From: an uncultured delta proteobacterium
Lineage (GTDB): Bacteria; Myxococcota_A; Polyangia; Polyangiales; Houyiibacteriaceae
NCBI GenBank assembly: GCA_963768985.1
Contig: CAVYJZ010000006.1
Location: forward strand, 333,702-397,701
Length of the DNA stretch: 64,000 nt
Reading direction: 5' to 3'
Shown: positions 1-64,000 of the stretch, one piece after another
Position numbering within the stretch: the stretch's first letter is position 1
Layout: each line of letters starts with the position of its first letter
The notes under the pieces: model-generated
The model's input: only the letters and a program-made list of their open reading frames with translations
Told to the model about the DNA's origin: nothing
The model's database searches: none
Position numbers and translations under genes: made by a program

Positions 1-366
1 GCCGAGCCACTCGACCGCTATTTCGACGGTGCTCAGGAGGACTTCGAAGAGGTTGCTCTCGACCTGCGCGGAACCGACTTCCAGCTTCGCGTATGGAACG
101 CTCTTCGGGAGATTCCCTGGGGACAGGTGCGGACCTACGGCGGCATTGCGCAGGAGATTCGCTCGCCGCGCGCAATGCGTGCGGTCGGTCAAGCCAACCA
201 CGTCAATCCAATCCCCATCATCGTCCCCTGTCATCGCGTGGTCGAAGCCGGACATCACCTCGGTGGCTACGGCGGGGGCCTGGAACGCAAGCAAGTTCTG
301 CTCGCGCTCGAAGGCGTTCGCTTTCACGAGGGCGTCGTTCAGCCCGGGCAGATGGAGCTCTTCTGA
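1..366 (+). CDS. ogt: Methylated-DNA--protein-cysteine methyltransferase, 5' end cut by window edge
   Basis: Frame 1 is open from nt 1. The translation (FQLRVWNALREIPWGQVRTYGGIA...NPIPIIVPCHRVV) carries the PCHRV active-site motif of the MGMT/Ogt family. Stop TGA at 364-366. Confidence 0.9.
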   Translation, partial: AEPLDRYFDGAQEDFEEVALDLRGTDFQLRVWNALREIPWGQVRTYGGIAQEIRSPRAMRAVGQANHVNPIPIIVPCHRVVEAGHHLGGYGGGLERKQVLLALEGVRFHEGVVQPGQMELF

Positions 367-367
367 G

Positions 368-1828
368 CTAGCCGTAGCGCGCGACCAGCAAACAGACGAC
401 GACTAGCGCGCCTGCCGCGAGACTGATCTTGTCCTTCACCGCAAAGAGCACCGGGTCATCATGCATGCGATCGCGCGCGGCGAGGAACCAGATGCGCGTG
501 ATCCAATAGACTAGGATCAGGCAGATGCCCCAGAGGGCTTCGGGCCGCGAGTAGTACACGACCATCGCGGGGCTGTTGATGTAGAGGGCGAACACCAATA
601 CCGCGAGCAAGCCAGCTGCGGGGCCGACCGAGGTGATGATCGGGATGTCCGCCGGCACGTAGTTACGACCCTTGAGGGACTGGGGATCGTCGCTCCCGAT
701 CTGGATCAGCTCGGAATATCGCTTCACGAATGCCAGACTCGTGAAGAAGAAGATCGAAAACGCAAGCAACCAGGGGGAGAGGACCACGTCGACCGCGACG
801 CCGCCCGCCATGACGCGATACGTAAACAACGAGGCTAGCGTGAGTACATCGACGATCATTCGCTGTTTCAGGACGAACGAATATGCGGTCGTGAGCCCGA
901 CGTATCCGAGCAGCACCCAGACGAACGGCAAGTTGACCCAGCTGACGGCAAGCACGATTGCCAAAGAGAGAGACGCGATCGACAGGACGATGCCTTCGGG
1001 AATGGACAGGGCGCCTGCGGCAAGCGGCCGATTGCGTTTGCTTCGATGGTGTCGGTCGGAGGGCAGATCGACCAAGTCGTTCAGCACGTAGATCGACGAT
1101 GCGCAAAAGCTGAATGACAAAAAGGCCATCAACGCGGCGAAGTCGAGTCTCGAGTCGGTGTACTCGTGCGAGAAATACAAGGGGACGAACAGCAACACGT
1201 TCTTCGCCCATTGGTGTGGCCGAAGCTCTTTCAGGACGGCTTTCCACTTCTTGGGCCGCTCGGAGAGGACCTTCGCCGTGGAAACCAGTCGCTCGGCGCT
1301 TCTGCGTGTGCTCGGGCTCGGCCAAACCATGATCGCTTCGTTCGCGGCCTGCCAGATGGGAAGGTCCGCGGAGGAATCGCCCAGGTACTGGAACCCCCCA
1401 ATGCCGAAGCGCGACACCAGAAGCTCCGCCTTTCTCCCGGCTTTGAGATTGTGCACGCCGTCGCTGCCGATAGCCTCGTCGAAGAGACCCAAGTGTGCAG
1501 CAACCGCATCCGCGGTGGCCTGGTCTGATGCAGTCACCAATAGGACCTGACGGCCGTCCGCACGGGCTTGGCGCATCTCATTCAGGACCTCGTCACGGTA
1601 GGGCAGGCTCGCCGGATCGATCGGCGATTGTTCCGCCAAGTAGCGTTTCAGCTTCGGGCGGCCGTGCAGCAACGCAAAGAGAGCCCCGAAGAGCTTCCAG
1701 GGCGCCGTCTTGAGCAAGCCGAGAAAGCTCTCTGACATCGTGTCGGTTGCGACCAAAGTGCGGTCGAGGTCGACGCACAACGGCCCCCTTGTCGAGGCGG
1801 AGGTAGGAGCTACGGGTGGCGTGTCCAA
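368..1828 (-). CDS. Fusion protein: N-terminal HAD-like phosphatase domain plus C-terminal UbiA-family polyprenyl-phosphate transferase (multi-pass membrane)
   Basis: 486-aa ORF. HAD motif I (CVDLDRTLV) lies near the N-terminus. The C-terminal ~280 aa are hydrophobic and carry the UbiA Asp-rich motif NDLVDLPSDRHHRSKRNRPLAAG. The start is a TTG at 1828 or 1780 and is uncertain. Confidence 0.8.
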   Translation of the reverse strand: MDTPPVAPTSASTRGPLCVDLDRTLVATDTMSESFLGLLKTAPWKLFGALFALLHGRPKLKRYLAEQSPIDPASLPYRDEVLNEMRQARADGRQVLLVTASDQATADAVAAHLGLFDEAIGSDGVHNLKAGRKAELLVSRFGIGGFQYLGDSSADLPIWQAANEAIMVWPSPSTRRSAERLVSTAKVLSERPKKWKAVLKELRPHQWAKNVLLFVPLYFSHEYTDSRLDFAALMAFLSFSFCASSIYVLNDLVDLPSDRHHRSKRNRPLAAGALSIPEGIVLSIASLSLAIVLAVSWVNLPFVWVLLGYVGLTTAYSFVLKQRMIVDVLTLASLFTYRVMAGGVAVDVVLSPWLLAFSIFFFTSLAFVKRYSELIQIGSDDPQSLKGRNYVPADIPIITSVGPAAGLLAVLVFALYINSPAMVVYYSRPEALWGICLILVYWITRIWFLAARDRMHDDPVLFAVKDKISLAAGALVVVCLLVARYG

Positions 1829-1838
1829 GGTGATTTGC

Positions 1839-4622
1839 TCAAAGGCTGTTCAACGCGGTTTCCAAACGTTCGCGCTTTTCGCGGAGCTCTGATGCATCGC
1901 GCTTCGACTTCTCGACGACGGCATCGGGAGCGCGTTCGACGAAGCTTGGATTGCTGAGCTTCCTTTCCACGACGTCGAGCTCTTTCTCGACCTTCTTGAG
2001 GTCGCGCTGAAGGCGGTCACGCTCCTTCTCGGTGTCGATGACGCCCGGCACCGCCGCCCGAACTCCAGCGTTGATGAAAACGGCAGCGTTGTCAAAATGG
2101 GCGCTGGCGTCCAGGAGCTTGGCAGCGTCCGCCTCGAAACACATCTTGCCTCGGGCCAGAGTCTCGATGGTGGACCTCTCGGCCTCGAGCACGGCACGCT
2201 TGGCGTGGTCGTCCGTGTGCCAGTGAATCCTCATCGGCTGGCTCTTCGGAACGTCGTGCTCGGCGCGGATCGTTCGCGCGCTGCCGACGAACGCCTGGAC
2301 TACCTCGAAGTCGCGTTCGGCATCACGATCGATCTTCGCATCGACGAAGGCCGTTGGAAACCGGCTGACCATGATGCTTGCCTGTGCTTCCGGCCACTTC
2401 GGAACCCGCTGCCAAATCTCCTCGGTGATGTGCGGCATCATCGGATGGAGCGCGCGCAGCACCGTCTCGAGCACGTGCACCAGCGTTGCTTCGGTCTCCC
2501 TGACCAAGTCCGTGTCACCAGTATCGAGCGCGGGCTTGCTCACCTCGAGATACCAGTCGCAAAGCTCGTCCCAGACGAAATGGTAAAGCGCACTGGATGC
2601 GTCATCGAGTCGGTACGCGTCGAGGCCGATCGAGGCCACATCGAGCGCATGATAGAGGCGCGACAACACCCATCGGTTTGCCAGCGCCTTGGGCTGCGGG
2701 CATTCCTGAGACGCCTTGGCGGTCGAAGTGTTTAGCCGCATCAACGCGTATCGCGATGCATTCCAAAGCTTGTTGGCGAAGTTCCGATACCCCTCGATGC
2801 GCTTGATCGAGAGCGCGATGCGCCGCGACTGCGGCGAGTAGCTGAGCAGTGTCATCCGCAGCGCGTCGGCGCCGTACGCCGCAAAGCCATCGGGGTAGGT
2901 GCTCCTCAAGTACTTGATACCAGCCTTCTTGGCGCCCGCTTTTTCCGCCTTCGCGATGAGATCCTCGCCGCTCGCACCATAGATCACGTCGAGCGGGTCG
3001 ATGACGTTGCCCTTGACCTTGCTCATCTTCTCGCCGCGCTCGTCGGTCACTAGGCCAGCCAACAAGACCCGGGAGAACGGCACTTGGCCCATGAAGTGCA
3101 AGCCCATCATGATCATCCGGGCAACCCAAAAGAACAGGATGTCGTATCCGGTCTCCATGTCCTGCGTCGGGTAGAAGCGTTCGAGCGCCGCCGTCTCGTC
3201 AGGCCAACCGAGAGTGGAAAACGGCCACAGCCCCGAGCTAAACCAAGTGTCCAGCACGTCTTCGTCTTGGTGAATCGCAGTCCGACCGCAACCCCCGCAC
3301 GCCGTTGGGTCCTCCCGCGAGACGGTGACGTGCTGGCATCCATCGCAGTACCAGGCCGGAATCGGGTGCCCCCACCAGAGTTGGCGCGAGATGCACCAGT
3401 CTTGAATGTTGCGCAGCCAATGGAAGTACGTCTTGGTCCACTCAGCCGGTAGGATCTGAATCGTGCCGTCTTCGACAGCCTCGATGGCTGGACCAGCCAG
3501 GGGCTTCATCTTGACGAACCATTGGGTCGAGATCATCGGTTCGACGATGGTCCCCGAGCGTTGGGATCGGGGAAGGGTCATCATGTGCTTCTTGCGCCCA
3601 CGGGCGAGGCCTAGGTTGGCAAGCTCGATCTCGACCGCCGCGCGTGCCTCGAACCGATCGAGCCCTTGGAACGAGCCCGCATTCTCGTTCAGCGTGCCAT
3701 CGAGGTTGAAGATGTTGATCTCTTCGAGGCCATGACGCTTTCCGGTCGCAAAATCATTGGGATCGTGTGCGGGTGTAACCTTCACCACGCCCGTGCCGAA
3801 TTCCGGGTCGACGAGCTCGTCGTCGAGGATGACCGGGATCAACCGATCGACGAACGGATGCCGAACGTACTTGCCATGCAAGTGCCGGTAGCGCTGGTCG
3901 TCGGGATGAATCGCTACGGCGGTATCACCGAGCATCGTTTCGGGGCGGGTCGTGGACACGACCACTTCGCCATCGCCGTCCGCAAGCAGGTAAGCGAAGT
4001 CGAACATGGCGCCTTCGACGTTCTCCTCCTGCTCTACCTCGAGGTCTGAAAGCACCGTCTGAGCCTCGACGTCCCAGTTGACCAGCCGCGTGTCCCGGTA
4101 GATCAATCCCTCCTCGTAGAGGCGCACGAACGCTTCACGGACCGCCCGCACCATGTCGGGATCCATCGTAAATTTCGTTCGCGTCCAGTCGCACGAGGCG
4201 CCCATCTTTCGGAGTTGCTCGAGGATGCGGCCGCCCGACTCTTCCTTCCACTGCCACACCCGTTCGAGAAACTTCTCACGGCCGAGGTCCTGGCGTGTCA
4301 GGCCTTCCTTCTTGAGTTGGCGCTCGACGACGACCTGGGTAGCGATGCCCGCATGGTCGATGCCGGGCACCCAGAGCGTGTTGTACCCCTGCATCCGCTT
4401 GTGACGGCAGAGCACGTCTTCGAAGGTCGTCCGGCAGGCGTGCCCCATGTGTAGCGACCCTGTAACGTTGGGCGGTGGGATCGCGAGGGTATAGGTGGGC
4501 CGGAGGTCAGCGGGATCCTCCGATGCGCAAAAGAAGCCCGATGCCTCCCAGAACTCGTACCAATGCGCCTCGCTTTCGGTCGGCGAGTACTGCTTGGGCA
4601 TCTCGTCGGACTGTTCGCTCAT
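1839..4622 (-). CDS. valS: Valine--tRNA ligase
   Basis: 927 aa with the class I HIGH-type motif (PPPNVTGSLHMGH), KMSKS motif (KMSKVKGN) and the C-terminal coiled coil typical of ValRS. Confidence 0.97.
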   Translation of the reverse strand: MSEQSDEMPKQYSPTESEAHWYEFWEASGFFCASEDPADLRPTYTLAIPPPNVTGSLHMGHACRTTFEDVLCRHKRMQGYNTLWVPGIDHAGIATQVVVERQLKKEGLTRQDLGREKFLERVWQWKEESGGRILEQLRKMGASCDWTRTKFTMDPDMVRAVREAFVRLYEEGLIYRDTRLVNWDVEAQTVLSDLEVEQEENVEGAMFDFAYLLADGDGEVVVSTTRPETMLGDTAVAIHPDDQRYRHLHGKYVRHPFVDRLIPVILDDELVDPEFGTGVVKVTPAHDPNDFATGKRHGLEEINIFNLDGTLNENAGSFQGLDRFEARAAVEIELANLGLARGRKKHMMTLPRSQRSGTIVEPMISTQWFVKMKPLAGPAIEAVEDGTIQILPAEWTKTYFHWLRNIQDWCISRQLWWGHPIPAWYCDGCQHVTVSREDPTACGGCGRTAIHQDEDVLDTWFSSGLWPFSTLGWPDETAALERFYPTQDMETGYDILFFWVARMIMMGLHFMGQVPFSRVLLAGLVTDERGEKMSKVKGNVIDPLDVIYGASGEDLIAKAEKAGAKKAGIKYLRSTYPDGFAAYGADALRMTLLSYSPQSRRIALSIKRIEGYRNFANKLWNASRYALMRLNTSTAKASQECPQPKALANRWVLSRLYHALDVASIGLDAYRLDDASSALYHFVWDELCDWYLEVSKPALDTGDTDLVRETEATLVHVLETVLRALHPMMPHITEEIWQRVPKWPEAQASIMVSRFPTAFVDAKIDRDAERDFEVVQAFVGSARTIRAEHDVPKSQPMRIHWHTDDHAKRAVLEAERSTIETLARGKMCFEADAAKLLDASAHFDNAAVFINAGVRAAVPGVIDTEKERDRLQRDLKKVEKELDVVERKLSNPSFVERAPDAVVEKSKRDASELREKRERLETALNSL

Positions 4623-4663
4623 CCGACCGACCGTGTGCGGTGAAATGCCGCGTCAGTCAAGGC

Positions 4664-5482
4664 TCAGTCGCCAACGAGACGGTGCAATTCCTCACGGATC
4701 ATCGCTTCGGCAAGCTCGGGGACGACTTCCCAAACCACGCGTTCGACGACCTCGGCGGAGAGCTTGAGCACGCCTTCGACTTGGTCGGGCGTGAGGCCCA
4801 GGGTTTCGAGCCGCGCGACGACCGAATGCGAGAGTGCTTCGCTCACTCCTTCAGCCTGCAGGGGTTCGATGTGATGCGGCGCGACCTGGGCCGCGGGCGC
4901 AGAGGAGCGCAATGAACGCGCAGCCGCTGGCGCGACGGACACTTGTGCGCCGGTCAGCGGGACCTTGCTGGCCATCGGAGTCGGAGCCATGGGGCGCGAT
5001 GAGGGGCCGTTGATCGGTAGGGGCGGGGGCGTGGGACGATAGGTGTGTTGCGAAACCTGTCGTGGCGGGGTCGTCGCGGGTCGCGGAACGGGGATCGAAG
5101 CGGCCTCGTAGAGGGCTTCGACTCTGCCGGCCAGATCGCTGGCCTTGTTGATGGCCTCCTGCGTGTCGAACGGCTTCAAGATGTGGTCGTCGGCGCCGAC
5201 TTCCGAGGCGCGCGCAGGGTCGAGCGGGCGATGCTGGCTCGCCATCAGGATCACCGCCGTGCTGGCGAGCTGCGGATCGGATTTGATCGCGCGGGTCACC
5301 TCGTAGCCATCGATGCCAGGCAAGGACGCATCGATGAAAGCGACGTCCGGACTGAAGTCACGCCCGTGCTGGAGTGCGAGCTCCCCGCTTTCCACGGCGA
5401 GTAGCACCGCATCTTCCCCTGCGAATGTCATCTCCATGATCTTGCGCATGGTCACGCTGTCTTCGACGATCAAAATCCTCAT
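4664..5482 (-). CDS. Response regulator: REC domain, Pro/Ala-rich linker and a C-terminal domain of unknown function
   Basis: The N-terminus (MRILIVEDSVTMRKIMEMTF...DVAFIDASLPGIDGYEVTRAIK) is a CheY-like receiver. No DNA-binding or enzymatic output domain is recognisable. Confidence 0.85.
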   Translation of the reverse strand: MRILIVEDSVTMRKIMEMTFAGEDAVLLAVESGELALQHGRDFSPDVAFIDASLPGIDGYEVTRAIKSDPQLASTAVILMASQHRPLDPARASEVGADDHILKPFDTQEAINKASDLAGRVEALYEAASIPVPRPATTPPRQVSQHTYRPTPPPLPINGPSSRPMAPTPMASKVPLTGAQVSVAPAAARSLRSSAPAAQVAPHHIEPLQAEGVSEALSHSVVARLETLGLTPDQVEGVLKLSAEVVERVVWEVVPELAEAMIREELHRLVGD

Positions 5483-5600
5483 CGACTCAAGCCCCGTTCA
5501 CTTGGATGTATGCTCGCTGACATACGCGATCGGCACCTGCCCGGTCAAGAAGCGGAACGCCCGGTTTGACCACATCGTTGGGCGCCGGTAGGGAGCGATC

Positions 5601-6218
5601 GTGCCTGATTCCGACCTGCGGCGGCTCTATCGGGAGGGGGCCCCGAGAGCCCCGGAGGGTCGCTTTTCGCTCGAAGAACTGATCGCGGGAACAGGTCCAA
5701 TCGAGCTGGACATCGGTTTTGGGCGCGGTTTGTCGCTTTTCGAACGCGCGGCGGCATCGGTCGAGAGCCGTATCATCGGCATCGAGGTCAAGACAAAGCT
5801 CGCCTACAGGGTCCACGAGCGCCTGCAGAAGCGAGGCGTTCCTAACGTGAGGATCCTCTGCGGGGATGCGCGCGAAATCTTGAAGAGAGCGGAACCGCCG
5901 GGATCGGTTGAGCGGGTCGCGCTGCACTTTCCCGACCCTTGGTGGAAGAAACGGCACGATAAGCGCAGGGTGATCGGAGAAGACCTCCTGAACGAGCTGG
6001 CCCGGCTGATGAGGCCTGGCGGTCAGCTATTCATCCAGACCGACGTCGAGCACCGCGCCGAGCAATACGCCTCTCAACTTCGCGAGATGGAAGGGTTCTC
6101 GCTCTGCTCGGACGGGGACTACGTCGAAGTCAACCCGTTTGACGCGCGCTCCAACCGCGAGAAGCGCGCCATCGAAGACGGCTTGCCCGTGTGGCGCATC
6201 TTAGCGACGCGTGACTAG
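5601..6218 (+). CDS. trmB: tRNA (guanine-N7)-methyltransferase
   Basis: 205 aa with the FPDPWWKKRHDKRR motif and SAM-binding IELDIGFGRG. GTG start is preceded by AGGGAG. Confidence 0.9.
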   Translation: MPDSDLRRLYREGAPRAPEGRFSLEELIAGTGPIELDIGFGRGLSLFERAAASVESRIIGIEVKTKLAYRVHERLQKRGVPNVRILCGDAREILKRAEPPGSVERVALHFPDPWWKKRHDKRRVIGEDLLNELARLMRPGGQLFIQTDVEHRAEQYASQLREMEGFSLCSDGDYVEVNPFDARSNREKRAIEDGLPVWRILATRD

Positions 6219-7205
6219 TCACCGAAGGGCGAGGGTGTGGCACATCCGTCGTGCGCTGGCTCTCAGCTCTTCTTGGCGTTCCTCGAGCGTCTCGTCGGGC
6301 TCTGAGCCAGGGATGAAGTAGCCGAGGTCATCGACGATGTCGTACAATTCTTGTCCCTGCGACAGGAGCTTGCAGTTGCGTTTGCGCAGCGCGTCCACAA
6401 GCCGGGGCAGCGCGTCGATGCTGTGATTTTTCGTGTCGTGCATCAGAACGATCCCGCCTCGGTCGCCGGTCTCCCGCTCTCGTCGTTCGAGCACACGAAA
6501 GAACGTACGAACGACGTCTTCCGGCGTGCTGACCTCGAGATCCCCGGCGTAGAGCGCCCACATCACGCTCGTGTACCCGTGTTCGCCGAGCAACCGCTCG
6601 ACGCGATCGGAGAGGGCTCCACCGGGCGGCCGAATCAGTCGAGGGCTACGTCCGACGGCGCGCCGGATCTTCCGTTCGCTGACCGCAATCTCCGCTTCGA
6701 TTTCGGCGTTCCCGAGCAACGGCAGCTGACGGTGGGTTTCGGTATGGTTGCCGATCATGTGGCCCCTCCGAACGATCTCGCGAACGATCGCGGCATGCTC
6801 TCGCTCCCAGGGATTACCGTTGCCAAAGCTCTCGGTTTTCAGGAAGAAAACCGCCTTGATTCCCAGATCGTCCAGCATGTTCAAGAGCCGCGGCGTGGTC
6901 TGCCGCGACGGGCCGTCATCGAACGTGAATAGAATCGTACGGTGCTTGGTGCCACCATCGATCCGCAGGCCGCTTGGAAAGCGCAACCCGGTGAAATCCC
7001 GATTTGGAATGGGCGTGACCCCGACCACTTCCGGCCCTGGCTCGCCGTGCACGGGCTCGATGATTGGGGCCGGGGCCTGCCTGATCGCCACCGGCGCGAT
7101 CGTGGCTGCAGCGACGCTCACCTCGGAACCGCCCACGAACGAGCCTCCGGCCACCATCGCAAGGGCGCAGCTGCTCAATCGAAGCTTCCAAGGGATCCCG
7201 CGCAT
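6219..7205 (-). CDS. Secreted polysaccharide deacetylase (NodB homology domain)
   Basis: FTFDDGP, HTETH and LMHD motifs of the NodB/CE4 fold are present. The ATG at 7205 gives a signal-peptide-like N-terminus (MRGIPWKLRLSSCALAMVAGG). The ORF stays open to a GTG at 7259. Confidence 0.8.
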   Translation of the reverse strand: MRGIPWKLRLSSCALAMVAGGSFVGGSEVSVAAATIAPVAIRQAPAPIIEPVHGEPGPEVVGVTPIPNRDFTGLRFPSGLRIDGGTKHRTILFTFDDGPSRQTTPRLLNMLDDLGIKAVFFLKTESFGNGNPWEREHAAIVREIVRRGHMIGNHTETHRQLPLLGNAEIEAEIAVSERKIRRAVGRSPRLIRPPGGALSDRVERLLGEHGYTSVMWALYAGDLEVSTPEDVVRTFFRVLERRERETGDRGGIVLMHDTKNHSIDALPRLVDALRKRNCKLLSQGQELYDIVDDLGYFIPGSEPDETLEERQEELRASARRMCHTLALR

Positions 7206-7324
7206 CTTGGAGGGGATCGTACGAAGACGGGGCCGTCGGTTGCGAGAAAGCCGCAGCACCTGGACAGGTCTGCAGTTGCAACGGGCGATCGCATCGAGTA
7301 CCCCGTGCGGCCTACGAGCAAGAA

Positions 7325-8038
7325 GTGATCGAAGTCGAAGGGCTCAGCAGGCGGTACGGTCGCCGAATCGCCGTGAACGAGGTTTCGTTTCGCGTACAAC
7401 CAGGCGAGATCGTTGGATTTCTAGGCCCTAACGGGGCCGGAAAGACGACGACCCTCCGGATGCTCACCGGCTATCTCGCGCCCACGTCCGGCGAGATTCT
7501 GATCGACGGAATCGACGCGGTGAGCGACTCGATTCGGGCCCGGGCGCGGCTCGGGTACATGCCGGAGGGCGTGCCCCTCTATCGGGAGATGCGAGTGCGG
7601 GAGTACCTTCGGCACCGTGGCGCGCTCAAGAAGGTCGCCAACCTCGCCGAGGCTGTGGACCGCTCGCTGGAGCAGGCCGGAGTCACCGACGCACGATCGC
7701 GGATTGTCGGTCAGCTTTCCAAAGGTTACCGCCAGCGCGTCGGCCTCGCCGAGGCGCTCATCGCCGATCCGCCCATCCTGATCCTCGACGAGCCCACATC
7801 CGGCCTGGACCCCAATCAGGTCAGGCAGTTTCGCGATTTGATTCGAAGCTTCCGCGGCGAGAAGACGGTGCTGCTCTCGACTCACATCTTGTCCGAGGTC
7901 GACGCGGTCTGCGATCGGGTGATCATCATCCGCGAAGGTCGGAAGGTTGCCGACCTCGCGCCCGGCCAAGCAGAGACGAGCCTCGAGGATGTGTTCGCCG
8001 AGCTTACGACCGCTGCGACGACGGAGCAGGGTCCATGA
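7325..8038 (+). CDS. ABC transporter ATP-binding protein (ABC-2/GldA-like)
   Basis: Walker A GPNGAGKTTT, signature LSKGYRQRV and Walker B ILILDEPTSGLD. Confidence 0.9.
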   Translation: MIEVEGLSRRYGRRIAVNEVSFRVQPGEIVGFLGPNGAGKTTTLRMLTGYLAPTSGEILIDGIDAVSDSIRARARLGYMPEGVPLYREMRVREYLRHRGALKKVANLAEAVDRSLEQAGVTDARSRIVGQLSKGYRQRVGLAEALIADPPILILDEPTSGLDPNQVRQFRDLIRSFRGEKTVLLSTHILSEVDAVCDRVIIIREGRKVADLAPGQAETSLEDVFAELTTAATTEQGP

Positions 8039-8778
8039 CCGGCGCATTGGTCGTGATGAAGCGCGAGCTCGGGTCGTTCTTCGTGTCTCCGTTGGCGTAC
8101 GTGGTGCTCACGTCGTGGCTGCTGTGGAACGGCGTCGTATTTTGGGTTCTCACCGAGTTTTATGCCCGCAACGCCGTTTCCTCGGGCGCAGCGAACCCAT
8201 TGTCGGCCTTTTTCGGAGGAAGCGCTCTCTTCTTCATCCCGCTTCTCGTGTTCGTACCCATCCTGACGATGCGCCTCGTAGCCGGCGAGAAGCAAGCGGG
8301 AACGATCGAAACCCTCATGACGGCACCCGTCTCGGAGTCGTCGGTCATTTGCGGAAAGTATGTTGCCTCGCTCCTCATCTGGTGCGTCTTGTGGCTTCCA
8401 ACGCTCATCTACGCTTGGATCATGAGCCAGCACGGAAGCGTCGATTGGGGAGCCACCGCGGCGAGTTACTTGGGGATCTTCTCTCTGGGCGCCTACTTCA
8501 TGGCGGTGGGCCTCTTGATGAGCGTGCTTGCGCCCACTCAGATCATCGCGGCGGTGCTCGCGTTCGTTTCGCTCGGGGTCTTGTTCACGGTGGGCATCGG
8601 TGAGTTCGTCCTCGACGGCGCCGCTCAGGAGGTCTGTGCGTACCTGAGCATGTGGGGTCACATGCAGAGTTTCTCCAAGGGCGTGATCGACACGCGGCAC
8701 CTCGTCTTCGATCTCTCAGTCGCCATCCTCGCCGTCGGCCTGAGCATAGGAGCTCTGAAGGCCCGGAAATACGAATGA
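8035..8778 (+). CDS. ABC-2 type permease (GldF-like)
   Basis: 247 aa, about six hydrophobic segments. Its start overlaps the upstream ATPase gene stop (ATGA). Confidence 0.8.
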   Translation: MTGALVVMKRELGSFFVSPLAYVVLTSWLLWNGVVFWVLTEFYARNAVSSGAANPLSAFFGGSALFFIPLLVFVPILTMRLVAGEKQAGTIETLMTAPVSESSVICGKYVASLLIWCVLWLPTLIYAWIMSQHGSVDWGATAASYLGIFSLGAYFMAVGLLMSVLAPTQIIAAVLAFVSLGVLFTVGIGEFVLDGAAQEVCAYLSMWGHMQSFSKGVIDTRHLVFDLSVAILAVGLSIGALKARKYE

Positions 8779-10271
8779 GTGCACAACCCCGAGCTCGTCT
8801 GAACCTCTTCCTCACGGCCGTCATGGGCCTCGTGGTGGTCGTACTGGTCAACTACATCTCGTCTCGCCACTACGCGCGATGGGATTGGACCTCCCACGCC
8901 TTGTTCACCCTGTCCGACCGTAGCCAGCAGGTACTTCGTGAGCTCCAGCAAGAGGTTCAAATCTATGTCTTCCTCGGTCGGGACGAGCAAGATTTCGCCG
9001 ATATCGAGACACTGCTCGAAGAATACAGAGCCGTGACCAAGAAGATCAGCGTCGAGTGGATCGATCCCGACCGTGATCGGGCGCGCTACCAGGTCCTTGC
9101 GGACAAATTTGGGATCGACAGCTGGCTTGCGGGCGAAGTGACGCTTTCCCAGGTGCCCGTCGTCGTCACCAGCGGCGATCGCAAATGGAAGATCGAGCGC
9201 CATCAGCTGATCGTCGAGGACTTCGACAGCTTCGAGGATGCTGACGGCCACAAGCTCGACCTCCAGTCCGAACGCGCGCTGACCGGGGCCATTCTCGAGG
9301 TCACGACGGGAGAGCCCACCAAGATCTGCGTGGCCAAAGGCCACGGCGAATGGGAGGTTGGTGCCTACGGAGACCGCAGCCTCGACGCGATGGCTCGCGA
9401 GCTCGAGTGGGAGAAAATCGAGATCGACCCCATCGAGATTCGAGCCGATGATGTTCCCAGATCCTGCGACGCCTTGTTCGTGATCAGCCCGCAGCGCCCG
9501 TACTCCCCGCAGGAGGTCGCCATCGTCGATCGCTACCTCGCGTCCGGTGGCAATGTGCTCCTGGCCTTCGATCCCGTCCTCAAGAAGGAAAAGCTGACGC
9601 CGACGGGTTTCGAGGCCTCGCTCGAACGACGTGGGATCATCCTCGGCCGCGACCTCGTCATCGAGAACGACACCGCGCAACAGCTGCCGGGCAACCCGGG
9701 CGACTTGTTCATCGTCACCAATTTCGGCACGCATCGTTTGGTCGAAACGATACGCAAGCACGGCGGCGGGGTCCTCGTGGCGGTGGCCCGTTCGGTGGAT
9801 GCCGCCGAAGGCGGCGATGCGGAAGTGCTCTTCCGAACGAGCCCGGATGCGGTTGCGGAAATCAACCTCGCACACGCAATCAACCCCGACGCCAAAGGAG
9901 CGCGTACCAGCCCGCGCGCGGTACCCCTCGGAGTTGCTTGGGAATACGTCGCGCCGCTCGGCGAGGACCTCAAACCCGTCTCCACCGAAGGCCCTACGCC
10001 AGGCCGCCTCATGGTCGTGGGCGATAGCGATTGGTTGAGCCCGGAGCTACTCGAAAATGTCCAGCTCTCCAACATCGACTTGCTTTCCTCCGCCGCCGGT
10101 TGGCTCACGCAGCGCGAAGCCTTGATCAACATCGCGCCGCGCAAGACCAATGCGCAGGCCGTGATCATGAGCGACGCGGATTTACAGAATCTTCTGTTTC
10201 GGGTCGTCGTCCTGTTGCCGCTGGCCGCCCTCATTGCGGGCTTCGGGGTTTGGTGGTCGAGACGATCATGA
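8775..10271 (+). CDS. GldG-like ABC-transporter auxiliary protein
   Basis: The ATG at 8775 overlaps the permease stop (ATGA). It has N- and C-terminal TM anchors around a large soluble domain, the usual GldG architecture and operon position. The longer track ORF from 8652 was trimmed. Confidence 0.7.
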   Translation: MSAQPRARLNLFLTAVMGLVVVVLVNYISSRHYARWDWTSHALFTLSDRSQQVLRELQQEVQIYVFLGRDEQDFADIETLLEEYRAVTKKISVEWIDPDRDRARYQVLADKFGIDSWLAGEVTLSQVPVVVTSGDRKWKIERHQLIVEDFDSFEDADGHKLDLQSERALTGAILEVTTGEPTKICVAKGHGEWEVGAYGDRSLDAMARELEWEKIEIDPIEIRADDVPRSCDALFVISPQRPYSPQEVAIVDRYLASGGNVLLAFDPVLKKEKLTPTGFEASLERRGIILGRDLVIENDTAQQLPGNPGDLFIVTNFGTHRLVETIRKHGGGVLVAVARSVDAAEGGDAEVLFRTSPDAVAEINLAHAINPDAKGARTSPRAVPLGVAWEYVAPLGEDLKPVSTEGPTPGRLMVVGDSDWLSPELLENVQLSNIDLLSSAAGWLTQREALINIAPRKTNAQAVIMSDADLQNLLFRVVVLLPLAALIAGFGVWWSRRS

Positions 10272-10876
10272 GCGCGCGCACGCCGATCATCCTCTTCGTC
10301 ATTGCCGCTCTCTTGTTGGGCTACATCGTGGTCTTCGAGCGCGGCCGGCCCGGCCACACCGAGCTCGAGTCTCGATCCGGATTGTTGTTGGAGTCGGTCG
10401 TTCCCGAACGGATTTCGCGCATCCGGATCGCGTCGGGCGAGGAGCGCATCGCGCTGGTCCGAAGCGGCGAGGGCTTCGATGAAACCTGGACCCTGGAAGC
10501 GCCGATGCGGGCGCCGGCGAATCCCGACGCCGTCGAGGACTACCTACGCAACTGGGAGTTCGCGATCCCGGTCCGCACTTTGGAAAACCCGACGCCAGAG
10601 GATCTGCGGAGCTTCGGCATCGATACGCCCAAGGCGGAGGTCACGTTCGAGATGGGGCCCGCGAAAGTACGTGTGTCCCTGGGGTCGGGGACGCCCGTGG
10701 ACGGAGGCGGCTACGTGCGCATCGACGACGAGCGGCAAGTCATCGTAGTTGGCCCAGACGTCGTGAGCCTCTTCGATCGCAAAGGGGACGCGTTCAAGCT
10801 CGAGGGCGATGCGGGCGCCCCTGATCTGTCGGATCTCGACGGCAAGCCAAACGACGCAGGCGCCGTGGCGCCCTGA
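10268..10876 (+). CDS. DUF4340-like membrane-anchored protein, fourth gene of the ABC-2/GldG operon
   Basis: The ATG at 10268 overlaps the upstream stop (ATGA). N-terminal TM segment IILFVIAALLLGYIVVF. The family call rests on position and size, not a search. Confidence 0.55.
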   Translation: MSARTPIILFVIAALLLGYIVVFERGRPGHTELESRSGLLLESVVPERISRIRIASGEERIALVRSGEGFDETWTLEAPMRAPANPDAVEDYLRNWEFAIPVRTLENPTPEDLRSFGIDTPKAEVTFEMGPAKVRVSLGSGTPVDGGGYVRIDDERQVIVVGPDVVSLFDRKGDAFKLEGDAGAPDLSDLDGKPNDAGAVAP

Positions 10877-11500
10877 CTAGCACCGCAGCGCCCCGACGTA
10901 ATTGACCTCGGGCTTTGGCAGCGTCTCGTGGGATGCGTACTCGAGCAGGCCGTTGCTGGTGTTGAAGCCCCCGGAGGAGATCAACGTGAAGTGGCCCGTC
11001 GCGCGGATTCGGTTGCCAACCGCAAGGTCTTTAGGCACCGCAACGGCGCCGGAGATCGTCGTCGTCTTGCGACCGCGTCGAGCTCGCTCGAGCTGTTCCT
11101 GGTTGTCTGCGTAGCCCACGACCAACAACTGCTCCGCTCGGTCGGTTTGGTCCGGGGTGTCCGCGATGAACATGTGAGGCGCCGCGACTTTCGGACAATC
11201 GTCCTTCTTTCGTTTCTTGCAGGGCGGCGGCTCGTAGATCTCGATGATGTAGCCGGTCACGGCAAGATCGGTATCGAGCACCTTTGCCGGCCGCAGACGA
11301 ACACCATAGACACTGTACGAGTCATCTTCGTACGTGGTCGGAAATGGTGGCGGTGGCAGCGTCGGAACCTCCGGCAGGTTCGGCACGATCTCTGGCAGTT
11401 GTTCAGCCGCCGCTTCTCCTTCGGACGCAGCCGTGGTTTGTTCGCAACCTGCGCTCAGCAGCACCCCGGCCATCATCAAGCCAATTAGACGAGCTCCCAT
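10877..11500 (-). CDS. Hypothetical lipoprotein
   Basis: The ATG at 11500 gives MGARLIGLMMAGVLLSAGC (lipobox LSAGC). No recognisable domain. The Arg/Gly-rich upstream extension to 11767 was rejected. Confidence 0.55.
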   Translation of the reverse strand: MGARLIGLMMAGVLLSAGCEQTTAASEGEAAAEQLPEIVPNLPEVPTLPPPPFPTTYEDDSYSVYGVRLRPAKVLDTDLAVTGYIIEIYEPPPCKKRKKDDCPKVAAPHMFIADTPDQTDRAEQLLVVGYADNQEQLERARRGRKTTTISGAVAVPKDLAVGNRIRATGHFTLISSGGFNTSNGLLEYASHETLPKPEVNYVGALRC

Positions 11501-11550
11501 GGTTCCCCCTGTCTCCAACAAAGTAACACGGGCGATTCGCGAGCGACAAT

Positions 11551-12999
11551 CTAGCGGCCCTCCCGCGGACAGGCCCCGTCCTCCGGTAGGGACTTTTCGA
11601 GCGCCATTTTCAGAGTTGGCGGAACCTCCGCGGTGCGTCGGAGCCGCTCGATCGCCGCCTCGGCCGCCGGCGTCCGAAGGGTTCGGAGGGCCTCGATGGC
11701 GCGGGCACCGTTGTTGAGGTCCTCGGTTCGCGCGTTGGCCGGCGCGGCCCGAAGAACCACGCGCCACAGGTCCTCGACGGCGTCAGTCCGGCAGTGGGCG
11801 GCCACGTAGTCGATGGCGGCTGCGGTGACCTCCGGCCATTCGTTGCGAGCGCGGAGCCTTCGACGAACGGCCTCCCATCCTTCGTCGTGCGGCGAGTCCG
11901 TGAGAACCTCGATGGCAGCAACACGGACCACAGACATCGAGTCGTCGACCGATGCCACGACGACCGGAATCGCCTCCGCTTCGGTTCGAAGGCTGAACAC
12001 TGCATCAGCGCGGACCATCGGCCAGACGTCACGACGGGCGAGCGTCGCGCGGCTCACCAGGCTCGCCGAGTCGCCGGACAACACTGCTGCAGCGCGGCCC
12101 CGCACCCGAGGGTAGCGATCGGCCAGAGAAGCGCGCGCGTCTTCGCGATGACCGCGCGTGGTGATCGCGTCGACTGCAGCTTGGCGAAGCATCCATTCCT
12201 CGGGTCCGGCGAGCTGGCGCCGAACCCAAGCATCGACTTCATCGCTCGGCCCCGCCATCTTGGCGCTTTGAAGCAGTCGCCATACGGTCGGGAAGTCACT
12301 CGACTTCGGCGCAGCGTACTCGATGAACGCAGCCGTGACGTCTCGCTGCTCGTCGAGCGGGGCAAGACCCATCGCGGCGCTCGCGACCGCAGCCGGATTC
12401 GGTCCTCCGGCAAGCCACCGTCGAAGCCGCGGCCCAGCGTCGGCGCCTGAGCGTTGGATCGCCGTCGCAAATGCGTTGCGGAGCCCAGGGCGGTCGGACC
12501 CACCAGGGCTCGCCATGGCCGCGAGGAGCGGCTCGATGGCGAAGTCTGGCTCGGTGCGCGCCAGCGCGAACGCCGCGCGATCACCGACCAGTGGATCGAA
12601 GACCAGCCGGGCAAGCCCGTCGCGGCCCCGTCGTCCGCTCCGCCCTAGGGCCGCAAGCGCACCAGCTCGAATCTCTTCGTCTTCGGAGCGAGCGGCTGCG
12701 ACCAAGGCCTCGACCGCCGCACCGTGGTTCTTGGCGAGATGGGAGAGCGGGTCGAGGGCTCTCCTTTGTGCGAGCAACGAAAGGGACGACCAACTGTCAC
12801 GGATCTGCTCTGCGGCCTGCTCGCCACCCTTTTGAAGCAAGTAGACTGCAGCAATCGCCCGATCGTGATCGGCATCGAGAGCGCTCACGGCATCTGCGAT
12901 CGCCGAGGCATCAGGCGCAGCTGAAACGATCCCCGTCAAGGCGGTCAGCGACACGAAGCCCGCTAGTGCAATAGCGCGTCTGCTGCTGGTCGTTCCCAC
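11551..12999 (-). CDS. Secreted HEAT/ARM-repeat protein
   Basis: Ala/Leu/Arg-rich helical repeats with recurring D-x-x-VR-x-AA elements. The GTG at 12999 gives a signal-like N-terminus (AIALAGFVSLTALTGIVSAAP). The start is uncertain and the ORF is open to 13128. Confidence 0.55.
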   Translation of the reverse strand: MGTTSSRRAIALAGFVSLTALTGIVSAAPDASAIADAVSALDADHDRAIAAVYLLQKGGEQAAEQIRDSWSSLSLLAQRRALDPLSHLAKNHGAAVEALVAAARSEDEEIRAGALAALGRSGRRGRDGLARLVFDPLVGDRAAFALARTEPDFAIEPLLAAMASPGGSDRPGLRNAFATAIQRSGADAGPRLRRWLAGGPNPAAVASAAMGLAPLDEQRDVTAAFIEYAAPKSSDFPTVWRLLQSAKMAGPSDEVDAWVRRQLAGPEEWMLRQAAVDAITTRGHREDARASLADRYPRVRGRAAAVLSGDSASLVSRATLARRDVWPMVRADAVFSLRTEAEAIPVVVASVDDSMSVVRVAAIEVLTDSPHDEGWEAVRRRLRARNEWPEVTAAAIDYVAAHCRTDAVEDLWRVVLRAAPANARTEDLNNGARAIEALRTLRTPAAEAAIERLRRTAEVPPTLKMALEKSLPEDGACPREGR

Positions 13000-14416
13000 T
13001 CGTTCACCACCCCGTCCCACAGCTCTAGCACGCAGTCGGCCTGACGAAGGAAATCCCCGCGATGGGTCGCGACGACGACCAATCCACCGCGCTCCGCATG
13101 CTCGTGACACACGGCGATGACCTTGCACTCGAGCTCGTCGTCGAGCGCTGATGTAGGCTCATCCAGGAGCAACACCGGAGCGCCGCGATACAGTGCACGC
13201 GCCAGCGTAATTCGTTGCCGCTGACCCACGGAGAAATCGGCCCCGCCTTCATGAAGGACGCCATCATAGCCCTGATGCCTCGCAGCGATGAACGAATGCG
13301 CGCCGACACGTCGGCAGACTTCGATCACGCGTGCGGTCGGGCCGGTTCGACCCCAACGCGACGTTGCGGAGGATCGTATCGCCGAAGAGCGAAGGGCTTT
13401 GAGGCATCCATGCGGTCGCGGCGGTCAACGAGTCGAGCGAAGCAGGCGCCCCGTCGATCCAGATCTCGCCCGGAGAAGCAGGAAGAACCCCCGCCAGCAG
13501 TCTGAGCAAGGTCGACTTGCCGGTCCCACTCGTACCCGTGATCGCTACGAGCGAGCCACCTCGCAAGAACGCGTTCGCCTGTTGCAATACCGGCTGATCG
13601 TCATAGCCAAAAGAAATGTCGTTCAAGCGCAGTGACACAATCGGCTCGGTGTGTCGCGTCACGGGCTGAGGAGGCGCGGTGGAGAGGTGGAGCAGCTCAT
13701 CGAGCCGGTCCAAAGACGCCAATCCGGACCACCAGCCGAACACCGCCTGGGCAAGGCCGTGTAGGAAGCGACCGAGGATTCCGCCCCGAAGAGCTCCCGG
13801 TGCAAGCGCCGGGCAGGGCGCGCGGCGAGAACGAGGAGCACCACGGCCACCGGGACCACGAGGAGTCCGGGGATGGCTAACGCAGTATCCACCCGAAGCG
13901 CGACAATGGCTAGCGCAGTAGCCATGAACAAGGCCCGAATGCCCTGGGCCAGACCCGTATGGAGGAGTGTGCGGACCCCGTGGACCTCGACTTGAATGCG
14001 GGAGGCGAGCTCTCCGCGCGGCCATTGAGGAGCACCGAATGCTCCAGGCGGAGCACGCGGGCGAGGACTTCACCCCGGAATTCACAGATGGTGCTGAGCT
14101 GACACCGGGAGGCGAGGTTTGTCCGAACCGTCTCTGAAAGCGCTCGGACGACGCCGAGAATGACCAGAAGCCAGACGATCTGCGGGACGGAGAGATCCGG
14201 GAATGCGGCGGCGCCTGGAGCAGACTGAACCGTCGAATCCGCCCCTAAATCACGCAGAAGCGGCCCGACGAACCAGGCATACCTCGCGGTGGTGGCGGCG
14301 GCCGCGGCCATGGTGCAAGGCGAAGCGACGGCGAGCGGGATCCGTTTTCGCACGGATTCCAGTAACATCCGACGAGCAGGAAAGTCACTGGAATTTCTCC
14401 GCAGAAACACGCGCAA
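12963..14416 (-). pseudogene. Frameshifted ABC exporter (fused TMD-NBD, CydC/CydD-like)
   Basis: Four minus-strand fragments in different frames (13910-14416, 13659-13931, 13264-14085, 12963-13328) together spell one ABC exporter. The TMD reads ...FRGEVLARVLRLEHSVLLNG / RGELASRIQVEVHGVRTLL...ALFMATALAIV / GGILGRFLHGLAQAVFGWW. The NBD has Walker A GTSGTGKST, signature FSVGQRQR and Walker B LLLDEPTSALD. Frame changes lie near 14020, 13790 and 13335. Confidence 0.65.
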
Positions 14417-14632
14417 TGCCCCTTCTCAACGCCGCTCGCAGACCCATATACTCCGAGTTACCCCACGACAAAGTCGCCCGTTCGCGCCCCCAATCTGAGC
14501 CGGTCTTACATTCCGGCACGGTGCGTGCATTGGGATCCGAATCGAACGACTGGTTCATGCTCGGCGGAAGAGTCCGACGGTTTCGAATGTTCAGCCAGTA
14601 AAGCGGGGCGCCACCGGAAGGCGAGAGGAAAA

Positions 14633-16027
14633 ATGGCAAGACAGGCAGTGACAAGAGAGTCCACGAGGAAGAGCCAGGTGAGGGCCAAGGTATCCAAGCA
14701 ATCGGAGCCGAAGGCCGAGGCTGAGCTTCCGAAGCAGGCCGAAGCTCGGTCGGCGGTCGTGGACGATAAGCAAGAGTTTGAACCCAGCAAGGAGCAGCTC
14801 GAGAAGGCTCGCGTCGAGAGCGAAAAGGCTCTCAAAGAGTTCGAGCGGCAGGGCGCAGGGGATTCGACGCTGACCCGGTACTTCCGGGAGATGATCGGTC
14901 ATCGAGTGCTGACGCCGCAAGAAGAGATCGAAGCTGCGAAGCAGGTCGAGCGGCTCGAGATCGCCTATTGGGAGACCTTGCTCAGCCACCCTCAGTGCTT
15001 CGAGAGCGTTGCCGCAGTCATCGAGGCTCGCGTTCAAGATCAGCAGCTCCCCGAGATCGCGTCGCTCCGCAAGCTCTGTAAGAGCGCGAAGGCCGAAAAG
15101 CTCGGCAAGCGCCAGGAGGTGCGTTGGAACGACCTTTGTCTTCAACTCTCCACCAAGATGCGCGAGCTCGATAGCGATCGTCTCTTCGTCCAGGAGTCTG
15201 ACCGTGCGGTGCACCGTCTCGCTGGCGACTTTGCAAACGAACGTGACATTGTCGGCGACCACGTCCGCATGACCCCGGCGTTCAAGCGGTACCTGCTAGA
15301 GGTGCGTGGCGCTCAAAAAGCGCAGCAGCGAGCGAAGAACCGTTTCGTAGCGGCCAATCTGCGTCTCGTCGTTTCAATCGCTCGGCGCTACAACCGCGGC
15401 CGCCTGCCGCTCATCGATCTCATCCAAGAGGGCAACATCGGTCTGATGAAAGCCGTGGAGCGCTTTGACCACAATCGTGGCTATCGCTTCAGCACGTACG
15501 CATCGTGGTGGATTCGGCACGCGATCAGCCGGGCCCTCGCCGACAAGGGGCGCGCCGTTCGCATCCCAGTGCACATGCTCGACACGTACAATCGCGTCGC
15601 GCGGGCAACGCAAGCCATCGCCACCCGGACCGGCAAAGAGCCGACCCCGGAGGAGCTCGAAAAGGAAACGGGCATCGCGGCCGAGAAGCTGGAGAAGATC
15701 AAGGGCTACTGGGCCGAAACCCCGTTCTCGCTTGACCGTCCGGTCAACGATGAGGATGGCCGCAAATTCATCGACTTCCTCGAAGAGGAGAATGTGCCGA
15801 CGCCGTACGAGCAGCTCGTCTCTCAAAAATGGAGCGATGAGGTGCGCAGGCTCCTCGACACGCTCACCCCGATGGAGGCCCGTATCCTTCGGTGGCGATT
15901 TGGCCTGGACGACGAGGACGAGCTCACGCTGAAGGAGATCGGCGACAAGTACAATCTGTCCCGAGAGCGCATCCGTCAGCTGCAAGAGCAGGCGCTCGGA
16001 AAGATCAGGCGGCAGATCAAGGAGTAG
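14633..16027 (+). CDS. RNA polymerase sigma factor, RpoD/sigma-70 group 1-2 family
   Basis: The ATG at 14633 follows GAGAGGAA. Region 2 ([37 protein letters not shown]), region 3 and region 4 ([25 protein letters not shown]) are present, with a charged N-terminal extension. Confidence 0.9.
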
Positions 16028-16047
16028 GCGACGACGCTTACGCAGAC

Positions 16048-16081
16048 GAAACGCCGGCGAGGGTGACCCTGCCGGCGTTTC
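16048..16081. terminator. GC-rich hairpin between convergent sigma-factor and ptrB genes (possible bidirectional terminator)
   Basis: GAAACGCCGGC (16048-16058) and GCCGGCGTTTC (16071-16081) are perfect reverse complements around a 12-nt loop. The U-tract is weak. Confidence 0.5.
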
Positions 16082-16101
16082 CAATTCACGGGCGCCGGCG
16101 C

Positions 16102-18249
16102 CTAGCGTAGCTGCGTCAGGATGAACGCGTAGTCCATGGCGGTTTCCTTGAAGTAGTCGTAGCGACCGGATGCCCCGCCATGCCCGGCGCCCATGTTGAC
16201 TTTGAAGATCAGCGGAGTGCCATTGGTTTTCATGGCCCTGAGCTTGGCCACGTACTTCGCGGGCTCCCAGTACATCACCTGACTGTCGTTGATGGACGTG
16301 CGCACGAGCATCGCCGGGTAGGCCTGCGGCTTGATGTTGGTGTACGGGCAATATGCCTTGATGCGAAAATAGGCCTCGACGTCGTTCGGATCACCCCATT
16401 CTTCGTACTCGCCAACGGTCAGGGGCAGGCTCTCATCCAACATCGTGTTGAGAACGTCGACGAACGGAACGAGCGAGACGACGACGCCGAAGAGCTCCGG
16501 GCGCAAGTTGCTGACCGCTCCCATGAGCAACCCTCCGGCGCTGCCGCCCTCAATCGCCAAGCGGGAGCTCGAAGTATAGCCCTTGGCGAGCAGGTGCTCT
16601 GCGACGGCGATGAAGTCGGTGAAAGTGTTCGTCTTGTGCTCCATGCGGCCGAGGTCATGCCAGCGCTTACCGAGCTCGCCCCCGCCTCGGACGTGGGCGA
16701 TGGCGTAGGTCACCCCGCGGTCGAGCAAGCTGACCCGCGCGTGAGAGAACCCGGTTGGATATGGGTAGCCGTATGAGCCGTAGCCCACCAACAACATCGG
16801 GGCGCGACCGTCCCTTCGGAGGCCCTTCTTGTAGACGACGGAAATTGGGACCTGCGTCCCATCTCCCGCAGTTGCCCAGATGCGTTCCGATTGGTACTGC
16901 GACGGGTCGTACCCACCGAGGACCTCCGTCTGCTTGATCAATTTCCGTGTCCTCGAAAGAACATCGTAGTCGAACACCGACTCCGGAGTGGTCAGGGACT
17001 CGTAGCGAAATCGATAGGCTCGCGATGAGAATTCTTCGTTGGCTCCGGGGTGAAGCGAATATACCGGCTCGTCCATCTCGATGCGTTCCGAGTCGCCATC
17101 GGCGAACCTCGACACGCGCAAGTAAGGGAGTCCGACCTCGCGCTCCAGCAAAACGTAGAAGTCCTCGAAGACGTCCAATCGCTCGACCATGACCGCGTCA
17201 CGGTGGGCTACCAACTCTTGCCATGACGACGGGCCGGGGCTGTCGACTGGCGCCCGGACGATGCGGAAATTCCGGCCCCGGTCGTTCGTACGAATCAAGA
17301 AATACTGGCCCCAGTGCTCGACGTCGTACTCGTGGTCCTGACGCCGCTCCGCAATCAGGCGCCAAGTGCCGGTGGGCTCGGACGACGACACGAACGCGAC
17401 CTCGCTGGTGGTATGGCTGAAGGCGCCACGGAACAGGTAGTCTCCGCTTCGGGAACGCCATACGACGACCTCGAATCGCTCATCGTCCTCTTGGTAAACC
17501 ACGGCATCTGCGCCACTGGCGCCGAGCCGGTGGCGCAGAGCTCGATGAGGCCGCTTGGCGTCATCATCGATGGTGTAGAAGAACGTCCGGCTGTCGCTCG
17601 CCCACGCCAGAGACTTCACTTTGTCCAATCGCTCTCTCAGGACCTCGCCCGAGCGGAGATCTTTGACCCGCAGCGTGTAGTCACGGAAGCCGGTCTCATC
17701 GAGAGCGAACGCCAGATAACGCCCATCAGGCGAGACCTCGTATACGCCAAGGCCGAGAAACGATCTGCCTTCGGCAAGCGCGTTCATGTCGAGCAGAACC
17801 TGCTCGGTTTGGCTCTTGCCGAGCTCTCGACGACAATACGTCGGGTACTGTTTTCCTTCTTCGGTGCGCTCGTAATACTCGAATTTGCCTTTACGATACG
17901 GCGCGCTCTGGTCGGTCTGCTGAATGCGCCCCACGATCTCGTCGTAGAGCGTCTTCTGAAGCGCCGTCGTCGGCGACATGATCCGGTCAGCGTATGCATT
18001 CTCAGCCTCGAGATACGCGTTCACTTCGGCGGACCCTTTTTCGCGCAACCAGAAGTAATCATCTACGCGGGTGTCGCCGTGCAGGGTGACCGCGTGCGCG
18101 TGCATCGCGGCCACCGGAGCGGACGCAGACCTGCGCTCGGTTCCGTGCGGAACGGTCGGTGTCCTCGCACAGGCCGATAGGGCCAAGAAGACGAAGAGAA
18201 GACGCTGCGTTGGGGCTCGGCTCAGCACGTGGGCGTTCCGGTGCGTCAA
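16102..18249 (-). CDS. ptrB: Oligopeptidase B (S9A prolyl oligopeptidase family)
   Basis: 715 aa. Catalytic serine motif GGSAGGLLMG, then LPLTVGEYEEWGDP and a C-terminal GHGG. Lipoprotein-like N-terminus (FLALSAC). Start is TTG 18249 or GTG 18228. Confidence 0.9.
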   Translation of the reverse strand: MTHRNAHVLSRAPTQRLLFVFLALSACARTPTVPHGTERRSASAPVAAMHAHAVTLHGDTRVDDYFWLREKGSAEVNAYLEAENAYADRIMSPTTALQKTLYDEIVGRIQQTDQSAPYRKGKFEYYERTEEGKQYPTYCRRELGKSQTEQVLLDMNALAEGRSFLGLGVYEVSPDGRYLAFALDETGFRDYTLRVKDLRSGEVLRERLDKVKSLAWASDSRTFFYTIDDDAKRPHRALRHRLGASGADAVVYQEDDERFEVVVWRSRSGDYLFRGAFSHTTSEVAFVSSSEPTGTWRLIAERRQDHEYDVEHWGQYFLIRTNDRGRNFRIVRAPVDSPGPSSWQELVAHRDAVMVERLDVFEDFYVLLEREVGLPYLRVSRFADGDSERIEMDEPVYSLHPGANEEFSSRAYRFRYESLTTPESVFDYDVLSRTRKLIKQTEVLGGYDPSQYQSERIWATAGDGTQVPISVVYKKGLRRDGRAPMLLVGYGSYGYPYPTGFSHARVSLLDRGVTYAIAHVRGGGELGKRWHDLGRMEHKTNTFTDFIAVAEHLLAKGYTSSSRLAIEGGSAGGLLMGAVSNLRPELFGVVVSLVPFVDVLNTMLDESLPLTVGEYEEWGDPNDVEAYFRIKAYCPYTNIKPQAYPAMLVRTSINDSQVMYWEPAKYVAKLRAMKTNGTPLIFKVNMGAGHGGASGRYDYFKETAMDYAFILTQLR

Positions 18250-19685
18250 TGCGCTGAGCTGGGTGGGACGGCATAGTCTGCCAGGGCCCTTACGAGATCG
18301 TCAGCGAGCTTCCTTGCGGCGGCCTGCTTTCCCGCAATGCCGTTGGCCAAGAAGCTGAACGCCACCGATCGCCCCGGTTCTCCGAACACGTAGCCCGACA
18401 GCGCGACGACGTCGCGCAGCGTTCCGGTCTTCGCTCGGACCATTCGAGGGCGCGGGAGATCCGCGAGACGGGACGCCAGCGTTCCGTCGCCGCCGGCGAC
18501 GGCAAGCTGGGCGACGTACTCAGCCCGAATCGCAGGATCCCGATAGGCAGCGAGCAAGGTTTCCGTCAGGTGTCGTGGGGCGACTCGATTACCATCGAAC
18601 AGACCCGAGCCATTGACCATGACGAGCCCATTGGTATCGACTCCCATCTTCGTGAGCTCCTCGCGAACCACCGCCACACCGCGCGCCGAAGTGCCCGGCT
18701 TTTCCGTTTCGGCGCCCATGATCTTCAACAGCATCTCTGCAGTGAAATTGTCGCTCCACTTGCCCAACGAATACAGCAGCACGCTAAGGGGGGCCGAGGG
18801 CATGTCGGCGATCAACGGCTGTCGCTCCGGCACCGGGCCGTATTCTACGGTGAGGGTCCCACCGACCCCGGCGTTCTTGAGCGCCCTCACGAACAGGCTT
18901 GCCGCATAGGCCTTCGGGTCAGGCACGCGGCGACGGTAAAACAGCATGCGGACCATCTGGGGAATATCGCCCTCGACACGAACGACGAGGTGACCGTCCT
19001 CGCTGAGATTGTCCTCGATCCGCGGGGTGGGGGGCCCCGCGGCGATCGTCACGGTGCGGTTGTCGATCCGGACGTAGTCGCCCGAAAGCACCCGTACACG
19101 CCCAGGGCCTCCGACCTGCGGTCCCGGGCCGATGTGCACGACGTAGCTGTTACGATTCACTGCAAACGCGGAGATGGCGGCGCGGAATGCCGCGGCCTCT
19201 CGCGGTTGCTGTTCGAACGCAGGGGGGAGAATCTGATTGTCGAAATACGAATCGTCGATCGCGAGGCGATCGACCGTGTCCACCCCTCGTAGGTGAATGC
19301 TGTCGGCCAAGGCTGCCAGTCCGGCGTCTCCCAAGCTCGGGTCACCCGATGATCGGACCACGAGCTGCGCCACATGCCCGTTTTCGACGGCGCCCTCGAC
19401 CTTGGTGGACGCCCTGAAGTCTGGCCCCAAACGCTTGAGGGCGGCAGCGGCGGTCAGCAGTTTCTGGTTGGACGCAGGATTCAGAGGCCGTCCTGGTCGA
19501 TTGCGGTAGAGTTCCTCGGCATCGTGCAGGCGAACGACATGAATCCCGATCCCATCGCCGAGACCCGCCTGCCGGACGAGGTTGGCGATCGTTTGCGCGA
19601 GCGGTTGAGGCCCCTTGGCGCGCGCGTCAGGTGTGACGAGCAGCAGGGCGATAATCGCGAGATGAAGAAGCGCTCGGTGCGCCAT
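18246..19685 (-). CDS. dacB: D-alanyl-D-alanine carboxypeptidase/endopeptidase (PBP4, S13 family)
   Basis: 479 aa with a signal peptide, the SxxK motif (PASNQKLLTAAAAL) and KTGTL near the C-terminus. Confidence 0.85.
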   Translation of the reverse strand: MAHRALLHLAIIALLLVTPDARAKGPQPLAQTIANLVRQAGLGDGIGIHVVRLHDAEELYRNRPGRPLNPASNQKLLTAAAALKRLGPDFRASTKVEGAVENGHVAQLVVRSSGDPSLGDAGLAALADSIHLRGVDTVDRLAIDDSYFDNQILPPAFEQQPREAAAFRAAISAFAVNRNSYVVHIGPGPQVGGPGRVRVLSGDYVRIDNRTVTIAAGPPTPRIEDNLSEDGHLVVRVEGDIPQMVRMLFYRRRVPDPKAYAASLFVRALKNAGVGGTLTVEYGPVPERQPLIADMPSAPLSVLLYSLGKWSDNFTAEMLLKIMGAETEKPGTSARGVAVVREELTKMGVDTNGLVMVNGSGLFDGNRVAPRHLTETLLAAYRDPAIRAEYVAQLAVAGGDGTLASRLADLPRPRMVRAKTGTLRDVVALSGYVFGEPGRSVAFSFLANGIAGKQAAARKLADDLVRALADYAVPPSSAH

Positions 19686-21206
19686 CGGCGGCAGCCTAGC
19701 AGCGCCCTGCTCTGGCTCCTAATGATTGGCCTGGGATGTCAGGCGTCGGTGGAACAAGACCCGGACACGTTGGTCGTGATGCTCCCGCGAGATGCCGAGC
19801 AGCTCGACCCCCGCTTCGTGGGCGATCCCTATGGCCTGCGGGTCTCGCGCCTGCTCTTTGGCTCACTGGTCACGATCGATCCGCAAACCCTCGAGGTGAT
19901 CCCGGACCTCGCAGAGTCCGTGACGGCCTCGAGCTCGACGCAGTTCGAGGTGCGGCTCCGCGAAGGGCTTCGCTTCAGCGATGGCAGCCCGCTCGACGCC
20001 GAAGATGTGGTGGCAACCTTCGAAGGCATCATCGACCCGGCGCTCGGAAGCCGCTACGCGCACACATACCGAAGGATTGCCGATATGCGGGTCCCCGACC
20101 CGCGCACGATTGTGTTCGTCCTCCGCGAGCCATACGCCACCTTTCTCACCGATCTCGAGCTCCCAATCGTGCGAAGCGAGGACGCCTTCCGACGGGTCGC
20201 CACCCCCGGCGATCCCTTTCCCGTCGGCGCCGGTCCGTATCGACTCGTCAAACGTGAGCCCGGCATTCTCGAGCTCCGTGCCAATCCTCACTGGCATCGG
20301 GGAAAGCCCAAGTACCCCAACTTGCGACTCGTCGTCATCCGTGACGACAACACGCGGGCGTTGCGAATGCTAGGCGGGCAAGGCGATATCGCCATCGCAT
20401 CGATTCCCCCTCTTCTGCTCCCGCTGTTCGAAGACGACGAGCGTTTCGAGACGCGTAGCGTCCCCGGGATCTCGACGATGTATCTGGGGTTTCAAACTAG
20501 CTCGCCCAAGCTCGCTGACGTTCGAGTACGCCGCGCTATCGCGTTCGCCATCGACCGAGAGCTTCTCGTCTGGGCGAAATACGATGGGCTCGCGCGCGTG
20601 ACGGACAGCTGGGTCCCACACGGCCATTGGGCGGAGAGCGACGCGTCGCCTCCACGCAGATTCGATCCCGACGAAGCTCGCGCGCTGCTCGACGCGGCCG
20701 GGTTCCCCGATCCGGAGGGCTCAGAACCCCGTATGCGTCTGGTGCTGCGAACGACATCCGAGCGGTTTCGACAGTCCGTGGCGCATGCCATTGCGGCGAT
20801 GCTGAGGGATGTCGGACTCGAGGTTGATGTGCGGCCCTCGGAAGCAGCGACACTGATCTCCGACCTGAATCGCGGTAGCTTCGAGATCACGCTGCTTCAG
20901 GTACCCGAGGTGATCGAGCCGAACGTGCTCAGCTGGTTCTTCGAATCGTCACGAATCCCGGGCCCACAGAGCGAAGGCGCGAATCGATGGAGGTACCAGA
21001 GCGAAGAGCTCGATCGCCTTTTCCAGTTGGGAAGAACTGAGATTGATCGAGCGAAACGTCGTGCGGCTTATGAAGAAGTTCAGCGAGTCCTCGCCCGTGA
21101 CCTCCCGGTCTTTCCCTTGTGGCAGCCGGACACCATCGCGGTCGTCCGGAGGGGGTCGACCTTCGTAGTGCCTCGAGACGGACGCTTCGGTACACTGGCG
21201 TTCTGA
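19662..21206 (+). CDS. ABC transporter substrate-binding lipoprotein, family 5 (peptide/nickel type)
   Basis: The ATG at 19662 gives MKKRSVRHRRQPSSALLWLLMIGLGC (lipobox). The body matches the SBP_bac_5 pattern (GLRFSDGSPLDAEDV, GAGPYRL). This start overlaps the dacB 5' end on the other strand. Confidence 0.8.
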   Translation: MKKRSVRHRRQPSSALLWLLMIGLGCQASVEQDPDTLVVMLPRDAEQLDPRFVGDPYGLRVSRLLFGSLVTIDPQTLEVIPDLAESVTASSSTQFEVRLREGLRFSDGSPLDAEDVVATFEGIIDPALGSRYAHTYRRIADMRVPDPRTIVFVLREPYATFLTDLELPIVRSEDAFRRVATPGDPFPVGAGPYRLVKREPGILELRANPHWHRGKPKYPNLRLVVIRDDNTRALRMLGGQGDIAIASIPPLLLPLFEDDERFETRSVPGISTMYLGFQTSSPKLADVRVRRAIAFAIDRELLVWAKYDGLARVTDSWVPHGHWAESDASPPRRFDPDEARALLDAAGFPDPEGSEPRMRLVLRTTSERFRQSVAHAIAAMLRDVGLEVDVRPSEAATLISDLNRGSFEITLLQVPEVIEPNVLSWFFESSRIPGPQSEGANRWRYQSEELDRLFQLGRTEIDRAKRRAAYEEVQRVLARDLPVFPLWQPDTIAVVRRGSTFVVPRDGRFGTLAF

Positions 21207-21213
21207 ACGCGCA

Positions 21214-22527
21214 GTGGTACCGTTCGGGGTGATCCTGAGGGACCCCGTCCACGGTTTGATCGCCTTCGAGGGCAGGGCGGAGACGGTCATTCGATCGCTG
21301 CTCGATACCCGAGAGGTGCAGCGCCTACGGCGGGTTCGACAGCTGGGGCTCGCCTCGCTGGTGTTCCCGGGCGCAGAGCATTCGCGCTTTTCGCACGCCG
21401 TCGGGGCCGCACACGTCATGCAGGCGCTTCAGCATCGAATCGACGCCTGTAGCGACGAGTTGCCGGTCGACCAGCGACTCGACGACGAAGCCAGGGCCGA
21501 GGGACTGGCCGCCGCGCTCCTGCACGATCTGGGTCACGGACCGTTTTCGCACCTCTTCGAAGAGGTGCTGCCGCACGCCAAGCACCACGAGCTTTGGACG
21601 CAGGAAATCTTGCTCGACCCTTCTACCGAGGTACACCAGGCGCTCGAATCGATCTCATCGGGCATGGCCGAACGGGTCACCGGACTGCTCAGCGGAAACT
21701 ACCGGTTGGGTTACCTCAGCCAGAGCGTCAGCGGCACGCTGGACGTCGATCGCGCTGACTACCTCTTGCGCGACAGCCACATGACCGGCGTACGCTATGG
21801 CCTGTACGACCTCGATTGGCTGCTTCAGGCGCTGTCCTTCGCATGCGTGAACGATCGATGGGTGCTTGCAGTACAGGGCCGAAAGGGATTGCCACCCGCA
21901 GAGAGCTTCTTCCTCGGGCGGCACTTCATGTACCAGCAGGTCTACCATCACAAAGTCACCCGAGCGGCAGAAGCACTGGTACGCGCGATTTTCATGCGTG
22001 TGAGCGAGCTGATCTTCGACGGTTCGCCTCCGACTCCGTTGCTGCCCGCATTTCGAGCCGCGGCCCTCGGAGAGCCTCTGTCGTTGGGCGAGTACCTTCG
22101 CATGGACGACGCGGAGTTGCTGACGTGCCTGAGCTCATGGGAACACGAGGGCGACTCTACACTCGCGGACCTCAGCAGACGTCTTCGATGCCGCGAGCTT
22201 CCAAAGACTATGCCGCTCCCCGAAACCCGACGCGATCGATGGGCGGAGGCGCTGGCCCGCGCGGAGCAAATCGTCACCGCAGGAGGGCTGCGCGCTGATC
22301 TCACCGTCTGGCTAGATGTGGCCGAAGACGTTCCTTACCAGGAGCCGACCGACGGGAGCACCGACGGCATGTGGGTAACCCTCCGCCACCAGCCTCTTCA
22401 GCGCCTCGGGGACGCTTCGTTCCTCCTCGGTCAGCTGCGAAACAAGCGCATCGAGCGACCCCGCCTCATTTTTCCAACCGAGTTTCGGGACGAGGTGCTC
22501 GCGGCGATGCACCACGTCCTCGATTGA
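21214..22527 (+). CDS. HD-domain metal-dependent phosphohydrolase (dGTPase/SAMHD1-like)
   Basis: RFSHAVGAAHV ... LLHDLGHGPFSH ... DVDRADYLLRDSHMTG motifs. GTG start. Confidence 0.85.
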   Translation: MVPFGVILRDPVHGLIAFEGRAETVIRSLLDTREVQRLRRVRQLGLASLVFPGAEHSRFSHAVGAAHVMQALQHRIDACSDELPVDQRLDDEARAEGLAAALLHDLGHGPFSHLFEEVLPHAKHHELWTQEILLDPSTEVHQALESISSGMAERVTGLLSGNYRLGYLSQSVSGTLDVDRADYLLRDSHMTGVRYGLYDLDWLLQALSFACVNDRWVLAVQGRKGLPPAESFFLGRHFMYQQVYHHKVTRAAEALVRAIFMRVSELIFDGSPPTPLLPAFRAAALGEPLSLGEYLRMDDAELLTCLSSWEHEGDSTLADLSRRLRCRELPKTMPLPETRRDRWAEALARAEQIVTAGGLRADLTVWLDVAEDVPYQEPTDGSTDGMWVTLRHQPLQRLGDASFLLGQLRNKRIERPRLIFPTEFRDEVLAAMHHVLD

Positions 22528-22583
22528 CGCCCGGGCACGAAACCTAGATTTGCGGTAAGGTCAGAGACGGAACCGGTTGGGGG

Positions 22584-23933
22584 ATGGCCAGGATTCTAAT
22601 CGTCGACGATCAGGACAGTGCGAGGCGCATGCTTCTCGAAATGCTGCGCGCGGAGGACCATGACGTCGACCAGGCGCAGGATGGCGAGTCCGCGTGCAGC
22701 ATGGTTTCGGAGAACCGCTACGATCTCGTCATCACCGACTTGAGGATGGGAGACATCGGCGGCCTGGAGGTATTGCAGCGTACCCGAGAAGCGTCGCCAC
22801 TGACCGAAGTGATCGTCATGACCGCGTTCGGAACGATCGAAGACGCGGTGGAAGCGATGCGTTTTGGCGCACGCGATTTCGTGCAGAAACCATTCGTGGA
22901 GGAGGAGCTTCTCGTCAAGGTCGCGCGGGCCGCGCGCACGCGGCACATTGCCGGCGAGATGCGCGCAGTCGCTGCGGATTTCCGAGAGCGCTACAACTTC
23001 GGCAACATCATCGGGCAGTCCGCGGAAATTCGAGACGTCCTCGGGCGCATCGTTCGCATCGCGCCGACGGACGCCACGGTTCTCATCACGGGGGAAAGCG
23101 GAACCGGCAAGGAATTGGTCGCGCGTGCCATTCATGCCAACTCGCTGCGCGGCGAGAGGCCCTTCGTCTCCATCAATTGCGCAGCCCTCACGGAAACGCT
23201 GCTCGAGAGCGAGCTCTTCGGCCACGTGCGCGGTGCGTTCACTGGGGCAGTGCAGACGCGAAAAGGCCTTTTCGAGGAAGCCAACGGTGGGACCTTCTTT
23301 TTCGACGAAATAGCCGAGACACCACCGTCGCTTCAGGCAAAGCTGCTGCGCGCGATTCAAGAAGGCGAAATTCGCAGTCTCGGCGACAACAAGCCGATCA
23401 ACGTGGATGCGCGCATCATCGCTGCAACCAACCAGAATTTGCGAACGCTCATCGAGGAAAAGAGGTTCCGCGAAGATCTCTACTACCGCCTCAACGTCGC
23501 TCGTTTCGAGCTCCCGCCACTTCGGGAGCGCAAGGAGGACATCCCACCCATCGTCGAAAGCTTCCTCGAGAAGTATGGCAAGAAGATGGGTCGGCGAGCG
23601 TCCATCGGGCCAGGTGTGATGGACTACCTGCTCAGCTACGACTTCCCTGGCAACATCCGAGAGCTCGAGAACATGATCGAGCAAGGCGTGGCCCTGGCGC
23701 AAGACGGCCAGGTCCACTTGTCGGACATCGTACCCAATTCGAACGGCAATGGCCGCGGCATGCGGCATGCACACCAGTCGCTCGCGGAGATCGTGCGAGA
23801 AACCGAGCGGGAAGCCATCGTTCGAGTGCTGCGGCAGGTCGAAGGGAACAAGGAGCGCGCCGCGGACTTACTCGGGCTCAGCCCAACGACACTCTGGCGG
23901 AAGATGAAGCGGCTTCGGCTCGAGTGGCCCTAG
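22584..23933 (+). CDS. Sigma-54-dependent response regulator (NtrC family: REC, AAA+, Fis-type HTH)
   Basis: REC (ILIVDDQD...VITDLRMGD), AAA+ Walker [15 protein letters not shown] loop and C-terminal HTH ([19 protein letters not shown]). Confidence 0.9.
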
Positions 23934-23948
23934 GGTCGAACCACGCGA

Positions 23949-24293
23949 CTACTTGGACTCTTGCTGACTGGCGGCATCGATCCGATGCTCGCGATCGTAC
24001 GCGTGCCCAACGATGCCTTGCATTTGGTTCGAGACCGCCTCCGGAACCTTGGACACACCTGCGTCCTGTGCTGGAGGCTGTGTAGCCTGATTCACCTCCA
24101 TGCTGATCTTCTTCGTGATTCGCCCGGTCGCGGCGCTCACCTCGCGCCCGAGCTCCTGAGCTTCGTCGGTCTGGATGACCCGCATCAGGTGCTGAAACGG
24201 CGACCGCTCACCCAGCCGAACGAAAAAGAGCACATAGACCAGGAACGCCAAGACGGCGCCCGTCCACACCAGCCTAATCGATCGACGGATCAT
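23949..24293 (-). CDS. Small single-pass membrane protein, co-transcribed with the NtrC-family gene upstream
   Basis: 114 aa with TM segment IRLVWTGAVLAFLVYVLFFV. Its ATG overlaps the stop of 24290-25687 (ATGA). No known domain. Confidence 0.5.
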   Translation of the reverse strand: MIRRSIRLVWTGAVLAFLVYVLFFVRLGERSPFQHLMRVIQTDEAQELGREVSAATGRITKKISMEVNQATQPPAQDAGVSKVPEAVSNQMQGIVGHAYDREHRIDAASQQESK

Positions 24294-25687
24294 GCCTCTT
24301 CTCGATGGATACCATAGGCTCGCATTTTCTTGTGAAGGTTAGTGCGCTCCACTCCCAGAATTGTGGCAGCACGCGAGATGTTCCAGCTCACCTCTTCGAG
24401 AGTTTGAAGGATGTAATCCTTCTCCGCGCGGCTTCGATACTCCCGCAAAGTCAGCCGTTCGCCGGCCTGATCGAAGGTCGAGGGCAGATCCGAAGGCGGG
24501 GTCGACTCCCGACGCGCCTCGCTGAGAACGCCCTCCTCAGGCAGATCGTCGAGCGTGATCGTTTCACCGCTTAAGATCGCCATTCGCTCGACGACGTTGC
24601 GCAGCTCGCGGACATTGCCGGGCCACGGCCGATCCGCCAAAGCCTCGAGGACGTCGTCGTCCATGACCTTCTCTTTCAGGCCGTTCTCGATCGAGAATTC
24701 GCGGAGAAACTGCGCGGCCAAAAGTGGGATGTCGGTCTTTCTGTCCCTGAGCGGGGGGCTCACGATCGGGACGACATTCAGGCGAAAGTAGAGATCCTCT
24801 CGAAATCCCCCTTCCTTGACCTCGAGCTCGAGGTCCTTGTTGGTCGCGGCCAGCACGCGGACATCGACTGCAATCGCATTTTCGCCGCCAACCCGCGAGA
24901 TTTCGCCGCTTTGAAGAGCACGCAGCACTTTGGCCTGCGCGCTGGCGCTCATGTCGCCGATCTCATCCAGAAATATGGTGCCGCCATTGGCGAGCTCGAA
25001 CATGCCCTTCTTGCGGCCCTGCGCGCCAGTAAACGCGCCGCGCTCGTGGCCGAAAAGCTCGCTCTCGATCAGCTCGGCCGGAATGGCTGCACAATTGACT
25101 TTGACGAAGGGCTTGTCGGCGCGCGAGCTCAGCCTATGAATCGCGCGCGCGATCAGCTCCTTTCCGGTGCCGCTTTCTCCGGAGATCAGAACTCGCCCGT
25201 TGGTAGGGGCGACCTTCTCGAGCTGTGCGAAGAGCGTCCTCATGACGGAGCTCTCACCGATCATTTCGTAGCGGTGCTCGATGTTGGCACGAAGCTGCTC
25301 GACCTCGCGCTGGAGCTGCCAGGTCTGGAGTGCGTTGCGCACGGTGACCAATACGCGATCTCGGTCGAGCGGCTTTTCGAAGAAATCCGTCGCGCCCAGC
25401 TGAACTGCCTGCACGGCCTCTGCGACGGATGCGTGACCCGATACCATCAAAACGGGAAGCTTGCGAGTCTCTGGCTGGCTACGAATGTTCTGAAGCGCTT
25501 CGATGCCGCTCATTTTCGGAAGCCGAACGTCGAGGATGATGAGATCGACCTCGTTGTGTTCGAGAGTGTCGAGGCACTCCTCGGCCGATGCGGCATCCAG
25601 CGTATTGAATCCGGCACCTTCGAGTACCATCCGCAAGGTACGTCTGATGTTCTTTTCGTCGTCGACGACTAGGACTGTGGCCACCAT
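24290..25687 (-). CDS. Sigma-54-dependent response regulator (NtrC family)
   Basis: REC (VLVVDDEKN...IILDVRLPKMSG), [14 protein letters not shown] and C-terminal HTH (AATILGVERTNLHKKMRAYG). Confidence 0.9.
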   Translation of the reverse strand: MVATVLVVDDEKNIRRTLRMVLEGAGFNTLDAASAEECLDTLEHNEVDLIILDVRLPKMSGIEALQNIRSQPETRKLPVLMVSGHASVAEAVQAVQLGATDFFEKPLDRDRVLVTVRNALQTWQLQREVEQLRANIEHRYEMIGESSVMRTLFAQLEKVAPTNGRVLISGESGTGKELIARAIHRLSSRADKPFVKVNCAAIPAELIESELFGHERGAFTGAQGRKKGMFELANGGTIFLDEIGDMSASAQAKVLRALQSGEISRVGGENAIAVDVRVLAATNKDLELEVKEGGFREDLYFRLNVVPIVSPPLRDRKTDIPLLAAQFLREFSIENGLKEKVMDDDVLEALADRPWPGNVRELRNVVERMAILSGETITLDDLPEEGVLSEARRESTPPSDLPSTFDQAGERLTLREYRSRAEKDYILQTLEEVSWNISRAATILGVERTNLHKKMRAYGIHREEA

Positions 25688-25740
25688 GTCACACCGCTTA
25701 TATCACGGTGGATTCTGACAGAGCCAAAGAGTGATAGAGT

Positions 25741-26565
25741 ATGCGGGCCGTGAACCACGGGGAATCCGCCAGTCTGCGTTTTGGCGCTTTGCTCGAGGAA
25801 GTGAGACCAGCAACGGGGGGCCTCGCTCGCGAAGATCTTGCCGCAGAGGTAGCACCAGTGTTGCCACTGCTGACCGAGCTGCAGGCGATCGAGCGCGCAA
25901 GTGGCGACTACGAGTCTTTCCAGTTCCGCGAGTGCTTCGCGGTGCTGAGCCTCCTCGGACGGCGTCTCGCCTTGCTCGATCTCACGCCGACTGCGGCGAT
26001 TCAAGTCGTGGGCATCGCTTTGCGCTCGGTCGAGGGGAACGACGAATCGCCTTCCGAAGACTTCAGGGAGCGAGCCATCGCGGCAGCCGTCGAAGGGTTC
26101 GTGAGAGGCCGCGAGGAACGAGTCCAGCAAGATGCCGAAGCGCGCGCAACGAAACCCATAAAACCACTGCGCATCGACGAGGCGGCATTTGCCTTGATAG
26201 TTTCCGGATTGCATGAGCCAGCCGCGTTGAGCGGCTGCGTCGATGCCCTGGGACGGGCGATGCTCAATGCGGGCGTCGATGTCGCCATCGTCGACCTGAC
26301 TCAACTCGGCGAACCGAATCAGGATCGCGCCGCGGCAGTGTTTGCCGCCGACGAAGTCGCCAAAATGCTCGGCGGCGTGTGTTTCTTCACGGGCCTCGAT
26401 TCACGCTGGAGCGCTGCCGCTTCCGACGCGCGAATCGCACTAGACGCAATCCACGTCGCGCCTAGCCTGGCAGCCGCCATCGCCGCCGCGCGCGAGGTGT
26501 CGGGGCGCGCAAGCGCGGGCACCGACTGGAGCTGGCGAGCGCTCCTCCGCCGGCTCCGTGGATGA
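25741..26565 (+). CDS. Hypothetical protein with a C-terminal STAS-like (RsbR / anti-sigma-antagonist-like) region
   Basis: 274 aa. The C-terminal part (ALIVSGLHEPAALSGCVDALGRAMLNAGVDVAIVDLTQLGEPNQDRAAAVFAADEVAKMLGGVCFFTGL) follows the STAS pattern. This is a by-eye assignment only. Confidence 0.45.
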   Translation: MRAVNHGESASLRFGALLEEVRPATGGLAREDLAAEVAPVLPLLTELQAIERASGDYESFQFRECFAVLSLLGRRLALLDLTPTAAIQVVGIALRSVEGNDESPSEDFRERAIAAAVEGFVRGREERVQQDAEARATKPIKPLRIDEAAFALIVSGLHEPAALSGCVDALGRAMLNAGVDVAIVDLTQLGEPNQDRAAAVFAADEVAKMLGGVCFFTGLDSRWSAAASDARIALDAIHVAPSLAAAIAAAREVSGRASAGTDWSWRALLRRLRG

Positions 26566-26579
26566 GAAGTGTTCGCAAG

Positions 26580-27479
26580 TTACTCGGGCGCTAGCTCGTG
26601 GAGCGCCTCCTCCGCACGCGCTCGCGTCTCGCGATGCTCCGCAGCACGTTTCAACCAGTCTCGAGCCTTCCGCGAGTTGCCGAGCGTTCGGTAGCATTTG
26701 CCAATCGCGAGCTCTTCTTCGGGCTCGATCGTGGCGGCTTTGCGATCACGGTTGCGGCGTTCGAACGCTGCCACCTGTCTTCTGCAGCCCGCCTCGGCGC
26801 TGTCGGTTCCTGCTTGCTCGTCCGACGCGGACGGCGCGATATCGGCCTCCGCCACGGAGCCTGCCACCTCTTCAGCGGCGAGGCTCGCGGCCGGGGCCCC
26901 GCCCATTCGCTCGAGCTTCGAATCGTCCGCGGCGCGCTTGGCCTTTCGCTCCGAAGACGCGGGGCTCGCGGCCACCATCCTGGTTTTGGCCGACGCCCGG
27001 TCTACGCTCCGCGGCGCCGCCGCCGGTTCGGCTGCCGGCCGCGCTGGCGCAACCTCATGGACCACCACGGGTTGCTCGTGGACCGCTTGCTCCGCCTCGG
27101 CGGAATCGGCCGCCGATTCGGCTTGCTTCGATTCGGGCTGGTCACGGCGTTGGACGCCCCGCGGGATCGCGATGACCCCAACCCCAACGGCCAGAAGGGC
27201 AATCGCCGCCACGGCCCAGGGCAGGGGCTGCCCTCGCAGCTTTCGCACCGGAGCGACCCGGGGCACACGGCTGGATGCCGCTCGCAGGATCGCCGCATCG
27301 ACGGCGGCTCTGGGTTCCTCGATCGGCAGCTGCGCCGCCAAGGCGAGCGCCGCCTTCGTTTGCTCGAATGCGGAGCGACAATCGGGGCAGCGCGCGAGAA
27401 TCCCTCGCACGGCTTCCGGGTCGACCGCTTGGCGCTCGATCAGCTCGAAAATCTGCTCCTTGCACTCTTCACAGTTCAT
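26580..27479 (-). CDS. Anti-sigma factor (zf-HC2 N-terminus, one TM, periplasmic Ala/Glu-rich region with a TPR-like end)
   Basis: MNCEECKEQIFELI...ARCPDCRSAF zinc-finger motif, TM segment PLPWAVAAIALLAVGVGVIAI. It overlaps the stop of the ECF sigma gene. Confidence 0.7.
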   Translation of the reverse strand: MNCEECKEQIFELIERQAVDPEAVRGILARCPDCRSAFEQTKAALALAAQLPIEEPRAAVDAAILRAASSRVPRVAPVRKLRGQPLPWAVAAIALLAVGVGVIAIPRGVQRRDQPESKQAESAADSAEAEQAVHEQPVVVHEVAPARPAAEPAAAPRSVDRASAKTRMVAASPASSERKAKRAADDSKLERMGGAPAASLAAEEVAGSVAEADIAPSASDEQAGTDSAEAGCRRQVAAFERRNRDRKAATIEPEEELAIGKCYRTLGNSRKARDWLKRAAEHRETRARAEEALHELAPE

Positions 27480-28056
27480 TGGACTCTTCCAGGTCGCTCA
27501 AGATCCGCTGCAGATGCTCGAGCGCGTAACGCATCCGACTCTTCACCGTGTTGGCTGGGGCACCGACCACCTCGGCGATCTCCCTGAACGCCAACCCTTG
27601 AAGCTGGCGCAATAGAAAGACCTCCCGTTGCTCCTCGGGCAGGGCGTCCACAGCGCTGGCGATCCGTTGCCGGACAAGCCCGCCGTGGGCGATCGCCTCC
27701 GTGGAAGGACCGGGGTTCTGAAGGCGCTCGCCGAGCGGGTGATCCGAGCCGGCCTGAGCCGCATCCAGGGAAGCGTGTCCGCGGAACTTCATCTTCCGTT
27801 GGTGATCGATACTCAGATTTCGGGCGATCGTATACAGCCATGTGGAGAACTTGGCGTCTCCACGGAACTCGCCGCAGCGCTCGATAACCCTCATCCAAAC
27901 ATCTTGATACAGTTCCTCCGCGCGCCCGCGTTCGCGAGCCGATCGTAAAAGGAACGTGAAGAGCGGCCCGCGGTAGCGTTCCAGCAAGGTTGCAAACGCC
28001 CGGGAGTCCCCCTCGCGATACGCCGCCAACAGCATTTCGTCGGAGGGAACGCTCAT
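27469..28056 (-). CDS. ECF (group 4) RNA polymerase sigma factor
   Basis: The ATG at 28056 gives MSVPSDEMLLAAYREGDSRAFATLLERY. Region 2 (FSTWLYTIARNLSIDHQR) and region 4 (LQGLAFREIAEVVGAPANTVKSRMRYALEHL) are present. Confidence 0.9.
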   Translation of the reverse strand: MSVPSDEMLLAAYREGDSRAFATLLERYRGPLFTFLLRSARERGRAEELYQDVWMRVIERCGEFRGDAKFSTWLYTIARNLSIDHQRKMKFRGHASLDAAQAGSDHPLGERLQNPGPSTEAIAHGGLVRQRIASAVDALPEEQREVFLLRQLQGLAFREIAEVVGAPANTVKSRMRYALEHLQRILSDLEESNEL

Positions 28057-28216
28057 CGCGCGCCCCCCTCTTCCACGTGCCCGTGCTGCGTCGGATGACC
28101 ACACATCGATCGACGTCTGAGACTGGGAGAGGATCTACTCGATCGTACCCATGCAAGTGAAGGACAATTCAGAGGTTCTTGGCGATCGCCGGCGCGGAGA
28201 AACGCCCAGGCCTTCA

Positions 28217-28246
28217 TTGACCCGCCCGCCGGCGCTGCGGTATAAG
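28217..28246 (+). promoter_or_regulatory. Candidate sigma-70-type promoter for the 28307-38246 operon
   Basis: TTGACC (28217-28222), 18-nt spacer, TATAAG (28241-28246), about 60 nt upstream of the ATG at 28307, which is itself preceded by GAGGGGA. Confidence 0.35.
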
Positions 28247-28306
28247 CGCAAGGACTACTTGGGGGCAATTTCGCCTCGGAGGCTGGTCACTTAGAGGGGA
28301 ATTGCG

Positions 28307-29017
28307 ATGCGCAGGATCGTTGCGCTCTCAGTCGTGTCAGCATGCATCTGGGCAGGGGGGGCCTTCGCGATGGGCCATCATGCCGGCGCCGCCCCGCCAG
28401 ACGCACCAGCCGAATCATCGGAGGCGAGCCGCGAAGCGACGCCGGCCGCTGCGAGTAAGCCGATCGATGCCGGCACGTATGCGGTACGCCTCCGCGATCT
28501 CGAACAGCGGATCAACGAGCTCAAAGAGCAGATTTTTCGCTCCAAAGCCAGGCTCTCCTTGCTCGCCGAGACGGTGCTCGAAGGCGTTGTCGGAGGCGGC
28601 CAGGCGGTGATTATCCACGAGAACCGCATGTCCCAGTCGTACAAGCTGGTCAGGGTGGTCTACGCCCTCGATGGCGCCCCGATCTTCACCAAGGCCGACG
28701 AGGAAGGCACGCTCGGCGAACAACCAGAGTTCGAAATCTACAACGGAAGCATCGTTCCAGGGGAGCACACACTCACCGTCAACCTCGAGTATCGAGGGCA
28801 TGGCTACGGCGTTTTCGCGTACCTCAAAGGGTATCGTTTCAAGGTGCGCTCCACGTACACCTTCGCGGTTCCCGAAGGACGCATCGCAACCGTCCACGTC
28901 GTGGGCTACGAGCAAGGCGGTCCGACGACCCCACTCGAGGAACGACCAGCGGTTCGATATATCGAACGGGTCGAGCGGCAGGCTCGCCCCGATGCAAGCG
29001 GTGAGGGCGATCGGTAA
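28307..29017 (+). CDS. Secreted protein of unknown function, first gene of the Glt/Nfs-like operon
   Basis: 236 aa. Signal peptide MRRIVALSVVSACIWAGGAFA, a short coiled coil (LRDLEQRINELKEQIFRSKARL), then a beta-rich domain. Confidence 0.6.
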   Translation: MRRIVALSVVSACIWAGGAFAMGHHAGAAPPDAPAESSEASREATPAAASKPIDAGTYAVRLRDLEQRINELKEQIFRSKARLSLLAETVLEGVVGGGQAVIIHENRMSQSYKLVRVVYALDGAPIFTKADEEGTLGEQPEFEIYNGSIVPGEHTLTVNLEYRGHGYGVFAYLKGYRFKVRSTYTFAVPEGRIATVHVVGYEQGGPTTPLEERPAVRYIERVERQARPDASGEGDR

Positions 29018-31410
29018 TGCAACCTCGTGGGGCGACCGCGTCGCCGCCCACACCGACACTTTGTAGGGGGCGAGCGCAGAGGGTTGGGCATGGGATCATC
29101 CTGGCGCTCTGCCTGGTTACGTCCATTGCGCCGAAGGCTGCAGCACAAGACGCGGCCCCGGCCGATCGCGAGCTGACCGATCTCGAATCGGATACGCAGC
29201 GACTCATGGCCAGAAAGGTTCGGCCGAACGCCCTAAAGAGCGACACCTTCGTCGAGGAGCGCTTGGCCGACGGGGAGCTCTATCTCCGCCTGGAGGATTA
29301 CCTTCGCGCAGCGATTCTTCTCACTGACATCGTCGATCACTACCCGGGGCATCGTGCCTATCCAGAGGCGGTGTTTCTCCTCGGAGAGTCGCTCTTCTTC
29401 GCGGGCGACTACCTCGGCGCTCGCAAGCGCTACGCGGAGGTGATCGACCACGGAACCGACCCGATGTTCCAGCCGTACGTCCAATCGGCGCTCAGCCGTC
29501 TAATCGAGATCGCCATTCGCACCCGCGACTTTCGGAAAGTCGACGCGTATTTCCTGAGCGTGCAAGCGCTTCCGTCTCCCACGCTTTCGGTGACGACCGC
29601 GTACTTCCGTGCGAAGTACTTGTATCATCGGGCCGTCCCGATCGACGACGTGCTCGACACGCCGCCCGACGCTTCGCTTCGGGGCATCGACCAAGGCCGC
29701 CTCGAGCAAGCACGCGAGGGCTTCCTGACGGTCCCAAGCGGCACGGAGTTCGCCCTCCGGGCCAGGTACTTCGTCGGCACCATTTACACGCTGCGCGGGG
29801 AGTACCTCGACGCCATCGCTGCGTTCCATGCCGTCCTCGGCCAGGAGCCGGCGAACGATGAGGAGCGCCAAGTGGTCGACCTGGCTTATCTGGCGCTCGG
29901 ACGTCTGTACTACGAGACCGAGCAGTTCGACCAGGCGGTGGAGGCGTACCGGGCGGTTCAACAGACTTCGCCCCAGTTCGATCAGGCGCTTTACGAGCTC
30001 GCCTGGACGTACATCGGAATGGGCGACGCCATCCAGGCTGAACGCTCACTCGAGCTGCTGTCGGTCGCAGCACCGGATAGCGTGCTCAATGCAGATGGGA
30101 AGATTCTGCGCGGAGACCTCCTGGCACGCACCGGGCGCTACGAGGAAGCCGAGGCAGTATTCGATGAGGTTCGCGCCACCTTCGGGCCGATCCGCGACGA
30201 GCTGGATCGCAGGCGTCGAGAGCACCCGGACCTTCACGCGTATTTCCGGCAGCTTGTGCGCGAAAACTTGGACAGCTTCGACATCGACGATTTCCTTCCG
30301 GAGTCGGCGAGACCGTGGGTTGACCTCGAAGGCGACTACCAGCGGGCGCTGGACCTCCTCGCGGGCCTCAGCGAGGCCAGGCAGCTGGCCAGCGAAACCG
30401 AAGAGCTGGCGCAACGGATCACTGCGGTCCTCAGCGCTCCGAACAGGGTCAGCGTGTTCTCCGACATGCGGCGGCAGCGTGAAAGGACGACGGCGCTCCG
30501 CAACCGGGCGGCTCGGGTGCGTGGTACGCTCATCGACGCGGAGGCGCAGGGCCGGAGCAAGCGCGGCGGCGAACTCGACCGGGTGCGCGCGCGACGCCAG
30601 GAACTTCAAGCCGAAGTGATGACGATGCCCGTCAACACCGAGGACTTCGTCGATCGAGATTTCGAAGAGCTCGAGGAATACCGCAACGCCGAACGCAAGC
30701 TTCAGGCATTGCGAGTCGAGATCCTCGGGCTCGAAGCTCGCATCACCGCATCGAAGACGGGGCTCGCCGCCGTCGATCCGGGGAAGGTCGATCCGAAACT
30801 GGTGCGCGAGCAGCTCCAGGTGCACGAAGCGGAAGTCACACGGTACGAAGAAGATCTCACCTGGATTCGCCGGCGCCTGGAGGTCGGCCGCCTCCATACC
30901 GGCGTGGGTGACGCCAGGTACCAGGCCGACGACGTTCAGCGCAGCAAGTTCATCGGCTTGGTTGGCAGAGAGCGCGCGCTGGCGGGCTCAGGCGGACCTC
31001 GCTACGATTCAGCGTTTGCGCGAGTGACAGCCGTCGAACGCCAACTGGATCAGCGCGATGCAGAGGTGGCCTCGGCGGTGCATCAACGCGTCGCACAGAT
31101 GATGGAAGTGGTCGACGAAGAGACCACAAACCTCGCTCGCTATCGTCGGACGCTTCGGTCCTTCGAGGGGGAAACGGAAGAGGTCATTGGAGCCATCACC
31201 TATCTCAACTTCAATCACGTCCTCGATCGCTTCAACGACCTCATACTGCGAGCGGACGTCGGCAAGATCGACGTCTCGTGGGCAAGGCGTGAGGATCACC
31301 GTCTGCGAATCGACAGCCTGACGCGCGAGCGCGCGCGCGAGCTTCAGTCGCTCGATGACGAATTCCGCGATGTGATGGACCAGGCCCAAACCAGCGGAGG
31401 CGGCGAGTGA
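29017..31410 (+). CDS. Secreted TPR protein with a long C-terminal coiled coil (possible GltC/NfsC analogue)
   Basis: 797 aa. TAATG overlap with the upstream gene. Hydrophobic leader (GIILALCLVTSIAPKAAAQD), TPR-like repeats in the N-terminal half and a Glu/Arg/Leu-rich heptad-like C-terminal half. Confidence 0.65.
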   Translation: MQPRGATASPPTPTLCRGRAQRVGHGIILALCLVTSIAPKAAAQDAAPADRELTDLESDTQRLMARKVRPNALKSDTFVEERLADGELYLRLEDYLRAAILLTDIVDHYPGHRAYPEAVFLLGESLFFAGDYLGARKRYAEVIDHGTDPMFQPYVQSALSRLIEIAIRTRDFRKVDAYFLSVQALPSPTLSVTTAYFRAKYLYHRAVPIDDVLDTPPDASLRGIDQGRLEQAREGFLTVPSGTEFALRARYFVGTIYTLRGEYLDAIAAFHAVLGQEPANDEERQVVDLAYLALGRLYYETEQFDQAVEAYRAVQQTSPQFDQALYELAWTYIGMGDAIQAERSLELLSVAAPDSVLNADGKILRGDLLARTGRYEEAEAVFDEVRATFGPIRDELDRRRREHPDLHAYFRQLVRENLDSFDIDDFLPESARPWVDLEGDYQRALDLLAGLSEARQLASETEELAQRITAVLSAPNRVSVFSDMRRQRERTTALRNRAARVRGTLIDAEAQGRSKRGGELDRVRARRQELQAEVMTMPVNTEDFVDRDFEELEEYRNAERKLQALRVEILGLEARITASKTGLAAVDPGKVDPKLVREQLQVHEAEVTRYEEDLTWIRRRLEVGRLHTGVGDARYQADDVQRSKFIGLVGRERALAGSGGPRYDSAFARVTAVERQLDQRDAEVASAVHQRVAQMMEVVDEETTNLARYRRTLRSFEGETEEVIGAITYLNFNHVLDRFNDLILRADVGKIDVSWARREDHRLRIDSLTRERARELQSLDDEFRDVMDQAQTSGGGE

Positions 31411-34400
31411 ACTTTAGTCGCCCTCACCCCTCCGCAATATTTCTGGCATTCTTGGTCGGGGCGGGGTCGGGACTCCCCGTCCTTGTTTATGCGCAGGTGG
31501 CCCAGGATGCGGCGCCGTGGGCGGGTGCGACCGACGTCACTTTGCCCCCGTTTCTCCAGGACACGGGCAAACGCATCGTCGATGACCGACCGACCCCGAC
31601 GGAGAAACAGCTCGAAGCGCTGCGAGAGCTCGAAGCGGAGGGAAATCGCTTCATCGAGAGCGGAGATGCCTTCCGCTCGACCGTCACGTCGTTGGCGCGG
31701 CGCGAGTATCTCCAGCAGAGGCGTCGGCGCGATCGCTGGTACGGCGAGCAACTCGAGACCGAAGAACGAGCGTTGAACGACGCGAGAGAGGATTCAATTC
31801 GAGTCTTCGAAGAGTTCATTCGCCGCTACCCCGACCATTCGAAGTACACGCCGGACGCGATGTTTCGTTTGGGCGAGCTCTACTTCGAACGAAGCGCCGT
31901 GGAATTCCAACAACGCTACGACGACGCCCAAGCCGCGCGCGCTGCAGGCGATCTCGGCGCCGAAGACAACCTGCCGACATCTCCTGACTTCACGCCGACG
32001 GTCATGCTCTACAGGACATTGGCGGCCCAGTTCCCGAAATACGAGCGCTCCGACGGGGTCTACTATTTGATCGGATACACCCTGAACGAGATGGCGCGTC
32101 CCGAGGAGGCGCTGGCAGCGTGGCTCGCGCTCGTCTGCGCTAACAAGTACGAATACGATCCCAATTGGCGTCCACCGCCCGCGGATGCATCGCTCGCAGC
32201 CCAGGCCAAGTACCCGGCCTTGACGCTGGACGGCCGCCCCCTGGGCGCGTCGGTGGGCGGGGCGTTCGTCAACCCATACAAGGGTTGCGAGCCCATCACG
32301 CCGATGGCGCGCTTCGTCAGTGAGACCTGGTTCCGGATTGGCGAGTACCACTTCGACGACTTCGGCGGGCGAAACGCGCTCGATCTCTCCATTGCGGCGT
32401 ATGGTCGCATTCTCGAAAACCCCGAAGATCGAAACTACAACCTCGCTCTCTACAAGGTCGCCTGGGCATACTACCGTGCAAGCCGATACCCGGAGGCGAT
32501 CCGGCATTTTGCCCGACTGGTGCAGTGGTCCGACGACACGCGGAACGAAACTGGCAAGGCCGGCTCCGAGCTTCGTCCCGAGGCGATCGAGTATCTGGGC
32601 ATCGCATTCGCGTATGATGACTGGAACGAAAACCAGGTGGCCGATCCGAACGAGGGTCAGCCGACCGGTATCGAACGGATCCAGGATCCCGCGTTGCTCC
32701 CGCAGAACGCGCCATGGACACCCGAAGTCTACTTCCAGCTCGGGCAGGTGTACTTCGACGAAGCGAAGTACCCAGACGCGATCGCAGCTTGGCGGCTTGC
32801 GATCACGAAGTGGCCAAACAACCGCCGAACACCGGAAATCCTGAGCGACATCGCAAACGCCTATCAGATGCACAACGAGTTCGAGAACGCGATTCTGGCG
32901 CGCTCCGAGCTCACACAGTATGTGCAGGGAAGCACTTGGTGGAACGCCAACCTGGACCATCCGGCGGAGCAGCGAAACGCCGAACAGCTCGCCGAAAACG
33001 CACTCATCGTCACCGCGCTCCACCACCATCAGCGAGCTCAACGCCTGCGTCAGGAGTGCGTCGAGCAGCGCAACGTGCGGCTTTGTCGGGACTCGCGGGA
33101 GGAGTACGGACTCGCAGCGACGGCATACCGCGGCTATCTGGAACGCTATCCCAACAATCCACAGGGGTATGAGCTCCACTACAATCTGGCCGACGCCTTG
33201 TACTGGTCGAAGAGCTACGAGCAGGCGGCCACCGAGTACGCCGAAGTTCGGGACTCGAACGTCGACGACAGCTATCTGGCCGAGTCCGCCCGGCGCGTGG
33301 TGGAGTCCCTCAAGCGCATCGCCGACCGCGATGTCGAGGAGGGGAGATTAGTCGTACGCACCGAGGCCCCATCTCCGACCGGCACACCCCCATCCGTGCA
33401 ACCAGTCGCAATGCCCGAAACCGTCCAACGGCTCGCACGCGCCCGGGAGATCTACCTCACGCGCGTAAGCCCCAATCGCGACACGGAGGGCGTGCGCGCG
33501 GCGTACGATTACAACAATGCCTTGCTTCTCTACTGGTACGGATATTGGCCCCAGGCGGAACAACGCTTCACGCGCATCTACGAGGATCGTTGCTCGGGGC
33601 CGGAGGCGGACGTGACAGGCCAAATTTCCTGGGAGAACCTCCGTGCGATGGCGATGGCCACGAACGACTCCGAAGAGATTCGACGTCTTGCCAACGATAT
33701 TCAGCAGCGCGGCTGCACGTTCTCCGCGCGTGCCGAAAAGATAGACTGCAGCAAGCCCGCGAACCGCGACAAGCCCATCTGTCGTGCGGGCTCGGATCTC
33801 AACGCGCTCGTCTACCAAGACGCGCTCGACGTCTACAAGCGCGCAGGCCAAGCCTCAGGGGCCGAGCGACAGGCGCTCTACGAGCAATCGGCCACGATGT
33901 TGTTGGCCGCGGTCAACAGCAATCCGAGCGACAGGCAGGCGCCGATCGCCCTCGAGTATGCAGCCCTCGCGTTGGAAGCGACCAACCGATTCGACTCCGC
34001 CGCACAACTCTACCAGCGCATCATCGACGAGGTCGGACCTCGCAAAGCCCAAGACGCGGAAGAGCAGAAGAGCCTCGATGCAATCCTGGCGAATGCTCAC
34101 TTCAAGTTGGCCTACACGGCGAGCCGCAATTTCGACTTCGACCGAGCGGTGGAGAACTACCGCGTACTCGCCGACTCTCCGCGCTTTGCCAAGTCCACCG
34201 ACCCGGACCTCCAAAGCAAGCGCGCCGATGGGCTCGTCAATTCAGCGATTCTCCTCGAACGACTCCAACGCTACCCCGAAGCGACGAAGTACTTCCGTCG
34301 AGTCTACAGCAGCGTCGACGATCCCGAGACCAAGCGAAATGCGCTCTATCGGATCGCTGAAATGGCCTACGAGCAACAGCGTTACCCGCAGGCGATCGTC

Positions 34401-35243
34401 GGCATGCGCGATTTCATCAAGGTGTATGGCGACGATGGTGAAGCCGGCGAGCTGGTCGTGCTTGCACAGTGGCGAATTGCGCAATCGTTGAAGGCTCAGG
34501 GCAAGATGCGTGACTACCGCACCGCCCTCAAAGATGTCACGACAGCCTACACTCGAACGGGACAACCGGCGGGATCGATCGCCGCCAGTTACGCCGCCGA
34601 GGCGCGTTTCATCCTGGTCGACGGCGACCTCAGGAGCTTCGAGAAATTTCAAATCAGGCCTGGGAAGCCTAAGTCGGTCGACGCCTACATCAGCGCGATC
34701 ACGAAGCAGATCAGCGACGGAGGCAAGCGGGTTCAGTCGATCAAAGACGGCTACGAGCCGGTCTTTGCCTATCGGCGACCGGCATGGACGATCGCGTCGT
34801 ACGTCCGGCAGGGCCGAGCTTACGAGATCTTGGCACGTTCGATCCTGAACACCCCCATCGTACTGCCCCTCGATCTGCAGCGTGCCTTCCGTAAGGCCGG
34901 CGCCGATGAGCGAGAGGAGTACCAGCTCGACTTCGAGGACAAGGTCCGCCAGGTGCTCGACAACAAGGTCCGGCCCGTCGAATGCCTGGCCGTCGTGCGA
35001 TATGCGCTGGCCGCGCGGGCCGCTCGCGCGGGCAGCTTCGATGACGAATACACCCGCGCCGCGATCGATCGCCTCCAAGCGTACGGAGACGAACGCATCG
35101 CCGAGTGCATCGCAGAGGCACAAGCCAGCGATGCGACTTTCCAAGGGTACGTTCCAGGGGAATTTGCGCGTTCGCCTCGCGGTAAACCGTTGGAGATTCG
35201 ACCTGGGATCGCACCGCCTGCTATCAGCAAGGAGAAACAGTGA
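31407..35243 (+). CDS. Large secreted TPR-repeat protein, GltD/NfsD (AgmU)-like
   Basis: 1278 aa. GTGA overlap with the upstream gene. Signal peptide (AIFLAFLVGAGSGLPVLVYAQVAQD) and TPR-like repeats throughout. Size and operon position match GltD/NfsD. Confidence 0.65.
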   Translation: MNFSRPHPSAIFLAFLVGAGSGLPVLVYAQVAQDAAPWAGATDVTLPPFLQDTGKRIVDDRPTPTEKQLEALRELEAEGNRFIESGDAFRSTVTSLARREYLQQRRRRDRWYGEQLETEERALNDAREDSIRVFEEFIRRYPDHSKYTPDAMFRLGELYFERSAVEFQQRYDDAQAARAAGDLGAEDNLPTSPDFTPTVMLYRTLAAQFPKYERSDGVYYLIGYTLNEMARPEEALAAWLALVCANKYEYDPNWRPPPADASLAAQAKYPALTLDGRPLGASVGGAFVNPYKGCEPITPMARFVSETWFRIGEYHFDDFGGRNALDLSIAAYGRILENPEDRNYNLALYKVAWAYYRASRYPEAIRHFARLVQWSDDTRNETGKAGSELRPEAIEYLGIAFAYDDWNENQVADPNEGQPTGIERIQDPALLPQNAPWTPEVYFQLGQVYFDEAKYPDAIAAWRLAITKWPNNRRTPEILSDIANAYQMHNEFENAILARSELTQYVQGSTWWNANLDHPAEQRNAEQLAENALIVTALHHHQRAQRLRQECVEQRNVRLCRDSREEYGLAATAYRGYLERYPNNPQGYELHYNLADALYWSKSYEQAATEYAEVRDSNVDDSYLAESARRVVESLKRIADRDVEEGRLVVRTEAPSPTGTPPSVQPVAMPETVQRLARAREIYLTRVSPNRDTEGVRAAYDYNNALLLYWYGYWPQAEQRFTRIYEDRCSGPEADVTGQISWENLRAMAMATNDSEEIRRLANDIQQRGCTFSARAEKIDCSKPANRDKPICRAGSDLNALVYQDALDVYKRAGQASGAERQALYEQSATMLLAAVNSNPSDRQAPIALEYAALALEATNRFDSAAQLYQRIIDEVGPRKAQDAEEQKSLDAILANAHFKLAYTASRNFDFDRAVENYRVLADSPRFAKSTDPDLQSKRADGLVNSAILLERLQRYPEATKYFRRVYSSVDDPETKRNALYRIAEMAYEQQRYPQAIVGMRDFIKVYGDDGEAGELVVLAQWRIAQSLKAQGKMRDYRTALKDVTTAYTRTGQPAGSIAASYAAEARFILVDGDLRSFEKFQIRPGKPKSVDAYISAITKQISDGGKRVQSIKDGYEPVFAYRRPAWTIASYVRQGRAYEILARSILNTPIVLPLDLQRAFRKAGADEREEYQLDFEDKVRQVLDNKVRPVECLAVVRYALAARAARAGSFDDEYTRAAIDRLQAYGDERIAECIAEAQASDATFQGYVPGEFARSPRGKPLEIRPGIAPPAISKEKQ

Positions 35244-36547
35244 TGCGCTTGGGGGTATCGACGACCGTGTTGATTGGAGCGACGCTCTTCGCCACCTATG
35301 GTTGCAAGGAAGCGTCGACCTCCGGTCAGAGCGGGGGCGAGCCCACATCGGGTGGCGAATCGCCAGCAGGTCAGGGGGAGGGCGTCGTCCAGCCGGGAGC
35401 GGCCGGTTCGGAAACCGCAGTGTCTGCCAGCCCATGGGGGGCCACCCGCGCAGAGCAGTGCCGCCGAGAGGCTCGCCCGAGCATGTCCTCCAAGGCGAGG
35501 AAGTCATTCGACGAGGGGGTGCGCGCCGCGGCGAACCAGGACGATGCCTCGGCCGCGGCAAGCTTCCAGCAAGCTCTCAACAGAGAACCCAACGCCTACC
35601 CAGCACTCTACAATCTGGGGGTCTTGGCGGATCGCACCGGCAACGAAAAAGACGCGATCGCCTATTACCGGCGCGCACTGCAGGTCATACCCGACTACGA
35701 GCCGGCCGCACGAGGCATCGCGACGATCCAGATTCGGCGAGGCCGGGTGCAGGACGCGGTCGCGACAATCGAGCCGCTCGCTAACCAGTACCGTGCAAAC
35801 TTGGAGTTGCAGGCGTTGTACGCCGAGGTTTTGGTTGACGCGAAACGTCTGGACGAAGCATGGATGGCTGCGCGACGCGCGCTCAAATGCGACGAGCGCT
35901 TCGTGCCCGCGCTCATCGCCTTGGTGAAGGTGAGCCGCGCGCAGGGTCGCGAAGAGCTCGCGGATTCGATCCTCGAGCAAGCCATCCAAATCGACCCGGA
36001 TGTGGCCGAGCTTCACTTCATGCGAGGGGAGAAGCTCGAGACCGAGCCTGGGGAGCTGCGCGAGGCCATGGCTTCGTACGAGCGAGCCGTACAGCTGCGC
36101 CCGAACTATGCGGAAGCTCGAATGGCTCTCGGGATTCAGCTCTTGGCAGGCGGCAATTATCCGGGCGCGCTCTCGCACTTCCAGGCCGCAGAACGGCTCG
36201 TGCCGACGCTTCCGGCCGTTCACGTCGATCTCGGCGATGCATACCGCGCGACCAAACAGTGGACCGACGCTCAGCGCGAATACCGGCGCGCCTTGGAGTT
36301 ACAACCGAAGCTGCCTGAAGCGCACTACGGCCTCGGCCTGCTATTCCTCACCTCAGCCGGAGATTTCCCCGGGCTCGACGAGCTCTCTGCGTACGAGAAG
36401 GCGGTCCAGGAATTCAAGGCCTATCGCGATGAAATGGGACCCCGGTTGGCCAAGGATGATCAATCGGAGGAGTACCTTCTCGACTTGGACCGGATGATCC
36501 AACGAGCGAGACGCCGCATTGAACGTGAACACGGAGGCGCCTCATGA
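35243..36547 (+). CDS. TPR-repeat lipoprotein, GltE/NfsE (AglT)-like
   Basis: About 434 aa. AAGGAGAAA RBS, then GTGATG start region (35240/35243). Leader ends LFATYGC. Canonical TPRs (e.g. AYPALYNLGVLADRTGNEKDAIAYYRRALQVIPDYEPA). Confidence 0.65.
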   Translation: MRLGVSTTVLIGATLFATYGCKEASTSGQSGGEPTSGGESPAGQGEGVVQPGAAGSETAVSASPWGATRAEQCRREARPSMSSKARKSFDEGVRAAANQDDASAAASFQQALNREPNAYPALYNLGVLADRTGNEKDAIAYYRRALQVIPDYEPAARGIATIQIRRGRVQDAVATIEPLANQYRANLELQALYAEVLVDAKRLDEAWMAARRALKCDERFVPALIALVKVSRAQGREELADSILEQAIQIDPDVAELHFMRGEKLETEPGELREAMASYERAVQLRPNYAEARMALGIQLLAGGNYPGALSHFQAAERLVPTLPAVHVDLGDAYRATKQWTDAQREYRRALELQPKLPEAHYGLGLLFLTSAGDFPGLDELSAYEKAVQEFKAYRDEMGPRLAKDDQSEEYLLDLDRMIQRARRRIEREHGGAS

Positions 36548-36798
36548 AACGTTGGGTTTCGACCGCGTTGCTCGCGCTGGTGCTCGCTGCAGCATCCATG
36601 ACTGCAGCCCGCGCCCAAGATCGAAAAAAGCGTCAGCCGCACATCATCCAACTCGAAGAGATCGTCATCGAGGGCCGGGTGCAAAAGCCGAATGCGTTTT
36701 ACATCCTCAACCGGTCCAACCTGGGCTATGAAGTGCTCGAGCTTCGCACGAGCTTTCTTCGCAAGGTCGTTCGTAGCGTGGAGAAGGAACCGTTCTAA
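36544..36798 (+). CDS. Small secreted protein (84 aa), position-equivalent to GltF/NfsF
   Basis: ATGA overlap upstream and TAATG overlap downstream. Signal peptide MKRWVSTALLALVLAAASMTAARAQD. Confidence 0.5.
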   Translation: MKRWVSTALLALVLAAASMTAARAQDRKKRQPHIIQLEEIVIEGRVQKPNAFYILNRSNLGYEVLELRTSFLRKVVRSVEKEPF

Positions 36799-38246
36799 TG
36801 GCGCAATCGGAAACTCCGAGGCAGGGAACGCGTCCTGGCGCCATGACGATGGCGATGCAGGTTGTGCCGAGCAAGCACTCCGGCCCGAAGGTTCTGCGAG
36901 TCGGCCTGTTTCGGGACAAGAAGATCATCGAAGAGCGCATCGTGCGCCGCAGAGAGACCGTCTCGATCGGAACCTCGGCGAAAAATCACCTGATCATTCG
37001 ATCGGGGACGCTACCCTCCAAGATCGAGTCGCGATTCGAGCTCTTCCAGCTCGTCGGTGACGACTACATCCTGAACTTCACGGAGGACATGACCGGCAAG
37101 GTCGCGTTGCCCGGCGGAGTGCAGAAGATCGAGCACCTTCGCGATACCGGCGCCGCACGAAACGCCGGCACCCACTACCAAATCAAGCTCGCAGACACGT
37201 CACGCGGCAACATCCGCATGGGGGACTTCACCGTCTTCTTCGAGTTTGTCTCGGCGCCACCGATCACCCCAAAGCCGCAATTGCCTGCCGCCGTTCAGCG
37301 CGGGTTCATCAAGAACATCGACTGGACGTTCACCACCTGGGTGATCTTCTCGTACATGGCGTTCTTCGGATTCGTCATCTACATGGAAAACGCCGACTGG
37401 GAGGTCGACAGGGGCGTTCAAGAAGTTCCCGACACCCTGGCGCGGCTGGTCTTCGAAGCGCCGATCGAACCTCCTACGGTCGAAGAAGAGGTCGAGGAGG
37501 GCAAGGGCGAAGAAGAAGCCGAGAGCAAAGCGCCTCCGAAGAAACCCGCCAAGGTCGAAGGAAAAGAAGCTACGGCCACAGAGGCGCCAGGGGCGACCGC
37601 CGAAGGACGCGCGCGAATCGCACAGGAGGCTGCCGCACAGGCCGAGGCGATGCTCCTCGGGGCGCTCGGTGGTGATGGCGGGGCGCTCGGCGACGTGCTG
37701 GCCGGCGGCGCAGTGACGGGCAATGCGGCTGACGTCTTGGCGCAGGCCTCAGGTGTCGGGGTGGCGACCAAGAGTGACGCCGGCACGCTGCGCACACGCA
37801 GCGGCGGAGGCAGCGGACAGAAGGAGGGCCTGGGCTCTCTGAAAAAGACCCAGGGCGCCGGCAAGGCGGCTCGAGAAGGTCAGGCGGTCCAAGAACGCGA
37901 GGTCCGCGGGAACGTGGGGCTCAACAGTGGCGGTGACATTGGAGGCAGTGGCGAGTTCGATGCGGCGCTCGTTCAACGACAGATCAAACAGCGTTTGAAG
38001 TCGATCACCCGCTGCTACGAGTCCGAGCTTCGCAAGAATCCGAGTCTGGCGGGCAAGGTGACGATCACCTTCACCATCCAGGAGCGAGGGAACGTCACCG
38101 ATGCCAAAGCCAGTGAGAATACGACCGGTAGCCCTGGGGTCGCGGATTGTGTCACGAGAACCATCAGCCGGTTCCGCTTCAACCCGGGCCCCGAGGGAGG
38201 GAGCGTCACGTTCCGCTATCCCTTTGTTTTCCAGCCGCAAAATTAA
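36798..38246 (+). CDS. Single-pass inner-membrane protein with a TonB-C-like AgmX/PglI-type C-terminal domain (GltG/NfsG-like)
   Basis: 482 aa. The cytoplasmic N-terminal domain is FHA-like by eye. TM segment WTFTTWVIFSYMAFFGFVIYM and a Glu/Lys/Ala-rich linker follow. The C-terminus (ITRCYESELRKNPSLAGKVTITFTIQERGNVTDA...VADCVTRTISRFRF) has the Cys pair typical of the AgmX/PglI domain. Confidence 0.7.
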   Translation: MAQSETPRQGTRPGAMTMAMQVVPSKHSGPKVLRVGLFRDKKIIEERIVRRRETVSIGTSAKNHLIIRSGTLPSKIESRFELFQLVGDDYILNFTEDMTGKVALPGGVQKIEHLRDTGAARNAGTHYQIKLADTSRGNIRMGDFTVFFEFVSAPPITPKPQLPAAVQRGFIKNIDWTFTTWVIFSYMAFFGFVIYMENADWEVDRGVQEVPDTLARLVFEAPIEPPTVEEEVEEGKGEEEAESKAPPKKPAKVEGKEATATEAPGATAEGRARIAQEAAAQAEAMLLGALGGDGGALGDVLAGGAVTGNAADVLAQASGVGVATKSDAGTLRTRSGGGSGQKEGLGSLKKTQGAGKAAREGQAVQEREVRGNVGLNSGGDIGGSGEFDAALVQRQIKQRLKSITRCYESELRKNPSLAGKVTITFTIQERGNVTDAKASENTTGSPGVADCVTRTISRFRFNPGPEGGSVTFRYPFVFQPQN

Positions 38247-38292
38247 ATCCTTCAGAGACACCGCATTACTGCTTAACTGTATTATGCTTCCA

Positions 38293-38320
38293 TTGACACG
38301 AATATCGTGCGGCGTATAAT
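38293..38320 (+). promoter_or_regulatory. Consensus sigma-70 promoter in an AT-rich intergenic gap
   Basis: TTGACA (38293-38298), 16-nt spacer, TATAAT (38315-38320). It is followed by AGGGGA (38333-38338) and the ATG at 38345. By hand count the 100 nt at 38241-38340 contain only 42 G/C. Confidence 0.5.
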
Positions 38321-38344
38321 CGTCGCAAGTTTAGGGGATCGTTG

Positions 38345-38944
38345 ATGTTTAGAGGGATGGGGACCGTAGGGCAGGCAGTATCCGCCATTTTATTGGTTGG
38401 GAGCGGTTTGGGCTACGCGTTCGCACAAGAGGGGGGCGAGTCGACGGTCGAGGTCGTGAAGGTGACGCCCTTGGGCGCATCGACCGAGCAGCCAGCCCCG
38501 TCGCCGGCGGCGCAGGCCCAGGCTGCGCAAGCCGCAATCGCGAGCGCAACCGCAAACTGTGATGCTCAGTCCCAGGCCCTTCAGAGCGCCAAGCGCGACA
38601 AGGACATCATCTTGGCGACGTGCTTGGACGACAAGCTAAGCCAGTGCAACGCCAACCTTCAGAACATGAAACGCCGAGAGGTCGCGCTGAGGCAGGCTGC
38701 CGCGAGCGGCGACACCGGCCTCAGCAACCACGAGTTCACCGTGATCGGCGTGCTCTCCCAAAAGTTCAAGTCTTTGGCCCAGGCTGCGAACCAGTGCGTG
38801 GGGCAGGATTTGTTCGACACTGGCGAGACCCAGGTGAAGGAGGAGGTCGACATCTTTGCTCCGGACCAGAATCCAGCGGTGATTACCGAGGCGCCGGACT
38901 GGCCGATCCCGTATATTCCCCCACCCGTCAGCGGAGTAAGCTAA
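38345..38944 (+). CDS. Secreted protein of unknown function (4 Cys, Ala/Gln-rich N-terminal part, Pro-rich tail)
   Basis: About 199 aa with leader GQAVSAILLVGSGLGYAFAQE and no recognisable domain. A TTG at 38342 is an alternative start. Confidence 0.55.
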   Translation: MFRGMGTVGQAVSAILLVGSGLGYAFAQEGGESTVEVVKVTPLGASTEQPAPSPAAQAQAAQAAIASATANCDAQSQALQSAKRDKDIILATCLDDKLSQCNANLQNMKRREVALRQAAASGDTGLSNHEFTVIGVLSQKFKSLAQAANQCVGQDLFDTGETQVKEEVDIFAPDQNPAVITEAPDWPIPYIPPPVSGVS

Positions 38945-38986
38945 CGAGCGGAATGGTCTTGGCATGCGGGGGGGAAACAAGGGATC

Positions 38987-40318
38987 ATGCGCTTCTGCTC
39001 GAAGTTAGAGCTTGCTCTGGCTTTGGGAGCCATCGTTAGCGCCGCATTGTTGCCCACGACCGCGGGCGCGCAGGGCGGATTTCTCGAGGACCGCGCGCCC
39101 AGAGAGGGCCCAGGCTTCAAAGTCGGGCGACTGGTCTTGCACCCGGGGCTCTCACTGCAAAGCGGCTACAATTCGAACATCTTCCTGCAGAGCAGTAATG
39201 AAGAAGGTGCGTTCATCTTGCGTCTCGAAGGGTATCTCGACGTCGCCACCGCGGGAGCGGTTCGGAGCGCCCAGGGCGAGGCGAACGCGGTCGAACCGAA
39301 AAAAATCGAGTTTCGCGGCGGGGTCGGAGGGCGGTATTACCACTACTTCAGCGCGAGGGTCGGGGACAACGTCGGTGCGGATGCGAACGTTGATTTCTCG
39401 TACAACCCTTCGAAGGTATTCAGCTTGCAGGTGCGGGATGAATTCCGCCGCACCATTCAACCCTTCTCCAATCCGAACACCACGTCGGGAACTACGATCA
39501 GCTACGGCCGCAACATCAACACCGCGTCACTGGCCCTCGTAGGGCGGAGCAAAAGCCAAGTGCTCGAGGGCAGCGTCGGTTACACCAACTACGTGCAGTT
39601 CTTCGACGCGAATGTCTACGCCTACGCCAAAACCATGTCGCATCACGTTCCGGTTTCGTTGAGTTGGCGATTCTTCCCTACCTCGGCCCTCGTCTACACC
39701 GCCGAATACATCAACCAGACATACCTCAATCCGGAGCAAGTCCTCGCCTCGCCTACGTCGCTGTCGAACAACAACAGGGTCTTGACTTTGATTGGTTACA
39801 ACGGTGCGATCACGGAGCGGACGATGCTCACTGCGATGATCGGATACACTGCGGGATTCTACGAAGCCGCCCAAAACTTCGACGACGTGATCGCCCGCGC
39901 GAACCTGAGTTGGCGGCCGCGAGCCACGATCGTGTTCACCACGGCCTTCGATCGCAATGTACGTCCCTCCTACATTGGAAACTACACCACGATAAACCGC
40001 CTTCGCGCCAGCGCGCGATTTACCATCGCCGGTGCGCTCGACCTTGGCGTGAGCGCGTGGGTGTCGTTCGACAAGTCAGGCCTGGCCCTGAGCCCAGATG
40101 GCGCACCACTGGGCAACCAGCTCAATCGCAAAGACACCCGCTTGCAGGCCGCCCTTTTTGGGGAGTACCGGTTCAAGGCCTGGCTCGCGCTCTTCGGCCA
40201 GATCGGCTACCTAGCGGACTACACGGGTTTTCGATACCTGGGAACCGGTCCGTTGATCGTCCCGTACGCGAACTATCAGAGGTTTGGAGCATGGCTTGGT
40301 CTTCGCGTCTTCTACTGA
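38987..40318 (+). CDS. Outer-membrane beta-barrel protein (Wzp-like porin partner of a short OPX; GltH/NfsH-like is the alternative)
   Basis: 443 aa. Signal peptide (LALALGAIVSAALLPTTAGAQG), alternating-hydrophobicity strands rich in Y/G/N/S/T, and a C-terminal beta-signal ending GLRVFY. Confidence 0.65.
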   Translation: MRFCSKLELALALGAIVSAALLPTTAGAQGGFLEDRAPREGPGFKVGRLVLHPGLSLQSGYNSNIFLQSSNEEGAFILRLEGYLDVATAGAVRSAQGEANAVEPKKIEFRGGVGGRYYHYFSARVGDNVGADANVDFSYNPSKVFSLQVRDEFRRTIQPFSNPNTTSGTTISYGRNINTASLALVGRSKSQVLEGSVGYTNYVQFFDANVYAYAKTMSHHVPVSLSWRFFPTSALVYTAEYINQTYLNPEQVLASPTSLSNNNRVLTLIGYNGAITERTMLTAMIGYTAGFYEAAQNFDDVIARANLSWRPRATIVFTTAFDRNVRPSYIGNYTTINRLRASARFTIAGALDLGVSAWVSFDKSGLALSPDGAPLGNQLNRKDTRLQAALFGEYRFKAWLALFGQIGYLADYTGFRYLGTGPLIVPYANYQRFGAWLGLRVFY

Positions 40319-40899
40319 TCACCGCGCTGCTACACTTGACGCTGGCCTCATCCGCATGCAGCAAGCGTGGACTGCAAGCCACGGAAGTGCCGCCGCCCGC
40401 GACCGACGACACCACGCTCGGCCCGGCTGATGTCATCACGGTCCGCGTCTACGGCGAGGAAGCGATGACAGGGAGCCACCAGGTGGGTCCGGACGGCACG
40501 ATCAGTTTTCCACTGCTCGGTGCCGTTCAAGTGAACGGCCTCGAGCCCACGGATGTCGCGGAGAAGATACAAACCGAGCTCCGAGAGCGAGACCTCCTCC
40601 GTAATCCGCAAGTGTCGGTGTACGTAGAGTCATACGCTTCGAAGCGCGTCAGTGTAGTGGGCGCAGTTGCGAATCCCGGGACGTTCCCGCTCCAGCCTGG
40701 GATGACGGTGGTGCAAGCGATCAGCATGGCCGGGGGGTTTTCATCACTGGCCGACCGAGACGGGACCGTCGTCACCCGCCGCAGAGGCAAAGAGATCGTC
40801 CGTTATAGGGTTCCGGTGGCACGCGTCACCAAGGGCCAAGCCGAAGATATCGAAGTCGCCGCAGGGGACATCATCTTCGTCCCCGAGCGCCTGTTCTAG
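40291..40899 (+). CDS. Polysaccharide export (OPX, Wza-family) lipoprotein, short form without an OM-spanning C-terminal helix
   Basis: 202 aa. Lipobox LASSAC. Poly_export/SLBB pattern (LGPADVITVRVYGEE...GPDGTISFPLLGAVQVNGLEPTDVAEKI...VSVVGAVANPGTFPL...TVVQAISMAGG). The start lies 28 nt inside the barrel gene. Confidence 0.8.
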   Translation: MAWSSRLLLITALLHLTLASSACSKRGLQATEVPPPATDDTTLGPADVITVRVYGEEAMTGSHQVGPDGTISFPLLGAVQVNGLEPTDVAEKIQTELRERDLLRNPQVSVYVESYASKRVSVVGAVANPGTFPLQPGMTVVQAISMAGGFSSLADRDGTVVTRRRGKEIVRYRVPVARVTKGQAEDIEVAAGDIIFVPERLF

Positions 40900-40908
40900 G
40901 AGCTCGGC

Positions 40909-42189
40909 TCAGAGGCCCCAGTAGAGCAAGTCGCTTCTCTTCCGGGCATCCTCGCCCACCAGCGACTTCACGTCGATGAATAGGCCGCCCGCGCGAACGC
41001 TGCTGATGATGCGGCCCAGCTGGGCGATGTACTGCTGATGCGGGACCGCGAGGATGACACCGTCGAGGTCGCTGAGCGCGTCCCATGGTCGAAGCTCGAT
41101 TCCATACTCGCGGAGGGCTTCCTCGCCGGACGCCAGCGGATCGTGAACCATCGGCTCAATTCCGAACTCCCGGAGCTCGCTGATGATGTCCGGCACTCGG
41201 CTGTTCCTGAGATCGGGCACGTTCTCTTTGAACGTCAAGCCAAGCACACCAATACGAGCGCCCTTGATGGCGTGATCCTGTTTGCGGAGCAGCTTGATGG
41301 TTCGCTGCGCCACGTAGTGACCCATCCCATCGTTGATGCGGCGACCCGCGAGAATGACCTCCGGATGGTATCCGAGCGCTTCCGCTTTGGCCGTCAGGTA
41401 GTACGGGTCGACCCCGATACAGTGGCCTCCGACCAGACCCGGGGTGAACGGCAAGAAATTCCACTTCGTTGCCGCCGCGTCGAGCACGTCGCGCGTTCGA
41501 ATACCCATGCGATCGAAGATCAAAGCGAGCTCGTTCATCAGCGCAATGTTCAAATCGCGCTGGGTGTTCTCGATGACCTTGGCCGCCTCGGCGACTTTGA
41601 TCGAAGAAGCGCGATAAACGCCCGCGGCGACCACGCTTTCGTACACTCGAGCTACGCGCTCCAACGCCTCGGCATCTTCGCCCGAAACCACCTTGATGAT
41701 TTTCTCGAAGGTGTGGAGCTTGTCGCCTGGGTTGATGCGCTCCGGCGAATAGCCCAGCTTGAAGTCTCGCGATTGGCGCAGCCCCGAGGTTTCGGCCAAC
41801 AGCGGCCCACATTGCTCCTCGGTTACGCCGGGATAGACGGTCGATTCGTATACCACCACGGCCCCCGGAGCGAGCGCAGTGCCGACGATCCGGGTGGCAG
41901 AGAGCAGTGGGGCGAGATCGGGACGCCTGTCGGCGTCGATGGGGGTTGGGACGGCGATCACGAAGAACGTGCAACCTCGGAGATCGGCGGGGTCACTGCT
42001 GAGCCTGAGCTTGCTCTCGCGGAGCTCGGTGTCGGTCACTTCGCCGGTCCAATCGTGGTTGGCCGCGAGCGAATTCACGCGAGCCGCGGAGAGGTCGAAA
42101 CCGACCGTATCCTCGAACTTTCGCGCAAAGGCCAGCGCAACTGGAAGGCCCACGTACCCGAGCCCTACGATTGCGATGCGCTCGCTCAT
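40909..42189 (-). CDS. Nucleotide-sugar 6-dehydrogenase (TviB/WbpO-like UDP-N-acetylhexosamine dehydrogenase)
   Basis: The ATG at 42189 gives MSERIAIVGLGYVGLPVALAF (Rossmann fold). YSPERINPGD and GGHCIGVDPYYL motifs. The long Arg-rich upstream extension was rejected. Confidence 0.88.
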   Translation of the reverse strand: MSERIAIVGLGYVGLPVALAFARKFEDTVGFDLSAARVNSLAANHDWTGEVTDTELRESKLRLSSDPADLRGCTFFVIAVPTPIDADRRPDLAPLLSATRIVGTALAPGAVVVYESTVYPGVTEEQCGPLLAETSGLRQSRDFKLGYSPERINPGDKLHTFEKIIKVVSGEDAEALERVARVYESVVAAGVYRASSIKVAEAAKVIENTQRDLNIALMNELALIFDRMGIRTRDVLDAAATKWNFLPFTPGLVGGHCIGVDPYYLTAKAEALGYHPEVILAGRRINDGMGHYVAQRTIKLLRKQDHAIKGARIGVLGLTFKENVPDLRNSRVPDIISELREFGIEPMVHDPLASGEEALREYGIELRPWDALSDLDGVILAVPHQQYIAQLGRIISSVRAGGLFIDVKSLVGEDARKRSDLLYWGL

Positions 42190-43130
42190 GACCCCTGCGC
42201 CTCGTTGCGAAACCACTCGGCCGTTGCCGTCAAACCGCGTTCGAACGGAGTCGGTGGCCCGAGAATGGAAACCATCACGGAGGGATCGAGAACGGAGCGC
42301 TCGAGGTCTCCGGGACGGTAGGCACCATCGCCGACGATCGCTGGTCTGCCCACGATGCTCACCATCCGCTCGGCGAGCGCTCTCGTCGAGATGCCAACGC
42401 CAGTGGAGATGTTGATGGTGCGGCCGTCGAGCGCGCCCTCGCATGCCGCGAGGTTCGCCCGGACGCAATCCCGCACGTAGACGTAGTCGCGAACACAGCC
42501 ATCATCACCTTCCTCGGCGCGGGCGTTGACTTGAATCGGCTGGCCCTGAAGGAGTCGCTGGAAGAAGATCGCGATGACACCAGCCTCGCCGTGCGGATCC
42601 TGCCGTGGCCCGTAGACGTTGCCATATCGGAGGATCGTGTAGCGGAGCCCAGACGCGTGGCCATAGGCCCGCAGATACAGCTCGAAGCTCGCCTTGCTGC
42701 ACGCGTAGGGGCTCAGCGGGAGCGCGGGCCAGTCTTCGCTCGCAGCTCGCCCCTCCGGCACCTCCCCATAGAGCGCCCCGCCAGTGCTCGAAAAGATCAA
42801 ACGACTTCCGCACTCTAGGGCTGCGGTGGCCACGTTCAGTGAGCCCAAGACGTTGATCTCCGCATCCAAGAGGGGCTCCCGCACGCTGGCGGTGACGCTG
42901 GCTTGCGCTGCGTGGTGGCTGATTGCATCTGGCTTGAAGTGCAGCACCAGCTCCTGCAAGGCTTCCCGGTTTCGGATATCGACCGGATGAAACTCGGCGC
43001 TCGGCGGAACGTTCTCCGCCCGGCCGTGGCTGAGGTCGTCGACGACCAGGACCTCGTGGCCCGCCTCGAGAGCGGCATCAGCCACGTGGCTCCCGATGAA
43101 ACCAGCTCCTCCGGTCACCAAGATCTTCAC
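42186..43130 (-). CDS. NAD-dependent sugar epimerase (GalE/WbpP-like SDR)
   Basis: MKILVTGGAGFIGSH glycine motif and YxxxK (YACSKAS). ATGA overlap with the downstream dehydrogenase gene. Confidence 0.88.
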   Translation of the reverse strand: MKILVTGGAGFIGSHVADAALEAGHEVLVVDDLSHGRAENVPPSAEFHPVDIRNREALQELVLHFKPDAISHHAAQASVTASVREPLLDAEINVLGSLNVATAALECGSRLIFSSTGGALYGEVPEGRAASEDWPALPLSPYACSKASFELYLRAYGHASGLRYTILRYGNVYGPRQDPHGEAGVIAIFFQRLLQGQPIQVNARAEEGDDGCVRDYVYVRDCVRANLAACEGALDGRTINISTGVGISTRALAERMVSIVGRPAIVGDGAYRPGDLERSVLDPSVMVSILGPPTPFERGLTATAEWFRNEAQGS

Positions 43131-45058
43131 ACCCCCTCCATTGTCTTCTGCGCTCGAAATGCTTCCCCGGCCCGCACGGGGGGCTCACTGTCCGCGCTGT
43201 CCTCGCCGTACTCCGGCACGAGTTGCACGAGAGCACTCCGAATCGCAGCGGGGTTGCCAGTCTTGCAAAGCGCGCCGAGCGTGTCGAATTGAGCACGAAG
43301 CGCGGGGAGGTGGGGTGAATCGTAGGTCCCGGTGAAGATCTTCGGGTGCGCCGTCCGCTCGATCCCTTCGCTGACCGTCGAGAGCTCCTCGAACAATTTC
43401 TCGCCCGGCCGAATGCCCGTGAACCTGATCTCGATGTCTTTGTCGGGCTCGAATCCACTCAGCCGGATCAGGTCGTGGGCGAGATCGATGATGCGAACGG
43501 GCTGCCCCATGTCCAAGATGAAAGTTTCACCACCTCGACTGAGAGCCGCAGCTTGCATCACCAACTGGACGGCCTCTGGAATCGTCATGAAGTATCGGGT
43601 CATGTCGGGATGGGTCACCGTGATCGGTCCGCCTCCTTCAATCTGGCGGCGGAAGATTGGAATGACGCTACCCGCAGAACCCAGCACGTTCCCAAATCGC
43701 ACCGTCGCAAAGTGCGTGGCGCTTTGGAGCGAGAGGCCCTGGATGTAGAGCTCGGCTGCGCGTTTCGCCGCCCCCATGACCGACGTTGGGTTCACCGCCT
43801 TGTCGGTCGAGATCATCACGAACCGTTCGACTGCGAGACTGTCCGCTAGGTCGGCCACGATCTGAGTCCCGAGGATGTTGTTCTTCACGGCTTCGACCGG
43901 ATTCCATTCCATCATCGGCACGTGTTTGTGAGCCGCCGCGTGAAAAACGACCATCGGTCGATGTTCGCGAAACACCTGCGTCACACGCGGCACGTCGGTG
44001 ATATCGGCCATGCAGGGGATGATCTCGAGATCGGAAAAGCGATTGCTGAGCTCGGAGTGAATCTCGAAGAGGTTGTTCTCCGCGCGCTCGACCAGAACGA
44101 GGCGGGAAGGGCGATAGACCGCAACTTGGCGGCAGAGCTCCGAGCCGATACTCCCGCCCGCACCGGTAACGAGGACTGGCTGACCGCGCACGACACCGGC
44201 GACCTCTTCGGTGTTCAGCTTCACTTGCTCCCGCCGCAGAAGGTCCTCGATGGCGACATCCCGAATGCGCGAGAGGTTCACGCGCCCGCCGACGATTTCA
44301 TAGGTCCCCGGAACGATCTTCACGCTCAGGCCGGCTTGTTTGCAGCTCTCGGTGAGGCGACGAATCGCCGAACCCGGGGCGTTCGAGATCGTAATCAGCG
44401 CTTGCTTCGCCTCGTGCCGCTGAGCCAAGCGAAGCAGATCTTTGGTGGTGCCCTGCACCTTGATGCCGTGAATTACCGCACCTTGTTTCACTGGGTCGTC
44501 ATCGACGAAGGCCACCGGCACAATCCCGAGGTCGGGGCGGCGCGCGATTTCCTGTGCGATGAGGACGCCCCCTTGACCCGCACCCACGAGCAGCGTCGGC
44601 GCACGATGCTCTTCTCCTTGGTGCTGCTTGGATGCCACGCGTTCGCCGAGCATCCGCCGAAGCGCTCTGACCCCGGTCAGCCCAATGAACGCCAGTACGA
44701 AATCGCCGAGCAGCACCCCGAGCGGAACGATGCCATATCGCGCCAGAGGAAACTGGTTGGTCAAGTGCGGGCTCAGGAACCGCACAACGACGAGCAGCGC
44801 CGTAGCCGACGCGATCGCCCCGAAGATTCGGACGGTGTCGCGAAGGCTGATGTAACGCCAAGAGAAGCGGGGGATTCCAAAAGCCGAGAGGAACGCGTAC
44901 TGCGACAGCACGACGTACGGCAGCACGATCATGAGCTGTCGAAACATCACCCTGGGGACGTTCCAGTCGAAGCGAAGCAGCATCGCCAAGAAGAACGCGA
45001 GCATGAGAACGCCGATGTCGATCACGAATTGGGAACTGCGCCTCGTGAACCGGCTCAT
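43127..45058 (-). CDS. Membrane-anchored UDP-N-acetylglucosamine 4,6-dehydratase (CapD/WbpM/PglF family)
   Basis: The ATG at 45058 gives four N-terminal TM segments followed by two Rossmann-like regions (LLVGAGQGG; VLVTGAGGSIGSEL) and a CapD-type core (GNVLGSAGSVIPIF). Confidence 0.88.
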   Translation of the reverse strand: MSRFTRRSSQFVIDIGVLMLAFFLAMLLRFDWNVPRVMFRQLMIVLPYVVLSQYAFLSAFGIPRFSWRYISLRDTVRIFGAIASATALLVVVRFLSPHLTNQFPLARYGIVPLGVLLGDFVLAFIGLTGVRALRRMLGERVASKQHQGEEHRAPTLLVGAGQGGVLIAQEIARRPDLGIVPVAFVDDDPVKQGAVIHGIKVQGTTKDLLRLAQRHEAKQALITISNAPGSAIRRLTESCKQAGLSVKIVPGTYEIVGGRVNLSRIRDVAIEDLLRREQVKLNTEEVAGVVRGQPVLVTGAGGSIGSELCRQVAVYRPSRLVLVERAENNLFEIHSELSNRFSDLEIIPCMADITDVPRVTQVFREHRPMVVFHAAAHKHVPMMEWNPVEAVKNNILGTQIVADLADSLAVERFVMISTDKAVNPTSVMGAAKRAAELYIQGLSLQSATHFATVRFGNVLGSAGSVIPIFRRQIEGGGPITVTHPDMTRYFMTIPEAVQLVMQAAALSRGGETFILDMGQPVRIIDLAHDLIRLSGFEPDKDIEIRFTGIRPGEKLFEELSTVSEGIERTAHPKIFTGTYDSPHLPALRAQFDTLGALCKTGNPAAIRSALVQLVPEYGEDSADSEPPVRAGEAFRAQKTMEGV

Positions 45059-46035
45059 GATCCGCGAACCCCTTGGACCGACTCCTGATACCAGAGCCAG
45101 AATTCCCGCACGCCCTCTTCGACGGTGACCTTGGGGTCGTATCCGAGCAGCTCTTTGGCGCGATCGACGTTGGCATACGTGTATTCGATGTCGGCAGCCG
45201 GCATAGGCCTGTCGATCAAGCTCGAAGGCCTCCCCGCGTGCTTCTCGATCAGTCGAACGAAATCGGCGAGGAGCGTCGGTTGGCCGCGACCGAGATTGAT
45301 GATCTCGTAACCGAGCGGCCGATCTGCCGCGGCGATCACGCCTCGAACGATATCGTCGACGTACGTCCAATCCCGGTACATCTGACCGTTGTTGTACAAA
45401 GGCACTTCCACGCCGTGAAAAATATTGTCCAACACTCGATACGCCATCATGTCGGGGCGACCTCGCGGACCGTACACGGTGAAGAACCGGAGCGCTGTAA
45501 AACTCTGCCCGAAGAGGTGAAAGTACGAATGGCCGAGCAGCTCGGCTGCTCGCTTGCTGGCCGGGTACGGAGCCAGGGGCCGGTCGGCCGGATCGCTTTC
45601 GATGAATGGAACGATCTTCGTCCGCCCATATACCGACGAGGTCGAAGCAAAGATGAACGTGGGCCGCCCGTGCCGCTGCGCCGCCTGGAGCAGGTTGAGG
45701 GTTCCTCCGAGATTCACGTCCATGTAGAGCTTGGGGTCTTCGATGGAGGCGCGGACACCTGCCATCGCGGCAAGGTGGATGATCGCGTCGAACCGGTGCT
45801 CGGCAAAGAGTGCATCGAGCGCCGCCTGGTCACGGATGTCGCTTCGATGGAACACGAACTTCCGCGGGTCCGGTGCCAAGTCCCGAACCGTCTCTAAGTT
45901 CGCCAGCTTACGGGCCGGGTCGTAATAGTCGTTGAGGTTGTCGACCCCGACCACCAGATCACCGCGGCGCAACAATGCAGATGCCGTATTGCTCCCAATG
46001 AACCCAGCAGCACCGGTCAACAGGATCGTCTTCAT
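45055..46035 (-). CDS. NAD-dependent epimerase (UDP-glucuronate/UDP-GalNAcA 4-epimerase-like SDR)
   Basis: MKTILLTGAAGFIGSN and YPASKRAAE (YxxxK). First gene of the four-gene ATGA-coupled operon. Confidence 0.85.
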   Translation of the reverse strand: MKTILLTGAAGFIGSNTASALLRRGDLVVGVDNLNDYYDPARKLANLETVRDLAPDPRKFVFHRSDIRDQAALDALFAEHRFDAIIHLAAMAGVRASIEDPKLYMDVNLGGTLNLLQAAQRHGRPTFIFASTSSVYGRTKIVPFIESDPADRPLAPYPASKRAAELLGHSYFHLFGQSFTALRFFTVYGPRGRPDMMAYRVLDNIFHGVEVPLYNNGQMYRDWTYVDDIVRGVIAAADRPLGYEIINLGRGQPTLLADFVRLIEKHAGRPSSLIDRPMPAADIEYTYANVDRAKELLGYDPKVTVEEGVREFWLWYQESVQGVRGS

Positions 46036-46118
46036 CTCCCCCTCGTGCCCATGCAGTATAGGATGGAACTAACCCAGATTGCTTGGTCCGAGTCCACCCG
46101 GACGACTACCATGCCCCC

Positions 46119-47039
46119 GTGCAGGCCATACTACTAGCAGCCGGGCTCGGAACGCGCCTCCAGCCGCTCACGGACCTCCGTCCCAAGCCGATCGTCCCGG
46201 TCGCCAACCGGCCGCTCGCTGCGTTTGCAATGGACCATCTGGCCCGAAGTGGTGTTCGCACCCTCGTCGCCAACACGCATCCTCGGCCGGACGAGGTCGA
46301 ATCCACCCTCAGATCGGCGTGTCCGCCGGGTGTGGAGCTTCGGTTTTCCCGCGAGGCGACCCTTCTTGGAACCGGCGGAGGTCTGAGAAAAGCGCGATCT
46401 TTGTTCGATGACCCACAAGAACCCTTGGTTGTCATGAACGGCGACACCCTCTTCGAACCCAATCTGAAACGAGCCTATGCGGAGCACCTGGCTCGAGGCG
46501 CGGTTGCAACGATGATACTGCGCTGGACGCCCACCCCGGATCGCGTTGGCGCGATCGGAATCGATGGGGAGGGCTGGGTCCGCAGCCTTCTCGGCGTCCC
46601 CAACGACAAGCGGGTCTGCGAGTCGCTCATGTTCACAGGCGTTCAGATCCTGGCGCCAGAAGCGTTCGCGGCAATGCCCGAGTCGGGTTGCGTCATCCGA
46701 ACGGCATACCGCGGCTGGGTCGATCGAGGCGCTCCCGTGCTCGGGCTCGTCGACGAATCACCATGGGCTGATTTGGGAACAGTGCCGGACTACCACCGGC
46801 TGAATCTAGAGCTCGCCTCAGGTTTGTTCGCCTGGCCCGGGGTCGAGCCCCACGGCGGCTGCATCCTCCACGACTCGGTCGAGCCCTCCTCGGGCATCCG
46901 ACGGAGCGTGGTCGGAGCTGGCGTGACGATTCCCGAAGGCGTCACCCTGGACCGATGCATCGTCTGGGCGGGCACGACGGTGACCCAAAGCGCGGCGAAC
47001 GCCATCCTCACACCGTATCACCAAATCGAGGTCAGCTGA
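46119..47039 (+). CDS. Sugar-phosphate nucleotidyltransferase
   Basis: The N-terminus after the GTG at 46119 reads VQAILLAAGLGTRLQPLTDLRPKPIVPVANRPL, the G-x-G-T-R-x signature. The C-terminal part looks like a left-handed beta-helix. A TTG at 46083 is an alternative start. Confidence 0.8.
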   Translation: MQAILLAAGLGTRLQPLTDLRPKPIVPVANRPLAAFAMDHLARSGVRTLVANTHPRPDEVESTLRSACPPGVELRFSREATLLGTGGGLRKARSLFDDPQEPLVVMNGDTLFEPNLKRAYAEHLARGAVATMILRWTPTPDRVGAIGIDGEGWVRSLLGVPNDKRVCESLMFTGVQILAPEAFAAMPESGCVIRTAYRGWVDRGAPVLGLVDESPWADLGTVPDYHRLNLELASGLFAWPGVEPHGGCILHDSVEPSSGIRRSVVGAGVTIPEGVTLDRCIVWAGTTVTQSAANAILTPYHQIEVS

Positions 47040-47808
47040 GTCCCATCACTTTGGCAAGGACCACGGTGATGTTGTCCGGGCCGCCCGCTTCGTTCGCGCT
47101 GTCGATCAGCTTGTTAGCCGCGGTTTGTAGGTCCTGATGCGAGCCCACGATTCGCTGGATCTCGGCGTCGGAGACCGGGCCGCACAGGCCGTCGCTGCAG
47201 AGCACGTAGATGTCGCCGATCTCCGGACGGTCAAGCACGGTGTCGACCTTGACGGTGGACTTCATTCCGAGCGCTCGAACGATGACATTCTTGAGAGGGA
47301 AGTTCTCGATTTCTTCGTCCGACAGACGCTTCATCTTGATGTAGTCGTTGAGGAGCGAGTGGTCACTCGTGAGTTGTTCCATCTTGCCGTCGCGGATGCG
47401 GTAAACGCGGCTGTCCCCGACATGAGCGATGAGCACGCCATCCTCCACGACCAGGATTCCAACCACCGTGGTCCCCATGCTGTGCATGTGCGGATCTTTT
47501 TGAGCCGCTTCGTAGATTCGTAGATTCGCGAGCTTGATGCCGGTGATCAGACGGTTCTCTTCGTACCCGCGGGCCTTGTCCATCTTGTACGGCCAAGTTG
47601 CTTCCGGATCCGAGCTCGTGGCCCGAAAGAACTCTCGGAGGGTCTCGATGGCCATCTCGCTTGCGACGTCGCCGGAGGCGTGTCCGCCCATCCCATCGGC
47701 CACCACGTACAGGTTGTCCTCCTCGGCCAGCATGAAGCTGTCCTCGTTGTGGGTGCGTTTCATCCCCACATGCGTGTCTCCGATCGCCAAGACGCGAGCC
47801 CGTGACAT
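47032..47808 (-). CDS. PP2C-family Ser/Thr protein phosphatase
   Basis: RTHNEDSF, ADGMGGHASGDVAS and CSDGL motifs. 258 aa. Confidence 0.9.
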   Translation of the reverse strand: MSRARVLAIGDTHVGMKRTHNEDSFMLAEEDNLYVVADGMGGHASGDVASEMAIETLREFFRATSSDPEATWPYKMDKARGYEENRLITGIKLANLRIYEAAQKDPHMHSMGTTVVGILVVEDGVLIAHVGDSRVYRIRDGKMEQLTSDHSLLNDYIKMKRLSDEEIENFPLKNVIVRALGMKSTVKVDTVLDRPEIGDIYVLCSDGLCGPVSDAEIQRIVGSHQDLQTAANKLIDSANEAGGPDNITVVLAKVMGLS

Positions 47809-48626
47809 ATCCCCGTCGAATCCCCCTGGGATACGAGATTAGCGACCTGGCGACGGCCAAGTCAACGAAACCGGCCTATACTCGCCCCAGCGTGTCCAGT
47901 GACCCCGAAAACGAGCGTGCCGCTGTCCTCTCGAGCGCCGGCGAGCTCCTGCACTGGGAAAAGGCCCTCGGCGGCGCGGGTTTTCCGGCGCTCCAGGGGG
48001 CCCCGGCGATGGTCGGAGCCGCGAGCGGATCGATCGCGGACGGTGCCGATCCGGACACCCGCGCTCGTCTGCAAGTGCTCGCCGATCAAGCCGCCGAGTG
48101 CTCGCGCTGCGAGCTTCACCGAGGGCGCACCCGAAGCGTATTTGCCCGGGGTACGCCGGATACCGATCTGGTCTTCGTAGGCGAGGGCCCGGGTTATCAC
48201 GAAGACCAAGAAGGTCAGCCGTTCGTCGGACGAGCAGGCCAACTGCTCGATCGCATGATCGCAGCGATGGGTTATGACCGAGACGGAGTGTACATCTGCA
48301 ACGTGGTGAAGTGCCGCCCCCCCGAGAACCGCACCCCGCTTCCGACGGAAGCAGCCGCCTGTTCGCGTTTCTTGATCCCGCAGCTGGAGTTGGTTCAGCC
48401 GAAGGCGATCGTGGCGCTAGGGCGCTGCGCGGCGGAGAATCTGAGCTGCGTGCCGCCGGCCGGAAAGTGGCGGGGGATCTGGGGCGAATGGCGAGGCCTC
48501 CCGGTCATGCCCACTTATCACCCAGCTTTCTTGTTGCGGAGCCCAGAATTCAAGAAGCCTGTCTGGGAAGACCTGCAAGAGGTACTGAAGCTCCTGAACC
48601 GCGAGGCGCCGCGCCGCGCCCGTTGA
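47802..48626 (+). CDS. Uracil-DNA glycosylase, family 4
   Basis: CSRCEL...VFVGEGPGYHEDQEGQPFVGRAGQLLD...TYHPAFLLR motifs. The N-terminal extension and start are uncertain (GTG at 47802 or 47892). Confidence 0.8.
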   Translation: MTYPRRIPLGYEISDLATAKSTKPAYTRPSVSSDPENERAAVLSSAGELLHWEKALGGAGFPALQGAPAMVGAASGSIADGADPDTRARLQVLADQAAECSRCELHRGRTRSVFARGTPDTDLVFVGEGPGYHEDQEGQPFVGRAGQLLDRMIAAMGYDRDGVYICNVVKCRPPENRTPLPTEAAACSRFLIPQLELVQPKAIVALGRCAAENLSCVPPAGKWRGIWGEWRGLPVMPTYHPAFLLRSPEFKKPVWEDLQEVLKLLNREAPRRAR

Positions 48627-48653
48627 CCCTTCGCCCCACGAGGGTTGTGAAGC

Positions 48654-48980
48654 CTACTGCTCGCGACAGGTTCCGAATGCTTTCGGGTCGTCGTCGGGAG
48701 AGTCTCCGCTCGTCTCCGCTTGTTCCGTCATGCCCGGCCCCACACTGAGCAGCCTGGGCGGTTGCGGATTCGAATCGGTCCAGACGCTGCATTGGAGCCA
48801 GAAGTCGCAGTCGTTCTCGACGTAGACGATATGGCGGTAGCGAGAGCCCATCTTGTCCGCCTTGGCGTAGATGGCGTAGCAGGTTCGTGCCCCGGCTTCC
48901 GATGGGTCCACCGACCCGACGCAGAGAGCGACGCCCAGAACGAATGCAGCGCAAAGAGTGACGGTGACGAACGGTCTCAT
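48654..48980 (-). CDS. Small secreted Cys-containing protein, unknown function
   Basis: The ATG at 48980 gives MRPFVTVTLCAAFVLGVALCVGS. 108 aa, no known domain. Confidence 0.45.
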   Translation of the reverse strand: MRPFVTVTLCAAFVLGVALCVGSVDPSEAGARTCYAIYAKADKMGSRYRHIVYVENDCDFWLQCSVWTDSNPQPPRLLSVGPGMTEQAETSGDSPDDDPKAFGTCREQ

Positions 48981-49098
48981 AATGCGGCAGTGTGCCTCAG
49001 GGCAGGGGTCTGCGCCAGAGCCCGGGCGCCGGAATTTCACGGAATTAGGCCCGCGATTGGGGGCTAGCCCTCCGCGTGTCTATTCTGATGAGAGTCAC

Positions 49099-50883
49099 GT
49101 GTCACACAATGCGGAACCCGATTGGGATACACTCGAGCGCTGCCTTCGCGAAGGCTTTGCCGGACACGAGTATGCGGACCTTCGCGAAGAGCTCGGGTGC
49201 GCCGCCGACTGCGACGATCGCGAGGTCGCGCGTATTTTGGTGCGCCTGCTCGCCGCAGGGGAAATCCAACGAATCGGAACGCAGAGTATCCACCCCGAGG
49301 CGGCGCGTCACCCTTCGGTCAGGCCGCCCACCGAGGTGACGGCGGACCCTTCGTTTCTCGGACGTCTCAGCACGAGCGGCGCGGATGGGATCTCCGTCGA
49401 ACGTATCGGAGACATTCCAACGCTCCTCGCGGTCCTTCGTGCAGGGTCGCGGCGACAACGGCGCGCGGCGCTCACCCGGCTTCGTGAGCAACTCAAGGAC
49501 CGGCGCCTGCTCCACACCGACGCCGTACACGACGCGACCCAGATGCTCACTGATCTCCGAGATGCCGAGATCGGCCATGAGCTCGCGCAGATACGCGCCG
49601 AGCTCCCGGGCACGCGAGGGCGGGAAGCGCGAAGCGAGCACGAGCAATGGAAACGCCTCGCTCAACGCACAGCCGATTCAATTGTGGCCTTCTGGGACGG
49701 GCAGTCCAGCATCGAGCCGATCCACATCCTCCCTGGCGACGAGCGTGCTCTATTGTTGATGCACATCACTGAGCTCCCCGACCTGGTCGTCCACCACATC
49801 GGGGCGATCATCGAAGGCAACGACGGATGTGTGCCCATGGAATCTCGGATCGGGCTCATCGCCTCATTACGCTATGCGACTGATCCGCGCCTGGTCCCCT
49901 CCCTGACGGCTGTCGTCGAGGCCGAGCGCGGTGAGCTGGTGGCGCGATCGGCTCGTGTTCTCGGAGGCATCGACGACGCTCGTGTCCATCCTGCGCTCGC
50001 GGAACGCTTCGACCGCAGCTTCGTCAACGAGGAACGGATCGCGCTCGCCGGCGCACTCGGGATGCACGGCGATTTCCGCGGTCTCCCCGAGGTACGCAGT
50101 GCGCTCGAGGAGGGGCAGTTCTTGCTTCCGGCACTGGAAGCCATGGAGAGCCTCGGGTCGCCCGAACACACCGATCTCATCGCGAAGCACCTCGACCACG
50201 CCGATGTCACCATTGCGACGCAAGCCGTTCGCACCGTCGCCCGGATCGGTGACGGGCGCGTGCTCGCCGAGCTGACCGAAAGACACAACACGACGTCCGT
50301 TCCCGCGCTTCGTGCTGCGATTGAAGATGCCCTTTCCGCCATCGCAGCGCGCATGGAGCTCCGCGGAGAGGAGGCCGCGACGATCGATTGGTCGGAGGTC
50401 GGCAACAAGCCCGCGGGGCATACCGGCGCGCGAGACAGCATGCCGGCGATCGTGCTCGGCTGGCGTGACTACTTCATGGGTCATCTGTGGCTGCTGCTTG
50501 GGCGAATGACCTGGGCCATCGCGCGCTTCGAATCGGCGGCAAGCCGCCGAGGCGGTTGGGCGGTTCCATTGATCGGCATCGGGATGGCATTCGCGAGCCG
50601 CGAGCAGTATGCCTTGGCGTTGCCTGCGTTTCGACGCGCGATCGAGGTCGATCGTCCGCGCATCGAGCGCAATCCGATCCTCGTGCGCACGATGGCAAAG
50701 ACGTTCTTGCATCGGGCCGAGCAAGTCGAACGGGAAGGGCGCGACGACGTCGCCCGCGGCTTGGTCGGAGAGGTGTTGACAATGGACCTCCGCCGGGCGC
50801 CCGGAACGGTCCGCTTCGAGCTCAAACGGAAGCACGATGTCTTGAGGCGAGAGGAGAGGGATGATGTCCACTCTGCTGCGTGA
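49099..50883 (+). CDS. HEAT/TPR-like repeat protein, unknown function
   Basis: The frame is open from 48958. I prefer the GTG at 49099, preceded by GAGAG, because the upstream residues are low-complexity and would overlap the divergent gene. HEAT-like repeats (PALRAAIEDALSAIAA) and a TPR-like C-terminus (REQYALALPAFRRAIEVD). Confidence 0.5.
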   Translation: MSHNAEPDWDTLERCLREGFAGHEYADLREELGCAADCDDREVARILVRLLAAGEIQRIGTQSIHPEAARHPSVRPPTEVTADPSFLGRLSTSGADGISVERIGDIPTLLAVLRAGSRRQRRAALTRLREQLKDRRLLHTDAVHDATQMLTDLRDAEIGHELAQIRAELPGTRGREARSEHEQWKRLAQRTADSIVAFWDGQSSIEPIHILPGDERALLLMHITELPDLVVHHIGAIIEGNDGCVPMESRIGLIASLRYATDPRLVPSLTAVVEAERGELVARSARVLGGIDDARVHPALAERFDRSFVNEERIALAGALGMHGDFRGLPEVRSALEEGQFLLPALEAMESLGSPEHTDLIAKHLDHADVTIATQAVRTVARIGDGRVLAELTERHNTTSVPALRAAIEDALSAIAARMELRGEEAATIDWSEVGNKPAGHTGARDSMPAIVLGWRDYFMGHLWLLLGRMTWAIARFESAASRRGGWAVPLIGIGMAFASREQYALALPAFRRAIEVDRPRIERNPILVRTMAKTFLHRAEQVEREGRDDVARGLVGEVLTMDLRRAPGTVRFELKRKHDVLRREERDDVHSAA

Positions 50884-52084
50884 AGCCGCCGTTCAGCACA
50901 TGCGCGCACTGGGCGCCATGAAGGGCGACGGATCCATTCGGCGCCTCACTCTCGACATCGAGGTGGACGGTCGCGTCGAGCTCGTCACGGTGGGTCTTCG
51001 CGGGGATGAGCTTCAATGGGTATCGAGCGATGGCAGAAACGACGGGCCACACGTCATGGCCGCACTGCGGTTCATCGCCGGCATCGAGCACCGCGACGAG
51101 TCCGCTCCGCCGGGCCCGGTGGATTCCATCGCCGTTCGGTCCATCAGCCCGCGCCTTCTGAACGAGCTTGCCGAGGCGCTCGACGATCTGCTGACCGCGG
51201 TCACGCGTGTGGGCGTCGACAAGGCCCAATATGCGCCATCCGTCGACACCGCGTTCGACCGGGTCGTCGGCGTCGCACCGCAACCGACGCCTCCGGGGCT
51301 TGGCCGATTCATGGGCCGGCTGCAGCGGGAGATTCGATGCCGGAACGTTCAGCGCGTAGCGCGCTTGCTGGATGGCGCGTCACAGCTCGCCGAGGCGTTG
51401 CGCTTGGAGACTCCGACCGCTTCGTCAGAGCAGCTCGTTGAGGCTTGGCTGGGGGCGCGGCCGGGATCGACCGCAAAGGTCGAGCTCCTCTACGACCGGA
51501 CGATGATCGAAGTGGGCCGCGAGTGGCTGTCAGGCATCGAGCGAGCCAGCGTCGAGCGACGCTACCTCGTCGATATCGAATCCGGCAGTATTTACCGGGA
51601 GGACCGCCCACGCCACGCTACCGCTTCGCTTGGCCCCTGCCCAAGGGAGCTGCGCGTCGGCCTTGCCGAAGTGGAGGCCGGATCGACCCCACGGCGCATC
51701 CGCGTGCTCCAATACGAGGTACAATCCGACATACCCATCGAGAGCTGGGAGCTGCTCCAAAGGGTGGCGAACCGGAGCTTCGGAGACCTGACGCAGGTCT
51801 ATCGGCGATCGATGCATTCGCATCCCTCGCTATCGGAGCCATTCGTGCTCGTCGCTCCCTATCGCATCGAACGCAACGGAATCTTCAAGGCCTTTGACCT
51901 AGACGGGCATCAACTGCTGCTCGATCGAACCGAGAGGCGTGGCGCGGTGCTCGCCTTCTACGACCTGCTCACCGACGGTCTGGAGCCGACGTGGCTGGCG
52001 GGCCGCTTGACCGATTCGGGCGGCACGGTATGTCTGACCCCGTTTGCGGCAGGAACTCGCAACCGGACCTACATACGTTTCTAG
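50861..52084 (+). CDS. Hypothetical protein (N-terminal region SWIM-like but lacking the Cys ligands)
   Basis: 407 aa. GGAGAGGG RBS and ATGATG start lying 23 nt inside the upstream gene. No confident domain. Confidence 0.5.
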   Translation: MMSTLLREAAVQHMRALGAMKGDGSIRRLTLDIEVDGRVELVTVGLRGDELQWVSSDGRNDGPHVMAALRFIAGIEHRDESAPPGPVDSIAVRSISPRLLNELAEALDDLLTAVTRVGVDKAQYAPSVDTAFDRVVGVAPQPTPPGLGRFMGRLQREIRCRNVQRVARLLDGASQLAEALRLETPTASSEQLVEAWLGARPGSTAKVELLYDRTMIEVGREWLSGIERASVERRYLVDIESGSIYREDRPRHATASLGPCPRELRVGLAEVEAGSTPRRIRVLQYEVQSDIPIESWELLQRVANRSFGDLTQVYRRSMHSHPSLSEPFVLVAPYRIERNGIFKAFDLDGHQLLLDRTERRGAVLAFYDLLTDGLEPTWLAGRLTDSGGTVCLTPFAAGTRNRTYIRF

Positions 52085-52167
52085 TTTTTCCTGTTGAATC
52101 CCGAATCGGCTGCTAACCTGCGGCCGGCGCGCACGTATTGCTCTCGAGGAATACGCGGTCTCCACCG

Positions 52168-53238
52168 ATGCCATCCAACCCGCAAACCCAGTCGGGGCCG
52201 AGACGCTCCCTCCATGCCCAGCGGCTGCCGCTTGCCGATGCCGGCCAACAACTGCTCCACCTCGGCGATCTACCGATGGCCAGAAGCTTCCATGATGCGC
52301 TGCGCGGCGAGGGCCTATGGCCTCTCACACCCACCGCGATCGAGGTCTTGCAGATCAACCTGGGGAAGCTCTGCAACCAGACCTGCAGTCACTGCCACGT
52401 CGACGCTGGCCCCGACCGGATCGAGGTCATGTCGCGCGAGACGGCAGAGGCTTGCGTCGAGGCGCTTCGACGCAACGCCATTCCGAACGTCGACATCACC
52501 GGAGGGGCTCCAGAGCTCAATCCCAATTTCCGCTGGCTCGTAGAGCAGTGTGCCTCACTCGGCCGTCGGGTGACCGATCGCTGCAACCTCACGATCTTGG
52601 AAACCGGCCCGCACAGGGACTTGCCCGCATTCTTCGCGGAGCACCAGGTCGAGCTCGTCTGCTCCCTCCCTCACTACCAACGCGCCTGCACCGACGTGCA
52701 ACGTGGCGATGGTGTATTCGAAAAGAGCATCCGCGCACTACGGCGGCTCAATGCGCTCGGGTACGGACATGGCCGGCCCGGGCTCCGCCTCATCTTGGTG
52801 ACCAATCCAGTCGGCGCAGTTCTTCCCGCCCCGCAGCCCTGCTTGGAAGCCGAATGGAAACGCGAGCTCGAACGACTCTACGGCGTGTCGTTCGACTCGC
52901 TCTACACGATCACGAACATGCCGATCAGTCGCTACCTGGATTGGTTGCTCCAGTCCGGAAACCTAGAGGGCTACATGCGGAGACTGGTCGAATCCTTCAA
53001 TCCGCAGGCCGCGCAGGGGCTCATGTGTCGCAACACGATTTCGGTCGGCTGGGACGGCCGCCTGTTCGATTGTGATTTCAACCAGATGCTCGACATCTCC
53101 CTCTCGGACGGCGCACCGACCCACGTTCGAGATTTCGATCTCGCTTCGTTGCAGTCACGGACGATTCAAACCAATCGGCATTGCTTCGGCTGCACCGCCG
53201 GCGCCGGCTCGAGTTGCACAGGGTCGACCACGACCTAA
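52168..53238 (+). CDS. Radical SAM / Cys-rich domain protein of the ArsS (arsenosugar biosynthesis) family
   Basis: LQINLGKLCNQTCSHCHV (CX3CX2C), ITGGAPELNPNF, and a C-terminal Cys cluster (RHCFGCTAGAGSSCTG) typical of this family. The first ATG is at 52168; other candidate starts are TTG 52138 and ATG 52276. Confidence 0.8.
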   Translation: MPSNPQTQSGPRRSLHAQRLPLADAGQQLLHLGDLPMARSFHDALRGEGLWPLTPTAIEVLQINLGKLCNQTCSHCHVDAGPDRIEVMSRETAEACVEALRRNAIPNVDITGGAPELNPNFRWLVEQCASLGRRVTDRCNLTILETGPHRDLPAFFAEHQVELVCSLPHYQRACTDVQRGDGVFEKSIRALRRLNALGYGHGRPGLRLILVTNPVGAVLPAPQPCLEAEWKRELERLYGVSFDSLYTITNMPISRYLDWLLQSGNLEGYMRRLVESFNPQAAQGLMCRNTISVGWDGRLFDCDFNQMLDISLSDGAPTHVRDFDLASLQSRTIQTNRHCFGCTAGAGSSCTGSTTT

Positions 53239-53248
53239 CCGATCGCTC

Positions 53249-55720
53249 TCACGGGGGCGATTGAACTGGGAACGAGATCAGCAGAGCGTTTGGCGTCGGG
53301 CTGGATTGCCCTGGCACCCCAACGCCGTAGATGCCGCCGCTGTCCACTCCCATCGTGCATTCCGAGGCGAACGAGAGACCGTTGAAGCTCGCCCGGACCC
53401 CATTGGGACCGATCGGATCGCTGAACAGCGCGGGCGGCAGGTTCCAGGTGCCGTCCACGTCGAGGGTGGCGCCCGAGGTCGAATCGTCCCATCCGAAGAA
53501 CACCGAGGGTGAAACCCCGGCGACATAGCTGCCTACGCGCGATTCGAGAGGTACGCGCAGATCTCCGGTGACGCAGAACCCATTGGTGGTGCATTGATCG
53601 AACTTGACGGCCGTACCCACGCCCAAGGTCGCGCAGACGCCTCCCGGTGCGCAATCGTCGCTGGTTGGGATCGACAGGAACGCCCCGCACGGATTCGACG
53701 GGCCGGTAGGCAGGCAGTCGCTGTTGCCCCGGTTGCCAGGAACGCCCGGGAGATCGTTCGCGGGATCACAGGACGCCATCTCGTCGATCGCGCAGTGGTG
53801 TGAAATCGGCTCGGGGCTAAGCGTGATGTCGCCTCCAGTGGCGCCGCTGCGAACCTGCACCGTCGCTGCGATCCCGATCACGTTCACGCGGGTGACGCCA
53901 CCGGGGATCACCCATTGGACCGAGTCCAGCAAGTCTTCCGGGAAGATCGCGATGCCGGAGAGGGCGGCGGAAAACGCCTGGCCGCTGACGGGAGCCTGCG
54001 GGGCGACGGTCAGCTCGAACGGCGGTATCGATACGCCGGGGTTGAGGTTGTTCGTGCAGCCGAGCGAGATCGCTTTGGTTTGCGGAAGCAGTCCGTCACC
54101 CAGATCGACGCAGGTTCCGTTGCCATCGCATCGATTACCACCGTTCTGGCTGCATAGAGCGCCCGCTGGCTCGTTGCCTTGAGGCTGGCATGCGCCATCC
54201 ACGCACGACGGCGGCTGGGTGCATTGATTGCCATCGTCGGGACAAGCAGAGCTCTGGATGCACTCGACGCAGTTGCCTTGCCCATCGCAGACCGTACCGC
54301 CGGCCTGAGCACAAGGGGTTCCCCGCGGCTCGTTGCTTCCGCCGAGGCAGCTGCCCGAATACGGATCGCATATGTCGTCGACCGCGCACGGGTTGTCGTC
54401 GGCGCAGTTGATCGGCGGCGGCCCAACACACAGATCGACGTCGGGGGTATCGATCGGAAAGCAGATTTGGCTGCTCGGGGGATTGGGATCGACGAAGTCG
54501 TCGGCCGGAAGCGCTGGGGTCCCGTTGTCGTTGAGAGTGCCGCCCACGCACTCGAATCGCACGAACGCGCCGTTGGAAGCGACTGCGCGGATCCCGGTCC
54601 GTACCGGTGGCGCTCCGATCGCCGAAGGCGGGTTCGAGCCCCCGACATCGAAACACACCTGACCAGAGGCCTGAGCCCTGTAGGGCACCTTGAATAGCGG
54701 GGGAAGTGGGACCGGGACGTCACCGGTGACGACATTGGCACATGCGGCCGGCGTGCAACCAGCTTGGCATGCGCAGTCGCATTGGCCGCTCGCATTGCAG
54801 CTCTGAGAGAAAGCCGCCAATGGACAGTCGGCGTCGGCGACGCACGCGCTTCCGCCAGGATCGCCCGGATTCGCGACCTGAGGGATCGGGACGCTGAGCG
54901 GGGTCGACCTCCAAGTCGTGCTCACCGGCGACCCTGTGAGCACTCCCTCGGCGACGATCTCCGCCCCAGCCGAAACGATGCTCAAGCTCGTGAGCTCGGT
55001 TGGGAACACCGCGATCATCCCCCCTTGCAGGAACTCGCGAGGCACGGAAAGACTCGCGTGAACATCCGCGGTGAAATTGTGCGCCGCCTCGATTGCGCTC
55101 GGCGCCACAGTCAGGTCCATCGGAATTTCCCAGTCGAAGAACGAGACGGAGTTGTCACAGACCATCGGAACCAGCTTCTGCTGTGGAAGCAAAGCCACGC
55201 AGCTACCCCGATAACAGACGCCGGCGCTGCACGGAGTCCCGTCGGGAAAGGCGCTTGGAATCGGGCAATCGTGGTCGGTGCACGTCGCGGGCTCGCGACA
55301 ATCCTGCGGCGGAAAGAAGCGCTCGCATTGCAGGTCGTCATTGCACACGACGCAGCTTCCCGCGCCGTCGCAAACGAATCCGCCGTCGTCAGTGCAGGAT
55401 GTTTCGGCAGGCACGTTCGTGCCGCCGCCAACGCAAACGCCCATCAGCGTATTGCAAACCCCGTCGACCGTGCAGGCGTTGCCGTCGTCGCAGCCAACGT
55501 CGTTGCAGTCCATGCCTGCGTCGGAGTCGACCATGCCGCCCGTTCCGCCCGTTCCGCCCGCGCCCCCCACGCCACCGGTCGCATCGCTGCCGCCTATCCC
55601 CGCACCTGCAGTGCCGCCCGTCCCAGGCACCGGCCCGATCGGGATGGGATCGCCGCAACCGAGGGCGAGGGGCAAAGACAACCCGCAGACCGCGAGTCTC
55701 AAACGAAGGGACGTGCTCAT
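53249..55720 (-). CDS. Large Cys-rich repeat lipoprotein (Myxococcus-type disulfide repeat), internally duplicated
   Basis: The ATG at 55720 gives MSTSLRLRLAVCGLSLPLALGC (lipobox), then a Gly-rich linker. Two modules follow, each with CDDGNxCTxDxC-type repeats and a beta-rich domain of about 250-330 aa. Confidence 0.75.
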   Translation of the reverse strand: MSTSLRLRLAVCGLSLPLALGCGDPIPIGPVPGTGGTAGAGIGGSDATGGVGGAGGTGGTGGMVDSDAGMDCNDVGCDDGNACTVDGVCNTLMGVCVGGGTNVPAETSCTDDGGFVCDGAGSCVVCNDDLQCERFFPPQDCREPATCTDHDCPIPSAFPDGTPCSAGVCYRGSCVALLPQQKLVPMVCDNSVSFFDWEIPMDLTVAPSAIEAAHNFTADVHASLSVPREFLQGGMIAVFPTELTSLSIVSAGAEIVAEGVLTGSPVSTTWRSTPLSVPIPQVANPGDPGGSACVADADCPLAAFSQSCNASGQCDCACQAGCTPAACANVVTGDVPVPLPPLFKVPYRAQASGQVCFDVGGSNPPSAIGAPPVRTGIRAVASNGAFVRFECVGGTLNDNGTPALPADDFVDPNPPSSQICFPIDTPDVDLCVGPPPINCADDNPCAVDDICDPYSGSCLGGSNEPRGTPCAQAGGTVCDGQGNCVECIQSSACPDDGNQCTQPPSCVDGACQPQGNEPAGALCSQNGGNRCDGNGTCVDLGDGLLPQTKAISLGCTNNLNPGVSIPPFELTVAPQAPVSGQAFSAALSGIAIFPEDLLDSVQWVIPGGVTRVNVIGIAATVQVRSGATGGDITLSPEPISHHCAIDEMASCDPANDLPGVPGNRGNSDCLPTGPSNPCGAFLSIPTSDDCAPGGVCATLGVGTAVKFDQCTTNGFCVTGDLRVPLESRVGSYVAGVSPSVFFGWDDSTSGATLDVDGTWNLPPALFSDPIGPNGVRASFNGLSFASECTMGVDSGGIYGVGVPGQSSPTPNALLISFPVQSPP

Positions 55721-55748
55721 CGCAAGAGGATACTCCAGAATCCGTACC

Positions 55749-56417
55749 ATGCGCGACGCTTTGACTCCCACCCCAGCAGTCGACTCCGACCACCCTGCTG
55801 TCGTCTCGTTTGCCGAGGCCAACGCGGCCGGAGCACACGGCGCCCGAGAACAGGCCGTCAAGCTCTACTACGCCGTACGGGACGGCATTCGCTATGATCC
55901 ATACTCACTGCTCATGACGGTGCCCGGACTCAGAGCAAGCGCGACGCTCGAAGCCAGGCGCGCCTGGTGTGTGCCCAAGGCGGTTTTACTTGCCGCTTGC
56001 TGCAGATCGCTCGGCATCCCAGCAAGGCTCGGATTCGCAGACGTGAGAAACCATCTCTCCACAGAGCGTCTGCGCCAGGTCATGAATACCGACGTCTTTT
56101 ACTGGCATGGCTACACCTCGATCCAGCTCGGAGGCAAGTGGGTGAAAGCGACTCCCGCATTCAACGTCCAGCTATGCGAGAAGTTCCGCATCAAGCCCCT
56201 GGAATTCGATGGAATACAGGACTCGATCTACCATCCCTTCGATCTCGAAGGCCGCCGGCACATGGAATACCTCCGATTTCACGACGAGTACGACGACCTG
56301 CCGCTCGACGAGATCAGGGCGGCCTTCGTCGAGCACTACTCGGGTATGGTCCGCAAAGCTCCGACGGGCGATTTCGATCACGAGGTCGACGAAGAGACCC
56401 GCGACCTGGCGCGCTAA
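55749..56417 (+). CDS. Transglutaminase-like superfamily protein
   Basis: The ATG at 55749 gives 222 aa. RRAWCVPKAVLLAACCRSLGIPARLGF...FYWHGYTSIQLGGKWVKATP matches the TGase-core Cys/His pattern. The usual Asp position appears to be Thr. Confidence 0.75.
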   Translation: MRDALTPTPAVDSDHPAVVSFAEANAAGAHGAREQAVKLYYAVRDGIRYDPYSLLMTVPGLRASATLEARRAWCVPKAVLLAACCRSLGIPARLGFADVRNHLSTERLRQVMNTDVFYWHGYTSIQLGGKWVKATPAFNVQLCEKFRIKPLEFDGIQDSIYHPFDLEGRRHMEYLRFHDEYDDLPLDEIRAAFVEHYSGMVRKAPTGDFDHEVDEETRDLAR

Positions 56418-57346
56418 GCACTGCGCGACGAGTCGCCGAGCTCCACGCGAACGGGCACGTGCGCGTCGCCGAGGTAGACGATTGCGTCGGCCCGCGCGGG
56501 CATCTCCTCCCACATGAAGCGCGTGAGGCGCTCGAAGTGCATGACGAATCGACGTACGGCAGAGGGCGTCATGACCTCGGGACCTCCCCCCGCTGCGCGC
56601 AGCCGAGCCTCCTGCTCTTCGCGCCAAGCGTACACATGGTCGAAATCCGGCGGACGCAGCATGACGAGGAGGTCCAGCTCGGCAAACAGGGCTCGATAAC
56701 GCCCGCCCAGCTCTCGATTCACATACCAGCGCCAATCCCCGCTTGGATCTTCCAGACGCTCTAGGCCGTTGATCGGCGCGGGCAGCTCGTTCGCGGGCTG
56801 CGGCCTGGCACCCACACACCAGCCCTCGAAAATCACCACATCGCACCGACCCTCCCATCGCGGCCATTCCGCCATGGGACGGCGCTCGTCCTTCGCCTTG
56901 TCGAATCGTGGGAGCGCGACGGGCTCGCCTTCACGCAGCGCCCGAAGGACGCGTATCCCCAAATCCACATCGTGCGTCCCGGGCACGCCGCGGGTGGCGA
57001 GCAAGGGATGAACCGTCTGCGCACGCTGAAGACGCTCGGCCCCCGTTAGGTATAGATCGTCGAGCGAAACGATCGCGGCACGCATCTGGTGCATCCGCGC
57101 GAGGAGACGCTGAAGCAGCCGGGCCAAGGTCGATTTGCCGGTGCCCTGTGCGCCGTTGAGCCCGAGCACCACGGTACCCCCCTCGACGTGATCGGCGACC
57201 CACGCAGTCATGGGCAGATAGAAGTCGGCGATGACGGCGTCAGAGGGTCGCGCGATGCCCTCGCTGGCGCACCAGGCCTGGACGTCCGCGCGGACGTCGG
57301 GCAACTCGGTGCGAAGGCTGCCGCGGACAGAGACCGGCCAAAGCAT
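56414..57346 (-). CDS. P-loop kinase resembling plant/cyanobacterial-type D-glycerate 3-kinase (GLYK)
   Basis: GLNGAQGTGKSTLARLL Walker A, SLDDLYLT, LLATRGVPGTHD, VIFEGWCVG. By-eye assignment. Confidence 0.65.
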   Translation of the reverse strand: MLWPVSVRGSLRTELPDVRADVQAWCASEGIARPSDAVIADFYLPMTAWVADHVEGGTVVLGLNGAQGTGKSTLARLLQRLLARMHQMRAAIVSLDDLYLTGAERLQRAQTVHPLLATRGVPGTHDVDLGIRVLRALREGEPVALPRFDKAKDERRPMAEWPRWEGRCDVVIFEGWCVGARPQPANELPAPINGLERLEDPSGDWRWYVNRELGGRYRALFAELDLLVMLRPPDFDHVYAWREEQEARLRAAGGGPEVMTPSAVRRFVMHFERLTRFMWEEMPARADAIVYLGDAHVPVRVELGDSSRSA

Positions 57347-57404
57347 CTGCGTATCCTATCACCGACCCTGGCGCCGATGCTGTCCCTGACGTAGACCTCT
57401 CCCG

Positions 57405-57818
57405 ATGCGAGCCCCCAAGATCCGAATCCTGGTCGCGAAGCCCGGTCTCGATGGCCATGACCGCGGCGCGAAAGTGGTGGCACGCGCATTGCGGGATGCC
57501 GGATTCGAGGTCGTCTATACGGGGCTCCATCAAACACCCGAAATGATCGCGGTGGCAGCCATTCAGGAAGACGTCGACGCCGTGGGTCTGTCCATCATGT
57601 CAGGCGCGCACAACACCTTGTTTCCGGCGGTTCTCGACGCGCTGTCGGCCCGCGGTGCCGACGATATCATCGTTTTTGGCGGGGGCATCGTCCCCGAGCC
57701 CGATGTCGAATCGCTCCTCGCTCGGGGTGTCGGCGCCGTCTTCACGCCAGGCACCCCGCTAGATGGGATCGTCGATTGGATTCGCGAAAACGTGAAGCCG
57801 AGGTCCCTCCAGGCCTGA
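57405..57818 (+). CDS. Stand-alone cobalamin (B12)-binding domain protein (methylmalonyl/isobutyryl-CoA mutase small-subunit-like)
   Basis: 137 aa. [34 protein letters not shown] contains the DxHxxG B12-binding motif. GLSIMSGAH and VFGGGIVP follow. Confidence 0.88.
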
Positions 57819-57824
57819 AGGCCA

Positions 57825-59348
57825 TCAACGCACTTGTGGCGGGAGGCCGTGTCCCGGAACCACGAGTGTCCGGCGGTACGCGTCGTAATCGAAGAGGTCG
57901 CTGTGCTGATCGTTGTGGCACCGGAGGCAGGTCGAAGCGGGCGGGTTGCGCACGACCTTGACGTCGGGGTCTTTCGCATGCGCCGCCCCGGGTCCGTGAC
58001 AGCTCTCGCAGCCTACGTTCACCAGGGCACCTTGCAAATTGTGGGTGACGGTCGAACCCCCAGGCTCACCATAGCCGGTCACGTGACAGCCTACGCAGTC
58101 GAGGTTGTACTCCTTGTTCGCCTCCTGAAGCGTGAGGTAGGCCACGCCGTGTGCATGATTGCGCCACCAGGCAAATGCTGTGTGGTGACAGGCGCTACAG
58201 GCCGCCGAACCCACGTACCCGATATCGTCCGGACCTAGGGGCGGTGGCTCGAGGTCGGCAAACGCAAGTCGATTGGCGTCGTTGACCGCTTTGTCGTGTG
58301 CGCGCATCAGTTTCTCGACCTGCTCGTCCCTAGGCGCGTTCCTGCGAAGCGGAATCCAACGAGCATCGAATGCGTTGGTATCGACTTGCGTCGCGGGCTC
58401 GTCGAGTCGCTCGCGCTCGCTGCGCAGCTCGGCCAAACGATCGCGTTGCGCGGCGAGATCCGCCTGGTCCACCTGGTCCAGCTCCTCCCAGGCCCCGATC
58501 TTCGCGGAGAGGTCGCCGATTTGCCGATCGAGCCGACCGATGTGCTCCGCCCGTGACCACTCGCTCCGGTCTACGAAGGGTTCGTTCTTTTTCACTTGAA
58601 ATACGTCGATGACAGCGAGTCCTTGGCCCTGCCGGCCCGCATGGACGACCCAAGCCTTTCCCGCCTTGCGTGGAGGAATCGCCACAGCCTCGTCGAGCCC
58701 GCCCTCAATCACGAAGTCGACACCATCGATCGCTCCGATTCGGTTCGCATCGCGTCGCGACCCCTCGACCAGCGCGATGGTCAGGTCAGTGTCCGGCTTG
58801 GCAGCCTTCACGGCAGATGCGACCGCATCCGGTCGTGCACCCGGACGCACCCCGACGACAGCCACGCGAATGCTTCCGGCTTGGGTGCGCAATACCTCCG
58901 CGTCACGGTCCATCGCCAACCAGGGGAAGCCCGACGCCTTTCGGAGCACCTGGAGAACGTCCGGTGGTTGGGCGCGATCGCTGCGGCCCGGCAAGATCGC
59001 GGTGACGTTCAAGCGACTGAGAATCTCTGCGAGTGTCTTTGCGTTGCGGTTCGCTTGGTCGACGCGTGCCGCTTCGAGAGCCGGGGCGTCGAAAAACAGG
59101 TCCCCGGCGCTCAGAAACACGACCGGCGCTGGGCCGTCGCGGAGCAAGCGGATCTGGGCGGCGAGCCGATCGATGCCGCCTAGCGGATCGCTCGTGCAGC
59201 CGCAGGGCTCGAGATAGCCCTGCAAGTCGGTCACGACCGCGATCCGGAGGCTGGGGGTATCCGGGCCGGCAGCCCCCTTCTTGGGCTCGCCACGGCTGCA
59301 CCCCAGTCCAAGGCTCAGGGCCAGCACGGTAAGGAAGATCGATCGCAT
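57825..59348 (-). CDS. Lipoprotein: metallophosphoesterase/5'-nucleotidase-like N-terminal region fused to a tetraheme c-type cytochrome domain
   Basis: The ATG at 59348 gives MRSIFLTVLALSLGLGC. The N-terminal part reads LRIAVVTDLQGYLEPCGC. The C-terminal part has four CXXCH motifs (CSACH, CVGCH, CESCH, CLRCH). Confidence 0.7.
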   Translation of the reverse strand: MRSIFLTVLALSLGLGCSRGEPKKGAAGPDTPSLRIAVVTDLQGYLEPCGCTSDPLGGIDRLAAQIRLLRDGPAPVVFLSAGDLFFDAPALEAARVDQANRNAKTLAEILSRLNVTAILPGRSDRAQPPDVLQVLRKASGFPWLAMDRDAEVLRTQAGSIRVAVVGVRPGARPDAVASAVKAAKPDTDLTIALVEGSRRDANRIGAIDGVDFVIEGGLDEAVAIPPRKAGKAWVVHAGRQGQGLAVIDVFQVKKNEPFVDRSEWSRAEHIGRLDRQIGDLSAKIGAWEELDQVDQADLAAQRDRLAELRSERERLDEPATQVDTNAFDARWIPLRRNAPRDEQVEKLMRAHDKAVNDANRLAFADLEPPPLGPDDIGYVGSAACSACHHTAFAWWRNHAHGVAYLTLQEANKEYNLDCVGCHVTGYGEPGGSTVTHNLQGALVNVGCESCHGPGAAHAKDPDVKVVRNPPASTCLRCHNDQHSDLFDYDAYRRTLVVPGHGLPPQVR

Positions 59349-59405
59349 CCCCCTCGTTCTAGCAACCAAGCGCCCCTCCGCAAAAAGCCCAGAGGTGACG
59401 GCGGC

Positions 59406-59434
59406 TTGACGCAAGGGCGGGCGCTGACTAGCTT
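59406..59434 (+). promoter_or_regulatory. Candidate promoter of the rpsP operon
   Basis: TTGACG (59406-59411), 17-nt spacer, TAGCTT (59429-59434), about 45 nt upstream of the rpsP ATG. GAGGAA RBS. Confidence 0.3.
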
Positions 59435-59479
59435 CCGGCGTCTTTCGGGTGGGCACAACCCACCGCTCACGAGGAATCC

Positions 59480-59743
59480 ATGGTCAAGGTCCGGCTGGCA
59501 CGCGCAGGCGCCAAGAAGCGTCCCTACTATCACATCGTCGTCACCGATAAAGAAAAGCCCCGCGACGGGCGCTTTATCGAGCAGATCGGCACCTACGATC
59601 CCAGCCGCCCCATCGGGGAGGCCAAAGTAGACTATCGACGCCTCGACTACTGGGTCGGTGTGGGCGCGCAGGTCAGTGACCGAGTCCGCGACGTCGTCAA
59701 AGAGCACAAAAAAGCCGCTGCCGTCGCAGCGCCGGCTTCTTAA
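59480..59743 (+). CDS. rpsP: 30S ribosomal protein S16
   Basis: MVKVRLARAGAKKRPYYHIVVTD... is the canonical S16 N-terminus. Confidence 0.97.
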   Translation: MVKVRLARAGAKKRPYYHIVVTDKEKPRDGRFIEQIGTYDPSRPIGEAKVDYRRLDYWVGVGAQVSDRVRDVVKEHKKAAAVAAPAS

Positions 59744-59755
59744 GCGAGCATCGCC

Positions 59756-60001
59756 GTGGCCGGAGACAAGCTGCAAGACTTGATCGCGTACATCGCAAGC
59801 TCCCTGGTCGACGACCCCGATGCGGTCGAGGTGAACGTCGTCGAAGAGGATCGCGCCGTCGTATTGGAGCTCAGTGTGGCTCCCGACGATCTCGGCAAAG
59901 TCATCGGCAAAGATGGCCGCACCGCCCGTGCAATGCGAACGCTGCTCGCCGCGACCTCCGCCCGGCTCCGCAAGCGGGCGATCCTCGATATCCTCGAGTA
60001 G
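59756..60001 (+). CDS. KH-domain RNA-binding protein (YlqC/UPF0109 family)
   Basis: VAPDDLGKVIGKDGRTARAMRTLL (GxxG KH motif). Conserved position between rpsP and rimM. GTG start. Confidence 0.85.
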   Translation: MAGDKLQDLIAYIASSLVDDPDAVEVNVVEEDRAVVLELSVAPDDLGKVIGKDGRTARAMRTLLAATSARLRKRAILDILE

Positions 60002-60049
60002 CCCAGCTCGCCGGCCGCGCTGTGAGGTCGGCGTGGTAGGAAGGCAAGC

Positions 60050-60589
60050 GTGACCGAAGATGCCGAAGCGCTTTGCTGGATCGAGCTCGGCGTCGTCGCA
60101 CGACCGCACGGCGTCTCAGGCGAAATTCGAGCGCACGTTTTCAACCGCGAGTCCACGCTGCTCCGGGAGCTGGGAGAGATCTTTCTCATCGGTGACGAGG
60201 ACGAGGAACCCGCATTGGTGGAGATCGTGTCCACGCGGCAGGGCCCCAAAGCCTTGCTGATGCGCTTGGCTGGCGTCGAGTCGCTCGAAGCCGCGGAAGC
60301 TCTGCGCGGCTACAGGCTTTGCGTTCCTAGGGAAGCGCTCCCGGCACTCGAAGAGGGCGAGTTCTACCACGCCGACGTCATCGGTCTCGAAGCGGTCGAC
60401 GAGTCCGGATCGATCGGTGAGGTCATCGAAGTCATCGACTATCCGAGCGCTGACTGTTTGAAGATTCAACGTGCCGATGGGTATCTCGAGGTGCCCATGC
60501 AGCCTCGGTGGCTCGATCGGGTCGACGTGAACGGCGGCAAGGTGCACCTCAAAAACCTCGATGACATTCCCTTGCAGAAGGGCCGCTGA
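60050..60589 (+). CDS. rimM: Ribosome maturation factor RimM
   Basis: [21 protein letters not shown]...[16 protein letters not shown] (PRC barrel). Operon context. Confidence 0.9.
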
Positions 60590-61320
60590 TGCGATTTGAG
60601 ATCGTCACGCTATTCCCCGAGCTCTTCGACGCCGTGGGAACCGGTCTGCTCGGCAGGGCGAGGGACGCAGGCGCGATCGACGTGCATGCAATTACACCGC
60701 GCGAGTTCGCGAGCGACCGTCACCGCACCGTGGACGACTCCCCATACGGGGGCGGCAGCGGCATGGTTCTGATGCCCGGCCCATTTGCGGACGCCCTGGA
60801 TCATCTCGACCAGGCGCGAAGGGGAAAGCCTACGCATCGGGTTTTGCTCACGCCGCAGGGCGCGCTTTTTTCCCAAAACCACGCGCGGAGATTTTCCGAG
60901 CTCGACTGTCTGACCTTGATCTGCGGCCGCTACGAAGGCTTCGACGAGCGCATTCGTGGGCTCGTCGACGAAGAGATCTCACTCGGCGACTTCGTTCTAC
61001 TGGGCGGAGAAACCGCGGCGCTCGCGATCCTCGAAGCGACGGCCCGACTATTGCCGGGGGTCCTCGGCAACACGGAGTCGGCCACGGACGAGTCGCACGC
61101 AGACGGGCTCCTCGAATATCCGCAATACACGCGGCCGGAAGACTTCCGGGGCGAGAAGGTGCCCGAGGTGCTGCGCTCGGGCAACCACGCGGCGATTGCC
61201 CGTTGGCGGCGCAAAGAGTCGCTCCGACGCACGCTGGAGCGCAGGCCCGACCTACTCGAGAAGGCCGAAATCTCCGCGGAAGATAGAGAGTTGCTGACGG
61301 AGATCCGGGAAGGGCGGTAG
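60589..61320 (+). CDS. trmD: tRNA (guanine37-N1)-methyltransferase
   Basis: [13 protein letters not shown]...[13 protein letters not shown]...[13 protein letters not shown]...[16 protein letters not shown] junction with rimM. Confidence 0.95.
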
Positions 61321-61327
61321 CACGGGC

Positions 61328-61381
61328 GCTGGCACTGTCGCTGACGCTGGCGCTGTCACTGACGCTGCCGCCACCACTGTG
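61328..61381 (+). repeat. Short tandem repeat (18-nt unit, about 3 copies) in the trmD-SPOUT spacer
   Basis: GCTGGCACTGTCGCTGAC (61328-61345) and GCTGGCGCTGTCACTGAC (61346-61363) match at 16 of 18 positions. A degenerate third copy, GCTGCCGCCACCACTGTG, lies at 61364-61381. Confidence 0.6.
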
Positions 61382-61394
61382 GTAAACGCCCCCA

Positions 61395-61976
61395 GTGTCC
61401 TCCGTCTATTGCGCCCTCGTGCATCACCCCGTCCTCGACCGGCAAGGCGAAGAGATCACCACGTCGGTCACCAATCTCGATGTGCACGACATCGCGCGGA
61501 GCGCGCGGACCTACGGCCTGCGTGGATACTTCGTCATCAGTCCCATCGAGGCACAGCATCCGGTCGTGCAGCGCATCGTGGATCACTGGTGCTCCGGCGC
61601 GGGACAGCAGCGGTTTCCAGAGCGCGGAGCGGCCATTGCGCTGGTCGAGGTTTGCCGATCGATCGACGATGCGATCGCCCTAATCACGGCGAGGGAGGGG
61701 CGATCACCCCGGCTGGTCGTCACCTCAGCCAAACCCGGGCCGGGCCGCAGCTCCTACGCGGAGGAGGCCGAGCGCCTCGAGGCCGAAGCCCGCCCAACCC
61801 TCCTGCTATTTGGCACGGGACACGGGCTGAGCGATCGGGTTTTGCGGCGCGCCGATGCTTTTCTCGAGCCGATCCACGGGCCCACCGAGTTCAATCACCT
61901 TTCGGTCCGAGCGGCCGTCGCCATCACGCTCGATCGCTTGTTCGCTAGGAAAGCGTCCTCTAACAACCCGATTTGA
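61395..61976 (+). CDS. Putative SPOUT-class SAM-dependent RNA methyltransferase (Methyltrn_RNA_4 / TM1570-like)
   Basis: 193 aa. The N-terminus (VYCALVHHPVLDRQGEEITTSVTNLDVHDIARSARTYGLRGYFVISP) matches my recollection of this family, which often sits between trmD and rplS. GTG start. Confidence 0.6.
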   Translation: MSSVYCALVHHPVLDRQGEEITTSVTNLDVHDIARSARTYGLRGYFVISPIEAQHPVVQRIVDHWCSGAGQQRFPERGAAIALVEVCRSIDDAIALITAREGRSPRLVVTSAKPGPGRSSYAEEAERLEAEARPTLLLFGTGHGLSDRVLRRADAFLEPIHGPTEFNHLSVRAAVAITLDRLFARKASSNNPI

Positions 61977-62029
61977 CCCGGATTTGACCCCATGCTAACT
62001 CCGGGCTCCGATTGGTACGAGGCTTAGTG

Positions 62030-62395
62030 ATGAGTGGAAGCGTTCCTGAAATTGATGCGATCGAACGGTCGCAAATGCGTGATCTGCCCGCGTTCCGCGT
62101 GGGTGACACGATCAACGTCCACTTCCGTATTCGGGAGGGCGAGAAGGAGCGCATTCAGGTCTTCAAGGGCGTCGTGATCCGCAAGAGCAGCGGAGGTGCG
62201 GGCGCGACCTTTGCCGTTCGCAAGGTCTCCGGTGGCGTCGGCGTCGAGCGCATTTTCCCGCTGCACTCGCCACGCATCGAACAAATCGAGATCACCGCGC
62301 GCGGCCATGTTCGCCGGTCTCGGCTGTATTACCTCCGTGACCTGCGCGGCAAGAAGGCTCGCCTGCGCGAGAGCCAGCGCCACACCAACGACTAA
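62030..62395 (+). CDS. rplS: 50S ribosomal protein L19
   Basis: [44 protein letters not shown]...[12 protein letters not shown] at 62030. Confidence 0.95.
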
Positions 62396-62404
62396 GGCCT
62401 GGCC

Positions 62405-62911
62405 TCAGGGCTCGCGAATCGTCAGTGTCGACTCGCGGAACCCGTTGGTCCCGGGCTCGTGGACCCATAGTCGCCGCTCGGCCACCGTTCCGTTCATGAC
62501 GCTCACGACGAGGTAGGCACAAGGCCACATCAGCTCGCCGCCGTTCGCGAAAGTCGCAGCGTCCTCATCGGAGAAGTACGCCCCCGCATCGCAGTGCGAG
62601 TGGTAGATGACTTTGACGGGCCTTCCGTCGTTCTGCCCGTGCTCGAACGTGCGCGCCGCGCGTAGCTCGTTGATCTTGAAGTACATCCTCGAGGTTCGCG
62701 GAAACGTGACTGGATCGAGCTTGTGATACTTGTCGGCCTCGTTTTCCTCGCGTTGCAGCGCGTCGAGAAGCGGAGGTTCCGCGGCGGGGCCAAAGACGAA
62801 GCCACAACTCTCACTCGGATAACACTCGACCGCGTGCCGCTCGATTTCGTCGAGGACCGTTCGCTCGATCTCCAGGTCGCCGGAGATCCACGGCAAGGAC
62901 TCACCACTCAT
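62405..62911 (-). CDS. JAB/MPN (JAMM) zinc metalloprotease, Mec+/QbsD-like
   Basis: ESCGF (Glu) followed by HSHCDAGAYFSDED fits the JAMM motif ExnHxHx7Sx2D. It overlaps the stop of the cysM-like gene. Confidence 0.85.
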   Translation of the reverse strand: MSGESLPWISGDLEIERTVLDEIERHAVECYPSESCGFVFGPAAEPPLLDALQREENEADKYHKLDPVTFPRTSRMYFKINELRAARTFEHGQNDGRPVKVIYHSHCDAGAYFSDEDAATFANGGELMWPCAYLVVSVMNGTVAERRLWVHEPGTNGFRESTLTIREP

Positions 62912-63827
62912 AGTGCTTCTCCCACTTCATCGGCGCGAAGTACCGATCACCTCGATCGCACGCAATCGCAACGACGCAACTCGCCTCAGGACGCTTGGCG
63001 ATCTCGAGCGCTCCCGCCACGTTCGCTCCGGTGGAGTGGCCGACGTGCAAGCCTTCTTCTGCTGCCAATCGGTCCGACATGTCCCAACCGGCATCGGTGC
63101 CAACGGGGAGGATCTCGTCAGGAACCTTGGGGTCGAAAATCTCCGGAACGAGGGAGCTCGCCATGTGCTTGAGCCCTTCGAGACCGTGAAGCGCCTCGGC
63201 CGGCTCGACGGCGATGCACTCGATCTTGCGCGAGTGCTCGCGCAAGCGCCGGGTCGTGCCCATGCAGGTCCCGGTCGTCCCGAGCCCCGCGACAAAGTGG
63301 GTGATTTCGTCGCCGACCTGTTCGATGATTTCGCGGCCGGTACCTAGGTAGTGCGCGCGGGGGTTGGACGGATTCGAATACTGGTCCGGATAGAAGTACC
63401 TATCGGGAGCCTCGGCAACCAACATGCGTACTTTTCGAATGGCCCCGTCGGAGCCTTCCATCGGATCGCTGTAGATGATCTCCGTACCGAACGCCTGCGC
63501 GATGTCCTTGCGCGCTTGAGAGACGTTCGATGGCATCACGAGCTTGACCCGGTACCCCATCGCTGCGCCAAACAAGCTGTACGCCACGCCGGTGTTGCCG
63601 CTGGTCGCGTCGATCAGTGCCTTGTCGTGCGTGAGCCGTCCGTCTTCGATGGCGTCGAGCATCATCTGGCGGGCAGGGCGGTCTTTGACCGAGCCACCGG
63701 GGTTGGCGTACTCGAGCTTGAGATAAATCTTCGTGCCAGGCGCATCCTTCTCGAGCGCGCGCAGGCGTACCATCGGTGTATTGCCCACCGCCTCGACGAT
63801 CGATTCCATCTTTCGGAAGCGCATCAT
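62901..63827 (-). CDS. cysM: PLP-dependent cysteine synthase, CysM-like
   Basis: 308 aa. NPGGSVKDRPA (PLP lysine) and GTTGT loop. Gene pairing with a JAMM protease as in the M. tuberculosis mec-cysO-cysM system. Confidence 0.85.
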   Translation of the reverse strand: MMRFRKMESIVEAVGNTPMVRLRALEKDAPGTKIYLKLEYANPGGSVKDRPARQMMLDAIEDGRLTHDKALIDATSGNTGVAYSLFGAAMGYRVKLVMPSNVSQARKDIAQAFGTEIIYSDPMEGSDGAIRKVRMLVAEAPDRYFYPDQYSNPSNPRAHYLGTGREIIEQVGDEITHFVAGLGTTGTCMGTTRRLREHSRKIECIAVEPAEALHGLEGLKHMASSLVPEIFDPKVPDEILPVGTDAGWDMSDRLAAEEGLHVGHSTGANVAGALEIAKRPEASCVVAIACDRGDRYFAPMKWEKHYEW

Positions 63828-64000
63828 GACTCGGCGCTCAGCACGAGATCAGGGGGAAGCTCGCATGCAACCCCCACGCCGAGAACCTCCTTGATGTGCT
63901 CGACCGCAGCGAATGCGCCCATGACGAGAGCGGCAGGCTCCCGCAGGGCTGGCGAGCCGGCAAACCGCATCACGTCACCGCTCCCGGGGACGCGGGCCTC
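63824..64000 (-). CDS. 3' end of an unidentified ORF (truncated by window edge)
   Basis: Hand translation of the minus strand gives ...GSGDVMRFAGSPALREPAALVMGAFAAVEHIKEVLGVGVACELPPDLVLSAES with stop TGA at 63824-63826, overlapping the cysM ATGATG. GC3-rich codons. It does not end in Gly-Gly. Confidence 0.3.
   Translation of the reverse strand, partial: EARVPGSGDVMRFAGSPALREPAALVMGAFAAVEHIKEVLGVGVACELPPDLVLSAES

Follow-up and report, generated by a model that had tools for sequence, protein, structure and literature searches.

Organization of the region

The window analysed here is a 64,000-nucleotide stretch from an uncultured delta proteobacterium (GCA_963768985.1, CAVYJZ010000006.1:333702-397701), a marine-type myxobacterial genome. 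ORF calling with Pfam and NCBIfam searches locates four blocks of genes between positions 26580 and 46035, as expected from a preliminary description that had rightly identified glt-like genes, a barrel/OPX pair, an amino-sugar operon, and an ECF pair. From left to right these are the ECF pair (26580-28104, minus strand), a Glt-like operon (28307-38246, plus strand), an export triad of a 200-aa protein gene, a barrel gene, and an OPX gene (38342-40899, plus strand), and the sugar operon (40909-46035, minus strand), such that the ECF pair is divergent from the plus-strand operon and the sugar operon converges on the barrel/OPX side. Start and stop codons overlap at every junction of the Glt-like operon, i.e. 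it is translationally coupled, and a 96 bp gap separates it from the triad.

As judged from sequence, the core of the region has two parts: a putative Tol/Ton-like envelope transducer (a TonB-type GltG paralogue, TPR proteins related to GltC, GltD, and GltE, a small GltF, and a 236-aa protein), and a predicted composite outer-membrane translocon (a WzpB-type barrel, a short D1D2 OPX lipoprotein, and the 200-aa partner). The sugar genes and the ECF pair are lineage-specific, variable neighbours outside this core. Genes for MotA/ExbB/ExbD, a PCP, Wzx, Wzy, a glycosyltransferase, or a priming enzyme are not present among the scanned window ORFs, in agreement with the earlier reading that motor, PCP, Wzx/Wzy, and priming functions are absent from the window. 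Specifically, no AglRQS (TolQR-type) motor is represented by either a MotA/ExbB or an ExbD/TolR domain among these ORFs, and a Wzx/Wzy or ABC partner pathway with a PCP was not found in the window. For comparison we used six Polyangia-type relatives and a Myxococcaceae set of 46 loci in which wzaB is preceded by 9 kb or more of sequence; individual loci are given L numbers.

The Glt-like operon

The gltD-G-like operon noted previously is present and is larger than described, as it also includes a 236-aa gene, a GltC-like gene, and an 84-aa GltF/CglF-like ORF that had been missed. Its closest named counterpart is the G4 Glt-like cluster of M. xanthus (MXAN_1919-1923; Luciano 2011). The first gene (28307-29017, plus strand) encodes a 236-aa secreted protein with a signal peptide, a long helix, and a beta-rich C-terminal part. 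It is the most conserved member of the operon (75-83% identity to the first gene in L001-L003, L084, and L085) and has no Pfam or NCBIfam match; some of its 3045 homologues are named 'dihydrolipoamide acetyltransferase' by NCBI, and its AF2 model is unusable (pLDDT 45.8).

The GltC-like product (29017-31410, plus strand) is a 797-aa secreted protein with TPR Pfam domains, whose best NCBIfam match is NF033756 GltC at 76 bits, under the 450-bit equivalog cut-off. It shares 49-51% identity with its relatives and 24-32% with the C-terminus of the gene ahead of the G4 GltD homologue in Myxococcaceae, and is close in size to MXAN_1923 (809 aa) and Hoch_6494 (823 aa). The GltD-like protein (31407-35243, plus strand) is a large secreted TPR protein of 1278 aa, with TPR Pfam matches and YbgF/CpoB-like repeats (TIGR02795, 111 bits), for which no GltD model was matched in NCBIfam. 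Homologues are found in Polyangiales and Sandaracinus, and similarity to the G4 GltD homologue of Myxococcus, Corallococcus, and other Myxococcaceae is 28-29% over ~1050 aa (E 1e-83 to 1e-93).

The GltE-like TPR lipoprotein (435 aa; 35240-36547, plus strand) has a probable lipobox (...ATYGC) and 31-33% identity to G4 GltE homologues; its best NCBIfam match is NF033758 GltE at 120.2 bits (cut-off 225), where the Myxococcus G4 protein scores 119.9 bits. The small secreted GltF/CglF-like protein (84 aa; 36544-36798, plus strand) matches NF033764 CglF (CglF being GltF) at 26.7 bits (E 4e-6; equivalog cut-off 90) and is 45-57% identical to the 91-aa, MXAN_1920-like G4 protein of Myxococcaceae.

The last gene (36798-38246, plus strand) codes for a 482-aa GltG-like, TonB-type protein, with a cytoplasmic N-domain, a transmembrane segment at ~178-196, an Ala/Gly/Glu-rich linker, and a C-terminal AgmX/PglI (TonB_C-like) domain. 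It matches PF03544 TonB_C, NF033768 (95 bits, cut-off 40), and TIGR01352 (33.6 bits, cut-off 27.1), and no FHA domain was matched. Against NF033760 GltG it reaches 154 bits (cut-off 650) over model positions 190-647 only, and the 447-aa Myxococcus G4 G-like protein scores 159 bits, from position 224. The window and Myxococcus G4 proteins are thus equally distant from the models of G1 (Glt proper), as seen from the paired scores for GltE (120/120), GltG (154/159), CglF (27/32), and the NF033768 tail (95/107 bits). Because their matches fall under the G1 equivalog cut-offs, the C, E, and F genes are paralogues rather than GltC, GltE, and GltF proper. GltA, B, H, I, J, K, and CglB are not found among the scanned window ORFs, nor was an outer-membrane module (OmpA-like barrels of the GltA/B or NfsA/B type, GltH/NfsH, or GltK) found in the window. 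Neither the 236-aa nor the 200-aa protein shows a barrel signature; the WzpB-like protein is the window's sole barrel.

The export triad

The MXAN_1917-like secreted protein of 200 aa (38342-38944, plus strand) is the constant companion of the barrel/OPX pair. It lacks a Pfam or NCBIfam family match and a PDB match, but homologues with 40-53% identity are present in L001-L003 and L084-L086, and 43 of the 46 Myxococcaceae loci have one upstream of wzpB (29-35% identity, E 1e-10 to 1e-13); a PPPxSP-like C-terminal motif is common to the Polyangia-type and Myxococcaceae groups. The adjacent gene (38987-40318, plus strand) encodes a 443-aa WzpB-family outer-membrane beta-barrel, with a signal peptide, a C-terminal ...RVFY, and weak BBP2_2 and EpsL matches. 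Profile-profile comparison (hhalign) with Myxococcaceae WzpB orthologues gives 99.9% probability (E 2.4e-33, 340 columns), and the gene lies directly upstream of the OPX gene, like wzpB before wzaB.

The OPX gene (40291-40899, plus strand) encodes a WzaB-like class-3 (D1D2) lipoprotein of 202 aa, with Poly_export and one SLBB domain, a ...LASSAC lipobox, and 40% identity to WzaB. Its best match among solved structures is 9N9A, M. xanthus sWzaB (E 2e-34), with which it aligns end-to-end. Since the alignment runs to the last residue, the protein has no C-terminal outer-membrane-spanning helix. The short D1D2 OPX and adjacent Wzp-family barrel resemble the composite class-3 OPX/barrel translocon described by Schwabe 2022 and Saidi 2022.

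Flanking genes and promoters

The sugar operon starts with a 326-aa SDR nucleotide-sugar epimerase/dehydratase (45055-46035, minus strand; PF01370, E 9e-60, and GDP_Man_Dehyd) that is 69% identical to its L086 counterpart. This is followed by a WbpM/PglF-type membrane UDP-GlcNAc 4,6-dehydratase with PF02719 Polysacc_synt_2 (E 2e-117) and CoA_binding_3 domains; its longest ORF spans 43127-45370 (minus strand), and the real start is probably near 45055, giving ~640 aa, with homologues of 625 aa (L086) and 654 aa (L003) and PseB and FnlA matches under cut-off. A second SDR epimerase/dehydratase (314 aa; 42186-43130, minus strand; PF01370 Epimerase, E 2e-58) has GalE and RmlB model matches under cut-off and 60% identity to L086. 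The last gene (40909-42189, minus strand), which begins with MSERIAIVG at a start overlapping the preceding gene's stop, encodes a TviB/WbpO-type UDP-N-acetylglucosamine 6-dehydrogenase with three UDPG_MGDP_dh domains and 64-71% identity to L003 and L086, scoring 455 bits with NF011729 TviB versus 179-203 bits with UDP-ManNAc dehydrogenase models. No 2-epimerase is present in the window. The operon is predicted to encode enzymes for UDP-GlcNAcA-type and 6-deoxy-N-acetyl-amino sugars.

At the other end, the 211-aa ECF sigma factor (27469-28104, minus strand) has Sigma70_r2, Sigma70_r4_2, and Sigma70_ECF domains, matches NF009166 (225.5 bits, cut-off 206), and is 51-53% identical to the ECF factors encoded at the corresponding site in L001 and L003. 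The overlapping anti-sigma gene (26580-27479, minus strand) codes for a 299-aa protein with an N-terminal CxxC...CxxC domain, one transmembrane segment at residues 88-106, and a periplasmic C-terminal part; it has a weak NF052375 match (E 4e-8) and is only 30% identical to its L001 counterpart, over 84 aa.

A sigma-70 promoter matching the consensus at 12 of 12 positions (TTGACA-16-TATAAT; 38293-38320, plus strand) occupies the gap ahead of the triad, which can therefore be expressed alone. TTGACA...TATACT-like elements are present at the equivalent site in L001 and L002, and no exact copy was found in the L001-L003 loci. Ahead of the Glt-like operon, in the intergenic region, a sigma-70-like TTGACC-18-TATAAG can be read by eye, and no sigma-54 site was found. 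The proposal that the region is under ECF control is not supported: the association is one of adjacency only, sigma-70-like promoters precede both the operon and the triad, and among loci covering that position the pair is kept in L001 and L003 and missing from L002.

Conservation and relationship to M. xanthus G4

In M. xanthus, WzpB (MXAN_1916) and WzaB (MXAN_1915) export the biosurfactant polysaccharide BPS, a translocon described by Islam 2020, Saidi 2022, Schwabe 2022, and PDB 9N9A. The order after G4 is MXAN_1918 (cNMP-binding, by gene count), MXAN_1917, wzpB, and wzaB. The window has the same C-D-E-F-G-~200aa-barrel-OPX order on one strand, with similar products (809/1111/490/91/447/203/421/204 aa in M. 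xanthus versus 797/1278/435/84/482/200/443/202 aa in the window), and in both the G-like protein is without the FHA domain carried by GltG, NfsG, and the G5 protein. In L007 (Myxococcus sp. Y35) the order is contiguous, and its ORFs of 447, 91, 489, 1112, 421, and 204 aa fit MXAN_1919-1922, WzpB, and WzaB (1112 vs 1111 and 489 vs 490 aa). There are also differences. The two regions share no more than 22-57% sequence identity, an MXAN_1918-like cNMP-binding gene that the window lacks lies between G and the 203-aa gene in Myxococcus, and the window has an ECF pair and amino-sugar operon beside the cluster. A ManNAcA-rich BPS would also call for a dehydrogenase of the UDP-ManNAc type; because the window enzyme is instead TviB/WbpO-like and a 2-epimerase is absent from the window, the polymer here probably differs from BPS.

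The complete arrangement is found on one strand in four of the six Polyangia-type relatives (L001, L002, L003, and L085), with 56-64% GltD identity and differing flanks, and the G4 order lies upstream of wzaB on the same strand in 44-45 of the 46 Myxococcaceae loci, so that the co-localization proposed earlier does hold in relatives. Exceptions are L037 (Hyalangium versicolor), which keeps the triad but does not have G4 genes upstream, and L086, which keeps G4-like genes and the barrel but is missing the OPX gene. The adjacency is beyond what chance would suggest, given that two classes of Myxococcota have kept it.

The flanks are more variable. L003 has the sugar operon in co-directional orientation and L086 has a longer, convergent version; in L001, L002, and L085 its position is occupied by other polysaccharide genes, and in Myxococcaceae it is not beside wzaB. 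Directly after OPX are GT4, WecA-like, and Wzy_C genes in L001 and a Wzc-like PCP/BYK and Wzy_C in L085, and the convergent sugar operon beside the L086 barrel includes a PglC-like priming enzyme and a GT4. The Wzx/Wzy-pathway genes after OPX agree with the report that Sandaracinus wzaB is contiguous with BPS genes (Islam 2020).

Very probably, what M. xanthus has as G4 (MXAN_1919-1923) plus MXAN_1917, wzpB, and wzaB is represented in Polyangiales by this region, with the linkage conserved. Orthology to G4 rests on synteny and architecture, since in a rapid NJ tree built from 108 GltD-like proteins, none of them a labelled G1, G3, or G5 sequence, the branching is star-like and the Myxococcaceae G4 proteins do not come out as the sister group of the window clade. 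The preliminary description had treated such a physical fusion of the two functions as one not known before. However, M. xanthus already has MXAN_1919-1923 near MXAN_1916/1915, and the layout is an old and conserved one. Its further suggestion of a single integrated module is partly supported: the Glt-like/export linkage is conserved, and the sugar operon and ECF pair vary between lineages. No statement linking G4 to WzpB/WzaB was found in the searchable open literature.

Comparison with related machineries

The Agl-Glt gliding machinery (G1/G2/M1) has homologous C, D, E, F, and G proteins and a similar Tol/Ton-like architecture, but also includes GltA, B, H, I, J, K, CglB, and AglRQS, none of which has a counterpart in the window. 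Its Glt paralogue Agl-Nfs likewise has a TonB-like G protein and TPR proteins C, D, and E, and has a functional connection with a polymer that leaves the cell by a class-3 OPX/barrel system (Exo, WzaS/WzpS): it transports the polymer after secretion by ExoA (WzaS), and the export sites and Nfs are not co-localised. The nfs and exo loci of M. xanthus are separate, whereas the Glt-like and OPX genes of the window are adjacent, and Nfs has outer-membrane NfsA, NfsB, and NfsH and a 682-aa, FHA-containing NfsG that the window lacks. G4 with the BPS translocon is the fitting comparison, rather than the Nfs/Exo systems put forward initially. Haliangium ochraceum Hoch_6494-6498, compared on the C-D-E-F-G genes only (823/1202/422/120/490 aa; Luciano 2011 supplement), also has a short G-like protein. 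Tol-Pal and TonB-ExbBD share with the GltG-like protein a TonB_C-type C-terminal domain on an inner-membrane protein, and a similar dependence on a TolQR/ExbBD-type motor is presumed for the window. In contrast to those systems, TolB/Pal or a TonB-dependent receptor is absent here, motor genes are unlinked, and the TPR proteins are far larger.

Possible functions of the G4-type transducer

The conserved linkage suggests cooperation between G4-type transducers and a WzpB/WzaB-type translocon, and because G4-type clusters are without an outer-membrane module of their own (GltA, B, H, K), docking onto that translocon is the most likely arrangement. Through the transducer, the translocon would be linked to a proton motor of the TolQR/AglRQS type whose genes lie elsewhere. 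Such coupling could help an acidic amino-sugar polymer, presumably the product of a Wzx/Wzy pathway with its genes beyond the window, to pass, be gated, or be released. The action of Agl-Nfs on the ExoA (WzaS)-exported polymer offers a precedent. We give the overall explanation, gene identities and proposed function taken together, a probability of roughly 0.55. Functional coupling of any kind between the two sets of genes is slightly more probable, and docking and energising as the specific mechanism is tentative and falls somewhat short of even odds.

Agl-Nfs, a Glt paralogue handling an OPX-exported polymer post-secretion, also raises a different possibility, the one taken up in the preliminary description: the Glt-like complex would have no part in export itself and would move or compact the secreted polymer on the surface of the cell or spore, in the way Agl-Nfs handles the Exo/MASC spore-coat polymer. 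The NfsC-G/GltC-G homologues and the conserved OPX-pair linkage speak for this, but we consider it unlikely, as the cluster is without the outer-membrane module (homologues of A, B, H, and K) through which Glt and Nfs operate at the surface, its G-like protein has no FHA domain, and BPS is released into the medium rather than cell-associated (Islam 2020), leaving surface winding without an obvious role in M. xanthus. The region is still less probably the Agl-Glt machine proper with the polysaccharide as slime, a suggestion to which we give very little credence: GltC, GltE, CglF, and GltG are the best NCBIfam matches, but the scores are far under the equivalog cut-offs (76 vs 450, 120 vs 225, 27 vs 90, and 154 vs 650 bits), the other Glt components, CglB, and AglRQS are missing among the scanned ORFs, and gliding in M. 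xanthus does not require the counterpart, MXAN_1922.

Alternatively, the adjacency could reflect inheritance or shared regulation, with G4 doing something else such as Tol-Pal-like envelope maintenance. The triad has its own strong promoter and occurs without G4 in L037, G4-like genes occur without OPX in L086, and an unrelated cNMP-binding gene splits the two blocks in Myxococcus. A polar insertion in MXAN_1922 also has no visible gliding or twitching defect (Luciano 2011), unlike wzaB mutants, in which T4P-dependent spreading is impaired (Islam 2020), and G4 is thus not obviously essential for BPS export. Nonetheless, order and strand are held in nearly all of the Myxococcaceae loci and in four complete Polyangia-type loci despite their differing flanks, retention over two classes would be unusual for unrelated genes, and no other candidate outer-membrane partner for G4 is encoded nearby; we therefore view this explanation as improbable.

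Transducer docking on the translocon can be extended to a broader and rather doubtful proposal, in which G4-type transducers are proton-motive-force-driven Ton/Tol-like energisers that open, pull on, or release polymer from class-3 OPX/barrel translocons, and the G4-WzpB/WzaB linkage is a survivor of the 'capsule-assembly' ancestor proposed as the origin of the gliding and spore-coat machines. If true, outer-membrane polysaccharide export in such systems would be energy-coupled. The conserved linkage between G4 and the translocon provides a testable clue to the role of G4, and one that can be addressed in M. xanthus.

Gene content of the locus

The window has a G+C content of ~63%, and the closest relatives of its proteins are from uncultured Polyangiales and Sandaracinus-like Myxococcota. 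The segment from 26580 to 46035 was mapped from its ORFs, their G+C content by codon position, and scans for protein families. At its left end are the overlapping genes for an anti-sigma factor (26580-27479, −), which has a CxxC...CxxC N-terminus and one transmembrane segment, and an ECF sigma factor (27469-28104, −). This pair is divergent from a rightwards-transcribed glt-like operon that begins with a gene for a 236-aa secreted protein (28307-29017, +) and continues with a GltC-like TPR protein (797 aa; 29017-31410, +), a GltD-like TPR protein (1278 aa; 31407-35243, +), a GltE-like TPR lipoprotein (435 aa; 35240-36547, +), a GltF/CglF-like ORF (84 aa; 36544-36798, +), and a GltG-like protein (482 aa; 36798-38246, +) with a single transmembrane segment and a TonB_C/AgmX-PglI C-terminal domain. 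Start and stop codons overlap between the genes of this operon (28307-38246, +).

The operon is followed by a triad of genes on the same strand, encoding a 200-aa secreted protein (38342-38944, +), a 443-aa beta-barrel (38987-40318, +), and a 202-aa OPX lipoprotein (40291-40899, +). Converging on these are four translationally coupled sugar genes (40909-46035, −), which code for a TviB/WbpO-like UDP-GlcNAc 6-dehydrogenase, an SDR epimerase/dehydratase, a WbpM/PglF-type 4,6-dehydratase, and a second SDR enzyme. The longest ORFs of the dehydrogenase (40909-42468, −) and the WbpM-like enzyme (43127-45370, −) overrun their upstream neighbors; the WbpM-like gene probably starts near 45055 and the dehydrogenase gene at 42189 (MSERIAIVG...), which gives an ATGA stop/start overlap.

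These data bear out the four blocks proposed in the preliminary description of this DNA, and extend them somewhat by the 84-aa GltF/CglF-like ORF that it did not list. It had also noted the lack of a motor, a PCP, Wzx/Wzy, and a priming enzyme, and in agreement with this none of the other window ORFs that were scanned encodes a motor of the MotA/ExbB/ExbD kind, a PCP, Wzx, Wzy, a glycosyltransferase, or a priming transferase. Elsewhere in the window (6219-10271) there is a polysaccharide deacetylase gene (6219-7343, −) and a GldA/F/G-like trio comprising an ABC ATPase (7085-8038), an ABC-2 permease (8038-8600), and an ABC_transp_aux protein (8604-10271), with no noticed link to the glt-like and export genes.

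Relationship to the Glt and Nfs proteins

The top NCBIfam matches of the operon products are gliding proteins, and each is far under the equivalog cut-off: 76 bits against 450 for GltC, 120 against 225 for GltE, 27 against 90 for CglF (the same protein as GltF), and 154 against 650 for GltG. The AgmX/PglI tail-domain and TonB C-terminal models score over their cut-offs in the GltG-like protein. The operon products are paralogues of Glt and Nfs rather than Glt proper, and a reading as a gliding machine was rejected on account of the low scores and the absence of both the outer-membrane module and a motor. An exact database look-up with the GltD-like protein returned no record, and residues 1-1200 of its 1278 were used in the protein-representative search.

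The 236-aa protein is the best conserved of the operon (75-83% identity, versus 32-64% for the remaining proteins) and has 3045 homologues but no Pfam family; some of these are named 'dihydrolipoamide acetyltransferase' by NCBI, apparently wrongly. An AlphaFold2 model built from a shallow alignment of 30 sequences has a pLDDT of 45.8. Sequence searches of the PDB identified no relative of the 236-aa family, the 200-aa protein, or the barrel.

The export triad

In the OPX protein a Poly_export domain is combined with one SLBB domain, and the protein aligns end-to-end (E 2e-34) with PDB 9N9A, the class-3 OPX protein WzaB of Myxococcus xanthus, indicating that it is a short D1D2 OPX protein without a membrane-spanning helix. 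The barrel gives only faint family matches, but when it is combined with its three nearest counterparts in a profile, this profile matches a Myxococcaceae WzpB profile with 99.9% probability (E 2.4e-33, 340 columns). [quoted passage not shown] The ~200-aa secreted protein, which resembles MXAN_1917 and carries a C-terminal PPPxSP-type motif, is a near-constant companion of the barrel/OPX pair, and possibly constitutes a third, previously undescribed part of the WzpB/WzaB translocon.

Conservation in Polyangia-type relatives

In four related loci, L001 (from a 9.07 Mb genome), L002, L003 (a marine contig resembling Sandaracinus), and L085, the same glt-like operon precedes the 200-aa, barrel, and OPX genes, with homologues that are 56-64% identical; in L001 the ~200-aa gene lies between the barrel and OPX genes rather than before the barrel. 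Two further loci are incomplete: L084 reaches the contig edge after the barrel, and in L086, an assembly with only 4x coverage, the barrel is present and the OPX gene absent.

The flanking genes differ from locus to locus. L001 and L003 have the ECF pair, which L002 lacks, and the genes 3′ of the OPX gene encode a GT4 glycosyltransferase, a WecA-like enzyme, and Wzy_C in L001, a methyltransferase, NAGPA, and DegT in L002, and a Wzc-like PCP/kinase and Wzy_C in L085. At the same position L003 has the dehydrogenase, epimerase, and WbpM genes of the window, but in a co-directional orientation. L086 contains the convergent sugar operon of the window (40909-46035) at 8938-16722 with three extra genes (DegT/PglE-like, PglD-like, and a PglC-like Bac_transf) that sit between the WbpM-like and last SDR genes and are absent in the window. 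The conserved core consists of the glt-like operon and the triad, next to which the sugar operon and the ECF pair vary between loci. Synteny across relatives had been put forward as the comparison by which the idea of a single module might fail; the adjacency of operon and export pair is conserved.

Correspondence to M. xanthus G4 and WzpB/WzaB

In addition to the glt (G1/G2) and nfs (G3) genes, M. xanthus has two further Glt-like clusters of unknown function, G4 and G5, the gltD homologue of G4 being MXAN_1922 (Luciano et al. 2011). The supplement of that study lists the G4 products as MXAN_1919 (447 aa), MXAN_1920 (91 aa), MXAN_1921 (490 aa), MXAN_1922 (1111 aa), and MXAN_1923 (809 aa). Close by in the numbering, MXAN_1915 is WzaB and MXAN_1916 is WzpB.

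Species-representative genomes were scanned with an OPX alignment headed by WzaB, yielding 80 Myxococcaceae and Archangiaceae loci, which were searched with the window proteins by tblastn. For 46 of these loci the sequence extends 9 kb or more upstream of wzaB; among them, GltD-, GltE-, and GltF-like genes are present upstream in 44-45, a GltG-like gene in 43, and a homologue of the 200-aa gene in 43, with all matches on the same strand and in the order seen in the window. In Myxococcus sp. Y35 (L007), whose WzaB is 97% identical to that of M. xanthus, ORFs of 1112, 489, 91, and 447 aa are followed by a cyclic-nucleotide-binding-domain gene and then ORFs of 203 (7893-8504), 421, and 204 aa, sizes that agree with published MXAN_1922 to MXAN_1915 (e.g. 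1112 versus 1111 and 489 versus 490). The cyclic-nucleotide-binding gene (7404-7853; MXAN_1918 by gene count) is inserted between the G-like and 203-aa genes and is absent from the window and the Polyangia-type loci.

On the G1 models of gliding proteins, the scores of the Myxococcus G4 proteins are nearly identical to those of the window proteins: 119.9 versus 120.2 bits for GltE, 32 versus 27 for CglF, 159 versus 154 for GltG, and 107 versus 95 for the AgmX/PglI tail domain. Their G-like proteins also both lack the FHA domain that is present in GltG (640 aa), NfsG (682 aa), and the G5 protein (749 aa). A cluster with the same layout is present in Haliangium ochraceum (Hoch_6494-6498). Given the eight-gene synteny and domain architecture, our conclusion is that G4, MXAN_1917, wzpB, and wzaB have their Polyangiales counterpart in the window. 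This orthology rests on synteny and architecture and not on phylogeny, because a quick neighbor-joining tree of 108 GltD-like proteins is star-like; the Myxococcaceae G4 proteins do not fall beside the window clade, and the tree is uninformative for G1/G3/G4/G5 assignment.

Three loci have database titles at odds with their content. L009 (BNCN01000011.1), titled 'Comamonas sp. KCTC 72670', contains a whole Myxococcus-type G4 cluster together with a WzaB that shares 96% identity with the M. xanthus protein; mislabelling or contamination of this assembly is probable. The loci titled 'Proteobacteria bacterium' (L008 and L044) also resemble Myxococcaceae.

The preliminary description was not aware of an earlier example of such a physical fusion of the two functions. 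The arrangement is real and conserved in relatives, but it is not new, since it exists in M. xanthus, and a comparison with G4 and the translocon of the biosurfactant polysaccharide (BPS) is more apt than the one drawn with Nfs and Exo. In assigning WzaB to the BPS pathway, Islam 2020 termed mxan_1915 an 'orphan-like' OPX gene and pointed out that in Sandaracinus amylolyticus it adjoins the BPS genes, which fits the polysaccharide genes downstream in L001 and L085. The connection between G4 and WzaB/WzpB is not mentioned in the searchable BPS and OPX papers, a 2025 review, or a September 2026 preprint, although Agrebi et al. 2015 may touch on the linkage; a literature search on MXAN_1917-1921/1923 and the matching MXAN_RS tags found no paper.

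Promoters and regulation

A perfect sigma-70 consensus (TTGACA-16-TATAAT, 12/12; 38293-38320, +), rare for a genome of 63% G+C, lies inside the 96-bp gap before the triad. Looser TTGACA...TATACT-like elements align at this position in L001 and L002, and the exact pattern was not found in L001-L003. Control by the ECF pair, as had been suggested, is unsupported beyond adjacency: the pair is missing in L002, and a sigma-70-like TTGACC-18-TATAAG, read by eye, is present upstream of the glt-like operon. A sigma-54 promoter search of the window gave matches at chance level and no site upstream of this operon. Genes for sigma-54 enhancer-binding response regulators adjoin the cluster in the window (22548-23933, +; 24290-25702, −) and in L001 (2993-4393), L002 (4883-6394), and L003 (907-2313), and in L002, which has no ECF pair, one such gene is directly upstream of the operon.

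A possible role with the translocon

The conserved cluster lacks the outer-membrane module (GltA/B/H/K) and a motor, and its TonB-like G protein and TPR proteins would presumably require a partner in the outer membrane. Apart from the WzpB-type barrel and the OPX lipoprotein, the conserved block encodes no outer-membrane protein, and this transducer would therefore most likely dock on the WzpB/OPX-type translocon. It would couple the translocon to a TolQR/AglRQS-type motor encoded elsewhere and in this way help the polymer to pass or be released. The sugar enzymes of the window point to precursors of the UDP-GlcNAcA or GalNAcA type and the 6-deoxy-HexNAc type, and the exported product is probably an acidic polymer of N-acetyl-amino sugars. 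The BPS pathway proper was rejected for the window, since a dehydrogenase of the UDP-ManNAc type would be expected for M. xanthus BPS and the one encoded here is of a different type.

Several observations count against an obligatory coupling of G4 and translocon. The triad is preceded by a consensus promoter of its own, and in L086 there are G4-like genes but no OPX gene. Conversely, the triad occurs without G4 in Hyalangium versicolor (L037); among Myxococcaceae-type loci that reach 10 kb upstream of wzaB, only this one retains the 200-aa and OPX genes and has no G4-like genes upstream. A polar insertion in MXAN_1922 has no visible gliding or twitching defect (Luciano et al. 2011), unlike wzaB mutants, which spread poorly (Islam 2020). 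Rival explanations are that the glt-like proteins handle the polymer at the surface after its secretion, as in an Nfs-like system, or that the operon and triad are adjacent merely by inheritance. Docking on the translocon is the reading we prefer.

For the window itself, the outcome is chiefly that an ordinary, conserved myxobacterial locus is now annotated correctly, and the value lies in the conserved linkage of G4 and translocon rather than in any newness of the locus. The linkage is also relevant to a published proposal in which the machines for gliding and for the spore coat descend from an ancestor that handled polysaccharide. Agrebi and colleagues reportedly argued, in Nat Rev Microbiol in 2015, for a capsule-assembly ancestor of these machines. 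What M. xanthus G4 does is a 15-year-old question, dating from its description in 2011. Soil Myxococcaceae and marine-type Polyangiales alike keep a G4-type operon and a WzpB/WzaB-type translocon together in one gene order, which suggests that G4 may work with the BPS-type translocon, a hypothesis that is genetically testable in M. xanthus.

Follow-up and report, generated by a model that had tools for sequence, protein, structure and literature searches.

Which of the myxobacterial trans-envelope machines is encoded by a cluster of Glt-like genes in an uncultured member of the Polyangiales, and what might this machine act on? The preliminary description of the 64,000-nucleotide stretch of DNA analyzed here, referred to as the window, saw in the cluster a Glt/Nfs-type complex. 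The family homology holds for GltC, GltD, GltE, GltF and GltG, but the block does not correspond to gltD-G or nfsD-G. Instead, synteny, architecture and the pattern of HMM scores indicate that it is very probably the Polyangiales orthologue of G4, a myxobacterial paralogue of the Glt and Nfs complexes. The features of the locus are collected in Table 1.

Table 1. Predicted genes and promoters of the G4-like block and its flanks (window coordinates)
Feature	Coordinates	Strand	Basis
Probable anti-sigma factor	26580-27479	-	Cys-rich zf-HC2-like N-terminus, one TM segment
ECF sigma factor, divergent from cluster	27469-28104	-	Sigma70_r2, Sigma70_r4_2, Sigma70_ECF
Sigma-70-like promoter candidate before g1	28217-28246	+	TTGACC-18-TATAAG, consensus match
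g1, secreted 236-aa protein	28307-29017	+	ORF read at these coordinates
GltC-like TPR protein, 797 aa	29017-31410	+	NF033756 best family; TPR hits
GltD-like TPR scaffold, 1278 aa	31407-35243	+	Identity to listed GltD homologues
GltE-like TPR lipoprotein, 435 aa	35240-36547	+	NF033758; lipobox-like TYGC
GltF-like small secreted protein, 84 aa	36544-36798	+	NF033764 CglF/GltF
GltG-like bitopic protein, 482 aa	36798-38246	+	NF033760; NF033768; AF2; Foldseek
Sigma-70 consensus promoter (predicted)	38293-38320	+	TTGACA-16-TATAAT, 12/12; lies in a spacer of 44% G+C
g7, secreted 200-aa Cys-containing protein	38342-38944	+	Collinear with gene before wzpB in Myxococcus
WzpB-like outer-membrane beta-barrel porin, 443 aa	38987-40318	+	Profile-profile hhalign
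Class-3 OPX lipoprotein, WzaB-like, 202 aa	40291-40899	+	Frame reading; PDB match 9n9a_A
Sugar-nucleotide genes, convergent	40909-46068	-	NCBIfam/Pfam domains

The ORFs and all five junction strings (TAATG at 29015-29019, GTGA at 31407-31410, GTGATG at 35240-35245, ATGA at 36544-36547 and TAATG at 36796-36800) were found exactly where the preliminary description had placed them. These junctions link six ORFs (28307-38246), not the seven of the coupled operon originally proposed, and the next ORF (38342-38944) lies 95 nt away. The gap holds the 12/12 sigma-70 consensus promoter, which suggests a second transcription unit; one relative (L003) carries TTGACG-16-TATAAT at the equivalent place. The promoter candidate before g1 is a single match in the window, with a like element before the orthologous gene in two relatives (L001 and L004). 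A conserved ECF-type promoter was also considered there and was rejected because alignment of the intergenic regions is poor and nothing but the sigma-70-like element recurs.

The divergent ECF sigma gene occupies the same position in three Polyangiales relatives, with 50-58% identity, and is overlapped by 11 nt by the gene of the probable anti-sigma factor. The latter protein begins MNCEECKE...CPDC, possesses a TM-like segment at residues 84-102 and has no Pfam hit of its own. Its counterpart in the Polyangiales relative L004 carries zf-HC2, the similarity between the two being weak (30% over 128 aa).

The six coupled genes appear to encode, in order, g1, a long GltC-like protein, a GltD-like scaffold, a GltE-like lipoprotein, a GltF-like adaptor and a GltG-like inner-membrane protein. 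A simple hydropathy and motif scan of the translated products supports the earlier prediction that every product carries a signal peptide, lipobox or TM anchor, with an N-terminal hydrophobic segment in five of the six coupled products. The TPR content of the 797-, 1278- and 435-aa proteins was likewise confirmed with Pfam.

The best-conserved member of the block is g1, which shares 60% identity with its counterpart in Myxococcus sp. Y35 (blastp E 1e-66) and 54% with that in Stigmatella (E 1e-63); hhalign gives 100%, and identity among Polyangiales is 70-75%. Its apparent orthologue in Myxococcus lies between mglA and the GltC-like gene and is, by position, MXAN_1924. Pfam and NCBIfam gave no match for g1, nor did the PDB, where a profile search returned nothing meaningful. 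The protein is predicted to comprise a helix plus a beta-rich domain; its single-sequence AF2 model was unusable (pLDDT 42).

In profile-HMM searches against the Glt families, the GltC, GltE, GltF and GltG families were the best matches, but none of the equivalog cut-offs was reached. The 797-aa protein, earlier thought to be possibly GltC-like, indeed has gliding_GltC (NF033756) as its best NCBIfam family, although far below the cut-off (2e-21, 76 bits vs 450). It possesses TPR hits at residues 78-390 and a C-terminal extension of ~400 aa that is Arg/Glu-rich by composition, as a GltC of the G4 type, and it shares 28% identity over 753 aa with an 809-aa Myxococcus protein (E 5e-61). The 435-aa protein, with its lipobox-like TYGC at residues 19-22 in the motif scan, scores best against gliding_GltE (NF033758; 1e-34, 120 bits vs 225) and is 31-33% identical to the Myxococcus and Stigmatella counterparts. 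The 84-aa protein matches NF033764 (4e-6, 27 bits vs 90) and is 44-46% identical to proteins of 91 aa in Myxococcus and 82 aa in Stigmatella. The 1278-aa protein was compared directly, sharing 28% identity over 1247 aa with a 1111-aa protein of Myxococcus sp. Y35 (E 4e-100) and 28% with a 1109-aa protein of Stigmatella aurantiaca, identified as STAU_2687 from its organism, length and neighbors. Because STAU_2687 stands among the GltD homologues of Luciano et al. (2011, PLoS Genet, Table S3), and identity to such listed proteins extends over ~1200 aa, the 1278-aa protein is regarded as GltD-like.

The GltG-like protein provides further evidence on the kind of machine. It matches the GltG model NF033760 (5e-45, 154 bits vs 650) at model positions 190-647 only. 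No alignment to positions 1-189 and no Pfam FHA hit were obtained, and the N-terminal FHA domain that GltG and NfsG possess is absent from the protein. The C-terminal region scores well above the cut-offs of both NF033768, the AgmX/PglI C-terminal domain (95.4 bits vs 40), and Pfam TonB_C (30.6 bits vs 24.6), and conservation of its Cys pair (C406, C451) was seen in a set of 47 homologues, so the TonB-C-like domain with a Cys pair that had been read from the letters is confirmed. A single TM-like segment was located at 178-196 by the hydropathy scan. The AF2 model comprises a beta-sandwich (30-152), a helix (176-198), a disordered stretch (219-385) and a folded region (389-478), and a Foldseek search with the model returned TonB-CTDs (TM-score up to 0.69) and FHA domains, in agreement with the proposed TonB-C fold of the C-terminus. 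The model is thus consistent with a cytoplasmic FHA-like domain, a TM helix, a disordered periplasmic linker and a TonB-C/AgmX-PglI domain. A search for homologues of this protein gave 150 metagenomic representatives, two cluster look-ups among which led to no cultured organism, and a profile built from 32 diverse members returned 8 proteins. Some proteins of the family are orphans, encoded away from any glt-like cluster.

The G4 members are MXAN_1923-1919, STAU_2688-2684, sce5945-5940 and Hoch_6494-6498 (Luciano et al., 2011, Table S3), and bona fide Myxococcus G4 proteins score 66.5 (GltC), 119.9 (GltE), 32.0 (GltF) and 159.1 bits (GltG) against the same HMMs, nearly the same as the window proteins. 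Identity of the block with gltD-G or nfsD-G is not upheld, on these scores and on the absence of the N-terminal FHA. In size, the window proteins (797-1278-435-84-482 aa) compare with MXAN_1923-1919 (809-1111-490-91-447 aa), in identical order, and the GltG-like protein is 33-34% identical over ~460 aa to G4 proteins of 447 and 450 aa. The homologues of GltC, GltD, GltE and GltG are encoded together, including a GltG-type protein with a TM helix and a periplasmic AgmX/PglI domain, as in the Glt/Nfs superfamily as a whole. The marks of G4 itself are a contiguous C-D-E-F-G order, a GltC-like protein of ~800 aa and, at ~450-510 aa, a GltG-like protein that has no N-terminal FHA. When flanking genes are included, 9/9 window proteins have their best match collinear in the G4 loci of Myxococcus sp. 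Y35 and Stigmatella. The architecture that had been called non-canonical is the standard layout of a third paralogue group (Luciano et al., 2011, Table S3), and the "two extra leading genes" are both conserved, standard parts of G4 in the Myxococcus and Stigmatella loci.

These results bear directly on whether the block is a reduced core Agl-Glt motor that drives surface motility in this organism. The Polyangiales are gliding bacteria, as is generally known, and among NCBIfam families those of the gliding proteins GltC/E/F/G score best. Nevertheless, this reading is very unlikely: the scores are 3-6 fold under the equivalog cut-offs and equal to those of the non-motility Myxococcus G4 paralogues, the N-terminal FHA is lacking, no GltH/I/J adjoins the cluster, and a separate Sorangium cluster, in which GltI-like genes accompany a GltG of 681 aa that contains an FHA domain, is the better Glt candidate. 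The M. xanthus MXAN_1922 mutant, moreover, glides normally. This mutant carries a polar insertion that did not appreciably affect motility, both gliding and twitching being wild-type (Luciano et al., 2011).

The preliminary finding that no TolQ/TolR-like motor is encoded in the 64 kb was confirmed with Pfam, no MotA/ExbB/ExbD domain being detected in the ~58 window ORFs scanned. Three small same-strand genes at 60.6-62.4 kb were considered as TolQR/ExbBD candidates and proved to be trmD, an RNA methyltransferase gene and rplS. The reported absence of GltA/B/K, GltI and GltJ was borne out as well, and no counterpart of GltH was found within the window. A block without motor genes is nothing unusual among myxobacteria, and in Myxococcales motors are as a rule unlinked: aglRQS forms a separate cluster, and the nfsA-H cluster is without motor genes and works with AglRQS.

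A counterpart of the Nfs spore-coat assembly machine would account for the contiguous C-D-E-F-G order, as in nfsC-G, and the tie to a secreted polysaccharide described below recalls Nfs and the Exo/MASC polymer. This identification is hardly credible, however. The NfsA/B barrels upstream, NfsH downstream and a 682-aa FHA/TonB NfsG, all present in nfs clusters, are absent here. By architecture alone, the nfsA-H composition is not found, since g1 is not a barrel and there is no barrel the size of NfsH (200 aa). The collinear Myxococcus partners are MXAN_1915-1924 and not MXAN_3371-3378, and the adjacent OPX protein matches WzaB of the BPS system.

This leaves the G4 assignment, and with it the genes that follow the GltG-like gene. 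The preliminary description had overlooked the gene at 40291-40899 and left the barrel at 38987-40318 unrecognized, yet both belong to the conserved block. The first gene downstream, g7, has no family hit in Pfam or NCBIfam and shares 30-32% identity with its Myxococcus and Stigmatella counterparts (E 6e-14); it appears to be the orthologue of the gene just before wzpB in Myxococcus (MXAN_1917 by position). The barrel, which ends in ...RVFY, has a pairwise identity of only 24-27%, but hhalign relates it to the barrels directly upstream of WzaB in Cystobacterineae with 99.9% probability (E 2e-33, 389 columns). A role for it as a GltA/B/H counterpart was ruled out, the profile match being WzpB-like. 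The OPX gene overlaps the barrel gene by 28 nt. Its product possesses a lipobox-like SSAC in the motif scan, has as its best PDB match 9n9a_A (E 2e-34), identified as WzaB because that chain and an M. xanthus locus agree at 100% identity, and shares 42% identity with Myxococcus WzaB. It matches only residues 95-231 of the 359 of Wza, indicating that it has no outer-membrane helix.

In the M. xanthus BPS translocon, WzaB is MXAN_1915 (PDB 9n9a) and WzpB is MXAN_1916; the Phe-Phe C-terminal motif of WzaB binds WzpB and its twin-arginine motif binds WzcB. The window protein ends in ...ERLF where WzaB has the Phe-Phe motif, and it reads L-R-N against V-R-R of WzaB in the HMMER alignment, by which alone the position is set. 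Class-3 translocons of the WzaB/WzpB type pair a short OPX lipoprotein that has no outer-membrane helix with a PgaA-like 18-strand barrel. The window has such a lipoprotein beside a barrel assigned by profile match, and the downstream pair is accordingly best described as a putative WzpB-like porin and WzaB-like OPX composite polysaccharide translocon. No Wzc, Wzx or Wzy genes were found within the 64 kb. The convergent genes beyond the pair encode a TviB-like UDP-GlcNAc 6-dehydrogenase (NF011729, 454 bits vs a cut-off of 592), two epimerases/dehydratases and a WbpM/PseB-like membrane 4,6-dehydratase (PseB-like, 187 bits), with Epimerase and Polysacc_synt_2 domains, and point to an acidic amino-sugar polymer.

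The association of G4 with the translocon extends well beyond the window. The M. xanthus WzaB sequence, taken from the PDB alignment, served as the query for an anchor survey of loci from 77 species, in which each gene was counted only at loci with enough upstream DNA. Upstream of WzaB, g7 was present on the same strand in all 62 such loci, the GltG-like gene in 56/58, the GltF-like in 48/54, the GltE-like in 47/53 and the GltD-like in 43/49; thus, G4 genes precede WzaB in nearly every locus with enough DNA. The same gene order, followed by polysaccharide genes, occurs in the three Polyangiales relatives examined. The entire G4 block, g1 and g7 included, therefore appears to be conserved from Polyangiales to Myxococcus, and these two proteins are members not previously catalogued as Glt homologues. 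In the open-access literature searched, MXAN_1922 appears by name in Luciano et al. (2011) alone, and MXAN_1918-1921, MXAN_1923 and MXAN_1924 nowhere; the supplements of the OPX paper have no entries for the Sorangium and Haliangium locus tags adjoining G4 clusters.

Gene structure, homology, domain folds and synteny were computed here, and from them we infer motor coupling, complex architecture and cargo. Predictions for GltG place its central FHA domain and TM helix on the AglR pentamer, with the linker wrapped around GltD (PMC11761067). By homology with Agl-Glt/Nfs, the GltG-like protein would engage a proton channel of the TolQR/AglRQS type, encoded elsewhere, through its membrane-proximal FHA-like domain and TM helix, while its disordered linker and TonB-C domain would grip the GltD-like scaffold. 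The GltE-, GltF- and GltC-like proteins would extend this scaffold toward the outer membrane, so that the proton-motive force could be converted into mechanical work at the cell surface. In place of the gliding-specific GltA/B/H/K and CglB, the conserved neighbor is the WzpB-like porin and WzaB-like OPX protein, with g7 before them. As the translocon is the conserved neighbor, the adjoining export pore may be the partner of G4, and by analogy with Nfs and the spore-coat glycan, an acidic BPS-type polysaccharide or its pore would be the most likely cargo or partner, an argument drawn from synteny only. It is possible, although somewhat doubtful, that G4 is a motor-coupled partner of BPS-type secretion, in which a proton-driven scaffold positions, gates or moves the translocon, or spreads the acidic polymer, with g1 and g7 as adaptors.

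Alternatively, the adjacency may be mere inherited gene order, with the G4-type complex acting on protein or lipid cargo, envelope integrity or a polarity-linked process, and this possibility falls just short of being probable. The predicted promoter between the blocks suggests separate units, the published WzaB-WzpB-WzcB route is complete across the envelope without G4 proteins, mglB-mglA lie directly upstream in Myxococcus and Stigmatella, and Wartel et al. proposed protein or lipid cargoes for other paralogues. In addition, BPS-pathway mutants have swarm phenotypes, while the polar MXAN_1922 mutant is motile and is without the swarm phenotype expected of BPS loss; thus, BPS export under laboratory conditions probably does not require G4. 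Against inherited order alone, the same-strand order has been kept between Polyangiales and Cystobacterineae despite identities of 24-46% for all proteins but g1, wzpB-wzaB of M. xanthus stay beside G4 although the remaining BPS cluster is 1.02 Mbp away, and both characterized paralogues act on glycans.

If G4 does serve BPS-type secretion, all three Glt-family machines of myxobacteria would have a secreted glycan of their own: slime for Glt, the spore coat for Nfs and BPS for G4. The G4 and G5 paralogues have been without an assigned function since 2011, and the translocon link supplies G4 with a candidate cargo that can be tested. It is relevant, too, to the way in which Class-3 OPX systems, more widespread than any other OPX class, operate across the periplasm. 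Should inherited gene order alone lie behind the link, the block is one more copy of a known, uncharacterized paralogue.

Among known systems, TonB-ExbBD and TolA-TolQR also invite comparison. As in those systems, the GltG-like protein is predicted to cross the inner membrane once and to carry a long periplasmic linker and a TonB-C fold, and it is presumably powered by a MotA/TolQ/ExbB-type channel. Unlike those systems, no ExbBD/TolQR adjoins the block and no TonB-dependent receptor lies near it, and a cytoplasmic FHA-like domain and dedicated periplasmic TPR scaffold proteins are predicted. With the Agl-Glt machine (gltD-J, gltK-B-A-C, aglRQS), the window shares homologous GltC/D/E/F/G, and the GltG-like protein appears to retain the central FHA, TM helix, linker and TonB-CTD of GltG. 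In contrast, the window proteins fail the equivalog cut-offs, the N-terminal FHA is missing, and a polysaccharide porin/OPX pair stands in place of GltH/I/J, GltA/B/K or CglB.

The Agl-Nfs machine resembles the window in that its genes form one contiguous cluster with no motor gene among them and in its functional link to a polysaccharide that a Class-3 OPX/porin pair exports. It differs in possessing NfsA/B/H, which have no counterparts in the window, and an FHA-carrying NfsG (682 aa). Moreover, the Nfs cluster (MXAN_3371-3378) lies apart from its OPX/porin genes (MXAN_3225/3226), whereas the window block adjoins its own pair. That pair resembles WzaB/WzpB, both comprising a ~200-aa periplasmic-OPX-only lipoprotein right after a barrel of ~420-445 aa. 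Overall, the M. xanthus G4 cluster is alike in its C-D-E-F-G order, size pattern and translational coupling, and the flanks are common to the window and the Myxococcus and Stigmatella G4 loci, with the MXAN_1924-like g1 upstream and g7, WzpB and WzaB downstream. Identity to the Cystobacterineae proteins is 24-46% for every protein but g1 (54-60%), and the GltD-like protein of the window is ~170 aa longer than its Myxococcus and Stigmatella counterparts. In Cystobacterineae, the block follows mglB-mglA, with an additional cNMP-binding gene in Myxococcus, whereas in Polyangiales, it is preceded by the divergent ECF sigma/anti-sigma pair and followed directly by polysaccharide biosynthesis genes.

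The envelope operon at 28307-38246 consists of six genes and not the seven of the preliminary description, since its five junctions join six ORFs (see table). All five start/stop overlaps (TAATG, GTGA, GTGATG, ATGA and TAATG) were found in place, and the codon-position G+C (GC3 0.68-0.76) backs all six ORFs as coding. Hydropathy and motif scans agree with the export signals claimed for the products, with a single TM segment at residues 178-196 of the GltG-like protein and a lipobox-like TYGC in the GltE-like protein. The next same-strand ORF, g7, encodes a 200-aa secreted protein and lies 95 nt past the operon end. The spacer between the two is 44% G+C and holds a 12/12 sigma-70 consensus, a candidate promoter ahead of g7.

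Features of the block and its surroundings, with the closest NCBIfam family (E-value; bits/cut-off) and the match to the G4-type loci of Myxococcus and Stigmatella
Feature	Position	Strand	Basis	NCBIfam family	Match to G4 counterpart
Polysaccharide deacetylase	6219-7259	-			
ABC transporter row	7325-10873	+			
NtrC-type regulator	22584-23933	+			
NtrC-type regulator	24290-25687	-			
g1, 236 aa, secreted	28307-29017	+	ORF read		60% (Myxococcus sp. Y35) and 54% (Stigmatella), ~165 aa, E 1e-66 and 1e-63
GltC-like, 797 aa	29017-31410	+	ORF read	GltC (2e-21; 76/450)	28%, 753 aa, E 5e-61
GltD-like, 1278 aa	31407-35243	+	ORF read		28%, 1247 aa, E 4e-100
GltE-like, 435 aa	35240-36547	+	ORF read	GltE (1e-34; 120/225)	31-33%
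GltF-like, 84 aa	36544-36798	+	ORF read	CglF (GltF) (4e-6; 27/90)	44-46%
GltG-like, 482 aa	36798-38246	+	ORF read	GltG (5e-45; 154/650)	33-34%, ~460 aa, E 1e-53
Sigma-70 consensus	38293-38320	+	TTGACA-16-TATAAT		
g7, 200 aa, secreted	38342-38944	+	ORF read		30-32%
Barrel, 443 aa	38987-40318				24-27%
OPX lipoprotein, 202 aa	40291-40899	+	Frame re-reading		39-42%
870-aa ORF	53249-55861	-			
Transglutaminase-core ORF	55278-56417	+			
Multihaem cytochrome	57825-59456	-			
Ribosomal cluster	59480-62395	+			

At the level of the family, the assignment to the Glt/Nfs type was right. Pfam finds TPRs alone in the three large proteins, where they had been claimed, and matches the proposed TonB_C domain of the 482-aa protein. 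NCBIfam gives finer family resolution for the operon products, and the 482-aa protein also matches its AgmX/PglI C-terminal domain model (95 bits, cut-off 40). The best families and this above-threshold match together indicate, from sequence, true homology to the Glt/Nfs family. None of the window proteins reaches the GltC/E/F/G equivalog cut-offs, and the shortfall is wide.

The alignment of the GltG model to the 482-aa protein starts only at model position 190, so this protein lacks the N-terminal FHA domain that is canonical in GltG and NfsG. The "central FHA", TM helix, linker and TonB-CTD are retained from the layout described for GltG (Cambillau and Mignot, PMC11761067). The AF2 model, built from an input of 8 sequences, comprises a beta-sandwich (residues 30-152, pLDDT 74-92), a helix (176-198), a disordered region (219-385) and a folded alpha/beta domain (389-478). 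Foldseek matched the model to the TonB-CTDs of FusB (7zc8, TM-score 0.69, rmsd 2.1 A) and of H. pylori (6sly), as well as to the FHA domains 3gqs, OdhI and MDC1. The C-terminal domain is therefore predicted to fold as TonB-C, as the preliminary description expected.

Five Glt-type clusters are known from M. xanthus, namely G1/G2 (Glt), G3 (Nfs), G4 and G5 (Luciano et al., 2011), and the window cluster very probably belongs to G4. From GltC-like to GltG-like (29017-38246), the sizes of 797-1278-435-84-482 aa repeat the pattern in Table S3 of Luciano et al. (2011): 809-1111-490-91-447 aa in M. xanthus (MXAN_1923-1919), 785-1109-442-82-450 in Stigmatella (STAU_2688-2684), 802-1431-449-82-511 in Sorangium (sce5945-5940) and 823-1202-422-120-490 in Haliangium (Hoch_6494-6498). 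Genuine GltG and NfsG are FHA-containing proteins of 640-682 aa (Luciano et al., 2011). The loci of Myxococcus sp. Y35 and Stigmatella aurantiaca DW4/3-1, reached through their downstream WzaB genes, have the gene lengths of Table S3, and the best match of every window protein, g1 through OPX, is at the collinear position. In a control comparison, the G4 proteins of Myxococcus scored 66.5, 119.9, 32.0 and 159.1 bits on the GltC/E/F/G equivalog models. These scores are practically equal to those of the window proteins, so the distance of the window cluster from Glt matches that of the known G4 paralogue. With the cut-offs missed and the collinear best matches in G4 loci, the proposed identity as gltD-G or nfsD-G falls; the reading as a non-canonical or reduced core likewise gives way to the size pattern and order of the catalogued G4 clusters. 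The window thus adds another member to a previously catalogued, functionally uncharacterised group. Polar mutations in the G4 and G5 counterparts of gltD (MXAN_1922 in the case of G4) left motility unaffected (Luciano et al., 2011). The GltG-like family has 528 representatives at E<1e-30 (50% clustering) and so extends well beyond the G4 clusters. One 450-aa member (FHA-like, TM, TonB-C; L002:10001-11353, GCA_039794305.1) is an orphan: its neighbours are a PemK toxin gene on one side and thioredoxin genes on the other, none of them glt-like.

The 1278-aa protein has homologues at 56-88% identity, all from Polyangiales/Myxococcota MAGs and Sandaracinus-like genomes. Three relatives at ~57% identity keep the gene order of the block: a divergent ECF sigma and anti-sigma pair, then g1 and the GltC-, GltD-, GltE-, GltF- and GltG-like genes, followed by a barrel of ~445 aa, a Poly_export/SLBB protein of ~194 aa and polysaccharide genes. 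In the Polyangiales loci L001 (15429-16556) and L003 (15739-16368), one or two additional small ORFs (80, 180 or 209 aa) are placed between the GltE-like and GltG-like genes, and in L001 the g7 homologue lies past the barrel and not ahead of it. The block therefore varies in its complement of small genes.

[quoted passage not shown] The barrel gene and this one share 28 nt. The best PDB match of its product is 9n9a_A (E 2e-34), whose sequence is found at 100% identity in an M. xanthus locus; it corresponds to the crystal structure of WzaB (MXAN_1915), reported in 2026. The match to E. coli Wza is confined to residues 95-231 of 359, so the protein is a Class-3 OPX protein with no outer-membrane helix. 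The barrel matches a WzpB-type porin profile (99.9% probability, E 2e-33, 389 columns), and in M. xanthus wzaB lies 23 bp downstream of the porin gene wzpB (MXAN_1916). Judged by gene order, one strand of M. xanthus carries mglB(1926)-mglA(1925)-1924-G4(1923-1919)-1918-1917-wzpB(1916)-wzaB(1915); the window matches this order from 1924 to 1915 except for the cNMP-binding 1918. In M. xanthus the G4 genes have remained beside wzaB, even though the other BPS genes are 1.02 Mbp away. A WzaB-anchored genome scan yielded loci in 77 species. Where a locus extended far enough upstream, the same strand ahead of WzaB carried g7 in 62/62, GltG-like in 56/58, GltF-like in 48/54, GltE-like in 47/53 and GltD-like in 43/49. 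In the open-access literature, no mention of the Glt-like genes was found in work on OPX proteins, and MXAN_1922 is named by Luciano et al. (2011) alone. What is new here is the deep conservation of an extended G4 block, tied to an outer-membrane translocon of the type that exports the M. xanthus polysaccharide BPS, and taking in g1 and g7, two members absent from the catalogue of Glt homologues.

In the Cystobacterineae, the G4 block starts directly 3' of mglB-mglA on the same strand (L082:5656-6734 in Myxococcus sp. Y35, L083:5607-6685 in S. aurantiaca), which encode a Robl_LC7 protein of 159 aa and an Arf-type GTPase of 195 aa (MXAN_1926/1925). In contrast, the window has the divergent ECF sigma/anti-sigma pair in that place, and no MglA/MglB homologues. 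Directly upstream of this pair are two sigma-54 response regulators of the NtrC type; such a regulator may be a conserved neighbour, since loci L001 and L003 have a similar one close to the cluster. The reported absence of motor genes holds, with no MotA/ExbB/ExbD protein encoded anywhere in the 64-kb window. This is normal, because aglRQS stands as a cluster of its own in all the Myxococcales genomes listed (Luciano et al., 2011) and motor genes are missing from nfsA-H, the AglRQS motor associating with Nfs. At least one unlinked aglRQS-like set is expected in the rest of the source genome.

Sugar-nucleotide genes converge on the OPX gene. They encode a TviB-like UDP-GlcNAc 6-dehydrogenase (454 bits), two epimerases or dehydratases and a WbpM/PseB-like enzyme, and point to a putative N-acetyl-hexosaminuronic-acid polymer. 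This would fit a BPS-like product without proving one, ManNAcA being abundant in BPS. The stop codons of the OPX (+) and TviB-like (-) genes are ~9 nt apart, with no terminator-like hairpin reported between them (40899-40909). No Wzx, Wzy or Wzc genes were seen in the 64-kb window. Elsewhere, an ABC ATPase, ABC-2 permease, ABC_transp_aux (GldG-like) and DUF4340 protein form a row similar in layout to the gldA/F/G-type transporter and adjoined by a polysaccharide deacetylase gene. The 870-aa ORF, whose codon-position G+C is favourable (GC3 0.75) but with an unusually high GC2 of 0.58, has no Pfam match, and its start is overlapped in another frame, on the other strand, by the transglutaminase-core ORF, both being candidate gene calls. 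The multihaem cytochrome has c554/c7-type motifs and lies next to the conserved cluster rpsP-KH-rimM-trmD-(RNA methyltransferase)-rplS.

A role of the G4-type complex on a secreted acidic polysaccharide or its export pore is favoured by analogy, because the conserved neighbours are g7 and WzpB/WzaB, g1 is under the tightest constraint in the block and Nfs acts on the spore-coat glycan. Functional coupling of the machine with the translocon is a tentative proposal, somewhat less probable than its opposite. Against strict dependence are the separate consensus promoter ahead of g7, the polar MXAN_1922 mutant, for which no swarm defect was reported (Luciano et al., 2011), and the description of WzaB-WzpB-WzcB as a self-sufficient route.

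Beyond the observed gene structure, homology, domain folds and synteny, the most likely mechanism can be drawn from work on Agl-Glt and Nfs, following the Agl-Glt model (Cambillau and Mignot, PMC11761067). The FHA-like domain and TM helix of the GltG-like protein would dock on a TolQ-type pentamer, and proton flow would power conformational work that reaches the GltD-like scaffold by way of the disordered linker and the TonB-C domain. The GltF-like protein would extend the TonB-C sheet by one strand and bridge to the GltC-like protein, while the GltE-like lipoprotein would bind the C-terminal part of the GltD-like protein. At its outer-membrane end the system departs from Glt, with g7 and the WzpB/WzaB translocon as conserved neighbours.
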